Program-made: the position numbers and the translations under genes | In this document: piece after piece, positions 1 to 64,000 of the stretch | Layout: every line of letters begins with the position of its first letter | How positions within the stretch are numbered: the first letter of the stretch is position 1 | The notes under the pieces: generated by a model | Told to the model about the DNA's origin: nothing | What the model saw: only the letters and a program-made list of their open reading frames with translations | Databases searched by the model: none | Source: Amphiscolops sp. MND2022 | Lineage: Eukaryota | Assembly (NCBI GenBank): GCA_964187785.1 | Contig: OZ076409.1 | Location: 72,356,001-72,420,000 of the forward strand | Direction of reading: 5' to 3' | Length of the DNA: 64,000 bases

Positions 1-1200
1 TCGTGGCTGTGGCATTGCACTGAACACAATAGATGTAGAGTTTTTACATTTTTTGAAAATTCGACATTTTTGATTTTTTTTCACTACTATCAGTACACTA
101 TATGTCAAAAACACCTCTGAAAAAAATTATTATTTGCTTAAAATTGGAAACCTTGGTATCCATGGTTTCTGTCGGAACCTACTCGCTGCCAAACACCCAA
201 CAGTTTGCATCCAATGTGAATTTAAAATTTTTTTCGAGGTCATAAGGGTTTCACAAGGTTTTCATAACCTAGTATTAAACTACAAACTGGTCATTTTCAA
301 CATAATATCTTTGTCGAGGCATGTCGGATATAGTCCTATTGCTCACGAACGGTCCTACTGGCAACGTAATAACCATTTATAGAAATGTAAAGTTATAAAA
401 AAATTTTTTCACCCGGTCTTCAGTCATTTTTCAGTCATTCGGAACTTAACTTAGAAAAATTTCGACCAAAATATCCATTTTTTGTCAGGTCGAAAAATCA
501 AATTAGGAATTTTAAGCAAAATTATTAACTCTGACGTAACCCATGGGGCCCATGATACTCAAAACAACGATTGACACTGGTATCAATGGCTCCAATAACA
601 TATGAGTCGCGATAAGACGTTATTTTGAACATTACGTCTCAATTGAGGTAAAGATCTCGCAAGCCAGCGATCACTGTGAAATGTGATTTCATCAAAAATT
701 TACTCCTTTTTGTCAATCACTATGTGCACAGAATGCGTAGGGTGCGTTTCAGCACTATAATGAGGTTTTTGAAGGCATCGAGTTGCTCAAAGGATGGTAT
801 GAGACATTTTTGTCCCATATACTACTGTATTTTCCAAAATTTTTAGCCCAATATCTGGAAATACAAACTTAACAAAATACTTTCAACTACTTTATTCAGA
901 GGTTACAATATAGATGAACACTGTGGTTGATCAGAAACTTTCATCTCTTTCGTTTTCCGAAATATTTCCCTTCGCATGTGTTACATTCGTAGCAGAAAAA
1001 AAAATCGAAACTGAAAAATACGCAATTTTGCTAATATAGAATCGCACTGATTGTGCCTAAAAACTCTTTAAACACTTCTAACGCAACCTTAGGCACCGAA
1101 AATGATCGAAAATGCTATTCACAATGGTGACATGTGCTCTTTCTACGATCCTGGCTGGACAAGGTTTGCATATTTTTCAAGTACCTGTCAGCTAAATCTT

Positions 1201-1248
1201 GTGATAGCCTTTTCAGTTGGCCTTGTGTCAACTTGGGAAGGCTATCAC
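1201..1248 (+). other. Long bulged hairpin, GATAGCC class (representative; in A and C units)
   Basis: GTGATAGCCTT...AAGGCTATCAC outer stem plus an AGTTG/CAACT inner stem. Confidence 0.8.
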
Positions 1249-1573
1249 ATCAAAAAACCATCAACAAAAATAATTTTTGTTTATTGGATCTTACAGTCGA
1301 TACTTTTTTTCGTGATTCTATACTACCGTTAGTATATTTCATCAGGTCACCTTACGATTGCATTCAGTCTTTGATAAAAACCTATGAACTCAAAGTCACA
1401 TTTATATATTTTTTGGCCAAAAAAACATCAAAAATATCTAAAATATATAAAATAGAGTCTTTAACATTTTTACGTTTCAAGTTTTTGCCGTTATTAAGCC
1501 AATCAACTTCCTACAGCCACGCTCTCTGTCATACTGTACAACGCCACATAGTGTTGCGACGTGCACAGTCTGT

Positions 1574-1593
1574 GGGCATGCCGAGGCATGCCC
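1574..1593. promoter_or_regulatory. Conserved 20-bp palindrome matching the p53-family response element consensus (representative; one per unit end)
   Basis: GGGCATGCCG|AGGCATGCCC matches RRRCWWGYYY x2 at 19 of 20 positions with zero spacer. It is present before all 25 junctions. Function is not demonstrated. Confidence 0.45.
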
Positions 1594-1615
1594 TTCGACG
1601 ACGTATGCCGAATAC

Positions 1616-1645
1616 CGCGGGCCTACGCCCGCGCTCCCCGGCTAG
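1616..1645 (+). other. Helitron-type 3' terminus: GC-rich hairpin plus CTAG (representative)
   Basis: A 7-bp stem lies 8 nt upstream of CTAG. Canonical Helitrons end in a subterminal hairpin followed by CTRR. Confidence 0.7.
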
Positions 1646-3634
1646 GTGGGCGGGGGTAATTCCCCAACAAAAATTACGGCCGGCGGGTTGGGTCCTGCCG
1701 GACGTTCAAATAGCGCGAAGCATCTAGTAGAAAACAAGGAGTCCTGAAACAGCGATTTTAAAATTGAACCGTTAGAATTTGGTTTTAGATTGCAAGCGGC
1801 CCTAAAATCCCCATACGAATGGAAGTTCCTGCTGGCGTTAAGCGATTGAAATAATATATAAAAAGTTATGGCCCATTTTTGGGTCACCGAGAAGGTCAAA
1901 ATGAAGAAAATTTTAACTAAGTTGCTGATAACTCAAAATGTGTTAATTTTTGGACTTTGACTGTGAAACAAGCTTGGAACCTTCATTTCGTGGCTGTGGC
2001 ATTGCACTGAACACAAAAGATGTAAAGTTTTCACATTTTTTGAAAATTCGACATTTTTGAATTTTTTTTCACTACTATCAGTACACTATATGTCAAAAAC
2101 ACCTCTGAAAAATTTTTTTATTTGCTTAAATTTAGAAACCTTGGTATCCATGGTTTCCGTCAGTACCTACTCGCTGCCAAACACTCAACAGTTTGCATCC
2201 AATGTGAAAATAAAATTTTTTTCGAGGTCTTAGGTGTTTCACAAGGATTTCTCAACTTAGTATCAATTTACAAATTGGTCATTTTGAACACATTATTTTC
2301 ATCGAAGCGTGTCATATACCGCCCTAATGCTCACGAACGGGCCTACTGGCAACGTTGGAACCATTTATAGTAATAAAAAGTTTTAAAAAAATTTTTTCAC
2401 CCCGTCTTCAGTCATTTTACACACTTTCGGAACTTAACTTAGAAAAATTTCAACCAAAAACCCATTTTTTGTCAAGTCGAAAATTCAAATTCAGCTTTTT
2501 AAGCAAAATAAATAAATCTGACATAACCACTGGGGCCCATGAAACTCAAAACCACGATTGAGACTGGTATCAATGGCTCCAATAACATATGAGTCGCGAT
2601 AAGACGCTATTTTGAGCAAAACATCTCAATTGAGGTAAAGATCTCGCAAGCCAGCGATCACTGTGAAATGTGATTTCATCAAAAATTTACTCTTTTTTGT
2701 CAATCACTATGTGCACAGAATGCGTAGGGTGCGTTTCAGCACTATAATGAGGTTTTTGAAGGCATCGAGTTGCTCAAGGGGTGGTATGAGACATTTTTGT
2801 CCCATATACTACTGTAGTTTCCAAAATTTTTACCCCAACATCTGAAAATACAAACTTGACAAAATACTTTCAACTACTTTATTCAAAGGTTACAATATAG
2901 ATGAACACTGTGGTTGATAAGAAACTTTCATCTCTTTCGTTTTCGGAAATATTTCCGTTCGCATGTGTTACATTCATAGCAGAAAAAAAAATCGAAACTG
3001 AAAAATACGCTATTTTGCTGATATAGAATCGCAATGATTGTGCCTAAAAACTCTTTAAACACTTCTAACGCAACCTTACGCACCCAAAATGATCGAAAAT
3101 GCTATTCACAATGGTGACATGTGCTCTTTCTACAATCCTGGCTGGACAAGGTTTGCATATTTTTCAAGTACCTGTCAGCTAAATCTTGTGATAGCCTTTT
3201 CAGTTGGCCTTGTGTCAACTTGGGAAGGCTATCACATCAAAAAATCATCAACAAAAATAATTTTTGTTTATTGGATCTTACAGTCGATACTTTTTTTCGT
3301 GATTCTATACTACCGTTAGTATATTTCATCAGGTCACCTTACGATTGCATTCAGTCTTTGATAAAAACCTATGAACTCAAAGTCACATTTATATATTTTT
3401 TTGCCAGAAAATAACATCAAAAATATCTAAAATATATAAAATAGAGTCTTTAACATTTTTACGTTTCAAGTTTTTGCCGTTATTAGGCCAATCAACGTCC
3501 TAGAGCCACATCCTGCCACATACTGTACAACGCCACATAGTGTTGCGACGTGCACAGTCTGTGGGCATGCCGAGGCATGCCCTTCGACGACGTATGCCGA
3601 ATACCGCGGGCCTACGCCCGCGCTCCCCGGCTAG
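1646..3634 (+). mobile_element. Unit 2, family A (1989 bp)
   Basis: Starts GTGGGCGGGGGTAATTCCCC and ends hairpin+CTAG. Appears identical to unit 7 (offset 14781; the ORF-track translations are identical). Confidence 0.8.
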
Positions 3635-4901
3635 GTGGCCGCGTCTTTTAGATGGACTTTTAGCCCTGAGGCGCGGGTAGGGTCCTGCGCCGAAACAGAG
3701 AAATTATACTACTGCACATAGCCCCGGTCCAGACACGATCTCGAAAACTGACCGTTAGAAATTCCTGAAAATTTGCATGTGGCCCCCAATTGGCGAGCAA
3801 TGAAAAAGTGTAGGAGGTCGTTTTTCCCAAATTCCACTGTGAGAGGAGATATATGAAAAAAACGGACCCCAAAATGACGAAATTTTCACTTTTTGACCAA
3901 AAATGTGACATTATCTCCTCAGACAAGGCTCGGAGCAAAATTTGACAGAACCCAAACCTGCAGCAGACTGTTAGAGCAGTGCACACAGTAAGTTTCAAGG
4001 AAATCGGATAATCACATGTGGAGAAATTGACGTTCTTCCGGCGAAATTTTTCGCAAATGCAGTCTATCTCTGCCGTTTTTTGCCCAAAATTTTTCCGAGA
4101 CCCTCTCCTAAAGGCCTCCCCTGGCCCAATTTCTTCCCAAAAAAACCATTTGGCCCTAAATACGAGGTTTCAGCGTTCCAGCATTCCCCAGTGAAAAGTT
4201 ATGGGACTTAGAAATTTTTCAAATATTTTCAAATTTTTTCTAAAAAAGTTCAGGCCGCCCAAAGTGAAGAAACTTCCACACAACTAGTATTGCAAGTGAA
4301 TGCATGTGGAAAGCCCTGCACTTGACCAGAAAAATGCCGTTTAGAACGTCTTTTTATCTTTACTTGATGTTGACTTATGATCTTTTGAGTAACGTATAAC
4401 ACGTGATCACAGTAGTGAAAATCCTAATCAATAATTTTCAAACAATAACGCATGAAAAGAATCTGGAAAGGTTCCGATGGGTCAGTCGGGATGTCTGAAG
4501 CATGTGTACATTCCCGTAGTGTATAGCGGATGTTTTGGGACTTATTAGAAATTGTGATATATTTTATAAAAGTCTTTGTTTCTCATAGAATCTCATGCAG
4601 TTGAGTACATTCCATCTCCCTCTCAGGGGAGATGTGAATGTACGTTTGCCAAATGCCTTGTAAAGTTCACATGTTTGATGGACTTAACTAAAAAAACAAG
4701 TGTGAGTTGCGTTTGCCGAATCGCTACAGCAAAAAATACTAAAACTTTAGTCAGATTGAATGGTTTTTGTCTTTAGTGTTTCTTCTTGTATAGCCGACTT
4801 CCACATCCAATTATCAACGCCCACCGTCCGTAGGCATGCCGAGGCATGCCTTTCGACGACGTATGCCAAATACCCAATGCCACACAGTCTTTCCCCGCTA
4901 G
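3635..4901 (+). mobile_element. Unit 3, short family S1 (1267 bp)
   Basis: Starts GTGGCCGCG. Stem GGCGC/GCGCC flanks GGGTAGGGTCCT. GTACATTC hairpin at 4605-4643, A/T variant palindrome at 4832-4851, ends GCTAG. Confidence 0.75.
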
Positions 4902-6893
4902 GTGCGGGGGGGAAACCCCTTCCTTTATCTTGGAGGATTCGGGTAGGGTCCTGAATCCGAGTTCAGTGCCGCCAGCTCTCAGTAGAAATCTGGGCATTTT
5001 TTTGCGATCTCGTGATCTAACCATAGGATTTTAAAGTTGGAGCGGCCCCCACCAGATTTTCCAAAGTTATTCGCCCCCCACCGGGTTCCAGCGTGATTGA
5101 AATATTTTGTCGGGGTACACGGGCGACCGTTAGGGGTCATTTTAGGGGTAAAATTTATATAATGTCGCATAACTTTTTTCCTGTTGGATTAAAACTTTGG
5201 GACCCTGCTAAAAGTTTCTTGACCGTGTTGCGGGGGCTCCGGAGGTCCAAACCAAATTTTTCTATCTTGAAGCTATCTCCAAGTACCCCCCCGCCCAAAC
5301 CGTTATTTTTCCGGAAACGCAGGTTTTTGACCCGGAAGGAGTCGTCTGAGCGCGGGGTCGTTAGGTGATGTATTGGGGACGGCCTTGAGACGAAGCGGGG
5401 GACATGTAATTTGCCGACCCCAGTTTACCCCCCGGACGGAAAATGACCGTTATATGAGCGGGATAAATGCCCCCCTCCACGTTTTACCGCTATTTCCGAT
5501 GGGAAGGAGTGGGAGTAACGCTTCGGGTGCCATATATCAAAAGTAGGTTTAGACAAGGACCTATCGGAAACATGTGGTTTGGGACCCCCTGACCCAACCC
5601 GTTAGCGGGAAATGGGGCTTCAGCCTCCTTTTTTTACAGTTAAAACCGGAAAATGGGCATTGAGGGGTAAATATCTCGTGAACGCGTGGAGCAATCGTGT
5701 CCATCACTACTACAAGGTTTCATACCCATGATATGGTGCCTTCAGGGGGGCAAACAGATTTCCGCTATCTATCACCGTTACGGACTTGGCCCCCCAGCCT
5801 AACCGCTATGTGACCGGAAATGTCACTTTTTGAGCCCAAAGGGTCAGTCCGAGCGCGGCATGGTTAGCTAACTTATTGTAGTACTCAATGAGACGAGTTG
5901 GGGGATATAGTTTCAGTCACCCCCCGTTACCCCTTGTGACCGGAAATGACCGTTATGTGGGTAAAAATGCGATTTTTGTACTTTTTGAAGGGCATTTAGG
6001 TGCGGAAGGAATGGTAAAAGGTGCTTGGACACTATATGATGTAATGGAGGTCGTGAGGAGAGCATTCGGAAGTAACCGTTACGTTGACCCCAAAGTCCCC
6101 CTGGTACCGTTAACAACCGGAAATGGCCAAATTTTGTGTTTATAGGGTACAAATGTTTGGTATTTTATGGATAAAAGTACCTGGAAGGTGTTTTAAAGGC
6201 CTCCAGAAGTGAACATAGTCATGAAACTTTGTGGGGGGTAACGGTATATAGCACCGGAAGTCCAAACCGTTAGTTACAGAATAGGTTTTTTGGTTTCAAA
6301 ATGTCTTTAGGCGTAGTTTTGTGGGTTGAATCGTCATAATATCAACTAATACGGACTTTTTTCGGAAATAAAATTTTTTCACATTAGTTTCAGGGACCTC
6401 CAATGTTTCAGTCAACATAACCGTTACATTTTGATAGCCTTTCAAGTTGGCCTGGTGTCAACTTGGAAGGGCTATCCTTCTAAAATCGTTAATCAAGAGT
6501 GTTTTTGGGTAGGTATATGTTGCATTAGTACCAATTAGAGCTTCATCAACAGTTTGCCAACGGCAAAAACGATGTCGTGATAATTCCGTTATAAGAATAT
6601 TAATTAACAAATTGTTTCCAAAGTTGATTTTTTCCATTCGAAATGTGTCCCAATGCCACCAAATTGAATAAAATAATAAATGGTATTGACTAAAACTAAA
6701 TAACATTGAAAAAGAAGCTCAACATTTTTAATAGGTCTCATAATGGAAGCTGAAACCTCACGTTTTAACTTAATTAACGTCAACGCCACATACTTTACAT
6801 CAACGTCCGCCGTCTGTGGGCATGCCGAGGCATGCCCTTCGACGACGTATACCAATTACATATATATCTACACCCACCCGCGGTAGCAGCTAG
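4902..6893 (+). mobile_element. Unit 4, GC-richer family C (1992 bp)
   Basis: Starts GTGCGGGGGGGAAACCCC. Body is homologous to units 17, 23 and 25 but not recognisably to family A. GATAGCC hairpin at 6433-6476, palindrome at 6818-6837. Confidence 0.75.
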
Positions 6894-9130
6894 GTGGGCG
6901 GGGGTAATTCCCCAACAAAAAAATCGGCCGGCGGGTCGGGTCCTGCCGGCCGTCCAAAATCAAAATCCTCCTAGTAGAAAACGGCATGTCAAACGAGCTA
7001 TTTTTTTATTTAACCATACGAATTTCACCATTTTTTGCATGCGGCCCTGAAATGGCCATACGAGACGAAGTTCCTGCTGACGTTTTGCGATGTAAATGTT
7101 TTATAAAAAGTTATGGCCTATTTGTCATTCACCTAGAAGGGTAAAATGAGGAAAATTTTAGCAAAGTCGCTGATAACTCAAAATGTGTTAATTTTTGGAC
7201 TTTGACTGTGAAACAAGCTTGGAACCTTCATTTCGTGGCTGGGGCATTGGACTGAACACAAAAGATGTAAAGTTTTTACGTTTTTTGAAAATTCGACATT
7301 TTTGAAATTTTTTTCACTACTATCAGTACCCCATATGTCAAAAACACCTCAGAAAAAAATTTTTATTTGCTTTAAATTGGAAACCTTGGTATCCATGGTT
7401 TCTGTCGGGACCTACTCGCAGCCAAACACTTAACAGTTTGCATCCAATGTGAAAAGAAAATTTTTTTCGGGGTCATAAGCGTTTCACAAGGATTTCTCAA
7501 CTTAGTATCTATTTACAAATTGGTCATTTTGAACACATTATTTTCATCGAAGCGTGTCAGATACCACCCTAATGCTCACGAATGGGCCTACTGGCAACGT
7601 TGGAACCATTTTTAGTAATAGAAAGTATTAAAAAAATATTTTCACCCGGTCTTCAGTCATTTTTCAGACATTCGGTACTTAACTTAGAAAAATTTCGCAT
7701 CAAAAACCCATATTTGGTAGGGTCGAAATTTGAAATTCAGTTTTTTATGCAAAATTATTAACTCTGACGTAACCAGTGGAGCCCATGATACTCAAAATCA
7801 CGATTGGGACTGGTATCAGTGGCTCCAATAACATATGAGCCGCGATAAGACGTTATTCAGAGCAAACGCTCTAAATCGAAGTAAACATCTCTGAAGCCTG
7901 GGATCACAGTGAAATGTGATATCACCAAAAGTTTACTCTTTTTTGTCAATCACTATGTACACAGAGTGCGTAGGGTGAGTTTCAGGACTATAATGAGGTT
8001 TTTGAAGTAATCGCGCTGCTCAAGGGGTGGTATGAGACTATTTTTTCCCATATACTACTACATTTCCATAAATTTGCAGTCCATTGTCTTGGAAAGATAA
8101 CTTCACAAAAACAATTTTTGTACTCTATTCAGTTATTAGAATAAAGTTGAACACTGTGGTTGATCAGAAATGCTCAATTCTTTTGGTTTTTAAAAAAATT
8201 CCTTCGCATTCGTTACATTTGTGGAAGGAAGGTTATCAGTAGCTCCAAAAAAAAACGAAATTTAGCACGAACAGACATGCAACGATGCAAAGCAAAAACG
8301 TTTTTACAACTTCCGACGTCATTATTTTACCCAAGAAGATTGAAAATATCATTCGCAATGCTGTCATTCGCTATATATACGATCGCGGTCAATTTACAAA
8401 CATTTAGATTTCATTGTTCTGCTTGAAAACCAATTTTTGTCAGGTCGAAATTTTAAATTTTGCCTGGGGAGCAATACCCTTCACGCTGAAGTAAACAGTG
8501 GGGCCCAAGTTACTCAAAAACAAGAAAGAGACTGCTACAATATGTCCTAATAACATATGGACCACGATAGTACACTTTTCACACAAAAAACTCTCATCCG
8601 AAGTAAATATGTTGAAAGCTTTTAATCACCGTGAGAAGTGATTTCATCAAAAAGTAACTCTTTTTTGTCAATCACTATTTACACAGAATTTGTAAAGTTA
8701 GTTTGAGTCATGAAATGAGGCTTTACCGTAATATGGGTTGCTCAAGGTGTTATATAAGACAAAAACTTCCTCTTTTCTACTAGCTTCTTCAAATATTTCA
8801 ACCCTTTGTCACAATAAGTTAATATTCAAAATATCTTTGAAATGTATCTTTATGTTGGGGTGAAGTCTAAGAACAATAACTATGATCGAAGAATGCTAGT
8901 ACTGGTGTTTGAACCATGTCCGGATGAACAAATCACAAAATCATCAAAAAATTGTTCCCTTTTTTGGTTATTTTGGCAGTACTAAAAATGTTAGCTGATA
9001 AATAATTTTTTCGATGGCACCATTGGATTCCTCTCAAAAAGTTGGTTATATGACCTGTGTAATAACCCCGTATCTTTTCAATTTAAATATATTTAAAAAG
9101 CCAACTATTTTGACCAAAATCCTAAAAATC

Positions 9131-10405
9131 ATACCATTTCCTAAAAATTTTCAAATGCACCCCATTTGACGTATAAGATAAGCACAGAAAACTATCATTT
9201 ACCGATCAACTCTACTCCCATTGTAGATTATTAGAATTTTGTTTAGAATGAATTTTGATGGATATTAAAAAAATTTTGAACCCTCCAAAAATGGGCCAAA
9301 ATTACACGAAAAAATTGACCTTAAAATACCAAAATGTCAAAAAATCATCAAAACCACGGCTTCTTGGGGTTCTATCAACTCCGCGTGGTCCACAGAGTAT
9401 GCTAAAACAGGATTTACCCGTTTTTGAGCAATATGTGAAAAAGCCGACATTTTTGGGAAAGAAAAACATACCATTTCCTAAAAAAATTCAAATGCACGTA
9501 ATTTGCCGTATTAGAATAGCACAGAAAACTATCACATACCAATCAACTCTACTTTCATTGCAGATGAACAGAATTTTGTTTAGAATAAATTTTACCGGAT
9601 AATAAAAAAATTTGAATCCTTCAAAAATGGGCCAAAATTACACGAAAAAATGGACCTTAAAAATTTAAAATGTCAAAAAATCGTCAAAACAACAGCTTCT
9701 TGGGGTTCTATCAACTCCACGAGGTCCACAGAGTATGCTAAAACAGGTTTTACCCGTTTTTGAGCAATATGTGAAAAAGCCGACATTTTTGGGAGAGAAA
9801 AACATACCATTTCCTAAAAAAATTCAAATGCACGCCATTTGCCGTATGAAAATAGCACAGAAAACTATCACATACCAATCAACTCTACTTTCATTGCAGA
9901 TGAACAGAATTTTGTTTAGAATAAATTTTACCGGATAATAAAAAAATTAGATTCCTTCTAAAATGGGCCAAAATTACACGAAAAAAAGGACCTTAAAATT
10001 TTAAAATGTCAAAAAATCATCAAAACCACGGCTTCTTGGGGTTCTATCAACTCCACGTGGTCCACAGAGTATGCTTTATAGAGAGAATAAAACCCGGTTT
10101 TACCCATCTTTGAGCAAAATGTGAAAATACCGACATTTTTGGAAAAGAAAAAAATACCATTTTCTAATAAATTTCAAATGCACGCCATTTGCTGTATGAG
10201 AATAACACAGAAAGCTGTCACATACCGATCAACTCTACTTCCATTGTAGATTATCAGAAGTTTGTTTTGAATAAATTTTGATGGTTAATAAAAATAATTG
10301 AATCCATCAAAAATGGGCCAAAATTACACGAAAAAATTGACCTTAAAATATCAAAATGTCAAAAAATCATCAAAACCACAGTTTCTTGGCGTTCTATCAA
10401 CTCCA
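9131..10405 (+). repeat. Internal ~336-bp tandem repeat, ~3.8 copies
   Basis: ATACCATTT anchor at 9131, 9468, 9804 and 10154. The third copy carries a ~14-bp insertion near 10076 that unit 15 lacks. End coordinate is approximate. Confidence 0.9.
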
Positions 10406-10688
10406 TATGATACCAAACCAGGTACTGCCAATCGTTTGAGTTATAATAAAAAAACGTCTTTTTTGGCAAGAATTCCATACCATAAATAATGTTCCATATA
10501 AGAAGCGAATCATTTCAGATATATACCCTGTTCATTTTTTTAATATTACCGATTATTAATTTAATAGATGTTTTGAATGTGAGCTTCCTAAAAGGTTCAG
10601 GTGTGATGTTACGTAAAGAGAACCTTAGTTTCATCGAAATCTCAATTGAATATGTCCAATCCTAACCATCAGATAACAAGAAACACTT

Positions 10689-10731
10689 AAGTACATTCCA
10701 TCTCCCCATCGGGGGAGATGAGAATGTACTT
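10689..10731 (+). other. Long bulged hairpin, GTACATTC class (representative; in L, S1 and S2 units)
   Basis: AAGTACATTC-CATCTCCCC-[ATCG]-GGGGAGATG-(A)-GAATGTACTT. Confidence 0.8.
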
Positions 10732-11663
10732 TCGAGAAGCCAAATACGTCCAACATTCAAACTTTTGTAACTTTGTATGTAACTCCTGAAACGAAGAAGG
10801 AATAAAATTGTTTCTGGTACATACATGAGTCTTTACTTCAGCTTCTATTTCTGCTGAACAAAACCATTCGACTCTTTTGCCGGAGTTAAGATCGATTGTA
10901 TTACCCAGTGAACAAAGGCATGACTGAAAACGTTTACTACTTTGTTCATAATTTTCCGGCCTTCCGAAATGATGAAACGTCCACATAACTAAGATAGCAA
11001 GTGAATGACTGCGAAATGCACCTTATTAGATGAGGTAAATAACGTGTAAAACTCTCCTTTATCCTAACATGAGGTTGAGTAATGATCATTTGAGAATAGT
11101 TTGATATGTGAATACAATAGTATAAAACAAGTACATTTTATATGAATAACGCCGTGGAAAGCGTTCAGAAAGGACAGTAGGCTTGTTTGGAACATGTATG
11201 TGTGGTGTCCCTTGGTGGCGTTCGCTTAGTGTATATGTCGAGGGGTATTCGAGTTGTTATGATAGAATTTACACACAAGTCTTTTGTTTTTTGGTTTTTT
11301 TAAAATGTCGTTAAGTACCTGCATTCTATCCCCTTCTCAGAGATGACGTGAAGTTACGTTTGCTAAATAAATGTCATCGAAAGATCACACTCCCGACGAA
11401 ATTAACTATCTTAACACGTGTTTAGAATTTTAAATAAACAACCGTATAAGATTATTATATTTCATTGAGTTTGATGAAGTCTTTTGTTCTTCTCACTACT
11501 ATTTCAACCAATACACATATCCGTTACCATATCACATGTCTCCATTAGTACAACGCCACATAGCGTTCCGACGCCCACAGTCTGTGGGCATGCCGAGGCA
11601 TGCCCTTCGACGACGTATGGCAAATGGAGCCATGCCCGCCGTCTTTACGGCGGTAGCGGCTAG

Positions 11664-14600
11664 GTGGGCGGGGGTAATTCCCCAACTAAAAAATCGGCCG
11701 GCGGGTAGGGTCCTGCCGGCCGTCCAAAATCAAAAATATACTAGTAGAAAACGGCCGGTCAAACGAGCTATTTTTTTATTTAACCGTTAGAATTTGGGTT
11801 TAGATTGCATGCGGCCATGAAATGGCCATACGAATCGAAGTTCCTGCTGACGTTTTGCGATTGAAACACTTTATAAAAAGTTATGGCCAATTTGTCAGTC
11901 ACCTAGAAGGGCAAAATGAGGAAAATTTTAACAAAGTCGCTAATAACTCAAAATGTGTTATTTTTTGGACTTTGACTGTGAAACAAGCTTGGAACCTTCA
12001 TTTCGTGGCTGTGGCATTGCACTGAACGCAAAAGATGTAAAGTTTTTACATTTTTTGAAAATTTGACATTTTTGAAATTTTTTTCACTACTATCAGTACC
12101 ATATATGTCAAAAACACCTCAGAAAAAAAATTTTATTTGCTTTAACTTGGAAACCTTGGTATCCATGGTTTCTGTCGGAACCTACTCGCAACCAAACAAC
12201 CAACAGTTTGCATCCAATGTGAAAATAAAAAATTTTTCTGGGTCATAAGCGTTTCACAAGGATTTCTCAACTTAGTATTAATTTACAAAATGGTCATCTT
12301 GAACACAATATTTTCATCGAGGCTTGTCGGCTATAGCCTTAATGTTCTAGAACGGTCCCACTGGCAACGTAGGAACCATTTATAGTAATAGAAAGTTTAA
12401 AAAATATATTTTCACCCTGTCTTCAGTCATTTTTCAGTCATTCGGAACTTAACTTAGAAAAATTTCGACCAAAATACCCATTTTTTGACAGATCGAAAAT
12501 TCAAATTCAACTTTTTAAGCAAAATTAGTAACTCTGACGTAACCAGTGGGACTCATGATACTCAAAAACACGATTGGGACTGGTACCAATGGCTCCAATA
12601 TCATATGAGCCGCGATAAGACGTTATTTTGAGCAATACGTCTCAATTGAGGGAAACATCTCGCAAGCCTGGGATCACAGTTAAAAGTGATTTCGTCAAAA
12701 ATTTACTCTTTTTCGTCAATCACTATGTACACAGAGTGCGTAGGGTGAGTTTCAGCACTATAATGCGGTTTTTGAAGGAATCGGTCTGCTCAAGGGGTGG
12801 TATGAGACATTTTTTTTGCATGTAGTACTATATTTCTCAAAACTTTTAGCCCAATATCTCGAAAAGCTCACTTCGCAAATTACTTTCAGTTACTCTATTC
12901 GAAGCTTAGAATATATATGAACAGTGTGGTTGATCAGAAACTCTTGACTATTTTGTTTTTGGAAAAAAACTGCCTTGCATGTGTTACATTAGTGGCAGGA
13001 AAAATACCAGTAGCTCCAAAAATCACAATTTTGGACGGACAGACCTGCAATGATGCAAAGCAAAAACGTTTCAACAACTTCTGGCGCCACTTTTTTAACC
13101 CAAGAGGTTCGAAATTACTATTAACAATGCTGACATTCGCTATAAATAAGATCGAGGTCAATTTACTAACACTTAGGTTATACATTTATATCTGAGAAAC
13201 CATTCTTTGTCAGGTCGCAATTTTAAATTTAGTTTGGGAAGCAATACTTTTCACTCTGAAGCAAACCGTTGGGCCCAAATTACTCAAAAACTACAAAAAG
13301 ACTGTCACCATATGCCCTAATAGCATATGAGATTCGACCGTATGTTTTTAACACAAAAACTCTCATCCGAAGTAAACATGTTGAAAGCCTTGAATCACCG
13401 TGAGAAATGATTTCATCAAAAAATATTCCTTTTTCGTCAATCTTTATCTACACAGAACACGTTGTGTCATTTTCAGCCGTGAAATGAGCTTCTACCGTAA
13501 TATGGGTTGCTCAAGGTGTTGTATAAGACAAAAACTTCCTCTTTTCTACTATCTTCTTCAAATATTTCAACCCTTTGTCACAAGAAGTTAATATTCAAAA
13601 TCTCTTTGAAATGTTTCTTTAGGTTGGGGTGAAGTGTTAGAACAATAATTATGATCGAAGAATGATAGTATTGGTGTTTGGACCATGTCCGGATGAACAA
13701 ATTGCAAAATCATGAAAAATTTCTTACCATTTTTGGTCATATTGTCAGTACTAAAAATGTTAGCTGAAAAAGAATTTTTTTGATGGCACCATTGGATTCC
13801 TCTCAAAAAGTTGGTTATATGACCTGTGTAATAACCCCGTATCTTTTCAATTTAAATATATTTAAAAAGCCAACTATTTTGACCAAAATACTAAAAATCA
13901 TACCATTTCCTAAAAATTTTCAAATGCACCCCATTTGACGTATAAGAATAGCACAGAAAACTATCACATACCGATCGACTCTACTTCCATTGTAGATTCC
14001 CAGAATTTTGTTTAGAACAATTTTTGACGGATGCAAAAAAATTTAAACCCTCCAAAAAAGGGCCAAAATTACACGAAAAAATTGACCTTAAAATTTTAAA
14101 ATGTCGAAAAATCATCAAAACCACAGCTTCTTGGGGTTCTATCAACTCCACGTGGTCCACAGAGTATGTTAAAACAAGTTTTACCCGTATTTGAGCAATA
14201 TGTGAAAAAGCCGACTTTTTTGGGAATGAAAAACATACCATTTCCTAAAAAATTTCAAACGCACCCCATTTGACGTATAAGAATAGCACAGAAAACTATC
14301 ACATACCGATCGACTCTACTTCCATTGTAGGTTACCAGAATCTTGTTTAGAACAATTGTTGACGGATGCAAAAAAAAATTTAAACCCTCCAAAAATGGGC
14401 CAAAATTACACGAAAAAATTGACCTTAAATTTTTAAAATGTCAAAAAATCATCAAAACCACAGCTTCTTGGGGTTCTATCAACTCCACGTGGTCCACAGA
14501 GTATGCTAAAACAGGTTTTACATGTTTCTGAGCTATATGTGAAAAAACCGACATTTTGGGGAAGAAAAACATACCATTTCTTAAAAAATTTCAAATGCAC

Positions 14601-16426
14601 GCCATTTGCCGTATGAGAATAGCACAGAAAACTATCACATACCGATCAACTCTACTTCTATTGTAGATTATCAGATTTTTGTTTAGAACAAATTTTTATG
14701 GATATAAAAAATTTTTAAACCCTCCAAAAATGAGCCAAAATAACACGAAAAAATGGACCCTAAATTTTTAAAATGTCAAAAAATTATCCAAACCACAGCT
14801 TCTTGGGGTTCTATCAGCTCCACGTGGTCCACAGAGTATGCTAAAACAGGTTTTGCCCGTTTTTGAGCAGTATATGAAAAAGCCGACATTTTTGGGGAAG
14901 AAAAACATACCATTTCCTAAATAATTTCAAATGCAGGCAATTTGCCGTATGAGAGTAGCACAGAAAACTATCACACACCGATCAACTCTACTTCTTTTGT
15001 AGATTATCAGAATTATGTTTAGAGTAAAGTTTTATGGATATGAAAAATTTTTATACCCTCCAAAAATGGGCCAAAATGACACGAAAAAATTGACCTCAAA
15101 TTTTTAAAATGTCAAAAAATTATCCAAACCACAGCGTCTTGGCGTTCTATCAACTCCAAATGACCTTCAGAGTATACCAAACCAGGTATTGCCAATCTTT
15201 TGAGCAATATTTAAAAACACCGACTATTTGGCAAGAACACCATAATATGTTCCATATAAGAAGTGAATCATTCCACATATATACCCGGTCTAATATTTCC
15301 AAATTAGCGATAACATTTATACATGATGGTTTTTGAAAGTGAGCTTTATAAGAGGTTGAGATGTAATAATACGTAAATGGACCCTAAGTTTCATTGAAAT
15401 CTCAATGGAATACGTCCAATCAACTTCAATCCTAACTATTATATAACAAAAAACACTTGAGTACATTCCATCTCCCCATCGGGGGAGATGAGAATGTACT
15501 TTTCAAAAGCCAAAAACTTCGAATTTTAAATCTTTTGTAACATTGTATGTAACTGTTGAAACGATGAACGAATGAAAATGCTTCTAGTACCTTCATCAAT
15601 TTTTGCTTCAGCTCCTATTTCTGCAGAACAAAACCAAAAGACACACTTACAGCAGTTAAGTTCGATTGTATAACTCAGTGAGTAAAGGTATGACTGAGGA
15701 AGTTCACAAGTTGTTTCAAAAGTTTCCGGCCTTCCAAAATCATGAAACGTCCACACAACCAAGATAGCAAGTGAAAGAATGCTGAATGCACCTTATTAGA
15801 TGAGATAAATAATGTGTGGAACTTGCCATTATCTCAAGATGACGTTGATTTATGATCTTTTAAGGATAGTTCGATATGTGACCACAATAGTGGAAAACTT
15901 ATTACTATTTGAAGAACACCGTGGAAAGCGTTCAGAAAGGACAGTATATTTGTTTCGAGCATGCATGCGTGTGTTCCTTTGGTGACGTTAGCTTAGTGTA
16001 CATGACGGAGGTATTCGAGAGATTATGATAGAGTTTACTCACAAGTCTTTGTTTTTTTAAACTTTCTATGCCGTTGAGTACATTCGTAAGGTACATCCAT
16101 CCCCTTCTCTGGGAATGTACGTTTGCCAAATGACTGTCATCCAAAATTCGTAATCCGGACGAGTTTAACTACATAAACATGTGATGAGCGTTTTCAATTC
16201 ACAACCGAATAACATTTTTTTTCTCGAAAATGATGATGGTTTTGATTTTGATGTCTTCTACTTTTATCATCATGCAAACGACCTTACCATGTCTCTCTTC
16301 TGTCGTCATTTGTACAACGCCACATAGCGTTCCGACGCCCACCGTCTGTGGGCATGCCGAGGCATGCCCTTCGACGACGTATGCCAAATGAGCCATACCC
16401 GCACTCTGGAGTGCGGTAGCGGCTAG
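11664..16426 (+). mobile_element. Unit 6, family L (4763 bp)
   Basis: Same layout as unit 5 but a different subfamily. Terminal hairpin CCGCACTC-TG-GAGTGCGG. Near-identical to unit 18 over most of its length. Confidence 0.78.
13900..15240 (+). repeat. Internal ~336-bp tandem repeat, ~4 copies
   Basis: Anchor at 13900, 14235, 14571 and 14907. End coordinate is approximate. Confidence 0.9.
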
Positions 16427-18415
16427 GTGGGCGGGGGTAATTCCCCAACAAAAATTACGGCCGGCGGGTTGGGTCCTGCCGGACGTTCAAATAGCGCGAA
16501 GCATCTAGTAGAAAACAAGGAGTCCTGAAACAGCGATTTTAAAATTGAACCGTTAGAATTTGGTTTTAGATTGCAAGCGGCCCTAAAATCCCCATACGAA
16601 TGGAAGTTCCTGCTGGCGTTAAGCGATTGAAATAATATATAAAAAGTTATGGCCCATTTTTGGGTCACCGAGAAGGTCAAAATGAAGAAAATTTTAACTA
16701 AGTTGCTGATAACTCAAAATGTGTTAATTTTTGGACTTTGACTGTGAAACAAGCTTGGAACCTTCATTTCGTGGCTGTGGCATTGCACTGAACACAAAAG
16801 ATGTAAAGTTTTCACATTTTTTGAAAATTCGACATTTTTGAATTTTTTTTCACTACTATCAGTACACTATATGTCAAAAACACCTCTGAAAAATTTTTTT
16901 ATTTGCTTAAATTTAGAAACCTTGGTATCCATGGTTTCCGTCAGTACCTACTCGCTGCCAAACACTCAACAGTTTGCATCCAATGTGAAAATAAAATTTT
17001 TTTCGAGGTCTTAGGTGTTTCACAAGGATTTCTCAACTTAGTATCAATTTACAAATTGGTCATTTTGAACACATTATTTTCATCGAAGCGTGTCATATAC
17101 CGCCCTAATGCTCACGAACGGGCCTACTGGCAACGTTGGAACCATTTATAGTAATAAAAAGTTTTAAAAAAATTTTTTCACCCCGTCTTCAGTCATTTTA
17201 CACACTTTCGGAACTTAACTTAGAAAAATTTCAACCAAAAACCCATTTTTTGTCAAGTCGAAAATTCAAATTCAGCTTTTTAAGCAAAATAAATAAATCT
17301 GACATAACCACTGGGGCCCATGAAACTCAAAACCACGATTGAGACTGGTATCAATGGCTCCAATAACATATGAGTCGCGATAAGACGCTATTTTGAGCAA
17401 AACATCTCAATTGAGGTAAAGATCTCGCAAGCCAGCGATCACTGTGAAATGTGATTTCATCAAAAATTTACTCTTTTTTGTCAATCACTATGTGCACAGA
17501 ATGCGTAGGGTGCGTTTCAGCACTATAATGAGGTTTTTGAAGGCATCGAGTTGCTCAAGGGGTGGTATGAGACATTTTTGTCCCATATACTACTGTAGTT
17601 TCCAAAATTTTTACCCCAACATCTGAAAATACAAACTTGACAAAATACTTTCAACTACTTTATTCAAAGGTTACAATATAGATGAACACTGTGGTTGATA
17701 AGAAACTTTCATCTCTTTCGTTTTCGGAAATATTTCCGTTCGCATGTGTTACATTCATAGCAGAAAAAAAAATCGAAACTGAAAAATACGCTATTTTGCT
17801 GATATAGAATCGCAATGATTGTGCCTAAAAACTCTTTAAACACTTCTAACGCAACCTTACGCACCCAAAATGATCGAAAATGCTATTCACAATGGTGACA
17901 TGTGCTCTTTCTACAATCCTGGCTGGACAAGGTTTGCATATTTTTCAAGTACCTGTCAGCTAAATCTTGTGATAGCCTTTTCAGTTGGCCTTGTGTCAAC
18001 TTGGGAAGGCTATCACATCAAAAAATCATCAACAAAAATAATTTTTGTTTATTGGATCTTACAGTCGATACTTTTTTTCGTGATTCTATACTACCGTTAG
18101 TATATTTCATCAGGTCACCTTACGATTGCATTCAGTCTTTGATAAAAACCTATGAACTCAAAGTCACATTTATATATTTTTTTGCCAGAAAATAACATCA
18201 AAAATATCTAAAATATATAAAATAGAGTCTTTAACATTTTTACGTTTCAAGTTTTTGCCGTTATTAGGCCAATCAACGTCCTAGAGCCACATCCTGCCAC
18301 ATACTGTACAACGCCACATAGTGTTGCGACGTGCACAGTCTGTGGGCATGCCGAGGCATGCCCTTCGACGACGTATGCCGAATACCGCGGGCCTACGCCC
18401 GCGCTCCCCGGCTAG
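16427..18415 (+). mobile_element. Unit 7, family A (1989 bp)
   Basis: Apparent exact copy of unit 2, with different neighbours on both sides. Confidence 0.8.
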
Positions 18416-20402
18416 GTGGGCGGGGGTAATTCCCCAACAAAAATTACGGCCGGCGGGTTGGGTCCTGCCGGACGTCAAATAGTGTGAAACATCCAGTAGG
18501 AAACGGCGACATAAATCAGCGATTTTAAAATTTAACCGTTAGAATTCGGACTTGGAGTGCATGCGGCCCCAAAATGCCCATACGAATCGAAGTTCCTGCT
18601 GACGTTAAGCGATAAAAACATTTTATAAAAAGTTATGGCCCATTTTACGTTCACCTATAAGGGTAAAATGAGGAAAATTTTTACAAAGTCGCTGATAACT
18701 CAAAATACATTAATTTTTGGACTTTGACTGTGAAACAAGCTTAGAACCTTCATTTCGTGGCTGTAGCATTGCACTGAACACAAAAGATGTAAAGTTTTTA
18801 CAATTTTTGAAAATTCGACATTTTTGATTTTTTTTTCACTACTATCAGTACACTATATGTCAAAAACACCTCTGAAAAAAATTATTATTTGCTTAAAATT
18901 GGAAACCTTGGTATCCATGGTTTCTGTCGGAACCTACTCGCTGCCAAACACCCAACAGTTTGCATCCAATGTGAAATTAAAATTTTTTTCGAGGTCTTAG
19001 GTGTTTCACAAGGATTTCTCAACTTAGTTTCAATTTACAAATTGGTCATATTGAACACAATATTTTCATCGAAGCTTGTCAGATACCGCCCTAATGCTCA
19101 CTAATGGGCCTACTCGCAACGTTGGAACCGTTTATAGTAATAGAAAGTTTAAAAAAAATATTTTCACCCGGTCTTCAGTCATTTTTCAGTCATTCGGAAC
19201 TTAACTTAGAAAAATTTCGACCAAAATACCAATTTTTTGTCAGGTCGAAAAATCAAATTCAGATTTTTAAGCAAAATTATTTACTCTGACGTAACTAGTG
19301 GGCCCCATGATACTCAAAAACACGATTGGGACCGGTACCAAGGGCTCCAATTTCATATGAGCCGCGATAAGACGTTATTTTGAGCAACACGTCTCAATAG
19401 AGGTAAACATCTCGCAAGCCTGGGGTCACAGTGAAAAGTAATTTCATCAAGAATTTACTCATTTTTGTCAATCACTATGTGCACAGAGTGCGTAGGGTGC
19501 GTTTCAGCACTTTAATGAGGTTTTTGAAGGCATCGGTCTGCTCAAGGGGTGGTATGAGACATTTTTTTCCTGTATACTACTGTATTTTCCAAAACTTTTA
19601 GCCAATTATCTGGAAAAACTAACTTGACAAAATACTTTCAACTACTTTATTCAAAGGTTACAATATAGATGAACACTGTGGTTGATCAGAAACTTTCATC
19701 TCTTTCGTTTTCCGAAATTTTTCCCTTCGCATGTGTAACATTCGTAGCAGAAAAAAAAATCGAAACTGAAAAATACGCAATTTTGCTAATATAGAATCGC
19801 AATGATTGTGCCTAAAAACTCTTTAAACACTTCTAACGCAACCTTACGCACCCAAATTGATCGAATATGTTATTCACAATGGTGACATGTTCTCTTTCTA
19901 CGATCCTGGCTGGACAAGGTTTGCATATTTTTCAAGTACCTGTCAGCTAAATCTTGTGATAGCCTTTTCAGTTGGCCTTGTGTCAACTTGGGAAGGCTAT
20001 CACATCAAAAAACCATCAATAAAAATAATTTTTGTTTATTGGATCTTACAGTCGAAACTTTTTTTCGTGATTCTATACTACCGTTAGTATATTTCATCAG
20101 GTCACCTTACGATTGCATTCAGTCTTTGATAAAAACCTATGAACTCAAAGTCACATTTATATATTTTTTTGCCAGAAAATAACATCAAAAATATCTAAAA
20201 TATATCAAATAGAGTCTTTAACATTTTTACGTTTCAAGTTTTTGCCGTTATTAGGCCAATCAACGTCCTAGAGCCACATCCTGCCACATACTGTACAACG
20301 CCACATAGTGTTGCGACGTGCACAGTCTGTGGGCATGCCGAGGCATGCCCTTCGACGACGTAAGCCGAATACCGCGGGCCTACGCCCGCGCTCCCCGGCT
20401 AG
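18416..20402 (+). mobile_element. Unit 8, family A (1987 bp)
   Basis: Family A body with the standard termini. Its 5' variant is shared with unit 10. Confidence 0.78.
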
Positions 20403-21681
20403 GTGGTCGTTAGCATGGGATTTTCTTTATGAGCGTAGTCCACTTTTTTTAGGCCGGGGTAGGGTCCCGGGCCGTTACCAATTTCTTACGGAGGAAAAAT
20501 GTGAAAATCTGCGAGTTTAAAAAATTGGCCCGTACGATTTGGCTGAAAATTGGCATACAGCATCGTCTTGGTAAACAAATGACTTTGTCCTAGTGACATT
20601 TTGCCCAGAAAATTCAAAAAGTTGGTCAAATTGAAAATTTTTTGACCGTCTAAGGCTAAAATTTGACTTTTTCGCTTTTTTTGGTCAATTTCCTCAGAAC
20701 TGGTTGATTTTGGTGAAGTAAGTCATAAGAGGTTATAAGGTCTGCAAATAGCCATCAATTGGCTTGCATAATCAGATTTTGTCAAAAGTGTTTAGTTTTT
20801 TCAAAATTTCACACTTTTTTTTCATTTCAGTGTTTTTTGATACAATTTATTGAATTTTTACTAAGTTCCACTAAATATTTTTAAAATGTTTTTAAAAAAC
20901 CTTTTTTTGCACGTTTTTGATGTTTTTTGCTCTCCCATATAGGTTTTCGCATACGTGGAACCTGAATCTGACAACGAAATAATTTTATTCCGCAGTTCAA
21001 CTTACGCCATTTTTAATAGTGAAAAATCACTCATTTTCAATCTAACGAGTGAAAATATCAGAATTTAAAAACCTAAAGTTGAGTTTAAGGCGACTTACAG
21101 GTAGAAACAAATGCTCAGAAACAAACTGATTTCTTGTATTAGCTAAAGAAAGCCTTTAAAATTCTTTTTACTTTCTTTAAATCAAAATTCGACACTTTTC
21201 ATGAAATTTGTCAGTGGAAAAAATTTATCATTTTTTTAAATTTAAAACTTGCTTTGTTGGTCATTTCCGTTAGTCATTAGTAGCTGTGTAATGCTCCAAA
21301 GCCTTTCAAGTTCTTTTGACCCTATTTGAAAATTTTTGATACTGCATAATCAATCCGAGAGAACGAAACAGTTGTGTACATTCCATCTCCCTCTTGGGGG
21401 AGATGAGAATGTACTTCCTAAAGTCCAGGTACTACAGATCATATTTGGTTTTATGCGACGCCCTCTATGCTAGTGCATATAAATACAAGTTGTTTGGCTG
21501 GATTTTGCTTCTGACTTGACGTATACTGTACGTTTGGTACTGACAATACCCATCATTTACATAACAAACGTCAACGCCACATACCCTCACCAACGTCCAT
21601 AGTCCGTAGGCATGCCGAGGCATGCCTTTCGACGACGCGCGCCAAACACAAGCGCGCCCGCACTTTTGCGGTAGCGGCTAG
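20403..21681 (+). mobile_element. Unit 9, short family S2 (1279 bp)
   Basis: Starts GTGGTCG with a unique, very AT-rich body. Has the GGCCGGGG-TAGGGT-CCCGGGCC stem-loop, a GTACATTC hairpin at 21376-21414, the A/T variant palindrome at 21608-21627 and terminal hairpin CCGCA-CTTT-TGCGG. Confidence 0.75.
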
Positions 21682-23671
21682 GTGGGCGGGGGTAATTCCC
21701 CAACAAAAATTACGGCCGGCGGGTTGGGTCCTGCCGGACGTCAAATAGTGTGAAACATCCAGTAGGAAACGGCGACATAAATCAGCGATTTTAAAATTTA
21801 ACCGTTAGAATTCGGACTTGGAGTGCATGCGGCCCCAAAATGCCCATACGAATCGAAGTTCCTGCTGACGTTAAGCGATAAAAACACTTTATAAAAAGTT
21901 ATGGCCCATTTTACGTTCACTTAGAGAGGTAAAATGAGGAAAATTTTAACAAAGTCGCTGATAACTCAAAATGTGTTAATTTTTGGCTTTTGACTGTGAA
22001 ACAAGCTTAGAACCTTCATTTCGTGGCTGTGGCATTGCACTGAACACAAAAGCTGTAAAGTTTTCACATTTTTTGAAAATTCGACATTTTTGAAATTTTT
22101 TTCACTACTATCAGTACCCCATATGTCAAAAACACCTCAGAAAAAAAAATTTATTTGCTTTAAATTGGAAACCTTGGTATCCATGGTTTCTGTCGGAACC
22201 TACTCGCAGCCAAACACCCAACAGTTTGCATCCAATGTGAAATAAAAAATTTTTTCGAGGTCATAAGCGTTTCACAAGGTTTTCATGATTTAGTATTAAA
22301 TTACATAGTGGTCATTTTAAACATAAAATTTTGGTCCAGGCATGTCGGATATAGTCTGAATGCTCACGAACGGTCCTACTGGCAACGTAGGAACCATTTA
22401 TAGTAATAAAAAGTATTAAAAATTTTTTTTCACCCGGTCTTCAGTCATTTTTCAGACATTCGGAACTTAACTTAGAAAATTTTCGAACCAAATACCCATT
22501 TTTTGTCAGGTCGAAAATTGAAATTCAGCTATTAAAGCAAAATATTTTACTCTGACGTAACCAGTGGGGTCCATGATACTCAAAAATACGATTGGGACTG
22601 GTACCAATGGCTCCTATATCATATGAGCCGCGATAAGACGTTATTTTGAGCAATATGTCTCAATTGAGGTAAACATCTCGCAAGCCTGGGATCACAGTGA
22701 AATGTAATTTCATCAAAAAATTACTCATTTTTGTCAATCACTATGTGCATAGAGTGGGTAGGGTGAGTTCCAACACTATAATGAGGTTTTTGAAGGCATC
22801 GGGTTGCTCAAGGGGTGGTATGAGTCATTACTTTCCTATATACAACTGTATTTTCAAAAACTTTTAGCCCATTATCTGGAAAAACTAACTTGACAAAATA
22901 CTTTCAATTACTTCATTCAAAGGTTACAATATAAATGAACACTGTGGTTGATCAGAAACTTTCATCTCTTTCGTTTTCCGAAATAACTCCTTTCAAATGT
23001 GTTACATTTGTAGCAGGAAAAAAAACTGAAACTAAAAAATACGCGATTTTGCTGAGATAGAATCGCAATGGTTGCGCCTAAAATCTCTTTAAATACTTCT
23101 AACGCGACCTTACGGACCCAAAATGATTGAAAATGCCATTCACAATGCTGACATGTGCTCTTTCTACGATCCTGGCTGGACAAGTTTTGCATTTTTTTCA
23201 AGTACCTGTTAACTGAACATTGTGATAGCCTTTCAAGTTGGCCTTGTGTCAACTTGGGAAGGCTGTCACTTCAAAAAACTGTCAACAAAAATACCATTTG
23301 TTTATAGGATATTGCTGTCGATGCTTCACTTCGTGATTCGATCATGTCGTGAGTTCCTTCCATCAGGTCAGCTAACATTTGGATTCAGTGTTGGATAAGA
23401 ACCTATGATTTTCATGACAATTTTAGTTCTTTTTTGCTAACAAAAAGTACGAATAAATGATATAAAACATATTTGTGACCTCTAGGAAGTTTAACTTTAC
23501 CTTTATTTACCGTTACCATCGCCACCCACCCCCTACGACCTCGCAGTGTCCTCATTACAACGCCACATAGTGTAGCGACGCCCACAGTCTGTGGGCATGC
23601 CGAGGCATGCCCTTCGACGACGTATGGCAAATATAGCGTTAGCCCGCGGTCACTACCGCGGTAGCAGCTAG
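21682..23671 (+). mobile_element. Unit 10, family A subfamily (1990 bp)
   Basis: Body resembles units 24 and 26. Terminal hairpin CCGCGGT-CACT-ACCGCGG. Confidence 0.78.
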
Positions 23672-25658
23672 GTGGGCGGGGGTAATTCCCCAACAAAAAA
23701 ATCGGCCGGCGGGTCGGGTCCTGCCGGCCGTCCAAAATCAAAATCCTCCTAGTAGAAAACGGCATGTCAAACGAGCTATTTTTTTATTTAACCATACGAA
23801 TTTCACCATTTTTTGCATGCGGCCCTGAAATGGCCATACGAGACGAAGTTCCTGCTGACGTTTTGCGATGTAAATGTTTTATAAAAAGTTATGGCCGATT
23901 TGTCATTCACCTAGAAGGGTAAAATGAGGAAAATTTTAACAAAGTCGCTGATAACTCAAAATGTGGTAATTTTTGGACTTTGACTGTGAAACAAGCTTGG
24001 AACCTTCATTTCGTGGCTGGGGCATTGGACTGAACACAAAAGATGTAAAGTTTTTACGTTTTTTGAAAATTCGACATTTTTGAAATTTTTTTCACTACTA
24101 TCAGTACCCCATATGTCAAAAACACCTCAGAAAAATATTTTTATTTGCTTTAAATTGGAAACCTTGGTATCCATGGTTTCTGTCGGAACCTACTCGCAGC
24201 CAAACACCCAACAGTTTGCATCCAATGTGAAAATAAAAATTTTTTCGGGGTCATAAGCGTTTCACAAGGATTTCTCAACTTAGTATTAATTTACAAAATG
24301 GTCATTTTGAACATAATATTTTCATCGAGGCTTGTCGGCTATAGCCTTAATGTTCTAGAACGGTCCCACTGGCAACGTAGCAACCATTTATAGTAATATA
24401 AAAGGTTAAAAAATTTTTTTCACCCGGTCTTCAGTCATTTTTCAGACATTCCGAACATAACTTAGAAAATTTTCGACCCAAATACCCATTTTTTGTCAGG
24501 TCGAAAATTAAAATTCAGCTATTAAAGCAAAATTATTTACTCTGACGTAACCAGTGGGGCCCATGATACTCAAAAACACCATTGGCACTGGTACCAATGG
24601 CTCCAATAACATATGAGTCGCGATAAGACGTTATTTTGAGCAATACGTCTCAATTGAGGTAAAGATCTCGCAAGCCAGCGATCACTGTGAAATGTAAATT
24701 CATTAAAAATTTACTCATTTTCGTCAATCACCATGTGCACAGAGTGCGTAGGGTGAGTTCCAGCACTATAATGAGGTTTTTGAAGGCATCGGGTTGCTCA
24801 AGGGGTGGTATGAGACATTTTTTTCCTATATACTACTGTATTTTCCAATATTTTTAGCCCAATATCTGGAAATACAAACTTGACAAAATACTTTCAACTA
24901 CTTTATTCAAAGGTTACAATATAGATGAACACTGTGGTTGATCAGAAACTTTCATCTCTTTCGTTTTCCGAAATATTTCCCTTCACATGTGTTATATTTT
25001 TAGCAGAATAAAAAATCGAAACTGAAATATACGCTATTTTGCTAATATAGAATCGCAATGATTGTGCCTAAAAACTCTTTAAACAATTCTAACGCAACCT
25101 TACGCACCCGAAATGATCGAAAATGCTATTCACAATTGTGACATGTGCTCTTTCTACGATCCTGGCTGGACAAGGTTTGCATATTTTTCAAGTACCTGTC
25201 TGCTGAATCTTGTGATAGCCTTTTAAGTTGGCCTTGTGTCAACTTGGGAAGGCTATCACTTCAAACAACCATCAACAAAAATAATTTTTGTTTATTGGAT
25301 ATTACAGTTGATTCCTTTTTTCGTGATTCTATATTACCGTTAGTATATTCCATGAGGTCACCTTACGATTGCATTGAGACTTTGATAAAAACCTATGAAC
25401 TCAAAGTCACATTTATATATTTTTTTGCCCAAAAAAATCATCAAAAACATCTATAATATATAAAATAGAGTCTTTAACATTTTTACGTTTCAAGTTTCTG
25501 CCGTTATTAAGCCAATCAACTTCCTACAGCCACGCTCTCTGTCATTCTGTACAACGCCACATAGTGTTGCGACGTGCACGGTCTGTGGGCATGCCGAGGC
25601 ATGCCCTTCGACGACGTATGCCGAATACCGCGGGCCTACGCCCGCGCTCCCCGGCTAG
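23672..25658 (+). mobile_element. Unit 11, family A (1987 bp)
   Basis: Standard termini and family A body. Confidence 0.78.
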
Positions 25659-27643
25659 GTGGGCGGGGGTAATTCCCCAACAAAAATTACGGCCGGCGGG
25701 TTGGGTCCTGCCGGACGTCAAATAGCAAAGAATATCTAGTAGGAAACGGCGACACAGAATCGCGATTTTTAAATCTAACCACAATTTTTTGGACTTGGAG
25801 TGCATGCGGCCCTGAAATGCCCATACGAATCGAAGTTCCTGCTGACATTAAGCGATTGAAATAATATATAAAAAGTTATGGCCCATTTTTCACTCACAAA
25901 GAAGGGTAAAATGAGGAAATTTTTAACAAAGTCGCTGATAACTCAAAATGTGTTAATTTTTGGACATTGACTGTGAAACAAGCTCGGAACCTTCATTTCG
26001 TGGCTGTGGCATTGCACTGAACACAAAAGATGTAAAGTTTTTACATTTTTTGAAAATTCGAAACTTTTGAAATTTTTTTCACTACTATCAGTACCCCATA
26101 TGTCAAAAACGCCTCAGAAAAAATTTTTTATTTGCTTTAAATTGGAAACCTTGGTATCCATGGTTTCTGTCGGATCCTACTCGCAGTCAAACACCCAACA
26201 GTTTGCATCCAATGTGGAAATAAAAATTTTTTCGGGGTCATAAGCGTTTCACAAGGATTTCTCAACTTAGTTTCAATTTACAAATTGGTCACATTGAACA
26301 CATTATTTTCATCGAAGCGCGTCAGATACCGCCCTAAAGCTCACGAACGGTCCTACTGGCAACGTAGCAACCATTTATAGTAATATAAAAGATTAAAAAA
26401 ATTTTTTCACCCGGTCTTCAGTCATTTTTCAGTCATTCGGAACTTAACTTAGAAAAATTTCGACCAAAATACCCATTTTTTGTCAGGTCGAAAAATCAAA
26501 TTCAGATTTTTAGGCAAAATTATTAACTCTGACGTAACTCATGGGGCCCATGATACTCAAAACAACGATTGACACTGGTATCAATGGCTCCAATAACATA
26601 TGAGTCGCGATCGGACGTTATTTTGAGCAATACGTCTCAATTGAGGTAAAGATCTCGCAAGCCAGCGATCACTGTCAAATGTGATTTCATCAAAAATTTA
26701 CTCATTTTTGTCAATCATTATGTGCACAGAATGCGTAGGGTGCGTTTCAGCACTATAATGAGATTTTTGAATGCATCGAGTTGCTCAAGGGGTGGTACGA
26801 GTCATTTTTGTCCCATATACTACTGTATTTTCCAAAATTTTTAGCCCAATATCTGGAAATACAAACTTGACAAAATACTTTCAACTACTTTATTCAAAGG
26901 TTACAATATAGATGAACACTGTGGTTGATCAGAAACTTTCATCTCTTTCGTTTTCCGAAATATTTTCCTTCGCATGTGTTATATTTGTATCAGAAAAAAA
27001 ATCGAAACTAAAAAATACGCTATTTTGCTAATATAGAATCGCAACGATTGTGCCTAAAAACTCTTTAAACACTTCTAACGCGACTTTACGCACCCAAAAT
27101 GATCGAAAATGCTATTCACAATGGTGACATGTGCTCTTTCAACGATCCTGGTTGGACAAGGTTTGCATATTTTTCAAGTACCTGTCAGCTGAATCTTGTG
27201 ATAGCCTTTTAAGTTGGCCTTGTGTCAACTTGGGAAGGCTATCACATCAAACAACCATCAACAAAAATAATTTTTGTTTATTGGATATTACAGTTGATAC
27301 CTTATTTCGTGATTCTATACTACCGTTAGTATATTCCATGAGGTCACCTTACGATTGCATTCAGACTTTGATGAAAACCTATGAACTCAAAGTCACATTT
27401 ATATATTTTTTGCCCAAAAAAATCATCAAAAACATCTAATACATATAAAATTGAGTCTTTAACTTTTTTACGTTTCAAGTTTCTGCCGTTATTAGGCCAA
27501 TCAACTTCCTACAGCCACGCTCTCTGTCATACTGTACAACGCCACATAGTGTTGCGACGTGCACGGTCTGTGGGCATGCCGAGGCATGCCCTTCGACGAC
27601 GTATGCCGAATACCGCGGGCCTACGCCCGCGCTCCCCGGCTAG
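25659..27643 (+). mobile_element. Unit 12, family A (1985 bp)
   Basis: Standard termini and family A body. Confidence 0.78.
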
Positions 27644-29630
27644 GTGGGCGGGGGTAATTCCCCAACAAAAATTACGGCCGGCGGGTTGGGTCCTGCCGGA
27701 CGTCAAATAGCAAAGAATATCTAGTAGGAAACGGCGACACAGAATCGCGATTTTTAAATCTAACCACAATTTTTTGGACTTGGAGTGCATGCGGCCCTGA
27801 AATGCCCAGACGAATCGAAGTTCCTGCTGACGTTAAGCGATTGAAATAATATATAAAAAGTTATGGCCCATTTTCCACTCACATAGAAGGGTAAAATGAG
27901 GAAATTTTTAACAAAGTCGCTGATAACTCAAAATGTGTTAATTTTTGGACATTGACTGTGAAACAAGCTCGGAACCTTCATTTCGTGGCTGTGGCATTGC
28001 ACTGAACACAAAAGATGTAAAGTTTTTACATTTTTTGAAAATTCGAAATTTTTGAAATTTTTTTCACTACTATCAGTACCCCATATGTCAAAAACGCCTC
28101 AGAAAAAATTTTTTTTTTGCTTTAAATTGGAAACCTTGGTATCCATGGTTTCTGTCGGAACCTACTCGCAGCCAAACACTCAACAGTTTGCATCCAATGT
28201 GAAATTAATTTTTTTTTCGGGGTCATAAGCGTTTCACAAGGATTTCTCAACTTAGTATTATTTTACAAAATGGTCATTTTGAACACAATATTTTCATCGA
28301 GGCTTGTCGGCTATAGCCTTAATGTTCTAGAACGGTCCCACTGGCAACGTAGGAACCATTTATAGTAATGGAAAGTAATAAAAAAATATTTTCACCCGGT
28401 CTTCAGTCATTTTTCAGTCATTCGGAACTTAACTTAGAAAAATTTCGACCAAAATACCCATTTTTTGTCAGGTCGAAAATTCAAATTCAGATTTTTAAGC
28501 AAAATTATTAACTCTGACGTAACCCATGGGGCCCATGATACTCAAAACAACGATTGACACTGGTATCAATGGCTCCAATAACATATAAGTCGCGATAAGA
28601 CGTTATTTTGAGCATTACGTCTCAATTGAGGTAAAGATCTCGCAAGCCAGCGATCACTGTGAAATGTGATTTCATCAAAAATTTACTCTTTTTTGTCAAT
28701 CACTATGTGCACAGAATGCGTAGGGTGCGTTTCAGCACTATAATGAGGTTTTTGAATGCATCGAGTTGCTCAAGGGGTGGTATGAGACATTTTTGTCCCA
28801 TATACTACTGTAGTTTCCAAAATTTTTACCCCAATATCTGGAAATACAAACTTGACAAAATACTTTCAACTACTTTATTCAAAGGTTACAATATAGATGA
28901 ACACTGTGGTTGATAAGAAACTTTCATCTCTTTCGTTAACGGAAATATTTCCGTTCGCATGTGTTACATTCATAGCAGAAAAAAAAATCGAAACTGAAAA
29001 ATACGCTATTTTGCTGATATAGAATCGCAATGATTGTGCCTAAAAACTCTTTAAACACTTCTAACGCAACCTTACGCACCCAAAATGATCAAAAATGCTA
29101 TTCACAATGGTGACATGTGCTCTTTCTACGATCCTGGCTGGACAAGGTTTGCATATTTTTCAAGTACCTGTCAGCTAAATCTTGTGATAGCCTTTTCAGT
29201 TGGCCTTGTGTCAACTTGGGAAGGCTATCACATCAAAAAACCATCAACAAAAATAATTTTTGTTTATTGGATCTTACAGTCGATACTTTTTTTCGTGATT
29301 CTATACTACCGTTAGTATATTTCATCAGGTCACCTTACGATTGCATTCAGTCTTTGATAAAAACCTATGAACTCAAAGTCACATTTTTATATTTTTTTGC
29401 CAAAAAAAAACATCAAAAAAATCTAAAATATATAAAATAGAGTCTTTAACATTTTTACATTTCAAGTTTTTGCCGTTATTAGGCCAATCAACGTCCTAGA
29501 GCCACATTCTGCCACATACTGTACAACGCCACATAGTGTTGCGACGTGCACAGTCTGTGGGCATGCCGAGGCATGCCCTTCGACGACGTATGCCGAATAC
29601 CGCGGGCCTACGCCCGCGCTCCCCGGCTAG
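27644..29630 (+). mobile_element. Unit 13, family A (1987 bp)
   Basis: 5' part resembles unit 12; 3' part resembles units 2 and 7. Confidence 0.78.
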
Positions 29631-31619
29631 GTGGGCGGGGGTAATTCCCCAACAAAAAAATCGGCCGGCGGGTCGGGTCCTGCCGGCCGTCCAAAATCAA
29701 AATCCTCCTAGTAGAAAACGGCATGTCAAACGAGCTATTTTTTTATTTAACCATACGAATTTCACCATTTTTTGCATGCGGCCCTGAAATGGCCATACGA
29801 GACGAAGTTCCTGCTGACGTTTTGCGATGTAAATGTTTTATAAAAAGTTATGGCCGATTTGTCATTCACCTAGAAGGGTAAAATGAGGAAATTTTTAACA
29901 AAGTCGCTGATAACTCAAATTGTGTTAATTTTTGGACTTTGACTGTGAAACAAGCTTGGAACCTTCATTTCGTGGCTGGGGCATTGGACTGAACACAAAA
30001 GATGTAAAGTTTTTACGTTTTTTGAAAATTCGACATTTTTGAAATTTTTTTCACTACTATCAGTACCCCATATGTCAAAAACACCTCAGAAAAAAATTTT
30101 TATTTGCTTTAAATTGGAAACCTTGGTATCCATGGTTTCTGTCGGAACCTACTCGCAGCCAAACACCCAACAGTTTGCATCCAATGTGAAAATAAAAATT
30201 TTTTCGGGGTCATAAGCGTTTCACAAGGATTTCTCAACTTAGTATTAATTTACAAAATGGTCATTTTGAACATAATATTTTCATCGAGGCTTGTCGGCTA
30301 TAGCCTTAATGTTCTAGAACGGTCCCACTGGCAACGTAGCAACCATTTATAGTAATATAAAAGGTTAAAAAAATTTTTTCACCCGGTCTTCAGTCATTTT
30401 TCAGACATTCGGAACATAACTTAGAAAATTTTCGACCCAAATACCCATTTTTTGTCAGGTCGAAAATTAAAATTCAGCTATTAAAGCAAAATTATTTACT
30501 CTGACGTAACCAGTGGGGCCCATGATACTCAAAAACACCATTGGCACTGGTACCAATGGCTCCAATAACATATGAGTCGCGATAAGACGTTATTTTGAGC
30601 AATACGTCTCAATTGAGGTAAAGATCTCGCAAGCCAGCGATCACTGTGATATGTGATTTCATCAAAAATTTACTCATTTTTGTCAATAACTATGTGCACA
30701 GAGTGCGTAGGGTGAGTTCCAGCACTTTAATGAGGTTTTTGAAGGCATCGGGTTGCTCAAGGGGTGGTATGAGACATTTTTTTCCTATATACTACTGTGT
30801 TTTCCAAAACTTGTAGCCCATTATCAGGAAAAAATAATTTGACAAAATACTTTCAACTACTTTATTCAAAGGTTACAATATAGATGAACACTGTGGTTGA
30901 TCAGAAACTTTCATCTCTTTCGTTTTCCGAAATAATTCCCTTCGAATGTGTTACATTTGTAGCCGGAAAAAAAACCGAAACTAAAAATTACGCGATTTTG
31001 CTGAGATAGAACCGGGATAATTGTGTCTAAATACTCTTTAAATACTTCTAACGCGACCTTACGGACCCAAAAGGATTAAAAATGCCACTCACAATGCTGA
31101 CATGTGCTCTTTCGACGATCCTGGCTGGACAAGTTTTGCAAATTTTTCAAGTACCTGTTAACTGAATTTTGTGATAGCCTTTTAAGTTGGCCTTGTGTCA
31201 ACTTGGGAAGGCTATCACATCAAAAAACTTTCAACAAAAATACTTTTTGTTTATTGGATATTGCTGTCGATACCTTTTTTTGTGATTCTATACTACCGTT
31301 AGTATATTCCATCAGGTCACCAGACGATTGTATTCAGTATTTGATAAAAACTTAAGAACTCGAAGTCTTTTTCATATGTTTTTTGTTCGAAAAAATTATC
31401 AAAAAAATTTATATTATAAACAATTGAGTCTTTAACTTTTTTATGTCCCAATTTTCCAGTGTTATTAGGCTCATCAACTTCCTACTGCCACATCCAGACA
31501 TTAGTACAACGCCACAAAGTGTTGCGACGTCCACCGTCTGTGGGCATGCCGAGGCATGCCCTTCGACGACGTATGCCAAAAATAGCGCCCTCCGCGGTCA
31601 CTACCGCGGTAGCAGCTAG
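29631..31619 (+). mobile_element. Unit 14, family A (1989 bp)
   Basis: 5' ~1 kb resembles unit 11. Terminal hairpin CCGCGGT-CACT-ACCGCGG. Confidence 0.78.
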
Positions 31620-34600
31620 GTGGGCGGGGGTAATTCCCCAACAAAAAAATCGGCCGGCGGGTCGGGTCCTGCCGGCCGTCCAAAATCAAAATTATACTAG
31701 TAGAAAACGGCCGGTCAAACGAGCTATTTTTTTATTTAACCGTTAGAATTTGGGTTTAGATTGCATGCGGCCATGAAATGGCCATACGAATGGAAGTTCC
31801 TGCTGACGTTTTGCGATTGAAACACTTTATAAAAAGTTATGGCCAATTTGTCATTCACCTAGAAGGGCAAAATGAGGAAAATTTTAACAAAGTCACTGAT
31901 AACTCAAAATGTAATAATTTTTGGACTTTGACAGTGAAACAAGCTTGGAACTGTCATTTCGTGGCTGTGGCATTGCACTGAACACAAAAGATGTAAAGTT
32001 TTCACATTTTTTGAAAATTCGACATTTTTGAATTTTTTTTCACTACTATCAGTACACTATATGTCAAAAACGCCTCTGAAAAAAATTTTTATTTGCTTAA
32101 AATTAGAAACCTTGGTATCCATGGTTTCCGTCAGTACCTACTCGCTGCCAAACGCTCAACAGTTTGCATTCAATGTGAAAATATATTTTTTTTCGAGGTC
32201 ATAGGTGTTTCACAAGGATTTCTCAACTTAGTATCTATTTACAAATTGGTCATTTTGAACACATTATTTTCATCGAAGCGTGTCAGATACCACCCTAATG
32301 CTCACGAATGGGCCTACTGGCAACGTTGGAACCATTTTTAGTAATAGAAAGTATTAAAAAAATATTTTCACCCGGTCTTCAGTCATTTTTCAGACATTCG
32401 GTACTTAACTTAGAAAAATTTCGCATCAAAAACCCATATTTGGTAGGGTCGAAATTTGAAATTCAGTTTTTTATGCAAAATTATTAACTCTGACGTAACC
32501 AGTGGAGCCCATGATACTCAAAAACACGATTGGGACTGGTATCAGTGGCTCCAATAACATATGAGCCGCGATAAGACGTTATTCAGAGCAAACGCTCTAA
32601 ATCGAAGTAAACATCTCTGAAGCCTGGGATCACAGTGAAATGTGATATCACCAAAAGTTTACTCTTTTTTGTCAATCACTATGTACACAGAGTGCGTAGG
32701 GTGAGTTTCAGGACTATAATGAGGTTTTTGAAGTAATCGCGCTGCTCAAGGGGTGGTATGAGACTATTTTTTCCCATATACTACTACATTTCCATAAATT
32801 TGCAGTCCATTGTCTTGGAAAGATAACTTCACAAAAACAATTTTTCTACTCTATTCAGTTATTAGAATAAAGTTGAACACTGTGGTTGATCAGAAATGCT
32901 CAATTCTTTTGGTTTTTAAAAAAATTCCTTCGCATTCGTTACATTTGTGGAAGGAAGGTTATCAGTAGCTCCAAAAAAAAAACGAAATTTAGCACGAACA
33001 GACATGCAACGATGCAAAGCAAAAACGTTTTTACAACTTCCGACGTCATTATTTTACCCAAGAAGTTCGAAAATATCATTCGCAATGCTGTCATTCGCTA
33101 TATATACGATCGCGGTCAATTTACAAACATTTAGATTTCATTGTTCTGCTTGAAAACCAATTTTTGTCAGGTCGAAATTTTAAATTTTGCCTGGGGAGCA
33201 ATACCCTTCACGCTGAAGTAAACAGTGGGGCCCAAGTTACTCAAAAACAAGAAAGAGACTGCTACAATATGTCCTAATAACATATGGACCACGATAGTAC
33301 GTTTTTCACACAAAAAACTCTCATCCGAAGTAAATATGTTGAAAGCTTTTAATCACCGTGAGAAGTGATTTCATCAAAAAATAACTCTTTTTTGTCAATC
33401 ACTATTTACACAGAACTTGTAAAGTTAGTTTGAGTCATGAAATGAGGCTTTACCGTAATATGGGTTGCTCAAGGTGTTATATAAGACAAAAACTTCCTCT
33501 TTTCTACTAGCTTCTTCAAATATTTCAACCCTTTGTCACAATAAGTTAATATTCAAAATCTCTTTGAAATGTATCTTTATGTTGGGGTGAAGTCTAAGAA
33601 CAATAACTATGATCGAAGAATGCTAGTACTGGTGTTTGAACCATGTCCGGATGAACAAATCACAAAATCATCAAAAAATTGTTCCCTTTTTTGGTTATTT
33701 TGGCAGTACTAAAAATGTTAGCCGATAAATAATTTTTTCGATGGCACCATTGGATTCCTCTCAAAAAGTTGGTTATATGACCTGTGTAATAACCCCGTAT
33801 CTTTTCAATTTAAATATATTTAAAAAGCCAACTATTTTGACCAAAATCCTAAAAATCATACCATTTCCTAAAAATTTTCAAATGCACCCCATTTGACGTA
33901 TAAGATAAGCACAGAAAACTATCATATACCGATCAACTCTACTCCTATTGTAGATTATTAGAATTTTGTTTAGAATGAATTTTGATGAATATTAAAAAAA
34001 TTTTGAATCCTCCAAAAATGGGCCAAAATTACACGAAAAAATTGACCTTAAAATACCAAAATGTCAAAAAATCATCAAAACCCAGGCTTCTTGGGGTTCT
34101 ATCAACTCCGCGTGGTCCACAGAGTATGCTAAAACAGGTTTTACCCGTTTTTGAGCAATATGTGAAAAAGCCGACATTTTTGGGAAAGAAAAACATACCA
34201 TTTCCTAAAGAAATTCAAATGCACGTCATTTGCCGTATTAGAATAGCACAGAAAACTATCACATACCAATCAACTCTACTTTCATTGCAGATGAACAGAA
34301 TTTTGTTTAGAATAAATTTTACCGGATAATAAAAAAATTTGAATCCTTCAAAAATGGGCCAAAAATACACGAAAAAATGGACCTTAAAAATTTAAAATGT
34401 CAAAAAATCATCAAAACAACAGCTTCTTGGGGTTCTATCAACTCCACGAGGTCCACAGAGTATGCTAAAACAGGTTTTACCCGTTTTTGAGCAATATGTG
34501 AAAAAGCCGACATTTTTGGGAAAGAAAAACATACCATTTCCTTAAAAAATTCAAATGCACGCCATTTGCCGTATGAAAATAGCACAGAAAACTATCACAT

Positions 34601-36383
34601 ACCAATCAACTCTACTTTCATTGCAGATGAACAGAATTTTGTTTAGAATAAACTTTACCGGATAATAAAAAAATTTGATTCCTTCTAAAATGGGCCAAAA
34701 TTACACGAAAAAATGGACCTTAAAATTTTAAAATGTCAAAAAATCATCAAAACCACGGCTTCTTGGGGTTCTATCAACTCCACGTGGTCCACAGAGTATG
34801 CTTAACCCGGTTTTACCCATCTTTGAGCAAAATGTGAAAATACCGACATTTTTGGAAAAGAAAAACATGCCATTTTCTAATAAATTTCAAATGCACGCCA
34901 TTTGCTGTATGAGAATTACACAGAAAGCTGTCACATACCGATCAACTCTACTTCCATTGTAGATTATCAGAAGTTTGTTTAGAATAAATTTTGAAGGATA
35001 ATAAAAAAATTTGAATCCATCAAAAATGGGCCAAAATTACACGAAAAAATTGACCTTAAAATATCAAAATGTCAAAAAATCATCAAAACCACAATTTCTT
35101 GGCGTTCTATCAACTCCATATGATACCAAACCAGGTACTGCCAATCGTTTGAGTTATAATAAAAAAAACGTCTTTTTTGGCAAGAATTCCATACCATAAA
35201 TAATAATCATGTTCCATATAAGAAGCGAATCATTTCAGATATATACCCTGTTCATTTTTTTAATATTACCGATTATTAATTTAATAGATGTTTTGAATGT
35301 GAGCTTCCTAAAAGGTTCAGGTGTGATGATACGTAAATAGAACCTTAGTTTCATCGAAATCTCAATTGAATATGTCCAATCTTAACCATCAGATAACAAG
35401 AAACACTTAAGTACATTCCATCTCCCCATCGGGGGAGATGAGAATGTACTTTCGAGAAGCCAAATACGTCCAACATTCAAACTTTTGTAACTTTGTATGT
35501 AACTCCTGAAACGAAGAAGGAATAAAATTGTTTCTGGTACATACATGAGTCTTTACTTCAGCTTCTATTTCTGCTGAACAAAACCATTCGACTCTTTTGC
35601 CGGAGTTAAGATCGATTGTATTACCCAGTGAACAAAGGCATGACTGAAAACGTTTACTACTTTGTTCATAATTTTCCGGCCTTCCGAAATGATGAAACGT
35701 CCACATAACTAAGATAGCAAGTGAATGACTGCGAAATGCACCTTATTAGATGAGGTAAATAACGTGTAAAACTCTCCTTTATCCTAACATGAGGTTGAGT
35801 AATGATCATTTGAGAATAGTTTGATATGTGAATACAATAGTATAAAACAAGTACATTTTATATGAATAACGCCGTGGAAAGCGTTCAGAAAGGACAGTAG
35901 GCTTGTTTGGAACATGTATGTGTGGTGTCCCTTGGTGGCGTTCGCTTAGTGTATATGTCGAGGGGTATTCGAGTTGTTATGATAGAATTTACACACAAGT
36001 CTTTTGTTTTTTGGTTTTTTTCAAATGTCGTTAAGTACCTGCATTCTATCCCCTTCTCAGAGATGACGTGAAGTTACGTTTGCTAAATAAATGTCATCGA
36101 AAGATCACACTCCCGACGAAATTAACTATCTTAACACGTGTTTAGAATTTTAAATAAACAACCGTTTAAGATGTTTATATTTCATTGAGTTTGATGAAGT
36201 CTTTTGTTCTTCTCACTACTATTTCAACCAATACACATTTCCGTTACCATATCACATGTCTCCATTAGTACAACGCCACATAGCGTTCCGACGCCCACAG
36301 TCTGTGGGCATGCCGAGGCATGCCCTTCGACGACGTATGGCAAATGGAGCCATGCCCGCCGTCTTTACGGCGGTAGCGGCTAG
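31620..36383 (+). mobile_element. Unit 15, family L (4764 bp)
   Basis: Near-identical to unit 5 after the first ~0.6 kb. GTACATTC hairpin at 35409-35451. Confidence 0.78.
33858..35125 (+). repeat. Internal ~336-bp tandem repeat
   Basis: Same repeat as 9131-10405. Ends are approximate. Confidence 0.88.
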
Positions 36384-38377
36384 GTGGGCGGTAGGTTTCC
36401 CGTAGTCAAAAAAAAATTGCAGGCCGGGGTAGGGGCCCTGGCCGAGGCAAAATACCATAGAAAAGGTACCAAATTATGTGAGTTTAGAAAATTGAGCCAT
36501 ACAAATTCTCTGAAAATTGCTGTGTGTACCCTATCGCCCAATCTAAGAACTTTTTCCTGCTGACGTTTTGCCCTCCAAATGTTACTAATATGCATTTTTG
36601 AAAAAATTATCTCTGGTTTTTCATCAAAATTAGTGATTTTGGCAATTTTTGTGAAATATCTCTGATTGCATTAATTTTTGGACGTTGACTGTGAAACAAG
36701 CTCGGAACCATCATTTCGTGACCATAGCAATGCACTAAACACAAAAGATGTAGAGTTTTTAAATTTTTTGAAAATTTGACATTTTTAAATTTTTTTCACT
36801 ACTATCAGTACCATATATGTCAAAATAACCTCAGAAAAATTTTTTTATTTTATTTAATTTAGAATCCTTGCTATCCATGGTTTCTGTTAGTATCTACTCG
36901 CTGCCAGAGACTCAACAGTTAGCATCGAATCTGAAATTAAAAATTTTTTCGAGGTCATAGGTGTTTCACAAGGATTTCACAACATAGTCTTGTTTTACAA
37001 ATAGGTCATTTACAACATCATATTTTCATCGAGGCATGTCGGATATAGTCTTATTGCTCACGAACGGTCCTACTGGCAACGTAATAACCATTTATAGAAA
37101 TATAAAGTTTTAAAAAAATCTTTTCACCCGTTCTTCAGACATTTTTCAGACATTCGGAACTTAACTTAGAAAAATTTCGTCTCAAAAACCCATTTTTCGT
37201 CAGGTCGAAATTTGAAATTCAGCTTTTGAAGCACAAATATGCACTCTGACGTAACCAGTAGGGCCAATGATACTCAACAACACCATTGAGACTGGTATCA
37301 GTCGCTCCAAAAACATATGAGCCGTGATAAGACGTTTTTTCAACAATACTGTTCAATTGATGTAAACATCGCGGAAGCCTTGGATTACAGTGAAAGTTGA
37401 TTTGAACAAAAATTTACTCTTTTTTGTCAATCACTATGTAGACAGAATGCGTAGGGTAAGTTTCAGCACTAATATGAAGATTTTGAAGGAATCGGGTTGC
37501 TCAAGGCGTGGTATGAGACACTTTTTTCTCATATACTAGTGTTTTTCAAAACCTTTTCGTTAAATATTTCGAAAAGCAAACATTAAAAAATACTTTCTGA
37601 TATCTAATTTAATTCCTAGAATATAAATGAATCATGAGGTTGATCAGAAACTCTCTACTTTAATGTTTCCAGAAAAAAATCCCTTCCCATGTTTTATATC
37701 TGTAGCAGTAAAAAAAAGAAGACGCTAAAAAATACGCTATTTTGCTAAGATTGAATTGCAATTGTTTAGCTTTAAAACTCTTTTAATACTTCTAACGCCA
37801 CCTTAAGGACTCAAGATGATTGAAAATGTCAATCACAATGCTGACATGTAGTCTTTCTACGATCCTGGCTGGACAGATTTTGATTATTTTTCAAGTACCT
37901 GTTAACTGAATCTCGTGATAGCCTTCTAAGTTGACCTTCTGCGTCAACTTGAGAAGGCTATCACTAAAATAAACTAAATTCTGATTTGTTTGTTTGTTCC
38001 TAACGTCTTTTGGTACGATCGTCTTACGGTTAGTTGGTTAAACTAGGTCGCTTACACTTCCACAATTTTCGACCACCGTCCGTGTATTCGGTTCACACGA
38101 CTTTACATTTTCAGTCGTTTGTTTTCGATAACTATCACAATGTACTGCAATTAGCGCAAAATTCATACTAGTACTTGGTTGGTTGAAATACTTAAACAAC
38201 TGTTTCCATAGTTATTCGCGGTGATGGTACAATCCGCGCGCCTACATACCTACGGCGTCTTGTCACTACAACGCCACATAGGGAAACAAGGCCCATAGTC
38301 CGTAGGCATGCCGAGGCATGCCTTTCGACGACGCGCGCCAAATCTATGCGCGCCCGCACTTGTGCGGTAGCTGCTAG
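36384..38377 (+). mobile_element. Unit 16, divergent family A member (1994 bp)
   Basis: Central body is A-like, but the 5' and 3' flanks are distinct. Hairpin at 37915-37964, A/T variant palindrome at 38304-38323, terminal hairpin CCGCAC-TT-GTGCGG. Confidence 0.75.
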
Positions 38378-41167
38378 GTGGCGGGGGGCTGTCCCCAATA
38401 GAATATAGTGAGGTAGGGTAGGGTTCCCTACCGAACATTCAGTACTGAAAGACTCTTGTAGTATGAAAATTTTTCGATGTTTTGAGACCGATTTCGGATT
38501 CCACCCGTCAGAAGTTTATGATTTTTTGGCCCCCACCCAGATTTTGGGCACTGATCGCCCCCCACCAGGTTCCATACCCGTGGTTTCGTTGTGACGGGTA
38601 CACGAGCGACCGTTAGGGGTCAATCAGGGGGTAAAATTTATAAAAGTGTGAATAACTTTTCCCCCCGTCGTTTTAGCAGGTCCGGTCACTAGTAAAGGTT
38701 TGTTGGGCATCATGCAGTGGGTACGGGGGGCCAAACAAAAATTTTCTATCTTGCACCGTTACGGACTTGGCCCCCCGCCCAAACCGCTATTTTACCGGAA
38801 ATTGCACTTTTTGACCGGGAAGGAGTCGTCTGAGCGCGGAGTCATTTGGTAATGTTTTGTAGAGCATCTGGAGACGTGGTGGGGGACATGTAGTTTGCCG
38901 ACCCCAGTTTACCCCTCGGACGGGAAATGACCGTTATGTGAGTTTCAAAAATGCCCCCCTCCAATTTTCCCCGCAATTTCCGGTGTGAAGGAGTCGGAAT
39001 AGCGTGTCGAGTGCTATATATCAAAAGTAGCTTTAAACAAGGACCTATCAGAAACATGTGGTTTGGGACCCTTTGAACGGACCCGTTAGCCGGAAATAGG
39101 GTGACCGCCTCCTTTTTTGGTGGTAAAACCGTAAAACGGGCATTAAAGTGTAATTATCTCGTGAACGCGTGGAGCAATCGTGTCCATCACTCCTACAAGG
39201 TTTCATACCCATGACATGGTGCCTTCAGGGGGGCAAACAGATCAGCGCTATCTATCACCGTTACGGACTTTGCCCCCCAGCCTAACCGCTATATTACCGG
39301 AAATTGCCCTTTTTGACCGGGAAGGAGTCGTCTGAGAGTGGAGTCGTTAAGTAATGTTTTGTAGAGCATCTAGAGACGTGTTGGGGGACATGTAGTTTGC
39401 CGACCCCGGTTTACCCCTCGGACGGGAAATTACCGTTATGTGAGTTTTAAAATTGACCCCCTTCAACTTTCCCCGTTATTTCCGATGTGAAGGAGTGAGG
39501 GTAGCGCGTCGGGTGTCATATATCAAAAGTAGGTTAAGACAAGGACCAACCGGGAACATGTTGTTTGGGACCCTCTGGCCCAACCCGTTAGCCGTTATAA
39601 GGGTGATCGCCTCCTTTTTTTACTGCTAAAACCGGAAAACGGGCATTGAGGGGTAAATATCTCGTGAACGCGTGGAGCAATCGTGTCCATCACTACTACA
39701 AGGTTTCATACCCATGATACGGTGCCTTCAGGGGGGAAAACAGATTACCGCTATATATCACCGTTACGGACTTGGCCCCCCAGCCTAACCGCTATGTGAC
39801 CGGAAATGTCATTTTTTGAGCCAAAAGGGTTGGTCCCAGCGTGGGAACGTCAGGTAACTTTATGTAGAACTCAATGAGACGAGTTGGGGGATATAGTTTT
39901 AGTCACCCCCCGTTGACCCGTTGGACCGGAAACGACCGTTATGTAGTGAAAAATGTTATTTTTATACTTTTTGAAGGCCATTTAGGGCAGGAAGTATCGG
40001 TAATATGTCTTTGGACAGTATACAATGAAAGTTTTGGTGTGAAACGAGCAATCTGAAATAACCGTTATTATGATTCGGAAGTCACACTAACAGCGAAAAT
40101 GACCGTTATGTAGTGAAAATTTTTTTCACAATTTTTTTTATTTTCGATAGGTCCTTCAAGCCAGGAAGTAGCTGTATTAGGTCTTTGGTCACTTTATGAT
40201 GATTGTGGTGTTGTGAGATGACCGTACGAACTTGACCGTTATAATGCCCCTGAAGTTGCGGCGGCACGAGAAATTTCAGAAAGTTTGTCTTTTCTGTGTT
40301 TTGTTGGAATAAACATGTAATTTCATCAAACCAAAGTGCATTCAGGGTGTCAGAAAGCTTCAAGAAAAGAATTTGACAGGAAACATGAGGTGAGAAATAG
40401 GAAAATGCCACGGAAATCCAACCCGTTGGGAAGTAAAGATAATAAATTGGTTTGGAAGTGCCAATCGACGTGTAATTGCGGATCATAGCTACGATATTGT
40501 CTCTTTTGTTTCTTTTTGAAGACTTTGAACATTTTCACTTTATCAGCTTGAAGTTTCGACTCCATTAACTCAATAACCGTTACAATATGATAGCCCTCAA
40601 GTTGACCTTGTGTCAACTTGAAAGGGCTATCCTTTCACAACTGCGCAGCGACAGTGTGATTGAGTGTTTTTGTTATTATCCATAGCCAATTTGAACTTCA
40701 ACAAAAGTTTAACCATAGTTAAAAAATTTCATATGATTCTTTTAAAAGGATAAGTAAGAAACAAATGTTTGACAAAAAACTTTCAACCTTTAATTTGTGG
40801 ACTGAATATCAGGAAAACCATGTCTCCTAACGTTGTTGGATGAAATTCAACATGATTCTTTTAATAGGATAACAAAATTTGACAACATATTTTTTTATAT
40901 TCTTTCGTTGGTGCTCTACATTTTAGGAAAACGAATTTTCCAACAAATATTGTTGGCTGATGCCTGTTCATAGTGGCTTGAAAATTTCACCAACTGTAAT
41001 GCTTTTTATCAAAGGTGAAACCGCTCCTTACCGTCGCATAATGTAATTCAAGCCGACGCCCACATGCCAACATCAACGCCCACCGTCCGTAGGCATGCCG
41101 AGGCATGCCTTTCGACGACGTATGCCAAATCACGCCCCTGCGAGGTCACTAAAGCGGTAGCGGCTAG
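38378..41167 (+). mobile_element. Unit 17, long variant of family C (2790 bp)
   Basis: C-type body with one extra ~502-bp repeat and a unique 3' region. Hairpin at 40589-40631, A/T variant palindrome at 41091-41110. Confidence 0.75.
38745..39960 (+). repeat. Internal ~502-bp tandem repeat, ~2.4 copies
   Basis: ACCGTTACGGACTT anchor at 38755, 39257 and 39760. Ends are approximate. Confidence 0.88.
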
Positions 41168-44100
41168 GTGGGCGGGGGTAATTCCCCAACAAAAAAATCG
41201 GCCGGCGGGTCGGGTCCTGCCGGCCGTCCAAAATCAAAATTATACTAGTAGAAAACGGCCGGTCAAACGAGCTATTTTTTTATTTAACCGTTAGAATTTG
41301 GGTTTAGATTGCATGCGGCCATGAAATGGCCATACGAATCGAAGTTCCTGCTGACGTTTTGCGATTGAAACACTTTATAAAAAGTTATGGCCAATTTGTC
41401 AGTCACCTAGAAGGGCAAAATGAGGAAAATTTCAACAAAGTCGCTGATAACTCAAAATGTGTTAATTTTTGGACTTTGACTGTGAAACAAGCTTGGAACC
41501 TTCATTTCGTGGCTGTGGCATTGCACTAAACACAAAAGATGTAAAGTTTTTACATTTTTTGAAAATTCGAAATATTTGAATTTTTTTTCACTACTATCAG
41601 TACCCCATATGTCAAAAACACCTCAGAAAAAAATTTTTATTTGCTTTAAATTGAATACCTTGGTATCCATGGTTTCTGTCGGAACCTACTCGCAGCCAAA
41701 CACCCAACAGTTTGCATCCAATGTGAAAATAATTTTTTTTTCGAGGTTATAGGTGTATCACAAGGATTTCACAACTTAGTATTAATTTACAAAATGGTCA
41801 TTTTCAACATCATATTTTCATCGAGGCATGTCGGATATAGTCTTAATGCTCACGACCGGTCCTACTGGCAACGTAATACCCATTTATAGAAATATAAAGT
41901 TTAAAAAAAATATTTTCACCCGATCTTCAGTCATTTTTCAGTCATTCGGAACTTAACTTAGAAAAATTTCGACCAAAATACCCATTTTTGTCAGGTCGAA
42001 AATTCAAATTCAGCTTTTTAAGCTAAATTATTAAATCTGACGTAACCAGTGGGGCCAATGAAACTCAAAACTGCAATAGACACTGGTATCAATGGCTCCA
42101 ATAACATATGAGTCGCGATAAGGCGTTATTTTGAGCATTACGTCTCAATTGAGGTAAACATCTCGCAAGCCAGAGATCACTGTGAAAAGTGATTTCATCA
42201 AAAATTTACTCATTTTCGTCAATCACCATGTGCACAGAATGCGTAGGGTGAGTTTCAGCACTATAATGCGGTTTTTGAAGGAATCGGTCTGCTCAAGGGG
42301 TGGTATGAGACATTTTTTTTCATGTAGTACTATATTTCTCAAAACTTTTAGCCCATTATCTCGAAAAGCTCACTTCGCAAATTACTTTCAGTTACTCTAT
42401 TCGAAGCTTAGAATATATATGAACACTGTGGTTGATCAGAAACTCTTGACTATTTTGTTTTTGGAAAAAAACTGCCTTGCATGTGTTACATTAGTGGCAG
42501 GAAAAATACCAGTAGCTCCAAAAATCACAATTTTGGACGGACAGACCTGCAATGATGCAAAGCAAAAACGTTTCAACAACTTCTGGCGCCACTTTTTTTA
42601 CCCAAGAGGTTCGAAATTACTATTAACAATGCTGACATTCGCTATAAATAAGATCGAGGTCAATTTACTAACACTTAGGTTATACATTTATATCTGAGAA
42701 ACCATTCTTTGTCAGGTCGCAATTTTAAATTTAGTTTGGGAAACAATACTTTTCACTCTGAAGCAAACCGTTGGGCCCAAATTACTCAAAAACTACAAAA
42801 AGACTGTCACCATATGCCCTAATAGCATATGAGATTCGACCGTTTGTTTTTAACACAAAAACTCTCATCCGAAGTAAACATGTTGAAAGCCTTGAATCAC
42901 CGTGAGAAATGATTTCATCAAAAAATATTCCTTTTTCGTCAATCTTCATCTACACAGAACACGTTGTGTCATTTTCAGCCGTGAAATGAGCTTCTACCGT
43001 AATATGGGTTGCTCAAGGTGTTGTATAAGACAAAAACTTCCTCTTTTCTACTATCTTCTTCAAATATTTCAACCCTTTGTCACAAGAAGTTAATATTCAA
43101 AATCTCTTTGAAATGTTTCTTTAGGTTGGGGTGAAGTGTTAGAACAATAATTATGATCGAAGAATGATAGTATTGGTGTTTGGACCATGTCCGGATGAAC
43201 AAATTGCAAAATCATGAAAAATTTCTTACCATTTTTGGTCATTTTGTCAGTACTAAAAATGTTAGCTGAAAAAGAATTTTTTTGATGGCACCATTGGATT
43301 CCTCTCAAAAAGTTAGCTATATGAACTGTGTAATAACCCCGTATCTTTTCAATTTAAATAATTTTAAAAAGCAAACTTTTTTGACTAAAATCCTAAAAAT
43401 CATACCATTTCCTAAAAAATTTCAAATGCCCCCCATTTGACGTATAAGAATAGCACAGAAAACTATCACATACCGATCGACTCTACTTCCATTGTAGATT
43501 ACCAGAATTTTGTTTAGAACAATTTTTGACGGATGCAAAAAAAATTTAAACCCTCCAAAAAAGGGCCAAAATTACACGAAAAAATTGACCTTAAAATTTT
43601 AAAATGTCGAAAAATCATCAAAACCACAGCTTCTTGGGGTTCTATCAACTCCACGTGGTCCACAGAGTATGTTAAAACAAGTTTTACCCGTATTTGAGCA
43701 ATATGTGAAAAAGCCGACTTTTTTGGGAATGAAAAACATACCATTTCCTAAAAAATTTCAAACGCACCCCATTTGACGTATAAGAATAGCACAGAAAACT
43801 ATCACATACCGATCGACTCTACTTCCATTGTAGGTTACCAGAATCTTGTTTAGAACAATTGTTGACGGATGCAAAAAAAAATTAAACCCTCCAAAAATGG
43901 GCCAAAATTACACGAAAAAATTGACCTTAAATTTTTAAAATGTCAAAAAATCATCAAAACCACAGCTTCTTGGGGTTCTATCAACTCCACGTGGTCCACA
44001 GAGTATGCTAAAACAGGTTTTACCTGTTTCTGAGCTATATGTGAAAAAACCGACATTTTGGGGAAGAAAAACATACCATTTCTTAAAAAATTTCAAATGC

Positions 44101-45928
44101 ACGCCATTTGCCGTATGAGAATAGCACAGAAAACTATCACATACCGATCAACTCTACTTCTATTGTAGATTATCAGATTTTTGTTTAGAACAAATTTTTA
44201 TGGATATAAAAAATTTTTAAACCCTCCAAAAATGAGCCAAAATAACACGAAAAAATGGACCCTAAATTTTTAAAATGTCAAAAAATTATCCAAACCACAG
44301 CTTCTTGGGGTTCTATCAGCTCCACGTGGTCCACAGAGTATGCTAAAACAGGTTTTGCCCGTTTTTGAGCAGTATATGAAAAAGCCGACATTTTTGGGGA
44401 AGAAAAACATACCATTTCCTAAATAATTTCAAATGCTGGCAATTTGCCGTATGAGAGTAGCACAGAAAACTATCACACACCGATCAACTCTACTTCTTTT
44501 GTAGATTATCAGAATTATGTTTAGAGTAAAGTTTTATGGATATGAAAAATTTTTATACCCTCCAAAAATGGGCCAAAATGACACAAAAAAATTGACCTCA
44601 AATTTTTAAAATGTCAAAAAATTATCCAAACCACAGCGTCTTGGCGTTCTATCAACTCCAAATGACCTTCAGAGTATACCAAACCAGGTATTGCCAATCT
44701 TTTGAGCAATATTTAAAAACACCGACTATTTGGCAAGAACACGATAATATGTTCCATATAAGAAGTGAATCATTCCACATATATACCCGGTCTAATATTT
44801 CCAAATTAGCGATAACATTTATACATGATGGTTTTTGAAAGTGAGCTTCATAAGAGGTTGAGATGTAATAATACGTAAATGGACCCTAAGTTTCATTGAA
44901 ATCTCAATGGAATACGTCCAATCAACTTCAATCCTAACTATTATATAACAAAAAACACTTGAGTACATTCCATCTCCCCATCGGGGGAGATGAGAATGTA
45001 CTTTTCAAAAGCCAAAAACTTCGAATTTTAAATCTTTTGTAACATTGTATGTAACTGTTGAAACGATGAACGAATAAAAATGCTTCTAGTACCTTCATCA
45101 ATTTTTGCTTCAGCTCCTATTTCTGCAGAACAAAACCAAAAGACACACTTACAGCAGTTAAGTTCGATTGTATAACTCAGTGAATAAAGGTATGACTGAG
45201 GAAGTTCACAAGTTGTTTCAAAAGTTTCCGGCCTTCCAAAATCATGAAACGTCCACACAACCAAGATAGCAAGTGAAAGAATGCTGAATGCACCTTATTA
45301 GATGAGATAAATAATGTGTGGAACTTGCCATTATCTCAAGATGACGTTGATTTATGATCTTTTAAGGATAGTTCGATATGTGACCACAATAGTGGAAAAC
45401 TTATTACTATTTGAAGAACACCGTGGAAAGCGTTCAGAAAGGACAGTATATTTGTTTCGAGCATGCATGCGTGTGTTCCTTTGGTGACGTTAGCTTAGTG
45501 TACATGACGGAGGTATTCGAGAGATTATGATAGAGTTTACTCACAAGTCTTTGTTTTTTTAAACTTTCTATGCCGTTGAGTACATTCGTAAGGTACATCC
45601 ATCCCCTTCTCTGGGAATGTACGTTTGCCAAATGACTGTCATCCAAAATTCGTAATCCGGACGAGTTTAACTACATAAACATGTGATGAGCGTTTTCAAT
45701 TCACAACCGAATAACATTTTTTTTCTCGAAAATGATGATGGTTTTGATTTTGATGTCTTCTACTTTTATCATCATGCAAACGACCTTACCATGTCTCTCT
45801 TCTGTCGTCATTTGTACAACGCCACATAGCGTTCCGACGCCCACCGTCTGTGGGCATGCCGAGGCATGCCCTTCGACGACGTATGCCAAATGAGCCATAC
45901 CCGCACTCTGGAGTGCGGTAGCGGCTAG
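41168..45928 (+). mobile_element. Unit 18, family L (4761 bp)
   Basis: Near-identical to unit 6 beyond ~1.1 kb. GTACATTC hairpin at 44962-45002. Confidence 0.78.
43402..44740 (+). repeat. Internal ~336-bp tandem repeat
   Basis: Same repeat as 13900-15240. Ends are approximate. Confidence 0.88.
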
Positions 45929-48900
45929 GTGGGCGGGGGTAATTCCCCAACTAAAAATTCGGCCGGCGGGTCGGGTCCTGCCGGCCGTCCAAAATCAAAA
46001 TCCTACTAGTAGAAAACGGCATGTCAAACGAGCTATTTTTTTATTTAACCGTTAGAATTTGGGTTTAGATTGCATGCGGCCATGAAATGGCCATACGAAT
46101 TGAAGTTCCTGCTGACGTTTTGCGATTGAAACACTTTATAAAAAGTTATGGCCAATTTGTCAGTCACCTAGAAGGGCAAAATGAGGAAAATTTTAACAAA
46201 GTCGCTGATATCTCAAAATGTGTTAATTTTTGGACTTTGACTGTGAAACAAGCTTGGAACCTTCATTTCGTGGCTGTGGCATTGCACTGAACACAAAAGC
46301 TGTAAAGTTTTCACATTTTTTGAAAATTCGACATTTTTGAAATTTCTTTCACTACCATCAGTACCCCATATGTCAAAAACACCTCAGAAAAAAATTTTTA
46401 TTTGCTTTAAATTGGAAACCTTGGTATCCATGGTTTCTGTCGGAACCTACTCGCAGCCAAACACCCAACAGTTTGCATCCAATGTGAAATAAAAAATTTT
46501 TTCGAGGTCATAAGCGTTTCACAAGGTTTTCATGATTTAGTATTAAATTACATAGTGGTCATTTTAAACATAAAATTTTGGTCCAGGCATGTCGGATATA
46601 GTCTGAATGCTCACGAACGGTCCTACTGGCAACGTATGAACCATTTATAGTAATAAAAAGTATTAAAAAAATTTTTTCACCCGGTCTTCAGTCATTTTTC
46701 AGACATTCGGAACTTAACTTAGAAAATTTTCGAACCAAATACCCATTTTTTGTCAGGTCGAAAATTGAAATTCAGCTAATAAAGCAAAATTTTTTACTCT
46801 GACGTAACCAGTGGGGTCCATGATACTCAAAAATACGATTGGGACTGGTACCAATGGCTCCTATATCATATGAGCCGCGATAAGATGTTATTTCGAGCAA
46901 TACGTCTCAATTGAGGTAAACATCTCGCAAGCCTGGGATCACAGTGAATTGTAATTTTATCAAAATTTTACTCATTTTTGTCAATCACTATGTGCACAGA
47001 GTGCGTAGGGGGAGTTGTAGCACTATAATGAGGTTTTTGAAGGCATCGGGTTGCTCAAGGGGTGGTATGAGACATTTTTTTCCTATATACTACTGTATTT
47101 TCCAAAACTTTTAGCCCATTATCTGCAAAAACTAACTTGACAAAATACTTTGAGTTACTCTACTCAAAGCTTAGAACATAGATGAACACTGTGGTTGATC
47201 AGAAACTATTTACTATTTTGTTTTTAGAAAAAACTGCCTTGCATGTGTTACACTAGTGGCAGGAAAAATACCAGTAGCTCCAAAAATCACAAATTTGGAC
47301 GGACAGACTTGCAATGATGCAAAGCAAAAACGTTTCAACAACTTCTGACGCCACTTCTTTTACCCAAGAGGTTCGAAAACGCCATTAACAAGGCTGACAT
47401 TCGCAATAAATAAGATCGAGGTCCATTTACTAACACTTAGGTTTCAAATTTGTTTCTGAGAAACCCATTTTTGTCAGGTCGCAATTTCAAATTTAATTTG
47501 GGAAGCAAAATTTTTCACTCTGAAGCAAACCGCTGGGCCCAAATTACTCAAAAACAACAAAAAGACTATCACCATATGCTCTAATAACATATGAGATGCG
47601 ACAGTATGCTTTTAACACAAAAACTCTCATCCGAAGTAAACATGTTGAAAGCCTTGAATCACCGTGAGAAGTGATTTCATCAAAAAATATTTCTTTTTCG
47701 TCAATCACTATATACACAAAACCCGTTGTGTTAGTTTCAGCCGTGAAATGAGGTTCTACCGTAATATGGGTTGCTCAAGGTGTTGTATAAGAGAAAATCG
47801 TCCTCTTTTCTACTAACTTCTTCAAATATTTCGACCCTTTGTCACACGAAGTTAAAATTCAAAATCTCTTTGAATTGTTTCTTTAGGTTGGGATGAAGTG
47901 GTAGAACAATAACTTTGATCCAAGAATGCTAGTATTGGTGTTTGGACCATGTTTGGATGAACAAATCGCAAAATCATGAAAAATTTGTTTCTTTTTTTGG
48001 TTATTTTGGCAGTACTAAAAATGTTAGCTGACAAATAATTTTTTCGATAGCACCATTGGATTCCGCTCAAAAAGTTGGTTATATGACATGTGTAATAACG
48101 CCGTATCTTTTCAATTTAAATATATTTAAAAAGCCAACTTTTTTGACCAAAATCCTAAAAATCATACCATTTCCTAAAAAATTTCAAATGCACCCCATTT
48201 GACGTATAACAATAGCACAGAAAACTATCATATACCGATCAACTCTACTCTCATTGTGGATTATTAGCATTTTGTTTTGAACGAATTTTGATGGATATTA
48301 AAAAATTTTGAACCCTCCAAATATGGGCCAAAATTACACGAAAAAATTGACCTTAAAATTTTAAAATGTCAAAAAATCATCAAAACTACAGCTTCTTGGG
48401 GTTCTATCAACTCCACGTGGTCCACAGAGTACGCTAAAACAGGTTTTACCCGTTTTTGAGCAATATGTGAAAAAGCCGACATTTTTGGGAAAGAAAAACA
48501 TCCCATTTCCTAAAAAAATTCAATTGCACGCCATTTGCCGTATGAGAATAGCACGGAAAACTATCACATACCGATCAACTCTACTTTTATTGTAGATGAT
48601 TAAAAATTAGTTTAAAACAAATTTTGACGGATATTAAAAAATTTTAAACCCTTAAAAAATGGGCCAAAATTACACGAAAAAATTGACCTTAAAATTTTAA
48701 AATGTCACAAAATCATCAAAACCACAGCTTCTTGGGGTTCTATCAACTCCACGTGGTCCACAGAGTACGCTAAAACAGGTTTTACCCGTTTTTGAGCAAT
48801 ATGTGAAAAAGCCGACATTTTTGGGGAAGAAAAAATAGGCATTTCCTAAAAAAATCAAATGCACGCCATTTGCCGTATAAGAATAGCACAGAAAACTATC

Positions 48901-50677
48901 ATATACCGATCAACTCTACTCCCATTGTAGATTATTAGAATTTTATTTTGAATGATTTTTGATGGTTATTAAAAAATTTTGAGCCCCCCAAAAGCGGGCC
49001 AAAATTACACGAAAAAATTGACCTTAAAATTTTAAAATGTCAAATAATCATCGAAACCACAGCTTCTTGGGGTTCTATCCACTCCACATGGCCCACAGAG
49101 TATGCCAAACCAGGTTTTGCGCGTTTTTGAGCAATATTTGAGAAAGCCGAGTTTTTTGGGGAAGAAAAACATAACATTTCCTAATAAAATTCAAATGCAC
49201 GCCATTTGGCGTATGACAATAGCACAGAAAACTATCACATACTAATCAACTCTACTCTCTTTGTAGATCACCAGAGTTTTGCTTAGAATAAATTTTGATG
49301 AATATTTGTAAATTTTAAACCCTCCTAATATGGGCCAAAATCACACGGAAAAATTGACCGTAAGGTATTAAAATGTCAGAAATTCATCAAAACCACAGCT
49401 TCTTGGGGTTCTATCATTTCTATATGACTTTCAGAGTATACCAAACAAGGTATTAACATTGGGCGATAATTAAAAACACCAATTTTATTTTAGAAGAAAA
49501 CCATAATAAGTTCAATATAAGAAGTGAATCATTCCATATATATACCCTGTCTTATATTTTAAATTAGCGATAATATATATACTTGATGTTTTTTGAAAGT
49601 GAGCTTCATAAGTGGTTGAGATGTGATAATACGTAAATGGATTCCAAGTTTCATCGAAATGTCAATGGAATACGTCCAATCAACTTCAATCTTAACAATT
49701 AGATAACAAAAAACCTAAGTACATTCCATCTCCCCATCGGGGAGATGAGAATGTACTTTTCAAAAACCAAAAACTTAGATGTTTTTTTTTGTAACACTTA
49801 CTGTAACTGCTGAAATGATGAAAGAATAATTATGCTTCTAATAACTCCATGATTTTTTGCTTCAGCATTTTTTTTGCAGAACAAAACCATCAGACATATT
49901 TTTCGCAGTTAAGTTCGATCGTATTACCCAGTGAACAAAGGTATGGAAGGATGTTTACAAGTTGTTTCAAAACTTTCCCGCCTTCCAAAATAATGAAACG
50001 TCTACACAACCAAGATAGCAAATGAATGAATGCGGAATGCATCTTATTAGATAAGATAAATAACGTGTAGAACTTACCTTTATCTGAAGTTGACGTTGAT
50101 TTATGATCTTTAGAGGATAGTTTGATTTTTGACCATAATAGTGGGAAACTAATTATTATATGAATGATGGCGTGGAAAGCGTTCAGAAATTGTAGTATTT
50201 TGGATTCGAGCATGTATGCGTGGGTTCCTTTGGTGGCGTTAGCTTAGTGTACATGATGGAAGTTTTCGATCTGTTATGATTAATTTTACTCACGAGTCTT
50301 TGTTTTTCCTATTTTTTTGCCATTAAGTACATTCATTCTATCCCCTTTTCTGAGAATGTACGTTTGTCAAATGACTGTCATCCAAATTTTGCATTCCCGA
50401 AGAGTTTAAATACATAACACGTGTTTAGCGTTTCCAAATCACAACCGAGTAACATTCTATTTTTTTTTCTCAAAATTGATAATGGTTTTGATTTTGGTGT
50501 CTTCTACTTTCATCATCCATCATAACAACCACCTTACCATGTCTCTCGCTTGTCTTCATTTTACAACGCCACATAGTGTAGCGACGCCCACAGTCTGTGG
50601 GCATGCCGAGGCATGCCCTTCGACGACGTATGCCAAATTTAGCGTTAGCCCGCGGTCACTACCGCGGTAGCAGCTAG
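45929..50677 (+). mobile_element. Unit 19, family L, third subfamily (4749 bp)
   Basis: L layout with hairpin at 49717-49758. Terminal hairpin is shared with unit 10. Confidence 0.78.
48164..49490 (+). repeat. Internal ~336-bp tandem repeat
   Basis: Four diverged copies of the L-family repeat. Ends are approximate. Confidence 0.85.
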
Positions 50678-52658
50678 GTGGGCGGGGGTAATTCCCCAAC
50701 AAAAATTACGGCCGGCGGGTTGGGTCCTGCCGGACGTCAAATAGCAAAGAATATCTAGTAGGAAACGGCGACACAGAATCGCGATTTTTAAATCTAACCA
50801 CAATTTTTTGGACTTGGAGTGCATGCGGCCCTGAAATGCCCATACGAATCGAAGTTCCTGCTGACGTTAAGCGATTGAAATAATATATAAAAAGTTATGG
50901 CCCATTTTTCACTCACATAGAAGGGTAAAATGAGGAAATTTTTAACAAAGTCGCTGATAACTCAAAATGTGTTAATTTTTGGACATTGACTGTGAAACAA
51001 GCTTGGAACCTTCATTTCGTGGCTGTGGCATTGCACTGAACACAAAAGATGTAAAGTTTTTACATTTTTTGAAAATTCGACATTTTTGAAATTTTTTTCA
51101 CTACTATCAGTACCCCATATGTCAAAAACGCTTCAGAAAAAATTTTTTATTTGCTTTAAATTGGAAACCTTGGTATCCATGATTTCTGTCGGAACCTACT
51201 CGCAGCCAAACACTCAACAGTTTGCATCCAATGTGAAAATTAAATTTTTTTCGGGGTCATAAGCGTTTCACAAGGATTTCTCAACTTAGTATTAATTTAC
51301 AAAATGGTCATTTTGAACACAAGATTTTCATCAAGGCTTGTCGGCTATAGCCTTAATGTTCTAGAACGGTCCCACTGGCAACGTAGGAACCATTTATAGT
51401 AATAGAAATTTTTAAAAATTTTTTTCACCCGTTCTTCCATCATTTTTCAGTCATTCGGAACTTATCTTAGAAAAATTTCGACCAAAATACCCATTTTTTG
51501 TCAGGTCGAAAATTCAAATTCAGCTTTTTAAGCAAAATTATTAACTCTGACGTAACCCATGGGGCCCATGATACTCAAAACAACGATTGACACTGGTATC
51601 AATGGCTCCAATAACATATGAGTCGCGATAAGACGTTATTTTGAGCAATACGTCTCAATTGAGGTAAACATCTCGCAAGCCTGGGATCACAGTGAAATGT
51701 AAATTCATCAAAAATTTACTCATTTTTGTCAATCACTATGTGCACAGAGTGCGTAGGGTGAGTTCCAGCACTATAATGAGATTTTTGAAGGCATCGGGTT
51801 ACTCAAGGGGTGGTATGAGACATTTTTTTCTATATACTACTGTATTTTCCAAAACTTTTAGCCCATTATCTGGAAAAACTAACTTGACAAAATACTTTCA
51901 ATGATTTTATTCAAAGGCTACAATGTAGATGAACCCAGTGGTTGATCAGAATCTTTCATCTCTTTCGTTTTCCGAAATATTTCCCTTCGCATGTGTTACA
52001 TTTGTAGCAGAAAAAAATCGAAACTGAAAAATACGCTATTTTGCTTATATAGAATCGCAATGATTGTGCCTAAAAACTCTTTAAACACTTCTAACGCGAC
52101 CTTACGCACCCAAAATGATCGAAAATGCTATTCACAATGGTGACATGTGCTCTTTCAACGATCCTGACTGAACAATTTTCGCAAATTATTCAAGTACCTG
52201 TTAACTGAATCTCGTGATAGCCTTTTAAGTTGGCCTTGTGTCAACTTGGGAAGGCTATCACATCAAAAAATTTTCAACAAAAATACTTTTTGTTTATTGG
52301 AAATGACAGTCGATATATAATTTCGTGATTCTATACTACCGTTAGTACCTTCCATTAAGTCACCTGACGATTGCTTTCAGTCTTTGATAAATACCTATGA
52401 ACTCGAAGTCTTATTTATTAATTTTGTGCTAAAAATAAACATCAAAACTATCCAAATTATTTAAAATTGAGTCTTTACCGTTTTTGTTTTTCTTTTTCTA
52501 CTGTTATTAGGCTCATCAACTTCCTACAGCCACGCTCTCTGTCATACTGTACAACGCCACATAGTGTTGCGACGTGCACAGTCTGTGGGCATGCCGAGGC
52601 ATGCCCTTCGACGACGTATGCCGAATACCGCGGGCATACGCCCGCGCTCCCCGGCTAG
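50678..52658 (+). mobile_element. Unit 20, family A (1981 bp)
   Basis: Standard termini. The terminal hairpin loop differs (CATAC) while the stem is retained. Confidence 0.78.
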
Positions 52659-54642
52659 GTGGGCGGGGGTAATTCCCCAACAAAAATTACGGCCGGCGGG
52701 TTGGGTCCTGCCGGACGTCAAATAGCAAAGAATATCTAGTAGGAAACGGCGACACAGAATCGCGATTTTTAAATCTAACCACAATTTTTTGGACTTGGAG
52801 TGCATGCGGCCCTGAAATGTCCATACGAATCGAAGTTCCTGCTGACGTTAAGCGATTGAAATAATATATAAAAAGTTATGGCCCATTTTTCACTCACATA
52901 GAAGGGTAAAATGAGGAAATTTTTAACAAAGTCGCTGATAACTCAAAATGTGTTAATTTTTGGACATTGACTGTGAAACAAGCTTGGAACCTTCATTTCG
53001 TGGCTGTGGCATTGCACTGAACACAAAAGATGTAAAGTTTTTACATTTTTTGAAAATTCGACTTTTTTGAAATTTTTTTCACTACTATCAGTACCCCATA
53101 TGTCAAAAACGCCTCAGAAAAAAATTTTTATTTGCTTTAAATTGGAAACCTTGGTATTCATGGTTTCTGTCGGAACCTACTCGCAGCCAAACACCCAACA
53201 GTTTGCATCCAAAGTGAAAATAAATTTTTTTTCGGGGTCATAAGCGTTTCACAAAGATTTCTCAACTTAGTATTAATTTACAAAATGGTCATTTTGAACA
53301 CAATATTTTCATCGAGGCATGTCGACTATAGTCCTATTGCTCACGAACGGTCCTACTGGCAACGTAATAACCATTTATAGAAATGTAAAGTTATACAAAA
53401 AAATTTTTCACCCGGTCTTCAGTCATTTTTCAGTCATTCGGAACTTAACTTAGAAAAATTTCGACCAAAATACCCATTTTTTGTCAGGTCGAAAATTCAA
53501 ATTCAGATTTTTAAGCAAAAATATTAACTCTGACGTAACCCATGGGGCCCATGATACTCAAAACAACGATTGACACTGGTATCAATGGCTCCAATAACAT
53601 ATGAGTCGCGATAAGACGTTATTTGGAGCAATACGTCTCAATTGAGGTAAAGATCTCGCAAGCCAGCGATCACTGTGAAATGTGATTTCATCAAAAATTT
53701 ACTCATTTTTGTCAATCAATATGTGTACAGAATGCGTAGGGTGCGTTTCAGCACTATAATGAGCTTTTTGAAGGCATCGAGTTGCTCAAGGGGTGGTATG
53801 AGACATTTTTGTCCCATATACCACTGTATTTTCCAAAATTTTTAGCCCAATATCTGGAAATACAAACTTGACAAAATACTTTCAACTACTTTATTCAAAG
53901 GTTACAATATAGATGAACACTGTGGTTGATCAGAAACTTTCATCTCTTTCGTTTTCCGAAATAATTCCCTTCGCATGTGTTACATTTGTAACAGAAAAAA
54001 CCCAAAACTAAAAATTACGCTATTTTGCTAATATGGAATCGCAATTATTGTGCCTAAAAATGCTTTAAACATTTCTAACGCGACCTTACGCACCCAAAAT
54101 GATCGAAAATGCTATTCACAATGGTGACATGTGCTCTTTCTACGATCCTGGCTGAACAAGTTTTGCATATTGTTCAAGTACCTGTCAGTTGAATTTTGTG
54201 ATAGCCTTTCAAGTTGGCCTTGCGTCAACTTTGGAAGGCTATCACATCAAAAACTTTTCATCAAAAATCTTTTTTGTTTCTTGGATATTACAGTCGATAC
54301 CTTTTTTCGTGATTCTATACTACCGTTAGTATATTCCATGAGGTCACCTTACGATTGCATTCAGTCTTTGATAAAAACCTATGAACACAAAGTCACAAAA
54401 AATATATTTTTTGCCCAGCAAAATCATCAAAAATATCTAAAATATACAAAATATAGTCTTTACCTTTTTTACGTTTCAAGTTTCTGCCGTTATTAGGCCA
54501 ATCAACGTCCTAGAGCCACATCCTGTCATACTGTACAACGCCACATAGTGTTGCGACGTGCACAGTCTGTGGGCATGCCGAGGCATGCCCTTCGACGACG
54601 TATGCCGAATACCGCGGGCCTACGCCCGCGCTCCCCGGCTAG
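52659..54642 (+). mobile_element. Unit 21, family A (1984 bp)
   Basis: Standard termini and family A body. Confidence 0.78.
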
Positions 54643-56627
54643 GTGGGCGGGGGTAATTCCCCAACAAAAATTACGGCCGGCGGGTTGGGTCCTGCCGGAC
54701 GTTCAAATAGCGCGAAGCATCTAGTAGAAAACAAGGAGTCCTGAAACAGCGATTTTAAAATTGAACCGTTAGAATTTGGTTTTAGATTGCATGCGGCCCT
54801 AAAATCCCCATACGAATGGAAGTTCCTGCTGGCGTTAAGCGATTGAAATAATATATAAAAAGTTATGGCCCATTTTTGGGTCACCGAGAAGGTCAAAATG
54901 AAGAAAATTTTAACTAAGTTGCTGATAACTCAAAATGTGTTAATTTTTGGACTTTGACTGTGAAACAAGCTTGGAACCTTCATTTCGTGGCTGTGGCATT
55001 GCACTGAACACAAAAGATGTAAAGTTTTCACATTTTTTGAAAATTCGACATTTTTGAATTTTTTTTCACTAGTATCAGTACCCCATATGTCAAAAACGCC
55101 TCAGAAAAAATTTTTATTTGCTTTAAACTTGAAACCTTGGTATCCATGGTTTCTGTCGGAACCTACTCGCTGCCAAACACCCAACAGTTTGCATCCAATG
55201 TGAAAATAAATTTTTTTTCGGGGTCATAAGCGTTTCACAAGGATTTCACAACTTAGTATTAATTTACAAAATGGTCATTTTGAACACAATATTTTCATCG
55301 AGGCTTGTCGGCTATAGCCTTAATGTTCTAGAACGGTCCCACTGACAACGTAGGAACCATTTATAGTAATAGAAAGTTTTAAAAAAATATTTTCACCCGG
55401 TCTTCAGTCATTTTTCAGTCATTCGGAACTTAACTTAGAAAAATTTCGACCAAAATACCCATTTTTTGTCAGGTCGAAAATTCGAATTCAGATTTTTAAG
55501 CAAAATTAATAACTCTGACGTAACCCATGGGGCCCATGATACTCAAAACAACGATTGACACTTGTATCAATGGCTCCAATAACATATGAGTCGCGATAAG
55601 ACGTTATTTTGAGCAATACGTCTCAATTGAGGTAAAGATCTCGCAAGACAGCGATCACTGTGAAATGCGATTTCATCAAAAATATACTCATTTCTGTCAA
55701 TCACTATGTGCACAGAATGCGTAGGGTGCGTTTCAGCACTATAATGAGGTTTTTGAAGGCATCGAGTTGCTCAAGGGGTGGTATGAGACATTTTTGTCCC
55801 ATATATCACTGTATTTTCCAAAATTTTTAGCCCAATATCTGGAAATACAAACTTGACAAATTACTTTCAAATACTTTATTCAAAGGTTACAATAGAGATG
55901 AACACTGTGGTTGATCAGAAACTTTCATCTCTTTCGTTTTCCGAAATATTTCTCTTCGCATGTGTTACATTCGTAGCACAAAAAAAAACCGAAACTGAAA
56001 AATACGCAATTTTGCTAATATAGAATCGCAATGATTGTGCCTAAAAACTCTTTAAACACTTCTAACGCGACCATACGCACTCAAAATGATCGAAAATGCT
56101 ATTCACAATGGTGACAAGTGCTCTTTCTACGATCCTGACTGGACAAGGTTTGCATATTTTTCAAGTACCTGTCAGCTAAATCTTGTGATAGCCTTTTCAG
56201 TTGGCCTTGTGTCAACTTGGGAAGGCTATCACATCAAAAAACCATCAACAAAAATAATTCTTGTTTATTGGATCTTACAGTCGATACTTTTTTCGTGATT
56301 CTATACTACCGTTAGTATATTTCATCAGGTCACCTTACGATTGCATTCAGTCTTTGATAAAAACCTATGAACTCAAAGTCACATTTATATATTTTTTTGC
56401 CAAAAAAACATCAAAAATATCTAAAATATTTGAAATAGAGTCTTTAACATTTTTACGTTTCAAGTTTCTGCCGTTATTAGGCCCATCAACTTCCTACAGC
56501 CACGCTCTCTGTCATTAGTACAACGCCACATAGTGTTGCGACGTTCACGGTCTGTGGGCATGCCGAGGCATGCCCTTCGACGACGTATGCCGAATACCGC
56601 GGGCCTACGCCCGCGCTCCCCGGCTAG
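54643..56627 (+). mobile_element. Unit 22, family A (1985 bp)
   Basis: First ~430 bp matches units 2 and 7; the remainder is another A variant. Confidence 0.78.
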
Positions 56628-58598
56628 GTGCGGGGGGGTAACCCCAACAAATATATTGGAGGATTCGGGTAGGGTCCTGAATCCGATTTTAACTCTAATA
56701 GCTATCGATAGGAAATTAAGCAAAAATTTCGGGATCTCGTGATCTAACCATAGGATTTTAAAGTTGGAGCGGCCCCCACCAGATTTTCCGAAAATTAGCG
56801 CCCCCCACCGGGTTCCATACCCCGGAAAATTTTTTTCTGGCCACACGGGCGACCGTTAGGGGGTCATTTTAGGGGTAAAATTCATATTGGGCCACATAAC
56901 TTTTTTTCTGTTGATTTAAAACTTTAGGACCCTGCTAAAAGTTTCTTGACCATGTTGCGGGGGCTCCGGAGGTCCAAACCAATTTTTTCTATCTTGAAGC
57001 TATCTCCAAGTACCCCCCCGCCCAAACCGTTATTTTTCCGGAAACGCCGGTTTTTGACCCGGAAGGAGTCGTCTGAGCGCGGGGTCGTTAGGTGATGTTT
57101 TGGGGACGGCCTCGAGACGAAGCGGGGGATATATAGTTTGCCGACCCCAGTTTACCCCCCGCACGGGAAATGACCTTTATGTGAGCGGGAAAAATGCCCC
57201 CCTCCACGTTTTACCGCTATTTCCGGTGTGAAGGAGTGGGAGTAGCGCGTCGGGTGTTATATAACAAAAGTAGGTTTAGACAAGGACCTATCGGAAACAT
57301 GTAGTTTGGGACCCCCTGGACCAACCCGTTAGCGGGAAATGGGGCTTCCGCCTCCTTTTTTTACTGCTAAAACCGTAAAATGGGCATTGAGGGGTAAATA
57401 TCTCGTGAACGCGTGGAGCAATCGTGTCCATCACTTCTACAAGGTTTCATACCCATGATATGGTGCCTTTAGGGGGGCAAACAGATTTCCGCTATCTATC
57501 ACCGTTACCGACTTGGCCCCCCAGCCTAACCGCTATGTGACCGGAAATGTCACTTTTTGAGCCCAAAGGGTCGGTCCCAGCCGGGGAACGTTAGGTAACT
57601 TATTGTAGTACTCAATGAGACGAGTTGGGGGACATAGTTTCAGTCACCCCCCGTTACCCCTTGGGACCGGAAATGACCGTAATGTGGGTAAAATTGCAAT
57701 TTTTATACTTTTTCAAGTGTATTTAGGTGCGGGAGGAGTGGTAATAGGTGCTTGGACACTATATGAGGTAAGGGAGGACGTGAGGCGAGCATTCGGAAAT
57801 AACCGTTATGTTGACCCTAAAGTCCCCCTGGTACCGTAAACGACCGGAAATGGTCAAATTTTGTGTCTATTGGGTACAAATGTTTTGTATTTTGTAGATA
57901 AAAGTATCTATTAGGTGTTTCGACGGTCTACAGTAGTGAACATAGTCATGAAACCTTGTGGGGGGTAACGGTATATAGCACCGGAAGTCAAACCGTTGGA
58001 GACAGGATAGGTTTTTTGGTTTTAAAATGTCTTTCGGCGTAATTTTTTCGACTCTTGTGGACTATTTTTAAAAATTAAAGTTTTTCCATATAGTTTCAGA
58101 GACTCCGAAACCTCAACCAACATAACCGTTACCTTATGATAGCCTTTCAAGTTGGCCTGGTGTCAACTTGGAAGCGCTATCCTTCTGAAATCGTTAATCA
58201 AGAGTGTTTTTGGGTAGGTATATATTGCATTAGTACCAATTAGAGCTTCATCAACAGTGTATCAACGACAAAAACTATGCCGTCATGATTCCGTTATTAG
58301 AATCATAGTGAGCAAATTGTTGAAAAAAATGGTTTTTTCCATACAAAATGTGTCCTAAATGCCAGGAAACCTATTTACCTAACAAATGGTATTAATTGGA
58401 ATGTTTGTAACAGATTTATAAAAGTTCAAATTGAATATTACATTTCATTATGGAAGCTGAAACGTCATATTTTAGTTTAATTAACGTCAACGCCACACAC
58501 TTTACATCAACGCCCACCGTCTGTGGGCATGCCGAGGCATGCCCTTCGACGACATATACCAAATACATACCTAACGACGCCCGTACATGCCGGGCTAG
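56628..58598 (+). mobile_element. Unit 23, family C (1971 bp)
   Basis: Homologous to unit 4. Terminal hairpin GCCCG-TACATGC-CGGGC overlaps the CTAG. Confidence 0.75.
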
Positions 58599-60585
58599 GT
58601 GGGCGGGGGTAATTCCCCAACTAAAAATTCGGCCGGCGGGTCGGGTCCTGCCGGCCGTCCAAAATCAAAATCCTCCTAGTAGAAAACGGCATGTCAAACG
58701 AGCTATTTTTTTATTTAACCGTTAGAATTTGGGTTTAGATTGCATGCGGCCATGAAATGGCCATACGAATCGAAGTTCCCGCTGACGTTTTGCGATTGAA
58801 ACACTTTATAAAAAGTTATGGCCAATTTGTCAGTCACCTAGAAGGGCAAAATGAGGAAAATTTTAACAAAGTCGCTGATATCTCAAAATGTGGTAATTTT
58901 TGGACTTTGACTGTGAAACAAGCTTGGAACCTTCATTTCGTGGCTGTGGCATTGCATTGAACACAAAAGCTGTAAAGTTTTCACATTTTTTGAAAATTCG
59001 ACATTTTTGAATTTTTTTTCAATACTATCAGTACCCCATATGTCAAAAACACCTCAGAAAAAAATTTTTATTTGCTTTAAATTGGAAACCTTGGTATCCA
59101 TGGTTTCTGTCGGAACCTACTCGCAGCCAAACACCCAACAGTTTGCATCCAATGTGAAATAAAAAATTTTTTCGAGGTCATAAGCGTTTCACAAGGTTTT
59201 CATGATTTAGTATTAAATTACATAGTGGTCATTTTAAACATAAAATTTTGGTCCAGGCATGTCGGATATAGTCTGAATGCTCACGAACGGTCCTACTGGC
59301 AACGTAGGAACCATTTATAGTAATAAAAAGTAATAAAAAATTTTTTTCACCCGGTCTTCAGTCATTTTTCAGACATTCGGAACTTAACTTAGAAAATTTT
59401 CGAACCAAATACCCATTTTTTGTCAGGTCGAAAATTGAAATTCAGCTATTAAAGCAAAATTTTTTACTCTGACGTAACCAGTGGGGTCCATGATACTCAA
59501 AAATACGATTGGGACTGGTACCAATGGCTCCTATATCATATGAGCCGCGATAAGACGTTATTTTGAGCAATACGTCTCAATTGAGGTAAACATCTCGCAA
59601 GCCTGGGATCACAGTGAAATGTAATTTCATCAAAAAATTACTCATTTTCGTCAATCACTATGTGCATAGAGTGGGTAGGGTGAGTTCCAACACTATAATG
59701 AGGTTTTTGAAGGCATCGGGTTGCTCAAGGGGTGGTATGAGTCATTACTTTCCTATATACAACTGTATTTTCAAAATTTTTTAGCCCATTATCTGGAAAA
59801 ACTAACTTGACAAAATACTTTCAATTACTTTATTCAAAGGTTACAATATAGATGAACCCTGTGGTTGATCAGAAACTTTCATCTCTTTCGTTTTCCGAAA
59901 TAACTCCTTTCAAATGTGTTACATTTGTAGCAGGAAAAAAAACTGAAACTAAAAAATACGCTATTTTGCTGAGATAGAATCGCAATGGTTGCGCCTAAAA
60001 TCTCTTTAAATACTTCTAACGCGACCTTACGGACCCAAAATGATTGAAAATGCCATTCACAAGGCTGACATGTGCTCTTTCTACGATCCTGGCTGGACAA
60101 GTTTTGCATTTTTTTCAAGTACCTGTTAACTGAACATTGTGATAGCCTTTCAAGTTGGCCTTGTGTCAACTTGGGAAGGCTGTCACATCAAAAAACTGTC
60201 AACAAAAATACCATTTGTTTATAAGATATTGCTGTCGATGCTTCACTTCGTGATTCGATCATGTCGTGAGTTCCTTCCATCAGGTCAGCTAACATTTGGA
60301 TTCAGTGTTTGATAAGAACCTATGATTTTCATGACAATTTTATTTTTTTTGCAAACAAAAAGTACAAATAAGTGATATAAAACATATTTGTAACCTCTAG
60401 GAAGTTTAACTTTACCTTTCTTTACCGTTACCATCACCACCCACCCCCTACGACCTTGCAGTGTCCTCATTACAACGCCACATAGTGTAGCGACGCCCAC
60501 AGTCTGTGGGCATGCCGAGGCATGCCCTTCGACGACGTATGGCAAATGGAGCCATGCCCGCCGTCTTTACGGCGGTAGCGGCTAG
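58599..60585 (+). mobile_element. Unit 24, family A subfamily (1987 bp)
   Basis: Body resembles unit 10, the 5' end resembles unit 19, and the terminal hairpin is identical to that of L units 5 and 15. Confidence 0.78.
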
Positions 60586-62578
60586 GTGCGGGGGGGAAAC
60601 CCCAACTTTTTTCTTGGAGGAATCGGGTAGGGTCCTGATTCCGAGTTCAGTGCCGCCAGCTATCGTTAAAAACCCATACCTTTTAAACCCGATCTCGGGA
60701 ACTAACCACGCCCCTTCTTTAATTTTTTGGCCCCCACTCACTTTTTGAGAGTAGATCGCCCCCCACTGGGTTCCAAGTTGGGCAAAAATGGAGGTCATGG
60801 GTAACGGGGACCGTTAAGGGGTAACTCAGGGGGTAAAATTTATTTTTTGCGTCATATCTTTTCCCCCCGTGGATTTAGCGCTTCCGGTCAGCAGACAAAA
60901 CCTCATGTACGTGATACGGGGCCTCCGTAGGTCCAAACAAAATTTTTCTATCATGCACCGTTACGGACTTGCCCCCCCGGCCCAACCGTTATTTTGCCGG
61001 AAATTGCACTTTTTGACCGGGAAGGAGTCGTCTGAGCCTGGAGTCGTTTGGTAATGTTTTGTAGTGCATCTGGAGACGTGTTGGGGGACATGTAGTTTGC
61101 CGGCCCCAGTTTACCCCCCGGACGGGAAATGACCGTTATGTGAGTTTTAAAATTACCCCCCTTCAATTTTCCCCGTTATTTCCGGTGTGAAGGAGTGGGA
61201 GTAGCGTGTCGGGTGCCATATATCAAAAGTAGGTTTAGACAAGGACCAACCGGAAACTTGTGGTTTGGGACCCCCTGACCCAACCCGTTAGCCGTTATAT
61301 GGGTGATCGCCTCCTTTTTTTACTCTCAAAACCGGAAAACGGGCATTGAGGGGTAAATATCTCGTGAACGCGTGGAGCAATCGTGTCCATCACTACTACA
61401 AGGTTTCATACCCATGATATGGTGCCTTCAGGGGGGCAAACAGATTACCGCTATCTATCACCGTTACGGACTTGGCCCCCCAGCCCAACCGCTATGTGAC
61501 CGGAAATGTCACTTTTTGAGCCCAAAGGGTCGGTCCCAGCCTGGGAACGTTTGGTAACTTATTGTAGTACTCATTGAGACGAGTTGGGGGACATAGTTTC
61601 AGTCACCCCCCGTTACCCCTTGAGACCGGAAATGACCGTTATGTGAGTAGAATTGCAATTTTTATACCTTTTGAAGGGCATTTAGGTGCGGAAGGAATGG
61701 TAATAGGTGCTTGGACACTATATGATGTAATGGAGGTCGTGAAGAGAGCGTTCGGAAATAACCGTTATGTTGACCCCAAAGTCCCCCTGGTACCGTAAAT
61801 GACCGGAAATGGTCAAATTTTGTGTTTAAAGGGTACAAATGTTTGGTGTTTTATGGATAAAAGTACCTGGAAGATGTTTTAAAGGCCTCCAGAAGTGAAC
61901 ATAGTCATGAAACCTTGTGGGGGGTAACGGTATATAGCACTGTAAGTCCAAACCGTTGGTCACAGAATAGGTTTTTTGGTTTCAAAATGTCTTTAGGCGT
62001 AGTTATGTGGGTTGAATTGTCATAATATCAACTAATACGGACTTTTTTGGGAAAAAAATTTTTTCACATTAGTTTCAGGGACCTACAATGCTTCAGTCAA
62101 CATAACCGTAACATTTTGATAGCCTTTCAAGTTGGCCTGGTGTCAACTTGGAAGGGCTATCCTTCTAAAATCGTTAATCAAGAGTTTTTTTGGATAGGTA
62201 TATGTTGCATTAGTACCAATTAGAGCTTCATCAACAGTTTGCCAACGGCAAAACAATGTCGTGATAATTCCGTTATAAGAATAACAGTTAACAAATTGTT
62301 TACAAAGTTGATTTTTCCCATTCAAAATGTGTCCAAATGCCACCAAATTGAATAAAATAATAAATGGTATTGACTAAAACTAACTAACATTGAAAAAGAA
62401 GCTCAACATTGTTAATAGGTCTCATTATGGAAGCTGAAACCTCACGTTTTAGTTTAATTAACGTCAACGCCACATACTTTACATCAACGCCCACCGTCTG
62501 TGGGCATGCCGAGGCATGCCCTTCGACGACGTATAACAAACACCTTTAATATCTACACCCACCCGCGGTAGCAGCTAG
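60586..62578 (+). mobile_element. Unit 25, family C (1993 bp)
   Basis: 3' half is near-identical to unit 4; the 5' part is closer to unit 17. Confidence 0.75.
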
Positions 62579-64000
62579 GTGGGCGGGGGTAATTCCCCAA
62601 CAAAAAAATCGGCCGGCGGGTCGGGTCCTGCCGGCCGTCCAAAATCAAAATCCTCCTAGTAGAAAACGGCATGTCAAACGAGCTATTTTTTTATTTAACC
62701 ATTAGAATTTCACCATTTTTTGCATGCGGCCCTGAAATGGCCATACGAGACGAAGTTCCTGCTGACGTTTTGCGATGTAAATGTTTTATAAAAAGTTATG
62801 GCCGATTTGTCATTCACCTAGAAGGGTAAAATGAGGAAAATTTTAACAAAGTCGCTGATAACTCAAAATGTGTTAATTTTTGGACTTTGACTGTGAAACA
62901 AGCTTGGAACCTTCATTTCGTGGCTGGGGCATTGGACTGAACACAAAAGATGTAAAGTTTTTACGTTTTTTGAAAATTCGACATTTTTGAAATTTTTTTC
63001 ACTACTATCAGTACCCCATATGTCAAAAACACCTCAGAAAAAAATTTTTATTTGCTTTAAATTGGAAACCTTGGTATCCATGGTTTCTGTCGGAACCTAC
63101 TCGCAGCCAAACACCCAACAGTTTGCATCCAATGTGAAAATAAAAATTTTTTCGGGGACATAAGCGTTTCACAAGGTTTTCATGTTTTAGTATTAAATTA
63201 CATAGTGGTCATTTTAAACATAAAATTTTGGTCCAGGTATGTCGGATATAGTCTGAATGCTCACGAACGGTCCTACTGGCAACGTAGGAACCATTTATAG
63301 TAATGAAAAGTAATAAAAAAATTTTTTTAACCGGTCTTCAGTCATTTTTCAGACATTCGGAACTTAACTTAGAAAATTTTCGAACCAAATACCCATTTTT
63401 TGTCAGGTCGAAAATTGAAATTCAGCTATTAAAGCAAAATTTTTTACTCTGACGTAACCAGTGGGGTCCATGATACTCAAAAATACGATTGGGACTGGTA
63501 CCAATGGCTCCTATATCATATGAGCCGCGATAAGACGTTATTTTGAGCAATACGTCTCAATTGAGGTAAACATCTTGCAAGCCTGGGATCACAGTGAAAT
63601 GTAATTTCATCAAAAAATTACTCATTTTCGTCAATCACTATGTGCAGAGAGTGGGTAGGGTGAGTTCCAACACTATAATGAGGTTTTTGAAGGCATAGGG
63701 TTGCTCAAGGGGTGGTATGAGTCATTACTTTCCTCTATACAACTGTATTTTCAAAAACTTTTAGCCCATTATCTGGAAAAATTAACTTGACAAAATACTT
63801 TCAATTAATTTATTCAAAGGTTACAATATAGATGAACACTGTGGTTGATCAGAAACTTTCATCTCTTTCGTTTTCCGAAATAACTCCTTTCAAATGTGTT
63901 ACATTTGTAGCAGGAAAAAAAAACTGAAACTAAAAAATACGCGATTTTGCTGAGATAGAATCGCAATGGTTGCGCCTAAAATCTCTTTAAATACTTCTAA
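62579..64000 (+). mobile_element. Unit 26, family A subfamily (3'-truncated by window)
   Basis: 5' end resembles units 5, 11 and 14; the body resembles units 10 and 24. Confidence 0.72.

Follow-up and report, generated by a model that had tools for sequence, protein, structure and literature searches.

Head-to-tail array of non-coding units in Amphiscolops carries one long hairpin per unit at a position that scales with unit length

The window analyzed here, a 64-kb stretch of the Amphiscolops sp. MND2022 genome (1..64000), is a head-to-tail array with 25 junctions, every one of them on the + strand, and no unique flank is present within these 64 kb. The 25 copies of GCTAGGTG, taken as cut points, delimit 24 complete units, which belong to seven families and four size classes (1.3–4.8 kb). 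The units are non-coding, and neither a Rep nor a helicase was found among 49 reading frames. Each unit carries a long internal hairpin of one of two types, referred to here as G (GATAGCC) and T (GTACATTC).

The G-type units, which are 1.97–1.99 or 2.79 kb long, begin with a partial class A unit (U0, 1..1645, hairpin 1200-1249). The complete class A units are U1 (1989 bp, 1646..3634, hairpin 3187-3236), U6 (1989 bp, 16427..18415, 17968-18017), U7 (1987 bp, 18416..20402, 19955-20004), U9 (1990 bp, 21682..23671, 23221-23270), the four units U10–U13 (23672..31619, starting at 23672, 25659, 27644 and 29631, with hairpins at 25211-25260, 27197-27246, 29183-29232 and 31170-31219), the three units U19–U21 (50678..56627, starting at 50678, 52659 and 54643, with hairpins at 52213-52262, 54197-54246 and 56184-56233), and U23 (1987 bp, 58599..60585, 60138-60187). 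Class C comprises U3 (1992 bp, 4902..6893, 6430-6479), U22 (1971 bp, 56628..58598, 58135-58184) and U24 (1993 bp, 60586..62578, 62115-62164). The single class B unit, U15 (1994 bp, 36384..38377, 37914-37965), is A-like to the end of the hairpin and then has a foreign tail, and the single class D unit, U16 (2790 bp, 38378..41167, 40586-40634), is C-like with internal duplications. The T-type units are 1.27–1.28 or 4.75–4.77 kb long: S1 (U2, 1267 bp, 3635..4901, hairpin 4603-4645), S2 (U8, 1279 bp, 20403..21681, 21374-21416) and five L units, each with 3.8–4.0 copies of a 336-bp repeat at 83–98% identity. These are U4 (4770 bp, 6894..11663, hairpin 10689-10731, repeats 9125-10405), U5 (4763 bp, 11664..16426, 15459-15501, 13894-15229), U14 (4764 bp, 31620..36383, 35409-35451, 33852-35118), U17 (4761 bp, 41168..45928, 44961-45003, 43396-44739) and U18 (4749 bp, 45929..50677, 49717-49758, 48158-49416). 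The window stops short of the expected hairpin position in the last, partial A/L-type unit (U25, 62579..64000). All units and hairpins lie on the + strand, and hairpin type follows size class in 24/24 units, as a preliminary description of this DNA had stated.

The first junction serves as an example of the unit ends. Its tail module contains two spaced CRACG..CAC repeats (1538..1573, +) and a 20-bp dyad (1574..1593) whose 18-bp core is invariant in 25/25 junctions and in L001, a public metagenome contig that shares the T hairpin and the module and has a body identity of about 70%; the outer pair of the dyad covaries, being G-C in 21 junctions and A-T in 4 and in L001. A Helitron RTS-like 3' terminal hairpin follows (1616..1633, +; 7-bp stem, 4-nt loop), which stops 12 nt short of the CTAG end, then the junction core GCTAG|GTG (1641..1648, +), where units change neighbors, and the head hairpin (1677..1705, +), with a conserved loop TNGGGT. 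CTAG stands at 25/25 unit 3' ends, with CGAG in its place in L001, and GTG follows it at 25/25 junctions. The tail hairpin (5–7-bp stem, 4-nt loop, at least four different stem sequences) lies 10–12 nt before the CTAG end in 20 of the 25 tails, is shifted in one and is missing in four. No terminal inverted repeat of at least 8 nt was found in 11 units, the longest exact head/tail inverted match being 6–7 nt.

Taken by themselves, these ends could belong to circular retro- or DNA elements that a tyrosine recombinase has inserted at the 8-bp core, with DIRS, Ngaro and Crypton elements as a comparison. The dyad would then be a p53-family promoter, and the internal hairpin a second-strand start comparable to the central polypurine tract, an internal second-strand start whose place is likewise proportional. 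The core is indeed asymmetric and shared, with exchanged flanks, mosaicism is pervasive, and the dyad, 50–70 nt before the core, fits RRRCWWGYYY x2 with one mismatch in 25/25 cases (0.09 expected). However, no conserved inverted arms were found around the core, the units contain no minus-strand self-matches and no internal region complementary to their ends, poly(A) was not found and 5' truncation is seen in 0/24 units. TGG is missing from the heads of C and L001, and a hairpin plus CTAG at 10–12 nt would be left unexplained. We consider this reading improbable.

The preliminary description had placed exactly one intact long hairpin in each complete unit, and the sequences it gave are found at all nine of its quoted coordinates. 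Indeed, we find one in 24/24 complete units, 17 of G type and 7 of T type. With DNA parameters, this hairpin outranks every other unbranched stem-loop of the body in 24/24 units (−13.2 to −19.5 kcal/mol, at least 4.4 kcal/mol ahead of the runner-up), and only 2 of 360 dinucleotide shuffles of ten unit bodies reach the observed strength. Covariance models recover 18 G-type hairpins (the 17 complete units and the partial first unit) at 64–79 bits, the next unrelated match scoring 12.6 bits, and the seven T-type hairpins plus one in L001 at 67–72 bits, scores that are partly circular because the models were built from the very copies scored. By these models, both types are never intact together in any of the 24 complete units, and 0/24 units lack a hairpin. 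Flush target-site duplications flank 0/8 hairpins tested, with two offset 4-mers only, which argues against MITEs or independent mini-elements. The claim that both types have the same bulged architecture holds loosely: each arm has two conserved boxes, with a bulge on the 3' arm, but the G type has 18–22 bp with a wobble-rich middle and the T type 17–19 bp with invariant arms.

The bodies around the hairpins had been described as otherwise unrelated. This is true of A and C, S1 and S2, S2 and L, and L001, where the hairpin is an island in unlike sequence, but not of L and A, which have 1.47 kb in common at 84%, nor of B and A, D and C, or the 3' part of L and S1. Bodies that cannot be aligned agree in length within 1% (A and C, 1971–1994; S1, S2 and L001, 1267, 1279 and about 1257). 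Identity between U1 and U6 extends for 2000 bp, beginning 2 nt ahead of one core and stopping 1 nt past the next, and for the four unit pairs of at least 95% identity the neighbor classes differ on 8/8 sides. Units of one class show no clumping along the array (9 same-class adjacencies vs 6.6 expected, P 0.13). The units are thus stacked singly, in near-random order, joined at GCTAG|GTG.

These borders bear on the suggestion that the hairpin is a recombination signal, and specifically on its being an attC-like folded site at cassette borders. The two boxes per arm and the 3'-arm bulge resemble such a site, and A–B homology stops at the 3' end of the hairpin. The near-identical pairs, however, are identical across the hairpin and switch neighbors at the core, and four-gamete incompatibility across the hairpin is 0.12, compared with 0.21–0.44 at 12 boundaries (columns 350–1450) and 0.09–0.16 at the other six. 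Units exchange at the GCTAGGTG core, the hairpin is no crossover hot spot, and an integron attC, with cassette-border crossover at the hairpin, is largely refuted here.

The position of the hairpin scales with the length of the unit, an observation that is new here and absent from the preliminary description. The loop lies at 0.776–0.802 of the unit in the 1.27-, 1.99-, 2.79- and 4.76-kb classes. Measured from the 3' junction, its position is 49 + 0.189 × length, with R2 values of 0.997 (seven class means) and 0.998 (four size classes) and fractions of 0.778–0.801, for data that comprise four size classes from one array and points that are not fully independent since D derives from C. The P value is 8e-5 against uniform placement and, by hand calculation, about 1e-3 under a null that allows placement in the final 35% of the unit only. 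Out of sample, L001 has its loop at 298 nt, where about 286 is predicted for the implied 1257-bp unit.

Surplus copies decay. All five L units contain, in addition to the intact hairpin at 0.80, a second T hairpin at 0.93 that is orthologous to that of S1 and has decayed in three different ways. These copies (+ strand), all five recognizable by sequence, are found at 11315..11357 in U4, with flanks orthologous to the S1 hairpin, and at 36035..36077 in U14, both missed by the covariance model, and at 16076..16122 in U5 (21.5 bits), 45578..45624 in U17 (21.5 bits) and 50325..50363 in U18 (23.3 bits). Types have also been swapped: L carries a T hairpin in an A-like 5' body, and S2 retains a 13-nt remnant of a G-type 5' arm (21300..21312, +) 75 nt before its T hairpin, a length reached in 0/1000 shuffles. 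Together with the absence of hairpin-less units and of flush duplications (8/8), the surplus decay and the swaps in L and S2 support the earlier proposal of an essential, interchangeable cis module.

Neither the scaling nor the loss of second copies would be accounted for if the hairpins were short small-RNA precursors, shRNA-like for G and miR-451-like for T, one of the functions offered previously. The G type does have a 22-nt 5' arm whose first base, an invariant T, is left unpaired in C and D; positions 1–8 of this arm do not vary, against three changes on the facing strand, and G.U wobbles fall on plus. Canonical pre-miRNAs have a basal stem and a loop of at least 8 nt; here a conserved basal stem is seen in 0/11 folds and the loops are 3–7 nt. 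The G 5' arm has no complementary target in the window, there is no Rfam match, and the first base of the T type varies. The idea is therefore weak, and we judge it decidedly improbable.

Conservation of the arms raises a different concern. Pairs that never vary number 16/19 in the T type and 11/22 in the G type, unlike the head hairpin with its strongly compensatory stem and many double changes, and arm covariation does not exceed that of shuffles (47/500 and 351/500), which leaves room for a palindrome bound by protein as a double strand. Such a site might act in copy control, partition or chromatin anchoring, its position being passively inherited within a complex satellite that unequal crossing-over maintains. 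Consistent with this, singleton substitutions show little strand asymmetry (C>T 29, G>A 23), linkage among A units falls off with linear distance, and the internal repeat periods (167, 336, 502 and 1004) are multiples of about 167.5 bp. Yet in L the copy retained is the new one at 0.80, the ancestral copy at 0.93 was lost, neighboring copies are not more alike than distant ones (90.7 vs 88.8%), and identical units lie apart with core-to-core borders. Wobbles are confined to one strand: over 12 distinct hairpin variants, 14 G.T pairs fall on plus and 0 on minus, and the hairpin alone is more stable on plus in 6/10 copies, equal in 1 and slightly worse in 3. The G.T pairs favor plus, the strand on which a single-strand origin upstream of a putative nick site at the junction would fold. 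On balance, a passive binding site appears rather improbable.

The tight lengths suggest a further possibility, in which the units belong to a helper virus or plasmid as its non-coding circular satellites, selected by size during packaging. Integration would take place at their origin, and the hairpin would be a packaging or primer site; a fifth of the circle may then be double-stranded in the particle. Unalignable bodies of equal length, a stuffer-like 336-bp repeat of steady number, mosaic bodies and tails swapped between families all fit, and begomovirus deltasatellites are likewise non-coding and size-limited, with a secondary stem-loop, as here, besides their origin (PMC8615175). The units differ from these in being larger, of several sizes and in a long integrated stack, and the junction has no nonanucleotide stem-loop of the CRESS-virus kind: TAATATTAC occurs at chance level (2 matches vs 1.66 expected), both times in L bodies. 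Moreover, no match was found in the viral contigs, phages or plasmids searched, the 3' end is Helitron-like, and four sizes call for several helpers or capsids. We regard this as unlikely, though deserving of consideration.

Compared with non-autonomous canonical Helitrons (HLE1; Helraiser/Helibat1) as characterized in the portions of PMC11417382, PMC4778049 and PMC5876387 used here, the units are similarly non-coding, about 2 kb long, with a 3' hairpin 10–12 nt before CTAG, precise head-to-tail joints, shuffled ends, captured repeats and plus as the folding strand. Helitron1 is described as having a hairpin 10–12 nt from a CTRR end (PMC5148889), the arrangement found here, and in Helraiser the palindrome, of 19 bp, is reported to lie 11 nt upstream (PMC4778049). 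In contrast, the units sit at their own junction rather than at dispersed A|T sites, where canonical Helitrons insert without target duplication by means of a RepHel transposase, and form tight size classes, and those HLE1 accounts mention no obligatory internal hairpin at a scaled position. Their heads begin GTG, not the TC of the HLE1 definition as given there (PMC11417382), which precludes membership. HLE2 elements (Helitron2/Helentron, DINE/HINE, FoHeli; PMC5148889, PMC11417382) share internal tandem repeats and a hairpin at each end, here the compensatory head hairpin and the tail hairpin, and have tandem insertions and self-insertion on record, but the units lack the asymmetric terminal inverted repeat (11–18 nt in HELIANO's search; best 7 nt here, in 4/11 units), end in CTAG and are joined at CTAG|GTG instead of inserted at T|T. 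Proto-Helentrons (5' TT, 3' CTAG) agree at the 3' end and not at the 5' GTG. Given GTG heads in 25/25 and no terminal inverted repeat in 11/11, no described Helitron class fits. Paramecium telomere-targeting Helitrons (PMC13085455) are also target-specific, with absolute orientation bias, abundant satellites and duplications and ORF-less derivatives, but telomeric repeats flank them, whereas the units here abut without spacer. Replitrons (PMC10288648) are HUH-type, with a Y1 Rep that lacks a helicase, a palindrome at the right end and short terminal direct repeats; here a copy of the core lies on either side of each unit and is shared by neighbors, as any tandem stack would show, and the fuzzy ends and target duplications of Replitron-1 are absent. 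Finally, the single-strand origins of rolling-circle plasmids and ICEBs1 are orientation-specific stem-loops that serve second-strand synthesis and mostly lie upstream of the nick; they are bacterial, about 200 bp long and contain several stem-loops, and the part of PMC4595007 relied on describes no proportional placement, although its section 20 argues that their place relative to the nick is a timing adaptation.

We favor, with a probability of roughly 0.4, the reading that the units are non-autonomous Helitron-like rolling-circle elements whose hairpin primes the minus strand, with a timing rule governing its place. A transposase supplied by a helper located elsewhere would nick CTAG|GTG and peel the plus strand head to tail. 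At about 80% peeled, the hairpin would fold and start a minus strand running back to the head; it would be read sequence-specifically, since its arms are conserved and do not covary. The last 20% would be peeled meanwhile, and the strand cut at the hairpin-CTAG and closed into a circle. Both processes could end together if minus-strand synthesis were about four times faster than unwinding, and such a fixed 4:1 split would make the best hairpin place scale with length and a copy at 0.93 surplus. New copies would be joined at existing CTAG|GTG junctions, which would produce the same-strand, near-randomly ordered stack. Two hairpin types would mean two priming factors or helper lineages.

The Helitron-like part is favored by the tail hairpin before CTAG, unit-wise stacking and the Helraiser and Helitron1 precedents, and weakened by the GTG heads, the four tails without a hairpin, CGAG in L001 and the lack of Rep or helicase frames. 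The priming part is favored by the length scaling, the L001 fit, the decay at 0.93, plus-only wobbles and the timing precedent, and weakened by the modest plus-strand stability and the few size classes; the nearly strand-symmetric substitutions give no sign of long single-strand exposure and also count against it. An internal origin is no general Helitron need, as Helraiser yields double-stranded circles from donors described, in the account used here, as a marker between two ends only (PMC5876387). Of the four functions offered in the preliminary description, a second-strand origin is the best-fitting candidate, and a packaging signal is a possible alternative.

The same account states that Helraiser requires double-stranded donors and proposes lagging-strand synthesis on the peeled strand, leaving its priming open (PMC5876387); one hairpin per unit at a length-scaled place makes this Helitron second-strand step directly testable. 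A cis element at a constant fraction over a 3.7-fold size range is surprising whatever the mechanism, and the same goes for non-coding elements that target their own junction and fall into tight size classes. It is possible, if doubtful, that these are eukaryotic rolling-circle replicons of discrete sizes that home to their own end-to-end junction, with a sequence-specific second-strand origin at a fixed 4:1 fraction and two interchangeable types competing, one per unit. If the 4:1 origin reading is true, the relative speeds of two replication machines are written in the DNA; if the packaging reading is, an unknown helper has left its satellites on record in the array. Arrays like this one would pass as plain satellite DNA or escape TC/CTRR-based tools.

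Repeat sequence fills the window end to end, at a G+C content of 33–48%, and both the 18-bp dyad, a conserved palindrome in the tail module, and the 8-bp core GCTAGGTG, at which neighboring units meet as GCTAG|GTG, are present in 25 copies, all on the plus strand. An in vitro concatemer is out, as all 25 joints lie on the same strand and are base-precise. Cutting after CTAG sets the unit borders and gives 24 complete units, which fall into classes A (n = 12, 1981–1990 bp), B (n = 1, 1994 bp), C (n = 3, 1971–1993 bp), D (n = 1, 2790 bp), S1 (n = 1, 1267 bp), S2 (n = 1, 1279 bp), and L (n = 5, 4749–4770 bp). CpG observed/expected is 0.86–1.03 across the window, with no sign of methylation-driven CpG loss, and most bodies have an AA/TT period near 10–10.5 bp, a weak and uncontrolled signal.

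The preliminary description held that every complete unit carries exactly one intact long hairpin, of a GATAGCC (G) type in some classes and a second (T) type in S1, S2, and L. The observation is confirmed: in 24/24 units no unbranched stem-loop of the body is stronger than the named hairpin, which leads the next by at least 4.4 kcal/mol, and 2 of 360 shuffles, made from 10 unit bodies, equal its strength. Covariance models, both trained on the window's own copies, find 18 intact G-type and 7 intact T-type hairpins, never two per unit. Little beyond the hairpin and the end modules aligns between A and C, S1 and S2, or S2 and L. A second T hairpin is present in 5/5 L units, in sequence that corresponds on both flanks to the surroundings of the intact S1 hairpin; its decay has followed three different routes. 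The first 1.47 kb of class L is also A-like, ending ∼70 nt short of the place of the G hairpin of A, and in S2 a 13-nt piece of the G-type 5′ arm survives immediately before the T hairpin (0/1000 shuffles; matches to the other type are ≤9 nt in the remaining 23 units). The decayed copies, the A-like start, and the S2 remnant argue that surplus copies are lost and types swapped, in agreement with what had been proposed earlier. At 4506 in S1, a further candidate for a decayed hairpin gains no support from the covariance model. As for hairpins dispersing as independent mini-elements with target-site duplications, none of the eight tested has a flush duplication. We regard the hairpin as an essential single-copy cis signal, with a probability of roughly 0.85.

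The hairpin arms are kept by sequence, not by covariation, with 11/22 (G type) and 16/19 (T type) pairs invariant and covariation scores not above shuffles; in the head hairpin, by contrast, 6 of 12 predicted pairs show double changes. A passive double-strand binding site within a satellite appears improbable. Over 12 distinct hairpin variants, 14 G·T pairs occur on plus and 0 on minus, although the plus strand folds more stably in only 6/10 copies. A skew switch at the hairpin is out, being inconsistent in 10 units. Rfam gives no match at gathering score over the window, and chance-level matches only on 1–12000, and a self-cleaving ribozyme is rejected on this ground; the search for tRNA genes gave none. 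A small-RNA precursor is quite unlikely.

The position of the hairpin scales with unit length, a new result beyond the preliminary description. The distance from loop to 3′ junction is 278–287 nt in the 1.27-kb units, 420–440 nt in the 1.99-kb units, 559 nt in D, and 941–954 nt in L. Regression of this distance (d) on unit length (L) gives d = 49 + 0.189 L, with R2 of 0.997 for the 7 class means and 0.998 for the 4 size classes, all four from one array and with D descending from C. The hairpin fractions by size class are 0.778, 0.782, 0.800, and 0.801. The placement has P = 8e-5 against a uniform null and, by hand calculation, ∼1e-3 against a stricter null limited to the last 35% of the unit. 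In L units, the lost T copy lies at 0.93 and the retained copy at 0.80. A metagenome relative, OBOP01004400.1 (L001), aligns with S1 at 70% over 339 nt, beyond which only the T hairpin and module align, and contains a joint between an S-type tail and an S-type head; its distance is 298 nt against ∼286 nt predicted, for a unit length deduced from colinearity with S1. A literature search, mostly outside subscription journals and Repbase, found no description of a length-scaled internal hairpin, of this unit family, or of different Helitrons stacked together and carrying an internal hairpin; the sole match to the motif strings was an unrelated primer.

Lengths agree within ∼1% among unalignable bodies (A/B/C, 1.97–1.99 kb; S1/S2 and L001, 1.26–1.28 kb), which suggests selection on unit size. 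Such tight lengths, together with 336-bp repeats fixed near 4 copies, favor packaged satellites of a helper, for which the satellites of PMC8615175 offer a comparison. Pfam searches of 49 stop-to-stop frames (≥62 aa) from 7 representative units reveal no transposase, Rep, helicase, recombinase, RT, or other mobile-element protein, blastn finds no match in plasmids and phages, and exact patterns of the units have none in the viral contigs (0 in 5/5 scans) or prokaryote genomes (0 in 2/2) scanned. We judge packaging unlikely. The 336-bp repeats of L units lie at 9125–10405, 13894–15229, 33852–35118, 43396–44739, and 48158–49416. Internal periods of 336, ∼167, 502, and 1004 bp (L units; D, 38378–41167) are multiples of ∼167.5 bp, a nucleosome-like length; unit lengths as nucleosome multiples are rejected, as hand calculation gives no common period. 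A D-only frame at 40163–40363 (minus) narrowly passes the Pfam threshold for Flu_PB2_6th (E 7e-6), with E 0.41 against solved PB2 and no homologue among longer proteins; it is either chance or a decayed captured fragment.

Units move singly. U1 (1646–3634) and U6 (16427–18415), four units apart, are 100% identical from core to core, indicating very recent copying. Twelve pairs reach ≥93% identity; the 4 at ≥95% have different neighbor classes at 8/8 sides, and the other 8 are A–A pairs, often with A neighbors. Adjacent A units (90.7%, n = 7) are hardly closer than distant ones (88.8%, n = 59), and class order is not clumped. Contigs matching 1646–21640 at 80–100% identity, 63 in sequencing run X1 and 29 in run X2, contain parts of all classes present there, with patchy coverage, placing relatives in two other studies. 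The alignment of a C-type X1 contig begins precisely at 4897, where a core has its first base, and is a weak, independent pointer to the same joint. Class A bodies are mosaics in which incompatibility climbs from 0.15 to 0.71 as sites lie farther apart; across the hairpin it is low (0.12), which rules the hairpin out as the point of exchange. We consider an attC-like site highly improbable. The same tail allele stands behind unrelated bodies (11587–11663 and 60509–60585; 21609–21681 and 38305–38377), which argues that 3′ ends are swapped between families within the dyad block.

The tail dyad, extended to 20 bp, occurs at 1574–1593 and 24 further junctions, and at 812–831 of L001, with an outer pair covarying between G–C and A–T. 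It fits, with one mismatch at 25/25 junctions (0.09 expected), the p53-family consensus for a zero-spacer response element. This match favors recombinase-integrated circles with a p53-like promoter, a reading we hold to be doubtful. An LTR/TRIM tandem array is out (no TG..CA ends; C and L001 heads without TGG), as are kinetoplast-like minicircles, since the units have no strand G+T bias and their motif orientation does not fit.

No terminal inverted repeat was found in the units tested. In 20/25 tails a perfect 5–7-bp stem with a 4-nt loop, differing in stem sequence among tails, lies 10 or 12 nt ahead of the end of CTAG; the hairpin is shifted in 1 of the other 5 and missing in 4. PMC5148889 and PMC4778049 describe this hairpin and CTAG layout for the 3′ end of Helitron1. 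The 5′ end is GTG, whereas HLE1 starts with TC (PMC11417382). L001 reads CGAG in place of CTAG. The units appear to work like a non-autonomous Helitron, yet judged by their termini they fall outside HLE1, HLE2, and proto-Helentron; we lean toward their being rolling-circle elements at all. Target-specific Helitrons with fixed orientation occur in Paramecium (PMC13085455), and Helitron tandem and self-insertions have been reported (PMC5148889); Replitrons (PMC10288648), whose membership hinges on a Rep, are a further comparison.

We tentatively propose, at somewhat less than even odds, that the hairpin is a minus-strand origin under a timing rule. Counted against this are the lack of a helper, the GTG start, the CGAG of L001, and the strand-symmetric substitutions of the window units, as well as Helraiser, which works without an internal site of this kind. 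For Helraiser, PMC5876387 requires double-stranded donors and proposes lagging synthesis on the peeled strand, leaving its priming open; for bacterial rolling-circle elements, PMC4595007 argues that the site of the single-strand origin with respect to the nick serves to prevent premature double-strand formation. In the proposed minus-strand scheme, the hairpin would prime a minus strand that has 0.8 L to cover on its way back to the head, in the time that a helicase would take to unwind the last 0.2 L of the unit; a constant ratio of copying to unwinding speed would then yield the constant hairpin fraction.

What the first reader, a model, noticed from the sequence alone, without database searches (positions are those of the whole stretch)
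1574..1593. Invariant double-GGCATGCC palindrome with a compensatory change; near-perfect p53-family site in every unit end
Seen: the most conserved sequence across all families ends ~50-58 nt before the unit end. 21 copies read G-GGCATGCC-GA-GGCATGCC-C. Four copies (4832, 21608, 38304, 41091) read A-...-T, so both outer bases change together. Flanking GTC...GAC can extend the stem. Known: p53/p63/p73 bind two RRRCWWGYYY decamers, with CATG cores and zero spacer favoured, and both variants fit 19 of 20 positions. Inference: this is either a hairpin/cruciform or dimer site for the mobilising enzyme, or a host p53-family site linking the element to germline or DNA-damage signalling. In the latter case the array holds 25 such sites in 64 kb.
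Basis: partly seen in the sequence, partly recalled or inferred. Interest (0 to 1): 0.72.

Follow-up and report, generated by a model that had tools for sequence, protein, structure and literature searches.

The report
p53-like site in stacked mobile elements
Every unit of a long head-to-tail stack of gene-less mobile DNA elements carries, near its end, the same near-ideal match to the p53 binding site inside a longer unchanging block, which may tie the elements to a host p53-type protein but may instead be the site read by their own jumping enzyme.

Summary
In detail: 25 of 25 unit ends carry the 18-mer, 21 as G..C and 4 as A..T, 50-59 nt before an invariant GCTAG|GTG junction. The window is a same-orientation array of gene-less elements with Helitron-like right ends (hairpin plus CTAG). 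They lack the 5' TC and terminal inverted repeats. On a measured human-p53 matrix the site is near-optimal (delta logKd 0.16 and 0.26; next best in the window 1.07). Chance is 1-2 in 100,000 for a random hairpin and 0.06-0.2% for a double palindrome. The compensatory change is one event and fits both hypotheses. The unchanging block is 35 bp, not 20. None of 16 inner substitutions that p53 tolerates occurs, so p53 alone cannot explain the constraint. Other terminal hairpins vary in sequence while this one does not, which points to a protein that reads sequence. Best reading: an obligatory cis-site bound by a p53-type tetramer alongside the element's own machinery (0.40). An enzyme-only site is close behind (0.35). 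Host, binding and autonomous partner could not be tested.

The parts
1574..1593 (+). 20-bp double palindrome (two 8-bp palindromes at 10-bp period, GA centre), major variant; 21 of 25 copies
4832..4851 (+). A..T variant of the 20-mer (also 21608, 38304, 41091); one haplotype with a linked change at -4
1568..1602 (+). 35-bp near-invariant block containing the 20-mer; 3 variable sites, one event each, among 16 haplotypes
1616..1633 (+). subterminal GC-rich hairpin 6-8 nt before CTAG; sequence differs between end types, pairing kept (20 of 25 ends have a 5-8 bp stem there)
1641..1648 (+). invariant unit junction GCTAGGTG (25 of 25; no other occurrence on the + strand); right and left flanks assort freely across it
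1653..1665 (+). first left-end hairpin (A- and C-type units)
1682..1699 (+). second left-end hairpin: conserved G-rich loop and inner pairs, outer stem with compensatory changes (4 of 9 pairs change on both sides)
1200..1249 (+). internal long hairpin type H1 (17 of 24 complete units, shared by unalignable bodies)
4605..4643 (+). internal long hairpin type H2 (7 of 24 complete units; never together with H1)
1646..3634 (+). one complete family-A unit (1989 bp), 100% identical to the non-adjacent unit 16427-18415
1..64000 (+). head-to-tail array: 24 complete and 2 partial gene-less units of 7 body types, all in one orientation

Best explanation
The 20-mer is the core of an obligatory cis-site in the right end of non-autonomous, probably rolling-circle (HUH-type) elements that stack at their own GCTAG|GTG junction. 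It is kept by sequence, not just by pairing (shown). Its shape, two palindromic half-sites one helical turn apart, suits a dimer of dimers on double-stranded DNA (inferred). The binder is most likely a p53-family tetramer, either the host's p53/p63/p73 or a p53-fold protein of the missing autonomous element (inferred). The flanks of the 35-bp block and possibly the folded single strand are read by the element's own machinery, which explains why the site is more fixed than p53 needs (inferred). The bound tetramer would open or license the end, or drive transcription across the junction of a circle or tandem pair, coupling mobilisation to germline or DNA-damage states (speculative).
For: Predicted delta logKd 0.16 and 0.26 on the measured matrix of PMC2275157 Table 2; the paper gives -7.11 for p21 and -7.46 for p53R2. 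The next best 20-mer in the window scores 1.07. Chance for a perfect 9-bp-arm inverted repeat is 0.4-2.4e-5, and 0.06-0.23% even if the double-palindrome architecture is granted. The two departures from the best site fall at the central positions 10-11, which carry small penalties. The one symmetric change seen is among the 4 cheapest of 27. Internal control: the left-end hairpin has 4 of 9 pairs with two-sided changes, against 1 of 12 here, and the subterminal hairpin occurs with several different stems. Precedents: p53 sites in the non-autonomous zebrafish transposon EnSpm-N6_DR (PMC3485254, passages); HSF-1 sites in Caenorhabditis Helitrons (PMC6927752, abstract).
Against: None of 16 inner substitutions costing 0.10 or less occurs. 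About 7.7 are expected at the flank rate (P 5e-4), or 2.7 at a third of that rate (P 0.07); within family A alone the test is not significant (P 0.15). Every change at position 10 would slightly raise human-p53 affinity, yet it is fixed. The 3' flank TTCGACGAC is equally fixed and has no p53 meaning. The elements code for nothing, so a transcription factor has no evident target. The distance to the junction (50-59 nt) is not helically phased. The same double-palindrome hairpin occurs at chance frequency in phages and bacteria, which lack p53. The host is unknown. The matrix is for human p53.
Confidence: 0.4

Rival explanations
1. Enzyme-only site: the 35-bp block is the recognition site of the missing transposase or Rep (10-bp direct repeats read like iterons, or an imperfect hairpin read by sequence and shape). 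The p53 match is coincidence.
For: It explains the whole 35-bp invariance, including flanks and centre. The two variable features are neutral for structure: a bulged base at -4 and the outer stem pair. PMC10288648 (passages) states that hairpins and palindromes are broadly used in HUH recognition and that pMV158 RepB binds 11-bp tandem direct repeats apart from its nick site. The element has three more conserved cis-modules that no host factor explains.
Against: It leaves a 0.06-0.2% (given the architecture) to 1e-5 (given any hairpin) coincidence with the best p53 site, even after allowing for several hairpins and several candidate motifs. No enzyme is at hand to test.
Confidence: 0.35
2. A generic hairpin that has been homogenised: the block is the longest homology shared by all ends, so recombination or conversion keeps it uniform, and only pairing is under selection.
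For: Units are mosaics. Markers on either side of the block fail the four-gamete test in 22 of 98 pairs. The hairpin is stable (-8.5 kcal/mol). Halomonas-group genomes carry the same kind of hairpin with a variable loop in an intergenic position.
Against: No G..T or A..C recombinant occurs in 25 copies, although the A..T haplotype sits in four bodies with three downstream types. Other hairpins in the same ends diverge in sequence. Arms that are themselves palindromes are not needed for a hairpin (0.4-0.7% by chance).
Confidence: 0.15
3. Host domestication: the array is kept for the host's benefit, as a p53-family sink, enhancer cluster or subtelomeric damage sensor, and the elements are no longer mobile.
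For: 25 near-optimal sites in 64 kb. Helitron-like repeats pile up at subtelomeres in Hydractinia (PMC11934779, first part of text) and cap Paramecium germline chromosomes (PMC13085455, sections 14 and 18).
Against: All four cis-modules and precise full-length ends are kept in 24 of 24 complete units, and two non-adjacent copies are identical. Both fit recent mobility, not a decaying scaffold. No gene lies in the window.
Confidence: 0.05

Closest known systems
Non-autonomous canonical Helitrons (HLE1), as defined in PMC11417382 (passages)
   Same: 3' CTAG preceded by a short GC-rich hairpin of variable sequence; no coding; conserved ends around variable bodies; head-to-tail repetition
   Different: Units start with GTG. 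No TC occurs in any register of the junction on either strand. CTAG is followed by G in 25 of 25 junctions. The array mixes seven body types at full length. There is an extra fixed 35-bp block and one of two internal hairpins.
Helentron-associated elements (HLE2/HINE), e.g. Cg_HINE of Crassostrea gigas (PMC7492417, passages)
   Same: modular ends with several hairpins; internal satellite-like repeats (336 bp, about 4 copies, in the 4.76-kb family)
   Different: no 11-18 bp terminal or subterminal inverted repeat between the ends; no TT boundary
Paramecium third-clade Helitrons (PMC13085455, sections 14 and 18)
   Same: absolute orientation bias, interchangeable right termini, satellite-filled ORF-less derivatives, sequence-targeted insertion
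   Different: they end in CCAA and are flanked by telomeric repeats; here units abut directly at an 8-bp junction
Replitrons (PMC10288648) and Cryptons (PMC3212892)
   Same: short direct repeat at both termini (the shared 8-bp junction can be read so), no terminal inverted repeats
   Different: no transposase to compare. Replitrons were reported from plants, algae and protists. The 11-13 bp inverted arms typical of tyrosine-recombinase sites are not seen around the core (alignments).
p53 response elements carried by transposons, e.g. zebrafish EnSpm-N6_DR (PMC3485254, passages); HSF-1 sites in Caenorhabditis Helitrons (PMC6927752, abstract)
   Same: a host-factor consensus spread by a non-autonomous DNA element
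   Different: here the site is the single most fixed sequence across otherwise unalignable families, as if mobility itself needed it

Membership tests
p53-family response element | two RRRCWWGYYY decamers, spacer 0-1 | tested here: met
   19 of 20 positions, spacer 0, 25 of 25 copies; consensus as quoted
p53-family response element | high predicted affinity | tested here: met
   logKd -7.45 and -7.35 against -7.61 for the best site; human p53 matrix only
p53-family response element | variation at positions the protein tolerates | tested here: not met
   0 of 16 cheap inner substitutions seen; 2.7-7.7 expected; the only change is at positions 1 and 20
p53-family response element | host encodes a p53-family protein that occupies the site | not testable with these tools
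   no genome held; no protein-DNA tool
Helitron HLE1 | 3' CTRR | tested here: met
   CTAG at 25 of 25 ends; the exact cut within the 8-bp junction is not known
Helitron HLE1 | short hairpin just before the 3' end | tested here: met
   5-8 bp stem 6-8 nt before CTAG in 20 of 25 ends; weak or absent in U02, U03, U16, U22, U24
Helitron HLE1 | 5' TC | tested here: not met
   all 25 units start GTG; no TC in the junction on either strand
Helitron HLE1 | insertion between A and T | tested here: inconclusive
   inside the array CTAG is followed by G; no solo copy or outer flank is in the window
Helitron HLE1 / HLE2 | RepHel transposase in an autonomous partner | not testable with these tools
   no such domain in 89 frames from 7 representative units; no genome
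Helitron HLE2 / HINE | 11-18 bp (sub)terminal inverted repeats | tested here: not met
   best end-to-end matches are 8 bp or less, or AT-rich non-terminal matches, with none conserved, in 24 units
Helitron HLE2 / HINE | internal tandem repeats between conserved modules | tested here: met
   336-bp repeats in 5 units; longer internal duplications in C-type units
Replitron | short direct terminal repeats | tested here: inconclusive
   the 8-bp junction is compatible, but cannot be told from end plus start without flanks
Crypton / tyrosine-recombinase element | 6-8 bp core between conserved 11-13 bp inverted arms | tested here: not met
   flanks of the 8-bp core vary and are not a conserved inverted repeat; judged by eye on alignments
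known structured RNA | Rfam or tRNA match | tested here: not met
   0 hits

The most novel reading that the evidence does not exclude
An undescribed class of gene-less rolling-circle replicons with four obligatory cis-modules and fixed size classes, which integrate into their own 8-bp junction to build cassette-like arrays. Their mobilisation needs a p53-family tetramer bound near the right end, so the genome's damage sensor would act as a licensing cofactor of a transposon, or the autonomous element would encode its own p53-fold protein.
Probability: 0.2. Interest if true: 0.82.

Novelty: new variant of a known kind. Interest (0 to 1): 0.52.

Why it matters
p53 sites in transposons are usually read as passengers that the host later uses. 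Here the site is the one sequence that seven otherwise unrelated bodies all keep, which suggests the elements themselves need it. If a p53-family protein is the binder, the system tests directly whether DNA transposons exploit p53 rather than merely being restrained by it. If the binder is the element's enzyme, the array still defines a rolling-circle-like family with non-canonical ends and self-targeted insertion. Whether it is already in Repbase or Dfam could not be checked.

Tried and rejected
Whole-genome tabulation was not possible: no genome is held. Relatives were not found. In viral contigs four strict patterns gave 0 hits, and two loose patterns gave 12 and 21 hits at about chance level without the element's architecture. 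In genome contigs the strict pattern gave 0 and a loose one gave 7 unrelated hits. The single metagenome scan used a pattern without the palindrome, meant as an unbiased test, and returned 3 loci with no similarity to the units. Sequencing runs: one holder, X1, share 0.12; no RNA holder listed. Laying X1 on 1646-6893 placed 33 contigs, with listed pieces on three body types at depth about 2-6. The shown rows give no variant in the palindrome, but the tables were cut and cover there is not shown, so this says nothing on invariance. ncRNA or tRNA array: no hits. Coding remnants: of 89 frames of 52 aa or more, 1 passed a Pfam cut-off (influenza PB2 domain, E 7e-6); it scored E 0.41 against solved structures and is treated as chance. 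Local tandem amplification: adjacent family-A copies average 90.9% (n=7) against 89.0% for non-adjacent pairs (n=59), and the only identical pair is non-adjacent. Assembly artefact from circles: considered unlikely, because flanks switch at an 8-bp core and not at the longer shared block. A second p53-like site in two long units (11179, 35899) is within chance (P 0.18) and absent from the three sister units. The exact 18-mer is in no paper of the library. Searches linking Helitrons with p53 listed no paper whose title or abstract start describes such an element; one search showed only 40 of 1,213, and subscription journals, Repbase and Dfam were not searched. No supplements were read. Earlier scan notes by place and by sequence were empty, as was the first word search.

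Full report
Observation. The 18-mer occurs exactly 25 times, all on the + strand, against 0.01 expected. 21 copies have G..C outside it and 4 have A..T, at 4832, 21608, 38304 and 41091. The 20-mer ends 50-59 nt before the G of a CTAG. It is the only 18-mer common to all 24 complete units, and it is the core of the longest invariant run in the family-A and long-A alignments (38 and 40 bp).

Context. The window is one array of 24 complete and 2 partial units joined at GCTAGGTG, which occurs 25 times on the + strand, once per junction. There are seven body types: A (12 complete copies, 1981-1990 bp, 83-100% identical), long A (5, 4749-4770 bp, with about four 336-bp repeats), A' (1), C (3, 1971-1993 bp), long C (1, 2790 bp), B (1267 bp) and D (1279 bp). 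A and C bodies do not align apart from short modules, yet have nearly the same length, as do B and D. 15 right-end types and 12 left-end types assort across the 8-bp core: the commonest right end is followed by five different left ends. Neighbours are not clearly more alike than non-neighbours (90.9%, n=7, against 89.0%, n=59), and the one identical pair is five units apart. I infer serial, oriented insertion of whole units at the junction, plus recombination between copies, and not local amplification. No ORF, Rfam family or tRNA explains the units. CpG is not depleted (o/e 0.83-1.13). The host is unknown; a eukaryote is inferred from the absence of genes.

Anatomy. Each unit has four conserved modules. 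(1) The left end: GTG, then a hairpin with a G-rich loop whose outer stem covaries. (2) One of two mutually exclusive internal long hairpins, H1 in 17 and H2 in 7 of 24 units. (3) The 35-bp block holding the 20-mer. (4) A GC-rich hairpin 6-8 nt before CTAG in 20 of 25 ends, with several different stems. Module 4 is the Helitron right-end signature as defined in PMC11417382 (passages). The 5' TC is absent in every register and no terminal inverted repeats exist. So the elements look like rolling-circle elements, but they are not filed as HLE1 or HLE2. Replitron- or Crypton-like short direct repeats cannot be excluded without flanks (PMC10288648 and PMC3212892, passages).

How good is the p53 match? 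With the measured single-substitution matrix for human p53 (PMC2275157 Table 2, passages), the two variants score 0.16 and 0.26 log units below the best possible site, and the next best 20-mer in the window scores 1.07. A random perfect inverted repeat with 9-bp arms reaches 0.16 with probability 0.4-2.4e-5. If one grants that the site is a doubled 8-bp palindrome, the probability is 0.06-0.23%. These figures are not corrected for the choice of hairpin or of motif. Such doubled palindromes do occur at chance frequency in organisms without p53: 12 viral hits, some with the ideal centre, and 7 bacterial hits.

What the variation says. The compensatory change is one event. Positions -4, -1 and +1 are in complete linkage and each maps once on the tree of 16 haplotypes. 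It is a transition pair at the outermost position. It keeps pairing and is among the 4 cheapest of 27 symmetric swaps for p53, so it does not discriminate. More telling is what does not vary. In the outer flanks 19 of 25 sites vary, with 1.44 changes per site, while 32 of 35 sites in the block are fixed. Against hairpin-only selection: 11 of 12 pairs never vary, whereas the left-end hairpin has two-sided changes in 4 of 9 pairs. Against p53-only selection: none of 16 cheap inner substitutions occurs, with 7.7 expected at the flank rate (P 5e-4) or 2.7 at a lower rate (P 0.07). The test within family A alone is not significant (P 0.15). The fixed TTCGACGAC flank has no p53 meaning. Homogenisation could contribute, since markers across the block fail the four-gamete test in 22 of 98 pairs (38 of 88 upstream, 0 of 21 downstream; recurrent mutation is not excluded). 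However, no G..T or A..C recombinant was seen.

Mechanism. Shown: the block is part of every right end and is held by sequence. Inferred: a symmetric protein reads it. I put 0.40 on a p53-family-type tetramer acting with the element's machinery, because the match is hard to dismiss and the two-half-site geometry needs no other assumption. I put 0.35 on the transposase alone, which explains the whole block but leaves the match as coincidence. A homogenised generic hairpin gets 0.15, host domestication 0.05, and 0.05 is unassigned. If the host has a p53-family protein with human-like specificity it would probably bind these sites whatever their origin; whether binding is selected is the open point. 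The unphased 50-59 nt distance to the junction argues against a rigid contact with the nicking complex on duplex DNA, and fits chromatin opening, transcription or a folded single strand.

Known and new. Host-factor sites in non-autonomous DNA transposons are known: p53 in EnSpm-N6_DR (PMC3485254, passages) and HSF-1 in Caenorhabditis Helitrons (PMC6927752, abstract). Oriented pile-ups of Helitron-like DNA at chromosome ends are known (PMC11934779, first sixth of text; PMC13085455, sections 14 and 18 part 1). The exact 18-mer is in no paper of the library, and the searches listed nothing on such an element. Those searches are incomplete, and Repbase and Dfam were not available. Three unchecked notes of this scan describe parallels in other genomes: Helitron-like elements homing to a sequence like their own start, a Polinton-like fragment with p53-like promoter motifs, and viral p53-like regulators. 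I did not test them and take them as leads only.

Verdict. This is a real, non-random, sequence-read cis-site in a non-canonical rolling-circle-like element array. The p53 reading is plausible but unproven and cannot be the whole constraint. New variant of a known kind; interest 0.52.

Noticed in passing
window 1200-1249 (H1) and 4605-4643 (H2): Every one of 24 complete units has exactly one of two long internal hairpins, shared across unalignable bodies and never together; possibly alternative second-strand priming or packaging signals.
   Followed up: partly
whole window: Unit lengths cluster across unrelated bodies (1267/1279; 1971-1994 for A, A' and C; 2790; 4749-4770), which suggests size selection or common descent.
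   Followed up: no
window 1641-1665: CTAG is its own reverse complement; on the minus strand the A- and C-type left ends also read hairpin, short spacer, CTAG, so both ends resemble a Helitron right terminus.
   Followed up: partly
window 1646-3634 and 16427-18415: Two non-adjacent units are 100% identical, while other units are mosaics of several sources, which suggests recent insertion or conversion.
   Followed up: partly
window 4902-6893 and 38378-41167: C-type bodies are rich in two short same-strand motifs (ACCGTTA 9-11 times; CCGGAA[AG]T 4 times) that resemble Myb and ETS sites (recalled, not tested).
   Followed up: no
window 11179-11199 and 35899-35919: A second, weaker p53-like site with a 1-bp spacer in two long units; within chance and absent from three sister units.
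   Followed up: yes
window 40109-40534 (-): A frame passes the Pfam cut-off for an influenza PB2 domain (E 7e-6) but scores E 0.41 against solved structures; treated as chance.
   Followed up: yes
L037, L038, L040, L042, L043 near 5001-5018: Halomonas-group genomes have the same doubled GGCATGCC hairpin with a variable loop next to what I recall as the end of the RNase P RNA gene; probably a terminator and unrelated.
   Followed up: partly

Follow-up and report, generated by a model that had tools for sequence, protein, structure and literature searches.

Helitrons are thought to insert almost anywhere, between A and T or between T and T. Apart from the HLE1 and HLE2 (Helentron, Helitron2) groups of Helitron-like elements (HLEs), the Paramecium Helitrons have been described as a third HLE clade with strict orientation and a site-specific telomeric repeat target (accessible part of PMC13085455), and unclassified HLEs have been reported in 19 genomes (accessible part of PMC11417382). 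The available text of the latter source also mentions one Sphagnum HLE2 family that carries a GIY-YIG domain and, together with that of PMC4067079, a Phytophthora proto-Helentron with a 5' TT, a 5' stem-loop and a 3' CTAG. The bacterial IS91, as far as the available text of PMC13181058 describes it, inserts without duplication beside CTTG or GTTC, rarely CTCG or CTGG, at its origin end, and has CTCG at ter. For Helraiser (available text of PMC5876387) and IS91 alike, the described reaction comprises a 5' nick, unwinding, a nick after the 3' tetramer and joining to the target. Replitrons are defined by a Y1 Rep without helicase and by short direct terminal repeats (PMC10288648).

The window analysed here is a stretch of 64,000 nucleotides, C1:72356001-72420000 of a 1.07-Gb genome. 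It contains 25 copies of GCTAGGTG, all on the + strand, where shuffled sequences give an expectation of 0.43; as the initial annotation stated, these copies are always followed by G or C (25/25) and never by TC or T (0/25). GCTAGGTG is a joint, in which CTAG closes one element and GTG opens the next, and is not a terminal repeat. Cutting the window at this 8-mer yields units of 1.27, 1.97-1.99, 2.79 and 4.75-4.77 kb, which belong to at least six families with hardly anything in common except their ends. The 64 kb contain no long ORF (none is longer than 198 aa), and an Rfam search of positions 1-20000 returned no match. The features referred to below are, with a caret marking cuts throughout the text:

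1..64000, + strand: whole window, 24 complete and 2 partial units, head-to-tail, non-coding
1574..1602, + strand: 3' subterminal motif, GGCATGCC twice followed by TTCGACGAC, of the element that runs to 1645; common to most families of this array
1616..1633, + strand: 3' hairpin (stem 1616-1622/1627-1633), 8 nt before the terminal CTAG; from folding, shuffle z about -3
1641-1648, + strand: GCTAGGTG junction under study, cut 1645^1646 with one G ambiguous
1642..1645, + strand: terminal CTAG, which closes the upstream element and is also a target-type tetramer for the next one, as judged from solo copies and empty sites
1646..3634, + strand: complete non-autonomous element, GTG...CTAG, 1,989 bp; it shares 100% identity with the unit at 16427-18415, whose neighbours are different
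1680..1701, + strand: 5' subterminal hairpin, G-rich and conserved at its top, variable between families in its stem
3635..4901, + strand: non-autonomous element of a 1,267-bp family
4902..6893, + strand: non-autonomous element of a second 2-kb family, further copies at 56628-58598 and 60586-62578
6894..16426, + strand: two elements of 4.76 kb, each with about four tandem copies of a 336-bp repeat inside

Three further units of the 4.76-kb family start at 31620, 41168 and 45929. The 336-bp tandem repeat of this family (window 9125-10405 and four more) is a possible satellite seed.

End anatomy

The 3' subterminal motif is present at all 25 window junctions. It is near-invariant over 109 distinct 3' ends, which were themselves selected on its first 18 bases, and the adjoining columns are variable; some families in the same arrays do without it. 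The genome contains 4919 exact copies of the 28-nt motif, and among the first 100 listed 6 are isolated and the others clustered. Window positions 1574-1593 fit the consensus of p53 response elements (two half sites, RRRCWWGYYY) at 19/20 positions, and this p53-like motif is common to families whose transposases (RepHels, see below) are just 33-43% identical to the first one found. By its sequence, the motif may act as a host-factor site, located immediately before the element that follows. Literature linking p53 elements with Helitrons was not found, and viral contigs held 0 copies of the motif and 0 RepHel relatives.

The last four bases are CTAG or CTGG in 109/109 motif-bearing array ends, and CTTG in one solo copy. 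The claim that a hairpin always precedes CTAG applies to the site at 1641 and to 19/25 window junctions (z -2.2 or lower), and was slightly overstated, the hairpin being weak or absent in 6/25. The best-conserved feature of either end is the 5' hairpin, about 35-56 nt inside the element, the stem of which varies over at least 59 5'-end types and the arms of which pair in runs of at least 5 in 68% of cognate combinations versus 13% of non-cognate ones; these patterns suggest that it is likely the transposase-binding origin. Neither this hairpin nor the IS91-like target rule and the array size described below figure in the initial annotation. Terminal inverted repeats were not detected in the window units: the longest exact inverted match between the two ends is 5-6 nt in 24/24 units, no better than with a non-cognate end.

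Solo copies, empty sites and the target rule

Genome-wide, the bases next to ends reading ...GCGGTAGCDGCTAG are GTG in 1189 cases, A or T in 15, and G plus A, C or G in 0, i.e. about 99% of this end class (1189/1204) directly abuts the GTG of another element. Eight complete solo copies show the following tetramers (host/own last): CTCG/CTAG, CTTG/CTGG, CTGG/CTAG, CTTG/CTGG, CTTG/CTTG, CTCG/CTAG, CTTG/CTAG and CTAG/CTAG. The left and right tetramers are unequal in 6/8 solos, and thus the tetramer is not duplicated; they are equal in two (L042 and L068). The first of these (L042:5616-6871) interrupts a Gypsy-type gag region, and another solo, L039, interrupts a repeat that lies next to a hAT-like ORF.

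For four solos, paralogues were searched for the corresponding empty site. For L039, 6/7 paralogues read CTTG^GTGAACC, with a single tetramer joined to the right flank; for L036, 3/7 are exact (CTGG^GA) and another 2, which carry a substitution, are collinear; for L063, 3/7 read CAGCTTG^A; and for L035, 0/7 were informative. Empty sites thus read CTNG^N, which is not a target between A and T or between T and T. From solos and empty sites together it follows that the element is GTG...CT(A/G/T)G, one G being assignable to either side, and that it inserts directly 3' of a host CTNG without target duplication. The non-canonical start proposed in the initial annotation is thereby borne out, since solos start with GTG after CTNG and not with TC between A and T, and the cut, considered not fixable from the window, now lies at 1645^1646 by virtue of solos and empty sites elsewhere, still with the one ambiguous G.

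The same data dispose of the idea that GCTAGGTG is a terminal direct repeat, as in Replitron- or Crypton-type elements, or that CTAG is a 4-bp target duplication. The same 8-mer does border every array unit, and the two solos with equal tetramers on both sides conform to this idea, but the other 6/8 do not, free 3' ends continue with A, T or G, the empty sites contain a single tetramer, and the partner protein is a Y2 Rep with helicase instead of a Y1 Rep or tyrosine recombinase. Solos and empty sites refute both variants, to which we assign a negligible probability.

Among host-flanked 5' ends (solos and array starts), CTNG precedes 18/19, in a set that was partly chosen by requiring CTNG and in which part of the supposed host flanks may in fact be element ends that escaped recognition; the one 5' end without CTNG before it belongs to a decayed pair of duplicates, L064/L065. 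When sites were anchored on the 5' hairpin, CTNG+GTG was located 28-66 nt upstream at 187/194 distinct sites, the 7 misses being three mutated junctions and four unrelated matches.

Autonomous partners

Autonomous partners were identified inside the same arrays; they encode RepHel proteins of 2,200-2,600 aa comprising a HUH-Y2 Rep and a Pif1 helicase (PF14214 and PF05970 in profile searches), with HUH motifs I-III and two tyrosines that align with those of HLE1 and HLE2. The first one, a 13.7-kb element with GTG...CTAG ends in an array gap at C1:24.0 Mb, has an intact 2,373-aa ORF with Helitron_like_N, PIF1 and C-terminal GIY-YIG domains. A search with the Rep core gave 135 genome matches of 31-100% identity, many of them in open frames of 2,200-2,600 aa, clustered on C1, C2, C3 and C7; the 34 matches listed at C1:70.5-76.5 Mb are all on the + strand. 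Intact transposase genes are numerous, with identical copies on several chromosomes; one intact RepHel lies at C1:71016846-71028894. Ten autonomous loci were fetched, with 5' ends within reach for three; the CTAG^GTG end was found in 10/10 and the 3' motif of the window in 7/10. A RepHel partner with GTG...CTAG ends supports the atypical rolling-circle element suspected initially.

A second conserved ORF (ORF2) is present in 8/10 of the fetched loci. Its product is a predicted OB-fold protein (pLDDT 84) with a model resembling RPA, CST and MCM10 (Foldseek E 4e-5 to 6e-4; best Z 8.5, rmsd 3.8, 116 aligned). Two loci carry yet another ORF, of about 220 aa (L108:1732-2388 and L047:2363-3028, 47% identical), which has no Pfam match and whose start may resemble SGNH hydrolases. 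According to Pfam, the GIY-YIG domain is present in 15/19 relatives and in 1/5 further RepHels of this genome. Its key residues look intact in several of the genome's own families and are decayed or cut off in L113, L119 and L125; because of this decay in some families, the domain is probably accessory.

RepHels that are 86-88% identical to one query (L107-L110) carry different 3' ends, and distant RepHels share one; by sequence comparison, 3' ends seem to have been swapped within arrays. End swapping of this kind is what would be expected if excised circles entered arrays by homologous recombination via the shared 3' motif, not by transposase strand transfer, and the 60-80 bp around the motif are indeed common to very different families. 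We nevertheless regard this route as quite improbable, as families without the 3' motif are found in these arrays too and their junctions are no less exact, and as terminator bypass within an array would also give end swapping.

Placement among Helitron-like elements

Trees of Rep plus helicase were calculated, without outgroup, for 9 HLE1, 6 HLE2 (all from this genome) and 16 clade sequences, with P0355 left out and the helicase of P0327 mis-anchored. They place the clade on a long stem with support 100/100 and the 9 HLE1 references on a separate branch, also with 100/100. In the best trees HLE2 is monophyletic (85/95) with the clade outside, but the AU test does not reject a constrained nesting deep within HLE2 (p-AU 0.29 and 0.48; fast constrained trees, 2000 replicates). 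Phylogenetic placement of the partner thus yields a single long-branch clade apart from HLE1. Identity with HLE1 is rejected by the GTG instead of TC start, the lack of the target between A and T, and the separate branch. The same genome also contains ordinary HLE1 and several HLE2 families (L127-L144), dispersed and not arrayed by their listed positions.

The clade shares with HLE1, including Helraiser, the HUH-Y2 and Pif1 RepHel, the polarity, a 3' hairpin followed by CTAG, the absence of target duplication, an RPA-like passenger gene and non-autonomous derivatives. The HLE1 combination of 3' hairpin and CTRR is seen here as well (hairpin in 19/25 junctions, CTAG/CTGG in 109/109 motif ends). 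It differs from HLE1 in the GTG start, the CTNG target instead of one between A and T, 3' ends that are also CTGG or CTTG, the conserved 5' hairpin, the C-terminal GIY-YIG domain, and a motif II that is two residues longer and lacks RG (EFQxxxxNxxHxH versus ExQxRGxxHxH in HLE1 and HLE2); the match to Helraiser is confined to the helicase (E 2e-6). With HLE2 it has in common hairpins at both ends, a long ORF and, in some relatives, an OTU domain, whereas it lacks terminal inverted repeats and targets at T and T or A and T, and sits on its long stem branch. DUF6570 was found in 0/19 relatives and 0/5 of the genome's own RepHels versus 10/10 HLE2 reference loci that hold the region, and a profile-profile comparison for this domain retrieved just a GGQ stretch at 0.9% probability. 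Profiles of the region before Rep gave no significant match among the three groups, and an AP endonuclease gave no hit in the clade.

The Paramecium Helitrons resemble the clade, as the best trees place it, in falling outside HLE1 and HLE2, and also in being strictly oriented and site-specific, and their 3' CCAA, which matches the telomeric CCCCAA target, possibly reflects an analogous end-equals-target logic. They differ in the telomeric target, and the accessible part of PMC13085455 reports no junction arrays; one copy inspected by eye (Hel01Copy001) has an ordinary EFQxRGxxHxH motif II, unlike the clade, and an ORF that ends soon after the helicase, without GIY-YIG. Six short back-translated clade motifs had 0 matches in the Paramecium supplement, a comparison weakened by codon choice and line breaks. 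IS91 shares a target tetramer like its terminal tetramer, the absence of duplication, subterminal palindromes and a Y2 HUH protein (available text of PMC13181058), yet has no helicase, no GIY-YIG domain and no arrays, as opposed to the 2,200-2,600-aa RepHel of the clade; the likeness, drawn by analogy, is one of way of working, not of membership. From Replitrons the elements are set apart by the Y2 Rep with helicase and the unequal solo tetramers.

A search with the Rep region gave 741 clusters at 50% identity, of which the best 150 were examined; lower ranks may be ordinary Helitrons. An atlas search retrieved nothing beyond generic Helitron clusters. In a distant subclade from metagenomes, ORF2 is present at 13/37 loci. 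There are just three occurrences of the 5' hairpin motif in 503 kb of metagenome loci; all three lie outside the ORF, and CTAG or CTTG precedes them by 46-62 nt. In L165 the motif follows the 3' part of the element (CTAG^TT) and in L188 a hairpin with CTAG (CTAG^TC), both with the look of a tandem junction, and in the third, L197, the cut position is ambiguous. According to these three cases the GTG start is local, and the hairpin with a CT-G tetramer is general. The TT or TC start after CTAG in two of these relatives is reminiscent of the proto-Helentron.

In the accessible text of the sources searched, among them PMC11417382, PMC5148889, PMC10288648, PMC4067079, PMC13085455 and bioRxiv 10.64898/2026.09.17.752431, with subscription journals, Repbase and Dfam outside the search, we found no description of such ends, target rule or arrays. 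The elements are of Helitron type and probably form an undescribed clade; of the "atypical or undescribed class" suggested initially, the atypical rolling-circle element stands and "class" is too strong. The unclassified clusters of HELIANO may include this clade.

Megabase arrays

The window belongs to a one-orientation array region at about C1:70.45-76.48 Mb, i.e. about six million bases of same-direction copies. The left end lies at 70,454,838, junctions extend to 76.48 Mb, and there is an interruption near 76.02-76.10 Mb; 14/14 samples from C1:70.90-75.75 Mb contain junctions, all on the + strand, versus 0/6 samples from outside or at 76.10 Mb. Elsewhere, two arrays of opposite polarity diverge with their 5' ends inward at C2:102.67-102.70 Mb (16 kb apart) and at C3:2.4-3.1 Mb, and at C1:23.977-23.980 Mb (L037) + and - strand arrays meet tail to tail.

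Within the window, elements start directly after a 3' end in 25/25 cases, although 470 CTNG sites are available on that strand. The order of units has no periodicity and neighbours are no more alike than distant units; a simple satellite is rejected. The identity between units 1 and 6 extends over the 1,989 bp and ends 7 and 4 nt past the cuts, and another array likewise contains identical units apart from each other, with identity ending at the junctions. Unit-by-unit insertion at junctions fits these data better than block duplication; conversion or assembly collapse could be the source of single identical pairs.

We also considered that elements insert at CTNG without preference for junctions, and that the arrays grew later by unequal exchange, gene conversion or rolling-circle concatemers. 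Tandem Helitron arrays from terminator bypass are known (available text of PMC5876387 and PMC4067079), families cluster locally and form same-family runs, and the common unit ends favour in-register exchange. Such growth is unlikely to account for the arrays, however, given the lack of a higher-order period and of any excess similarity between neighbours, the different neighbours on both sides of 100% identical units, and the interleaving of at least 59 5'-end types and of RepHel families of 31-100% identity. Adjacent same-family copies are also non-identical: five of 3.07 kb at C1:75.0 Mb differ by 1-7%, a run that could stem from old unequal exchange or concatemers.

Proposed mechanism

The reading we favour, and hold to be probable, is that the motif is the junction of two non-autonomous, divergent Helitron-type elements of the form GTG...CT(A/G/T)G, which insert 3' of CTNG without duplication and home to junctions. 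Its observed basis consists of the ends, the target tetramer, the absence of duplication, RepHel partners with the same ends, and the arrays; junction homing as the origin of the head-to-tail arrays is a likely further step. By the chemistry of Helraiser and IS91, RepHel would bind the 5' hairpin and nick the top strand at CTNG^GTG, the Pif1 domain would unwind, and the predicted OB-fold protein would coat the single strand; after a second nick behind the terminal CTAG, the strand or circle would be joined to a CTNG target. The GIY-YIG domain may serve to nick either the target or the opposite strand. As in IS91, one type of tetramer (CTNG) precedes the cuts at donor start, donor end and target alike, and therefore every existing junction, CTAG^GTG plus hairpins, would be both a permitted target and a copy of the origin; an insertion there would keep the orientation and regenerate two junctions. 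The junction sequence of a circle would equal that of an array.

Against strict homing, seven intact solos have both ends free, and against abutting, the L068 site has two elements 16 nt apart. In one array of 8 units the leftmost unit is 92% identical to its nearest copy and the rightmost 99%, and this age gradient, from a limited sample, hints that a newcomer targets the 3' end; about 9/15 free 3' ends belong to decayed or 5'-truncated copies without followers, which hints against such targeting.

Implications

Tentatively, and with somewhat less than even confidence, the clade may represent a major eukaryotic rolling-circle lineage beside HLE1, HLE2 and the Paramecium clade, with many hosts (as judged from hundreds of protein clusters), IS91/plasmid-type CTNG nicking, its own ends as a haven, and polarised multi-megabase domains that dozens of families build together by transposition only, possibly centromeric or heterochromatic. 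An IS91-like tetramer rule in such a clade links eukaryotic and bacterial rolling-circle chemistry, and the many intact transposases provide material for testing Helitron target choice. Finders based on TC/CTRR or inverted repeats would overlook such elements, and many genomes may hence contain them without annotation. An inserter that is precise, makes no duplication, keeps its orientation and renews its own target is also of interest as a tool. Junction homing, if true, would be the DNA-transposon counterpart of telomeric retrotransposon arrays such as those of Drosophila telomeres, and would allow satellite-like domains of megabase size to arise with no unequal exchange.

Follow-up and report, generated by a model that had tools for sequence, protein, structure and literature searches.

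In the parts of the published accounts drawn on here, Helitron1 elements carry a GC hairpin 10-12 nt before a 3' CTRR and are on record as tandem insertions (PMC5148889), Helraiser forms circles in which CTAG is precisely joined to the head and has a hairpin whose stem, but not loop, can be swapped (PMC4778049), internal tandem repeats are frequent in non-autonomous Helitrons (PMC4067079), and Helitrons with target and orientation specificity exist (PMC13085455). The units analyzed here share with Helitron1 and Helraiser a 3' GC hairpin before CTAG, the lack of TIR and target duplication, a non-coding interior that includes tandem repeats, and precise head-to-tail joints. They differ in that a TC start is found in none of 25 heads (which start GTG or TG), in carrying extra 5' and subterminal hairpins, and in having several families on one junction; unlike Helitron1, they do not lie between A and T. 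Unlike Helitron tandem arrays, adjacent units are never identical, which argues against a rolling-circle concatemer. Helitron2/Helentron elements (HINE, DINE-1, FoHeli) are similar in having hairpins at both ends and central repeats, and non-TC starts, e.g., TGCCT, are reported among them, whereas the units here have no T-rich/TT insertion site. The ATIR of Helitron2 (an asymmetric terminal inverted repeat of 8-15 bp) was at chance level, as was a subterminal inverted repeat of that length: between the first 15 nt and last 45 nt, the longest perfect inverted run was 3-6 bp, with p at least 0.09 in 24/24 units.

Other systems are alike in part. The telomeric Helitrons of Paramecium are specific in the sequence and orientation of their placement and have 3' stems that covary, satellite sequence as cargo and derivatives lacking ORFs, but are described as lying in telomeric repeats and ending in CCAA, whereas the units here abut directly (PMC13085455). 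[quoted passage not shown] The Box 1/Box 2 satellites of Meloidogyne also have monomers that diverge from one another and are exchanged where short motifs are conserved, but these are ~170-bp monomers in higher-order repeats, and a terminal hairpin-CTAG is absent from the description available to us (PMC3694981). With Cryptons, the units share a short terminal direct repeat (the 8-bp core, 25/25), a likeness that any head-to-tail array would give.

A head-to-tail array of units joined at an invariant 8-bp core

The window, i.e., the whole 64-kb stretch analyzed (1..64000, + strand), consists of 26 non-coding units, all on the same strand and arranged head to tail, and the array continues past both window ends. 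The units are delimited by GCTAGGTG, which in a scan of the window matched 25 times on the + strand and 0 times on the – strand. All 25 joints are identical over an 8-bp core, GCTAG|GTG (for example 1641..1648), with core starts at 1641, 3630, 4897, 6889, 11659, 16422, 18411 and onward to 62574. No joint contains extra bases between CTAG and GTG, and no flanking host site occurs within the window. CTAG is the terminus of 25/25 tails and every head begins with GTG, or with TG if the cut sits one base further right; the cut could be anywhere among the eight invariant bases. At minimum, the sequence common to junctions is 5+3 nt, and junctions joining unrelated families have 8-9 nt in common.

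The units are 1.27-4.77 kb in size and fall into families A, A', L, S1 and S2, in the order A A S1 S2 L L A A S1 A A A A A L A' S2 L L A A A S2 A S2 A. Most are 5-17% apart in sequence. The interior of unit 4 (S2, 4902..6893, 1992 bp) has no detectable homology to A (z of 1.7 and –0.7 for A versus S2), with length, ends and internal hairpin position as in A, and unit 3 (S1, 3635..4901, 1267 bp) shows weak interior homology to unit 9, also S1 (z of 4.3). All five L units contain a 336-bp tandem repeat, present in ~4 copies in unit 5 (9125..10405) and located at 13894-15229, 33852-35118, 43396-44739 and 48158-49416 in the others; the possibility that it is a dimer of 168 bp was tested and rejected. 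The shuffled order of several families at a single eight-letter site suggests copy-and-paste elements inserting precisely at each other's ends.

No transposase was found in the 64-kb window, where the longest ORF is at most 198 aa, and 71 window frames tested against Pfam gave no mobile-element or recombinase family. Three weak matches were obtained, of which one exceeded the cut-off: Flu_PB2_6th at 40109-40534 (–), E of 7e-6. We regard this as a chance match: searches against the PDB gave E values of at least 0.4, PB2 was absent from the two hits in 1.8 billion proteins, and the DNA of the region is weakly alignable to S2 relatives.

Hairpins at the ends and in the interior of the units

In 20 of 25 tails there is a GC stem without mismatches, 5-7 bp long and 10-12 nt before the end of CTAG, as in unit 2, where a 7-bp stem with a 4-nt loop stands 12 nt before the CTAG end (3605..3634, +). 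Such stems occur in 10/15 distinct tails, compared to 0.27 expected from shuffles, and comprise five different stem sequences. The five tails without it (units 3, 4, 17, 23 and 25) belong to units that are nevertheless shuffled. Upstream lies a subterminal hairpin, GTC-nnn-RGGCATGC-CGAG-GCATGCCY-TTC-GAC (at approximately 3557..3588, +, in unit 2), which has one compensatory pair (G-C in seven and A-T in five of 12 rows). It is invariant in 25/25 tails and in L001, a 1172-bp contig that was the single match in a motif scan of metagenomes; motif scans of viral contigs and prokaryote genomes, and blastn against phages, gave 0 matches. L001 is homologous to the 3' part and ends of unit 3 and shares the anatomy of the units, i.e., the subterminal, 5' and Q hairpins, with an end that is CGAG and not CTRR.

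The 5' hairpin (1680..1701, +, in unit 2) has a variable covarying stem and a conserved loop, T[ATC]GGG[TG]. With L001 counted in, this conserved hairpin is found in 24/26 heads, 35-65 nt inside the head and without an ATIR. Across seven distinct stems, 32/35 outer pairs are kept, compared to 14.6 with shuffled arms (p=0.0004). Its G.T wobble pairs on the + strand only, which points to recognition as a single strand. Each unit also contains one long internal hairpin of type P or Q: P (3190..3233, +, in unit 2) occurs once in every unit of the A, A' and S2 families, with 440-578 nt between it and the 3' end, and Q (10691..10729, +, in unit 5) once per L and S1 unit.

Linkage, duplication and mosaicism

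Linkage was compared across the junctions and within the units, a test that can be used on any array. Across the 8-bp core r was 0.07, whereas six other adjacent segment pairs gave r=0.41-0.92. The 500-bp flanks up- and downstream of a junction show no correlation (r=–0.04, p=0.59), whereas the two ends of the same unit are correlated (r=0.63, p=0.0002). Tail-head combinations at junctions are as diverse as chance (22 kinds versus 20.9 at random), whereas a unit's own head-tail combinations are less so (17 versus 20.7, p=0.0025). The exchange point falls inside the junction core. A weak residual linkage across junctions is seen for the S2 tails, 4/4 of which are followed by one and the same head type (8/25 heads; p=0.0055, noticed post hoc).

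Unit 2 (1646..3634, +) and unit 7 (16427..18415, +), both A units of 1989 bp, are identical (0/1989 differences). The longest exact match between them is 2000 bp (1639-3638 versus 16420-18419), overrunning the units by only 7 nt upstream and 4 nt downstream, and their neighbors differ: unit 2 lies between A (unit 1) and S1 (unit 3), unit 7 between L (unit 6) and A (unit 8). This junction-bounded identity in different neighborhoods is as the original prediction described it, and the unit order likewise confirms that units 5 and 15 are followed by L and A', and units 6 and 18 by A and L, respectively. These two further pairs had also been called near-identical, which holds throughout for units 2/7, whereas it holds for units 5/15 and 6/18 only 3' of a point inside the unit. 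Unit 5 (6894..11663, +) matches unit 15 (31620-36383) from ~+590 to the 3' end, with a density of differences of 0.10 upstream and 0.016 downstream of that point (97.4% identity overall), and unit 6 (11664..16426, +) matches unit 18 (41168-45928) from ~+1075 to the 3' end, with densities of 0.078 and 0.008 (97.6% overall). One of three pairs is therefore junction-bounded at both ends, and duplication of a whole monomer is shown by this pair only.

The wider set comprised 32 tracts (at least 419 bp at ≥97% identity, 64 ends; the tracts are not mutually independent). No near-identical tract reaches >179 bp into both of the units that meet at a junction and, since flanks are also uncorrelated, multi-unit segments are not the unit of recent duplication. 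Among these non-independent tracts, 20/64 ends fall no more than 30 bp from a junction, compared to 2.4% expected, and many are anchored to a junction at one end only, the other falling inside a unit. The original prediction, that the monomer is what has recently moved, expected tracts neither to run routinely across junctions, which none does by >179 bp into both units, nor to end at random inside units, where 44/64 ends are found >30 bp from any junction. It holds in that multi-unit segments were not recently duplicated; monomer movement is not the sole process. A and L units are mosaics, and within A units no linkage is seen between the first 300 bp and either +400-700 (r=–0.06) or the last 300 bp (r=–0.05) of the same unit. 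Together with the internal tract ends and the head differences of units 5/15 and 6/18, this mosaicism means that internal recombination acts besides monomer movement.

Adjacent A pairs are 84-95% identical, with a mean of 90.7% (n=7) versus 88.8% for non-adjacent pairs (n=59), the identical pair sits five units apart, and family order is not clustered along the array (p=0.25). A rolling-circle concatemer or homogeneous satellite was rejected, since adjacent units are not the most alike.

Possible origins of the array

With moderate confidence, we read the units as non-autonomous Helitron-like (HUH) rolling-circle elements whose insertion site is the end-to-end junction that they form themselves. 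A transposase encoded elsewhere would act on the units in trans, nicking the + strand inside the GCTAGGTG core at a unit head; one strand would be peeled up to a stop at the 3' hairpin plus CTAG, and a monomer circle would close, its joint restoring the core. The circle would integrate at the sequence that the enzyme nicks, i.e., a resident head-tail junction. This mode of insertion would leave units that are full-length, on the same strand and not nested, with the families intermixed in near-random order; it would duplicate no target sequence, and would give rise to copies like units 2 and 7. Afterwards, exchange between related units, through homologous recombination or template switching and mostly within +300 to +1100, may have swapped heads and bodies to leave mosaic units. 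Homologous exchange would need more than the 5+3 nt that junctions share at minimum, yet it is at the junctions that linkage is lost. Counting for Helitron-like elements are the 3' GC stem with CTAG, the covarying 5' hairpin with its strand-specific wobble, the tandem repeats of L units and the like anatomy of L001; counting against them are the lack of a transposase in the window, the GTG/TG heads, the missing A|T site, the stemless tails (5/25), the CGAG of L001, the S2 tails with one head type, the single whole-unit pair and the mostly internal tract ends.

A HUH enzyme, if responsible, would be a site-specific eukaryotic rolling-circle integrase accepting 1.3-4.8 kb of unrelated interior between short structured ends, and a possible tool. 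The array offers a specific path by which a transposon could become a complex satellite, through reordering of single units at one defined 8-bp site and not through unequal crossing-over or concatemer growth. It is possible, if doubtful, that the units belong to an undescribed eukaryotic class of single-strand mobile elements, shared between species, whose enzyme has the head-tail junction of its own elements as sole target and builds an integron-like, reorderable, multi-family cassette polymer with a P or Q hairpin per unit as cargo or signal. Arrays of this kind could form a chromosomal domain that renews itself, e.g., subtelomeric or centromeric.

The frequent tracts with one junction end and one internal end, and the strong mosaicism of units, would also be expected of a complex satellite in which the conserved junction is a hotspot of breakage and exchange: nicks at the core would start conversion tracts or crossovers of variable length, overwriting half units and occasionally a whole unit, and no free monomer would transpose. 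Meloidogyne, where divergent monomers are reported to be shuffled at conserved boxes of 17-20 bp (PMC3694981), provides a precedent. We consider this unlikely, because it leaves unexplained both the covarying Helitron-type terminal stems and the joining, at eight common bases, of families that differ in length and lack interior homology, and because array crossovers should bring neighbors along, which no tract does.

Somewhat less credible again is an integron-like cassette array, in which a tyrosine (Crypton-like) or serine (IS607-like, GG core) recombinase excises circles and reinserts them at cores. The 8-bp direct repeat bounding every unit, the uniform orientation without nesting and the linkage break at the core are all consistent with this, as are the reported 4-6 bp terminal direct repeats of Cryptons (PMC3212892) and IS607 crossover at GG (PMC10711439), a dinucleotide that the core contains. 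However, the core lacks inverted arms of 11-13 bp (the best gave 5-10/13 pairs, with many registers tried and the register not constant), the arrangement of hairpin and CTAG and the strand-specific wobble are more in keeping with single-strand HUH chemistry, a unit is not copied by its excision alone, and a recombinase gene is absent from the window. The IS607/Fanzor2 idea is further weakened by the TIRs and TSDs reported in mollusc Fanzor2 elements. LTR/TRIM arrays were rejected, the terminal repeat common to units being just 8-11 bp.

That the junction block is a structured RNA (a self-cleaving motif, or else a small RNA gene whose spacers vary), and that the units were moved through RNA or are spacer variants shuffled in-gene, is very unlikely. 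It would suit the covarying stems, whose G.T pairs form on one strand, the single long miRNA-like hairpin of each unit, and the GT start and AG finish of the units, but the 64 kb contain no Rfam match at gathering score (one junction gave seven sub-threshold matches, bacterial or archaeal, best E 0.17), a comparison by eye with consensus structures showed no resemblance to hammerhead, HDV or pistol, the units lack 5' truncations and poly(A), and the unlinked halves of the block argue against a single fold across the junction.

Perfect identity of copies 15 kb apart can arise as a consensus effect, but it is hardly credible that collapse or polishing during assembly produced the unit 2/unit 7 identity, the mosaics and the order, because most units differ as much as they do, no assembler joins unrelated families on 8-9 nt, and L001 and a run-X3 contig spanning 11544-11998 show the same junction anatomy; assembly error could at most have erased the last few differences between units 2 and 7. 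The five sequencing runs listed share 0.05-0.15 of the window's words. Among the read-contig matches listed, at a depth of 3-6, one spans a junction and three stop at a core (1641, 4897 and 1639), which is only a hint.

Unit families and coding content

Self-comparison showed that the window is repetitive over its entire 64 kb, and cutting it at the 8-bp junction core, GCTAG|GTG, gave 26 units (u1–u26, 5' to 3'). The family labels A, A', L and S1 are those of the original prediction, while S2, and P and Q for two types of long internal hairpin, were coined here. There are 14 A units of about 1.99 kb, five L units of 4.75–4.77 kb with about four 336-bp repeats in each, four S2 units of 1.97–2.79 kb, two S1-type units of 1.27–1.28 kb (u3, 1267 bp; u9, 1279 bp) and a single A' unit (36384–38377). 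The 8-mer GCTAGGTG is present in 25 copies, as is a palindrome of 18 nt; the two are invariably paired and lie on the + strand only. No conserved end motif lay in a unit interior, and the units are therefore not nested. The DNA probably comes from a eukaryote.

A units (e.g., 1646–3634), the A' unit and three S2 units (4902–6893, 56628–58598 and 60586–62578) are near-equal in length (1971–1994 bp) and carry the P hairpin at a matching place although their interiors have no detectable homology; u3 and u9 are likewise alike in length and in the position of the Q hairpin (+971 and +974). This sharing across families may reflect deep homology or a length constraint. The L units (e.g., 6894–11663) look composite: their first ~1.3–1.5 kb is A-like, their 3' part bears a weak similarity to S1, and they carry, besides the 336-bp array, a duplicate of +810–1145 at 722-bp spacing and a further, degenerate Q-like stretch near +4410. 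The remaining S2 unit, u17 (38378–41167), is extended by an internal duplication of ~502 bp, and the others show an older 503-bp period. ACCGTTA, which we take to be possibly a Myb-like protein-binding motif, occurs 56 times on the + strand of the window and 3 times on the – strand, most densely in S2 units.

Within the 64-kb window there was no ORF longer than 198 aa and no Rfam match, and 71 frames from five representative regions and two further ORFs gave no mobile-element Pfam match. A 142-aa open frame (40109–40534, – strand) matched Pfam Flu_PB2_6th marginally over the cut-off (E 7e-6); neither PDB nor a wide protein search supported the match, which was rejected as chance. Part of u17 is 81% similar to a frame on record from another public contig.

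Linkage within units and across junctions

The original prediction took near-identical units in different neighbourhoods as a sign that the monomer is the unit of recent movement. All the neighbours it ascribed to the paired units were correct, and u2 and u7 are indeed identical across 1989 bp, the exact match ending 7 nt to the left and 4 nt to the right of the bounding junctions. The pairs u5/u15 and u6/u18 match up to the 3' junction and diverge over the first ~590 and ~1075 bp, respectively, and the evidence for copying of a whole unit is a single pair.

To measure linkage, similarity matrices of adjacent segments were compared across 25 junctions. Six adjacent segment pairs gave r 0.41–0.92 (p 0.0005), and the pair split by the core gave r 0.07 (p 0.23). 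The head (5' end) and tail (3' end) of the same unit, 1–4.7 kb apart, gave r 0.63; among 11 A units the head was unlinked to its own +400–700 segment (r –0.06) and to its own tail (r –0.05), so the within-unit value is mostly family-level signal. Tail-head combinations at junctions are as diverse as random, and own head-tail combinations are less varied than random. Some junctions have no more than 5+3 nt in common, so homology does not drive the joining at the core.

Among 32 tracts of at least 419 bp at ≥97% identity, which overlap and are hence non-independent, 20 of the 64 ends lay no more than 30 bp from a junction, where 2.4% would be expected. Identity did not end only there, with 44 ends elsewhere, two of them at the window edge, and the nearest relative changes along most A and L units. 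Crossing of junctions, which the prediction named beside random internal ends as a sign against it, was seen in four tracts, which enter the shared A tail by 120–179 bp; in none did identity run further on both sides. The monomer interpretation is supported in part, and the tract ends off junctions speak against a monomer-only model. Residual linkage over junctions with A or L heads was r 0.15 (p 0.053, n=18). An A head follows an A tail in 6/10 cases versus 3/15 (p 0.053), and one head type follows S2 tails in 4/4 (6889, 41163, 58594 and 62574; p 0.0055, post hoc). The terminal stem is missing from all four S2 units, which, with the constant next head, could reflect read-through and dimer co-movement.

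Anatomy of unit ends and hairpins

In the tail, a canonical Helitron right end, an invariant hairpin, which has a single compensatory pair, precedes a variable GC stem, which in 20/25 tails ends 10–12 nt short of the CTAG end; a terminal GC stem is present in 10 of 15 distinct tails (0.27 expected). In the head, GTG is followed by a G/C-run hairpin (most units) and by a stem around a conserved loop; the outer pairs of this stem covary (32/35 kept versus 14.6 when shuffled), and it has a G.T pair that is possible on the + strand only. Such strand specificity of the stems suggests recognition of a single strand. One strong long internal hairpin, P (e.g., 3190–3233) or Q (e.g., 10691–10729), is present in every one of the 25 units with their 3' part inside the window. 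A metagenome contig, L001, shares the tail, head and Q hairpins (the last at 567–605), with GCGAG|GTG as its joint.

P and Q have the look of pre-miRNA stems or of single-strand origins. In the heads (1685–1697 in u2, and likewise in the others), the loop region GGGTAGGGT resembles a telomeric repeat, and the unit ends are intron-like (GT at the start, AG at the end); either may be coincidence.

Candidate mechanism and known systems

An HUH transposase supplied in trans would free monomer circles closed at the core, these would integrate at sequence identical to it, and related units would afterwards mix by homologous exchange. A satellite with junction-anchored conversion is an unlikely alternative to such Helitron-like movement, and a recombinase cassette system, exchanging units at the core, is slightly less likely still. 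An RNA-based system is improbable, and an artefact slightly more so.

The system would work like a Helitron, but the array units lack the 5' TC and A|T site of Helitron1; they also lack the ATIR and T-rich site of Helitron2/Helentron. Tandem, self-inserted and target-specific Helitrons are on record in the portions covered of the comparison literature on Helitrons and other systems (PMC5148889, PMC3627910, PMC4778049, PMC11417382, PMC4067079, PMC10288648, PMC10711439, PMC3212892, PMC3694981, PMC13404089, PMC13085455, PMC11934779, 10.1101/445429, 10.1101/2025.11.13.688278). Neither these portions nor literature searches, with subscription journals mostly outside coverage, yielded an array in which several full-length families are shuffled at a single invariant joint. 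The families may already be catalogued in Repbase or Dfam, and terminal sequences in supplements of the cited papers could match these unit ends. Tandem Helitrons are reportedly also treated in plant-centromere and Drosophila papers, known through citations in other papers.

Very deep short contigs of the sequencing run X3 (depth up to ~5800) match u3 at 3762–3817 and 4277–4337, and from this depth some other organism may harbour a related repeat in high copy number.

Follow-up and report, generated by a model that had tools for sequence, protein, structure and literature searches.

Every unit that comes after a junction in the head-to-tail array filling the window (the whole stretch of 64,000 nucleotides that was analysed) possesses a short hairpin near its 5' end. 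This hairpin, found in 25 of 25 such units, is confirmed as real, non-random and locked in position. Regarding its role, the chances are about even that it signals the left end of a Helitron-like element, folded on the plus strand in single-stranded form, and that this element is inserted at its own junctions.

Units, junctions and right ends of the array

The window (1-64000, plus strand) is one polar head-to-tail array, having 24 whole units and two pieces cut by its edges. The units, from 1.3 to 4.8 kb in length, are non-coding, belong to several families and are delimited by the 25 plus-strand occurrences of the sequence GCTAGGTG. Family A has 12 whole copies of 1981-1990 bp, starting with u01 (1646-3634, 1989 bp). 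The five copies of family L (4749-4770 bp), among them u04 (6894-11663) with an internal tandem repeat of 336 bp, have their 5' 1.3-1.5 kb in common with A. Family B comprises three copies of 1971-1993 bp, namely u03 (4902-6893), whose body consists of decayed repeats of approximately 160-170 bp, and those at 56628-58598 and 60586-62578. Besides these, u02 (3635-4901, 1267 bp) forms a family of its own, with an internal hairpin of type II at 4605-4643, u08 (20403-21681) has 1279 bp, u15 (36384-38377, 1994 bp) joins an A-like body to its own ends, and u16 (38378-41167, 2790 bp) is related to B; all of them are read on the plus strand. Another internal hairpin, the imperfect type I of 44 nt (3190-3233, plus strand), precedes the end of the unit by 441-461 nt in A, B and u15, and by 579 nt in u16.

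No protein gene was recognised in the window, with no relevant Pfam match in 33 scanned frames (32 chosen from 67 stop-to-stop frames of at least 60 aa, taking one copy per family, and one more). A match to Flu_PB2_6th (E 7.4e-6) at 40109-40534 of the minus strand was set aside as chance, as the corresponding stretch in two B units has stops. No tRNA was found by ARAGORN in the window, and the scan for sigma-70 promoters and terminators stayed at chance level. The array units are an annotated family in neither Rfam nor Pfam.

All 25 joints, GCTAG/GTG, have one 8-bp core in one orientation, located at 1641-1648 for u01. From the likeness to the CTAG-3' end of Helitrons, the joint was placed between 1645 and 1646, the cut position within the core being assumed. 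Clustering of the 35 nt before and the 37 nt after the core resulted in 12 tail types and six head types in 17 combinations, where the tails go with the upstream unit and the heads with the downstream one; the A tail joins four heads, and the B head comes after three tails. Among the 117 junction pairs that are unlike on both sides, the common sequence has a median of 9 bp (minimum 8, maximum 22), and homology of about 9 bp is too little for ordinary recombination. This suggests that a site-specific enzyme made the joints within the 8-bp core, in which a target duplication may be hidden.

Terminal inverted repeats are absent, with flush matches of 2-7 of 12, which excludes a double-insertion tandem of a TIR (DDE) element. 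Such tandems and the R1 arrays, as treated in the accessible part of 10.1101/158386, are similar to the present array in having head-to-tail copies, a constant short separator and repeated insertion at the same site; however, the P/hobo-like tandems differ because the array lacks TIRs, and the R1 arrays because it has several families and neither 5' truncation nor an A-tail.

As every unit in the window starts with GT and ends with AG, the units could also be taken for introns, with the AG/GT joints as recursive splice sites that remove the array from a host transcript. This is highly improbable, considering that the positions -18 to -5 have 4-7 pyrimidines of 14 in 11 of the 15 distinct tails, that a branch-like motif is present in two of those 15, and that a related metagenome contig of 1172 bp, L001, has GAG.

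The units u01 and u06 (16427-18415) are 100% identical over 1989 bp and have different neighbours on both sides. Unit-wise copying would fit this identity, although recombination breakpoints in near-identical unit ends could mimic it. Recombination is also at work in the array, as seen by the internal mosaics: u10 and u13 are 98-100% alike in the first kb and then diverge, and u07 and u09 form a further case. The array also presents an AA/TT periodicity of about 10 bp and, internally, repeats with lengths of 336 and 503 bp, along with the decayed repeats of approximately 160-170 bp in the bodies.

The right end of the units is marked by an almost invariant 45-nt module, which in all 25 cases includes a p53-type palindrome 50-59 nt before the junction (1574-1593, plus strand, 20 bp, upstream of u01). 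The response-element consensus (RRRCWWGYYY twice, with a spacer of 0-13), as quoted in PMC3485254, is matched 25 times with one mismatch against 0.09 expected, the 25 matches counting as one observation, since all copies come from one ancestral site. The 3' module also has a pair of CAACGCC-like repeats, separated by about 20 nt. Closer to the joint, a perfect hairpin of 5-7 bp with a 4-nt loop, whose stems vary by tail type, is located 10-12 nt before the unit end (CTAG) in 20 of 25 junctions (1616-1633, plus strand, in the unit upstream of u01). It is absent from four tails and from L001, and a fifth tail has one 3 nt from the end.

Structure, covariation and spacing of the hairpin

In u01, the hairpin lies at 1677-1704 of the plus strand, with CCGGC-GGG and CCT-GCCGG on the two sides of the loop TTGGGT (1688-1693) and 1680-1687 paired with 1694-1701. 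The earlier note had claimed family-specific stems that always pair, and all those it named were found: CCGGC/GCCGG at 1677-1704, GGCGC/GCGCC at 3667-3694 (u02), GGATTC/GAATCC at 4933-4960 (u03) and near 56661, GGAATC/GATTCC at 60617-60644 (u24), GGTAGGG/CCCTACC at 38408-38435 (u16), and GGCC/GGCC at 20449-20476 (u08) and 36419-36446 (u15). The top is common to the units, GGG-T(A/C/T)GGG(T/G)-(C/T)C(C/T), with CCT or CCC on its 3' side, the loop being TAGGGG in u15 and of 7 nt, followed by CCC, in u16. The outer arms go by family, as CCGGC/GCCGG, GGCGC/GCGCC, GATTC/GAATC, GAATC/GATTC, GGCC/GGCC and GGTA/TACC.

The claim that these stems are fully covarying is too strong. Over seven arm types, the five outer positions form Watson-Crick pairs in 32 of 35 cases, and 2 of 5040 permutations are as high, a value to be read with about five independent lineages only (A/L, u02, B, u08 with u15, and u16), so that the best attainable permutation p is approximately 1/120. 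Meanwhile, the three top pairs are common to all units, the third being G.T in 22 of 25, and mismatches are present in u08 (G.G), in u15 (G.T one step out) and in nine A units (G.A near the base). Among control prokaryotic loci, 120 of about 2000 selected solely by the identical core pattern, none had five of five outer pairs and three had four of five.

In a gap-free alignment of 12 hairpins with 11 distinct rows, 94.3% of 88 cells were paired versus 68.6 +/- 3.4 in shuffles (0/500 as high), and five of the eight pairs were altered on both sides. The covariation value was 0.686, versus at most 0.250 in slid registers, in which pairing went down to 28-65%. Two of the five measures, both of the count type, were unexceptional (83/500 and 163/500), the folding z-scores of whole 80-mers were modest (-0.2 to -4.1), and the loop motif without a stem also occurs three times within A bodies. 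The B family presents covariation at its smallest scale, as the plus-strand hairpin of u24 differs from those of u03 and u22 by a single compensatory T-A to A-T change in an otherwise identical stem-loop, and the spacer ahead of the hairpin varies freely at constant length in the B heads. Covarying arms of this kind can also come from template-switch mutation without selection.

The distance from junction to loop is 42 nt in 21 units, and four single units have 41, 43, 46 and 57 nt, the last being u08, in agreement with the offset of 41-46 nt and its one exception reported before. The range of 41-46 nt is held across spacers of unrelated sequence, with the hairpin extending from about +32 to +59 of the unit. 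Between the junction and this hairpin, a small GGGG-n-CCCC hairpin (1653-1665, plus strand) had been seen in most units just past the start; as GGGG-n3/6-CCCC, it occurs in 22 of 25, the exceptions being u02, u08 and u15.

Hairpin and spacing are intact in 25 of 25 units, with turnover of the adjoining spacer and of the sequence from +60 to +120. Such conservation, the same in L001 and in the runs X2 and X3, and the heterologous joints with about 9 bp in common argue against a satellite-like block, for example centromeric, that is kept by unequal crossover or conversion and in which the hairpin would be a relic of ancestors that were once mobile, or a by-product of palindrome correction, with no present role. 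Mosaic units such as u10/u13, the AA/TT periodicity and the internal repeats (336 bp, 503 bp) are what such a block would present, and transposon tandem arrays and mosaics occur in centromeres according to the available part of 10.64898/2026.09.17.752431; even so, this explanation is judged quite unlikely.

Several other roles of the 5' sequences were rejected. The pairing of the unit start with CGCCCAC in the 3' module of the same unit, in the manner of attC or subterminal inverted repeats, has no covariation, and the pairing of loop with junction is lost in the TTGGGT and TCGGGT variants. A G-quadruplex is contradicted by u02 and u08, where the first G-runs are absent, and the reading of TAGGGT as a telomere repeat by most A and L copies, which deviate from it.

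Folding strand and the proposed left-end signal

The plus strand has a lower folding energy than the minus strand in ten of ten distinct hairpins, with both RNA and DNA parameters, the margin in u16 being small. A similar asymmetry is observed in internal hairpin I, whose non-Watson-Crick pairs on the plus strand are mostly G.T: tallied over six of eight variants (u16 and u22 were omitted, as indels shift the register), one variant or another departs from Watson-Crick pairing at six positions, of which five are G.T or T.G, one is C.T and none is A.C. Strand-biased mutation as the source of the G.T pairs is ruled out by the body substitutions, which have no strand bias (89:98, 97:87 and 83:94). 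Taken together, plus-strand folding and the G.T pattern indicate that the folded molecule is likely the single-stranded plus strand, as DNA or RNA. G.T, G.G and G.A are the more stable mismatches in DNA and do not separate it from RNA, and folding rich in G.T fits RNA at least equally with single-stranded DNA. The polarity assigned to the element rests on this folding bias, because CTAG is palindromic and the minus strand also has a hairpin before it, the GGGG/CCCC one, which ends about 11 nt upstream.

The hairpin could also act in RNA, in units transcribed from near the junction whose structured product is non-coding or is copied back into the junction by a site-specific retroelement enzyme, similar to R1-type tandem arrays, where a repeated target lies between the copies. 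This main alternative is doubtful, although pairing that is rich in G.T and confined to the plus strand, several hairpins per unit (including the 44-nt one) and the p53-type site 50-59 nt upstream of the junction would all be in line with it. R1 arrays, too, arise by repeated insertion at one site (10.1101/158386), and the telomeres of Drosophila have multi-family head-to-tail retroelement arrays, as far as the available parts of the sources tell. However, neither 5' truncation nor an A-tail occurs in the 25 junctions, all 25 heads being intact, G.G and G.A mismatches are tolerated as well as G.T, and the right end suits the geometry of Helitrons. In addition, no Rfam family reaches its gathering score across the 64 kb, the matches within 1500-12000 all having E > 1 (best 1.2), and the consensus of hammerhead, HDV-like, kink-turn and group II structures is unmatched by eye. 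The reRNA of a Fanzor was also rejected, as there is no such gene in the window and the mollusc Fanzor2 elements have TIRs and TSDs in the part of the source that was available; likewise, the available part of PMC10530073 gives no link to Fanzor. If the structure does act in RNA, the array would be one of unclassified structured RNA units.

HUH endonucleases recognise hairpins on single-stranded DNA near their cleavage sites, and the earlier note had taken the hairpin for a left-end recognition or origin structure of this kind. The end signal gains support from the fixed distance of 41-46 nt, its recurrence in the independent contig L001 and the precise joints; the HUH part would follow from the likeness of the right end to that of Helitrons and from Helraiser, and no HUH/RepHel gene was found among the 33 frames of the window compared with Pfam. 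For the reading as a Helitron-like left-end signal, an HUH transposase supplied in trans from elsewhere in the genome would bind the hairpin, recognising the loop and top by sequence and the outer stem by shape. It would then nick about 42 nt upstream of the loop, at AG/GTG, and stay on the 5' G, and the plus strand would be displaced as far as the right-end hairpin and CTAG, where the process would stop and result in a circle. Every array junction would be a nick site, so incoming units would be joined there, in an origin-into-origin step that is the least secure of the series. Origin-into-origin integration is known from HUH relaxases and the Rep protein of AAV. Targeting to junctions would give an array of one orientation and many families, with no target duplication and no truncation, and the mosaics within units would be made later by ordinary recombination.

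In another possible, though tentative, reading, a novel and dedicated enzyme acting on single-stranded DNA would read the hairpin at a set distance and add gene-less elements of several families, alike in having structured ends, one by one at the junction of these elements themselves, forming an integron-like eukaryotic cassette array with a p53-type site per joint. If so, that site could tie the array to DNA damage or germline control. If the partner is an HUH enzyme, it would represent a natural site-specific and scarless integrase, with kilobase cargo and a short signal defined by structure, as well as a route to long arrays, perhaps of centromeres or subtelomeres, whose phasing resembles that of nucleosomes. 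The hairpin together with the 3' module offers a sharp handle for locating the autonomous partner. In the open-access literature, no account was found of this array, of its exact motifs or of eukaryotic DNA elements that stack several families at their own junction, nor any paper that joins a p53 response element with a Helitron.

The precise joints at the 8-bp core could also be the work of a Crypton-type tyrosine or IS607-type serine recombinase moving cassettes as double-stranded circles, with the hairpin as an accessory protein-binding dyad or cruciform. According to the accessible parts of the sources, Cryptons lack TIRs, have terminal direct repeats of 4-6 bp and are proposed to pass through a circle (PMC3212892), and IS607 uses GG dinucleotides as crossover points, passing through a circle as well (PMC10711439). 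The GG of AGGTG, a weak indication of two letters, is present in all junctions and in L001, which keeps AGGTG and not CTAG, and the CAACGCC-like repeats of the 3' module could serve such an enzyme. Nevertheless, this is unlikely, as the 17 combinations have no constant inverted arms flanking the core (best 5-8 of 11, with shifting spacers), compared to the arms of 11-13 bp and core of 6-8 bp in Cryptons (PMC3212892, in part). A reaction on double-stranded DNA would also leave the strand-biased G.T pairing and the sequence-free stems unexplained, and neither a recombinase gene nor TnpA or TnpB-Fanzor was found in the 33 frames of the window.

Comparison with known elements and occurrence outside the window

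The published features of this section are those given in the available parts of the cited sources. Helitrons start with 5'-TC and terminate in CTRR-3', with a hairpin at 10-12 nt from that terminus (PMC5148889). In Helraiser, the right-end hairpin is located 11 nt upstream of the end, a swap of its stem keeps about 90% of the activity, a change of the loop abolishes the hairpin effect, and the end determinants are within the terminal 40 bp, which are enough for end cleavage (PMC4778049). Helitron insertion takes place between A and T, and Helraiser moves the plus strand and forms end-joined circles (PMC5876387). Head-to-tail junctions and tandem arrays of Helitrons are on record (PMC4778049, PMC5876387, PMC11417382), and non-autonomous Helitron-like elements often contain tandem repeats (PMC4067079, PMC13085455).

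The array resembles this HLE1 group in its asymmetric ends without TIR, its precise end-to-start joints, CTAG-3' at 25 of 25 junctions, which conforms to CTRR, and, at 20 of them, the short hairpin that precedes the 3' end by 10-12 nt. The free stem and constrained loop are also those of Helraiser, whose hairpin is at the right end, whereas that of the array is at the left and, from +32 to +59, lies partly beyond the terminal 40 bp. On the other hand, the units start with GTG in 25 of 25 cases and not with TC, the minus strand has its C without a preceding T, and there is no A/T target, as CTAG is followed by G at all junctions. The array also mixes unrelated families at a single exact core, a pattern not produced by rolling-circle concatemers made from one element.

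Compared to HLE2 and Helentrons (HINE, DINE-1), there are likenesses in the hairpins near both ends, the internal tandem repeats, and the palindrome that precedes the 3' end by about 50-60 nt and is followed by a stem-loop (PMC4067079, PMC5148889). However, the array lacks subterminal inverted repeats of 11-18 bp (the best matches being 8-9 of 12, at varying places among 12 unit types), a T/T target and T-runs at the ends. In anatomy, the units are like a non-autonomous rolling-circle element, but they belong neither to HLE1, defined by TC and A/T, nor to HLE2, defined by subterminal inverted repeats and T/T in the consulted parts of PMC11417382 and PMC4067079. A parallel may also be drawn to the telomere-capping Helitrons of Paramecium, which also have non-canonical ends (CCAA in their case), covarying end stem-loops, an absolute orientation bias, an inferred site-specific target and ORF-less copies filled with satellites (PMC13085455). 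These are inserted into telomeric repeats that flank each copy, in the part of the source available, whereas the array units abut with no telomeric tract.

Among prokaryotic systems, the Y1 elements of the IS200/IS605 family and their non-autonomous derivatives have two imperfect hairpins, one located downstream of the left cut and one some 10 nt upstream of the right cut, are strand-specific and make no target duplication. The array is similar in having a hairpin past the left joint, a second one some 10 nt ahead of the right joint, and strand specificity, but its left and right hairpins are unlike each other and its bodies are eukaryote-like and chromatin-phased. A guide tetranucleotide of the IS608 type was rejected, as the four bases 5' of the stem are not conserved. 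Replitrons have short direct terminal repeats, a Rep HUH transposase and, in C. reinhardtii, fuzzy right ends (PMC10288648, in part). In the window, the 8-bp core flanks every unit, which in an array looks the same as a plain end-start joint, and the joints are exact.

Outside the window, the element motifs had no matches in the collections of viral and prokaryotic genome contigs, and neither the junction nor a full stem was present at 12 viral loci that match the loop pattern. Along with the non-coding content, the AA/TT periodicity and the internal repeats, the lack of matches in these collections suggests a eukaryotic nuclear source. In the metagenome scan, L001 was the sole match, having the same 3' module, the junction GCGAGGTG, the small GGGG/CCCC hairpin and a stem of the u02 type, whose loop begins at 41 nt although the spacer ahead of it is unrelated. 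It ends with CGAG instead of CTAG and keeps AGGTG. Three public contig sets have pieces of the array, mostly 80-95% alike, indicating that it is not an assembly artefact of one sample; the runs listed with matches included none of RNA, a result that is neutral as to expression. In the runs X2 and X3, the sequence from 1639 or 1641 to 1705, which includes the junction core and the hairpin of u01, is present with no differences, and the next 72 nt are replaced. Moreover, X3 joins a tail akin to the u09/u13/u18 type to an A head, an order that is absent from the window.

Hairpins at the junctions and the p53-type element

The junctions, where the CTAG end of one unit meets the GTG start of the next, are roughly symmetric (window 1616-1665 and other junctions), having hairpins upstream of the CTAG end on both strands: the plus-strand hairpin stops 10-12 nt short of the end of CTAG, and the minus-strand one is smaller and ends about 11 nt ahead of CTAG. 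Some tails, the 3' ends of upstream units, carry an additional covarying hairpin directly 3' of TTCGACGAC (approximately window 11617-11636, 21638-21658 and 38334-38354), with the stems GTATGGC/GCCATGC and GCGCGC/GCGCGC, and other tails lack it. Every junction is preceded, by 50-59 nt, by a near-perfect p53-type response element with one mismatch (window 1574-1593 and 24 equivalent sites; 812-831 in L001, an independent metagenome contig of the same architecture), whose outermost pair is A-T instead of G-C in 4 of the 25 units, as well as in L001.

Stems and internal hairpins

GA directly borders the main 5' stem on both its 5' and 3' sides in three lineages, u02/L001, B and u16 (window 3667-3694, 4933-4960 and 38408-38435; L001 914-941), and may form tandem sheared G.A pairs there. 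The small hairpins of family B, just after the unit start, have GAAA/GTAA loops. Within the unit bodies, two kinds of hairpin of 40-50 nt are common to otherwise unrelated families, at a similar distance to the unit end: type I (window 1203-1246 and 3190-3233), where the wobble pairs are G.T only, on the plus strand, and type II (window 4605-4643). L001 has such an internal hairpin at 567-605.

Unit lengths and mosaic units

Families A, B and u15 are unrelated yet share a length of 1971-1994 bp, as u02 and u08, also unrelated, are alike at 1267 and 1279 bp; these common lengths suggest that unit size is under constraint. Two pairs are mosaic with internal breakpoints: u10/u13 (window 23672-25658 and 29631-31619), having about the first 1000 nt in common at 98-100%, and u07/u09 (window 18416-20402 and 21682-23671), sharing the first 200 nt.

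Repeats, and a protein match taken as chance

CCGTTA, a Myb-site-like sequence, is spaced by about 150-180 nt in u03, of family B (window 4902-6893; 12 on the plus strand versus 1 on the minus), and in u16 (38378-41167; 15 versus 0). Internal repeats measure 336 and 503 bp, each a multiple of roughly 168, and the AA/TT periodicity peaks near 10-10.5 bp. A 142-aa minus-strand frame in u16 (window 40109-40534) matches Pfam Flu_PB2_6th with an E-value of 7.4e-6, which was taken as chance; the related stretch of the B units is interrupted by stops.

Follow-up and report, generated by a model that had tools for sequence, protein, structure and literature searches.

The window analysed here, a single stretch of 64,000 nucleotides, is occupied by an array of head-to-tail units without genes, 24 of which are complete between 25 GCTAG|GTG junctions in these 64 kb. 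The array is read, tentatively and with slightly less than even confidence, as a non-autonomous Helitron-like array in which whole units are swapped at one junction and unit spacing is softly constrained. Non-autonomous transposons are usually regarded as dispersed and free in length. This array departs from that picture: six lineages use one 8-bp swap site, hairpins and a palindrome are kept, and spacing is held while the sequence between the anchors diverges. If the constraint is real, the array would make it practicable to study how selection acts on the length of DNA that codes for nothing, and its junction would be a simple probe for a mobilising enzyme that is site-specific and builds ordered arrays. 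If the length match between the A and C lineages is chance, an undescribed-looking element family with non-canonical ends is still left, of moderate interest.

Organization of the array

All units lie on the + strand. Unit 1 (A type, 1..1645) has lost its left part at the window start, and unit 26 (an A unit or an L left arm, 62579..64000) its right part at the window end. The complete A units are unit 2 (1646..3634, 1989 bp), unit 7 (16427..18415, 1989 bp, identical to unit 2), unit 8 (18416..20402, 1987 bp), units 10-14 (21682..31619; 1990, 1987, 1985, 1987 and 1989 bp), the divergent unit 16 (36384..38377, 1994 bp, 76-77% to other A units), units 20-22 (50678..56627; 1981, 1984 and 1985 bp) and unit 24 (58599..60585, 1987 bp). 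The C type comprises unit 4 (4902..6893, 1992 bp), unit 23 (56628..58598, 1971 bp, with a single 20-bp indel relative to the other C units) and unit 25 (60586..62578, 1993 bp). Unit 4 contains an old internal duplication (5205..6071, +), in which 5205-5569 matches 5707-6071 at an offset of 503 bp and 62% identity. Unit 17 (38378..41167, 2790 bp) had been set apart as the only outlier; it is not an unrelated one, being an expanded C relative that is longer by ~502, 173 and 118 bp. S1 and S2 are represented by unit 3 (3635..4901, 1267 bp) and unit 9 (20403..21681, 1279 bp), respectively, and the left ~500 bp of unit 9 is akin to unit 16.

The L type comprises unit 5 (6894..11663, 4770 bp), unit 6 (11664..16426, 4763 bp), unit 15 (31620..36383, 4764 bp) and units 18-19 (41168..50677; 4761 and 4749 bp). 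These units are chimeric: the left arm is of A type and the right arm of S1 type. In unit 5, the left arm (~1490 bp) is followed by a duplication with a 720-bp offset, a 336-bp tandem array (9125..10405, +, 3.8 copies), an intact H2 hairpin, and finally the S1-like right arm with a decayed H2. The copy number of the 336-bp array is 3.8-4.0 in all five L units.

The unit lengths reported in the initial annotation proved exact, at 1981-1994 bp for 13 A units (unit 16 being 1994 bp), 1992, 1971 and 1993 bp for three C units, 1267 bp for S1, 1279 bp for S2, 4749-4770 bp for five L units and 2790 bp for unit 17; one of the 13 complete A units (1646-3634) lies left of that annotation's start at 3635. 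The sample is one window, with S1, S2 and unit 17 as one copy each.

The junction core GCTAG|GTG is identical at 25 of 25 window junctions (example 3630..3637, +). A metagenome contig, L001, has an S1-like unit and, after it, a C-like start, joined by GCGAG|GTG in the same junction design, so that GC(T/G)AG|GTG describes 26 of 26 junctions. The recurrence of this design in an unrelated contig suggests a system that extends beyond a single genome. The short direct repeat GCTAGGTG flanks each unit at both termini. Spliced-leader genes, brought to mind by AG|GT, were dismissed because the sequence after GTG varies with unit type. An 8-bp shared core also suits a tyrosine recombinase, a point against a rolling-circle (HUH) reading.

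A palindrome resembling two p53-type half-sites with one mismatch (example 3563..3582, no strand assigned) precedes each of the 25 junctions, at all of which it is invariant, and also the junction in L001. An LTR or TRIM tandem array would be expected to show TG...CA long terminal repeats with a tRNA primer site; the block shared by the units measures ~110 bp, differs between families and has no tRNA or Rfam match.

The six lineages are mixed within one array, in which the order of units is shuffled and their boundaries are exact. Units 2 and 7 agree at 1989 of 1989 bases and have different neighbours, the match extending merely 7 and 4 bases beyond the junctions. Breaks between unlike units sit in the 8-bp core, and the longest shared block lies ~50 bp upstream of them. 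The prediction of a unit-length intermediate was borne out to this extent, in that units behave as discrete modules swapped at one 8-bp core. Copies are also in-register mosaics with differences grouped in blocks, indicating that homologous recombination does act.

Hairpins and unit ends

Two internal hairpins divide the units. H1 occurs in A, C and unit 17, at unit position 1534-1545 in A (3188..3235 in unit 2, +) and at the nearly identical position of 1511-1532 in C (6433..6476 in unit 4, +). H2 occurs in S1, S2, L and L001, at 972 in S1 (4605..4642, +) and 975 in S2; the H2 duplication has an offset of ~628 bp.

A third hairpin lies ~40-55 bp into every unit (3670..3691 in S1, +), with a conserved loop and a covarying stem. 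In this left-end hairpin, 93.1% of cells are paired, compared to 64.6% after shuffling, and 0 of 500 shuffles were as high; slid controls reached at most 62.5%. Two-sided changes are found at five of nine pairs, which supports the maintenance of the hairpin by compensatory change. A G-T pair in six of eight distinct rows fits folding of the + strand by itself.

If the cut follows CTAG, the 3' end of the unit is CTAG at 25 of 25 window junctions and CGAG in L001. Just upstream, folding reaches -10 kcal/mol or lower in 10 of the 16 distinct right ends, and the hairpin is weak or absent in the other six (S1, three C, unit 17 and L001). Where present, it stays with its own unit across junctions. 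Whole-junction folding was no better on the + than on the - strand (8 versus 6 of 14).

Several terminal signatures of known elements were looked for and not found. Comparison of the first 60 with the last 130 bases in seven of seven units revealed no terminal inverted repeats of at least 11 bp, the best reaching 7-9 nt including mismatches. All 26 junctions are without a Helitron 5'-TC and an A|T or T|T site, with GTG following CTAG, and without T-runs at the ends, being G+C-rich. No inverted arms accompany the 8-bp core, where adjoining bases differ by family, and none of the four conserved hairpins has a TAATATTAC-type nonanucleotide loop.

Relatedness of the length classes

The initial annotation had described unrelated bodies converging on the same lengths. 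For the L class this was not borne out: its three subfamilies can be aligned from end to end at 83-88%, and such colinearity means that the L length is inherited. For A with C, and for S1 with S2, the claim stands for the middles and fails for the ends and hairpins, which are common. In A and C, the common sequence covers the left ~150-280 bp, H1 (unit position 1511-1545) and the final ~110 bp; in S1 and S2, it covers the left ~200 bp, H2 (972/975) and the final ~300-370 bp.

The alignment check proposed for these pairs found no full-length colinear homology beyond the common ends and hairpins. The A and C middles (~1240 bp) did not align, with z of 0.4, 1.1 and 0.6 in three of three pairs against block shuffles; the S1 and S2 middles (~750 bp) did not align either, at z 1.9. 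Two positive controls gave z of 15.5 and 7.2, and a third (A versus C, from H1 to the end block) only 0.7. Colinear homology of the A and C middles was not detected by blastn, profile search or global alignment. A C-monomer profile gave nothing significant against A, L, S1, S2 and L001 (best E 0.098), and an S1-type profile did not match the S2 middle. Using nhmmer, S2 was joined to S1 in a single alignment from 46 to 1248 (E 2e-26) that may merely bridge the two ends. GC content is 33-35% in A middles versus 47% in C, and the A body has a weak 547-bp self-similarity (z 1.9-3.9). The unalignable middles, together with C's own GC content and 503-bp duplication, leave the A/C length match unexplained by simple descent.

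Segments that align at 59-62% stay near-equal in length (463 versus 467, 682 versus 683 and 760 versus 791 bp), so that length is kept within 0-6% at ~60% identity. L001 has a right arm 20 bp longer than that of S1, yet is itself 10 bp shorter when measured from upstream anchors.

Tests of length constraint

Indels are scarce within families. In 12 A units there are 17 distinct gaps, all of 1-3 bp, versus 613 variable columns; the corresponding figures are 9 versus 425 in three C units and 39 versus 1066 in five L units. The neutral rate used for comparison is about one indel per 8-15 substitutions, a general figure and not the host's own. Gaps are rare although one A unit alone contains 12 homopolymer runs of at least 6. 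A-T changes are 2.3 times commoner at A/T run borders (5.8% versus 2.5%), so that the aligner may hide some slips. Compensating indels were not detected: net length differences were not below the random-indel expectation in 10 of 10 pairs (P 0.12-0.75), or in 7 of the 10 pairs combined (P 0.38).

Neither unit lengths (P 0.27-0.67) nor internal steps (P 0.30-0.43) were whole multiples of one nucleosome step. An AA/TT period of ~10 bp exceeded all shuffles in five joined independent bodies (0 of 300 reached the value); by segment, it was significant at P<=0.005 in 4 of 11, borderline in one and absent in six, including both tested C segments and S1. CCGTTA recurs every ~150-190 bp in C, including unit 4, and in unit 17, and the internal repeat sizes are 336, 503 and 173 bp. 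The suggestion of chromatin phasing keeps the ~10-bp period of some bodies in its favor and loses the nucleosome multiples.

Chance matches in length were simulated with log-uniform lengths. Among 5-6 independent lineages, one pair match arose in 8-35% of simulations and two in 0.1-3%, the latter figure overstating the surprise because the lineages are in fact related. The claim that length itself is under selection is left with mixed results: the equal lengths of A and C despite unalignable middles and the scarce indels favor it, and the lack of compensating indels and the descent of L do not. Nor was a hard size limit supported, given that unit 17 shows growth to 2790 bp in the C lineage and that L joins an A-type left to an S1-type right arm. 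The ~1.99 kb shared by A and C possibly reflects a real size limit.

Coding content and database searches

The window encodes no transposase and no long ORF, the longest being 197 aa. When 29 ORFs were compared with Pfam, 24 had no match, four fell under the cut-off and one was barely over it, judged to be chance. There were no Rfam matches at the gathering score in the window, none at E up to 1 in 1500-11700, and no tRNA genes in the window.

Pattern scans gave no matches in viral contigs to five patterns and three to a looser sixth, none resembling units; none in prokaryote genomes to two patterns; none in phage records; and one in metagenomes. An autonomous partner with the same ends was not found in any of these four collections. 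Among the sequencing-run matches listed, there was one holder, with a small share, and no RNA run. The holder's contigs touch 29 of 30 bins, mostly less than 90% alike, and no end-to-start joint was present among those listed, although contigs can miss such joints. In texts reachable outside most subscription journals, Repbase and supplements, no account of such an array was found, and a motif literature search returned two unrelated zebrafish papers.

Proposed mechanism and alternatives

A likely identity for the units is that of non-autonomous rolling-circle (HUH, Helitron-like) elements whose ends are non-canonical. They would be copied out as unit-length circles by a transposase encoded elsewhere, and these circles would insert into existing junctions, each other's included. 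As the circle's own joint re-forms GCTAG|GTG, arrays would grow by self-targeting. Published accounts of Helitrons describe a hairpin just upstream of a CTRR-type 3' end (PMC4778049, PMC11417382), end-joined circles (PMC4778049) and tandem insertions (PMC5148889). The length classes are mostly inherited, L by plain descent, A and C from one ancestor, and S1 and S2 from another. Their tightness is likely due to purifying selection on the spacing of cis signals, probably as nucleosome-phased DNA, by which indels are purged while the sequence between anchors turns over. Such a constraint would be soft, tolerating occasional large expansions (unit 17, L), unlike a capsid-type limit. Descent alone poorly explains how C gained a 503-bp duplication yet matches A, a point against this reading.

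Another account of such junction-targeting elements, judged rather unlikely, dispenses with length selection: all matches in length would stem from shared ancestry and infrequent indels, with A versus C as the one coincidence. It gains from the end-to-end colinearity of L, from net differences as random small indels give, from the 0-6% length agreement of ~60%-identity segments, from the nhmmer alignment of S1 and S2 at 46-1248 (possibly bridging ends only), from the frequency of single chance matches (8-35%) and from lengths that do shift by hundreds of bases (unit 17, L). It is at odds with the C middle, which is unlike A in GC, motifs and duplication, yet has matching start-H1 and H1-end distances, and with the rarity of gaps in units rich in homopolymer runs.

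Stricter size selection could also be envisaged. That the units are gene-less, size-selected circular DNA satellites of a eukaryote is considered quite unlikely. Each would combine a covarying origin hairpin and a p53-type site with one of two class hairpins linking it to a packaging or replication class (~1.99 or ~1.27 kb), would parasitise a virus or HUH element, and would be archived by site-specific insertion in a growing mixed cassette array. An origin as non-coding satellites that depend on a virus or virus-like helper is improbable; they would be packaged as circles in size classes of ~1.27 kb (class signal H2) and ~1.99 kb (class signal H1) and archived in the genome by site-specific integration. 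The A/C match to ~1% despite differing middles, GC and internal history would fit such packaging, as would the presence of H1 in both 1.99-kb and H2 in both 1.27-kb lineages, the anchor distances in L001 and the rarity of two chance matches (0.1-3%). Begomovirus non-coding satellites, according to one report, have two stem-loops and are size-limited by movement and encapsidation (PMC4756297). However, each hairpin class has a far longer member (2790 bp for H1, 4749-4770 bp for H2), viral contigs and phages yielded no unit-like sequence beyond three chance pattern matches, the TAATATTAC-type loop and within-family compensating indels are absent, and S1, S2 and unit 17 are single copies in a single window. 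No circle, capsid or helper was found in the window or the collection scans, so packaging stays an analogy.

Crypton- or cassette-like circles, excised and integrated by a tyrosine recombinase that crosses over within the 8-bp core, are a highly doubtful source; unit lengths would in this case be inherited or under a soft constraint. Tyrosine recombinases typically bind 11-13-bp inverted arms, whereas the core has no such arms and the bases beside it vary by family. The hairpin-then-CTAG ends and the covarying stem with G-T pairs point instead to single-strand recognition. The restriction of exchange to the core common to all junctions is in its favor, as are the 4-6-bp terminal direct repeats, proposed circles and 6-8-bp site spacers of Cryptons, but animal Cryptons are without terminal repeats in the portion of the report compared (PMC3212892).

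A complex satellite might owe its form to unequal crossing-over and gene conversion alone, without a mobile intermediate, and its conserved block might be a p53-type binding site. This would account for the mosaic copies and the invariant palindrome, but is very improbable, as homologous exchange would be expected in the longest shared block while the breaks fall ~50 bp downstream in the core, the right-end hairpin moves with its own unit and the left hairpin covaries.

Comparison with known systems

Begomovirus delta- and betasatellites resemble the units in being (nearly) non-coding, with two stem-loops, a shared conserved region and size classes (PMC4756297). They differ in that they are episomes, have a known helper and carry a TAATATTAC loop, whereas the units form chromosomal arrays without that loop, in sizes that do not reduce to simple fractions of a single length. 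Non-autonomous Crypton elements share a short core at both ends and a proposed circular intermediate in the sections compared (PMC3212892); their terminal direct repeat is 4-6 bp versus the 8-bp shared core here, and the array differs in its core without inverted arms, its strong single-strand hairpin signals and the lack of a recombinase in the searches made. Replitrons have a short terminal direct repeat, a terminal palindrome, non-autonomous derivatives and an HUH mechanism, but the portion of the report compared describes them as dispersed copies in plants, algae and protists, without mixed arrays (PMC10288648), and no Rep was found in the window or the scans.

Judging by its unit ends, the array is outside both the HLE1 and HLE2 Helitron groups. 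Like the array, Helitron2, Helentron and HINE elements (HLE2) bear a hairpin at either end and tandem repeats internally, and they self-insert and form tandem copies (PMC5148889). The array is without their asymmetric 11-17 bp terminal inverted repeats and without a T-run at the junction. Unlike HLE1 Helitrons, the units begin with GTG (or TG) instead of TC, their junction is other than A|T, six lineages are mixed, and a conserved left hairpin, H1/H2 and a p53-type palindrome are added; tight cross-lineage length classes are absent from the HLE1 descriptions compared. In place of A-T insertion, every in-array unit sits in the GCTAG|GTG core. Where HLE1 elements have a short hairpin 10-12 nt before the 3' end, a strong fold occurs in 10 of 16 distinct ends and a weak one or none in six, and the CTRR end appears as CTAG at 25 of 25 window junctions if the cut follows CTAG. 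Non-coding bodies, head-to-tail order and the CTAG end are features shared with HLE1 Helitrons, as may be the hairpin that precedes the end in the majority of A, L and S2 units. A further likeness is internal repeats of nucleosome scale, for which published accounts give 166-bp minisatellites in Xenopus Heli2Xen (PMC12001565) and ~150 bp repeats in Hydractinia elements (PMC11934779).

Array organization and unit lengths

The whole 64 kb consists of head-to-tail units sharing a single orientation. The window has 25 copies of an 18-bp palindrome, with GCTAGGTG about 50 bp after each copy. Unit borders were set by cutting after CTAG, giving 24 complete units and reproducing exactly the lengths in the initial annotation: 13 A units of 1981-1994 bp, three C units of 1992, 1971 and 1993 bp, S1 of 1267 bp, S2 of 1279 bp, five L units of 4749-4770 bp and unit 17 of 2790 bp. 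A scan of the 64 kb found neither an Rfam match nor a tRNA nor a long ORF, and CpG is not depleted in seven units (observed/expected 0.85-1.07). At all junctions units start with GT and end with AG, as spliceosomal introns do; no polypyrimidine tract is evident at these intron-like ends, and the unit end in L001, a metagenome contig with the same junction design, reads GAG. In unit 17, an open frame of 142 residues (40109-40534, minus strand) matches Flu_PB2_6th in Pfam (26.1 bits against a cut-off of 25, E 7e-6); this was judged to be chance, as two C units have related frames that are about 40% identical and contain stops.

Kinship of the unit types

The equal lengths had been ascribed to convergence of unrelated bodies. 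The L class does not fit this account, since its three subfamilies are colinear end to end at 83-88% identity, and its part of the length match is descent. All five L units hold 3.8-4.0 copies of a 336-bp repeat and are chimeras of an A-type left arm of about 1490 bp, an offset-720 duplication, the 336-bp array, an intact internal hairpin H2 and an S1-like right arm. This right arm holds a decayed second H2, which lies downstream of the intact copy by about 628 bp (about 11310-11360 in unit 5, with the corresponding position in units 6 and 19); in these three L units, those checked, it sits where S1 carries its intact H2.

A and C are related over about 150-280 bp of the left end, in the internal hairpin H1 and in the final 110 bp or so. 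Their middles of about 1240 bp do not align (z 0.4-1.1, three pairs), nor does the sequence from H1 to the end block (z 0.7), with two other controls at z 15.5 and 7.2. GC content of the middles is 33-35% in A against 47% in C, and C carries a 503-bp duplication (62% identity) where the self-similarity of A, at 547 bp, is only weak (z 1.9-3.9). Unit 17 is a relative of C with about 502, 173 and 118 added bases. S1 and S2 are related at both ends and in H2, their middle of about 750 bp being borderline (z 1.9), and the S2 left arm is nearer to the divergent A unit 16. The lengths in the initial annotation are accurate, and its term 'unrelated' is in part an overstatement. The S1/S2 part of the length match is probably descent, and the A/C part is a genuine leftover anomaly.

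Is length under selection

The proposal that length itself is selected drew mixed evidence. In its favor, the distance from unit start to H1 is 1534-1545 bp in A and 1511-1532 bp in C, and from H1 to unit end 443-461 bp and 461 bp, with unlike sequence between these anchors. Indels are also scarce against a general neutral figure: 12 A units (without unit 16 and the final 60 bases) show 613 variable columns and 17 gaps, each of 1-3 bp, with gap and column counts of 9 and 425 in C and of 39 and 1066 in L. If the lineages were independent, two length matches would seldom arise (0.1-3%). Against selection, the lineages have common ancestry, so that this figure overstates the surprise, and segments at about 60% identity stay within 0-6% in length by descent alone. 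Net length differences are no smaller than random indels give (P 0.12-0.75 in 10 pairs; combined 0.38 in seven roughly independent pairs), total unit lengths (P 0.27-0.67) and internal steps (P 0.30-0.43) do not fall on multiples of a single nucleosome step, and the H1 and H2 classes each include a much longer member. The 10-bp AA/TT period speaks for selection where it is strong, in 4 of 11 segments and in five joined bodies, and against it in the 6 of 11 segments that lack it. A real constraint of some kind on length or spacing has a chance of about one half, and a hard packaging limit on unit length is unlikely.

Units move whole at the junction core

Unit-precise shuffling at an 8-bp core, together with conserved cis signals, is a firmer finding than the length match. 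The core GC(T/G)AG-GTG (hyphen, unit border) is constant in 26 of 26 junctions, L001 counted, and the surrounding bases are family-specific. Units 2 and 7 agree at 1989/1989 bases and have different neighbors, identity extending only 7 and 4 bases beyond the junctions. Four further close pairs likewise have changed neighbors, with flank identity of 3-23 bases except for one right flank of 124 bases, where both neighbors have a common left end. Right ends stay with their own unit when neighbors change, which places the exchange point inside the core rather than in the upstream shared block, which is longer. Internally, copies are mosaics whose differences are grouped in blocks, so in-register homologous recombination also acts.

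Near-identical L copies (6894-7500 and 31620-32220; 11664-12860 and 41168-42360) differ mainly block-wise in their initial 0.6-1.2 kb, which shows that A and L units have swapped left arms. Among substitutions that separate close copies, A-T transversions are the most frequent (224/794, all units); they are enriched 2.3-fold where A/T runs begin or end, as though slips in a run were compensated locally. One contig of run X1 links 5438 and 5497 on opposite strands, a fold-back within a C body that, as a single contig, may be an artefact.

Conserved cis signals

Each unit has a left-end hairpin some 40-55 bp from its start, conserved in the loop and variable in the stem. In nine rows picked to span distinct stems, 93.1% of cells are paired against 64.6% in shuffles, a contrast somewhat biased in favor because the structure was derived from the same sequences; unit 17, with one extra base in its loop, was excluded for that reason. 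The highest value among slid controls is 62.5%, and two-sided changes occur in five of nine pairs. A G-T pair in six of eight distinct rows fits plus-strand folding of this hairpin; whole junctions show no strand preference in folding (8 vs 6 of 14). A strong fold directly upstream of CTAG is found in 10 of 16 distinct right ends and missing in six. H1 occurs in A, C and unit 17, and H2 in S1, S2, L and L001.

At each of the 25 junctions, and in L001 too, the palindrome matches two p53 half-sites (consensus as given in PMC4323202) except for one mismatch. These predicted elements have CATG cores and lie about 50 bp before the junction (3563-3582 and 24 other junctions; 812-831 in L001), and the rest of the window has none. 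The predicted p53-type palindrome may equally act as a hairpin, because its outer pair switches from G-C to A-T; as a binding site, it could link mobilisation or silencing to p53/p63 activity. CCGTTA, a Myb-like motif, is strongly strand-biased in the window (84 vs 5 for its complement) and has a nucleosome-like spacing of about 150-190 bp in C-type bodies (4902-6893, 38378-41167, 56628-58598 and 60586-62578).

Occurrences outside the window

L001 has the design of the window array: an S1-like unit (842 vs 830 bp across the aligned part), H2, the palindrome, and a GCGAG-GTG junction followed by a C-like start that carries the left hairpin. The S1-like-then-C-like order is common to L001 1-1172 and window 3635-6893; this one case may be chance. 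No genuine match to the units turned up in viral contigs, prokaryote genomes or phage records. The absence of genes, together with that of prokaryote and phage matches, points to a eukaryotic host. Related contigs came from one sequencing run, and they say nothing on circles. No account of the window array was found in the mainly open-access literature searched; Helitron-linked arrays of other structure are described in PMC12001565, PMC13404089 and PMC11934779.

Proposed mechanism and comparison with known systems

In the most likely working model, whose every enzymatic step we infer, units are moved by a rolling-circle HUH transposase encoded elsewhere. The enzyme, encoded outside the window, would nick within the junction core, and one strand would be displaced as far as the next core and closed into a unit-length circle. 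The circle could then insert at an array junction; its joint would have the same sequence as the array junctions, so insertion there would enlarge the mixed array. Helraiser is reported to form end-joined circles, with a 3' hairpin ahead of CTAG as terminator (PMC4778049), and tandem and self-insertions of Helitrons are on record (PMC5148889). By the definitions in PMC11417382, the window units lack the 5'-TC and the A-T site (between A and T) of HLE1 Helitrons, as well as the terminal inverted repeats and T-T site of HLE2 (including Helentron/HINE), and they are therefore not classed as members of either group. Begomovirus satellites (PMC4756297) offer a model for size classes, but their required loop motif is missing from the window units. 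With Replitrons (PMC10288648) and Cryptons (PMC3212892) the units have in common a short terminal direct repeat.
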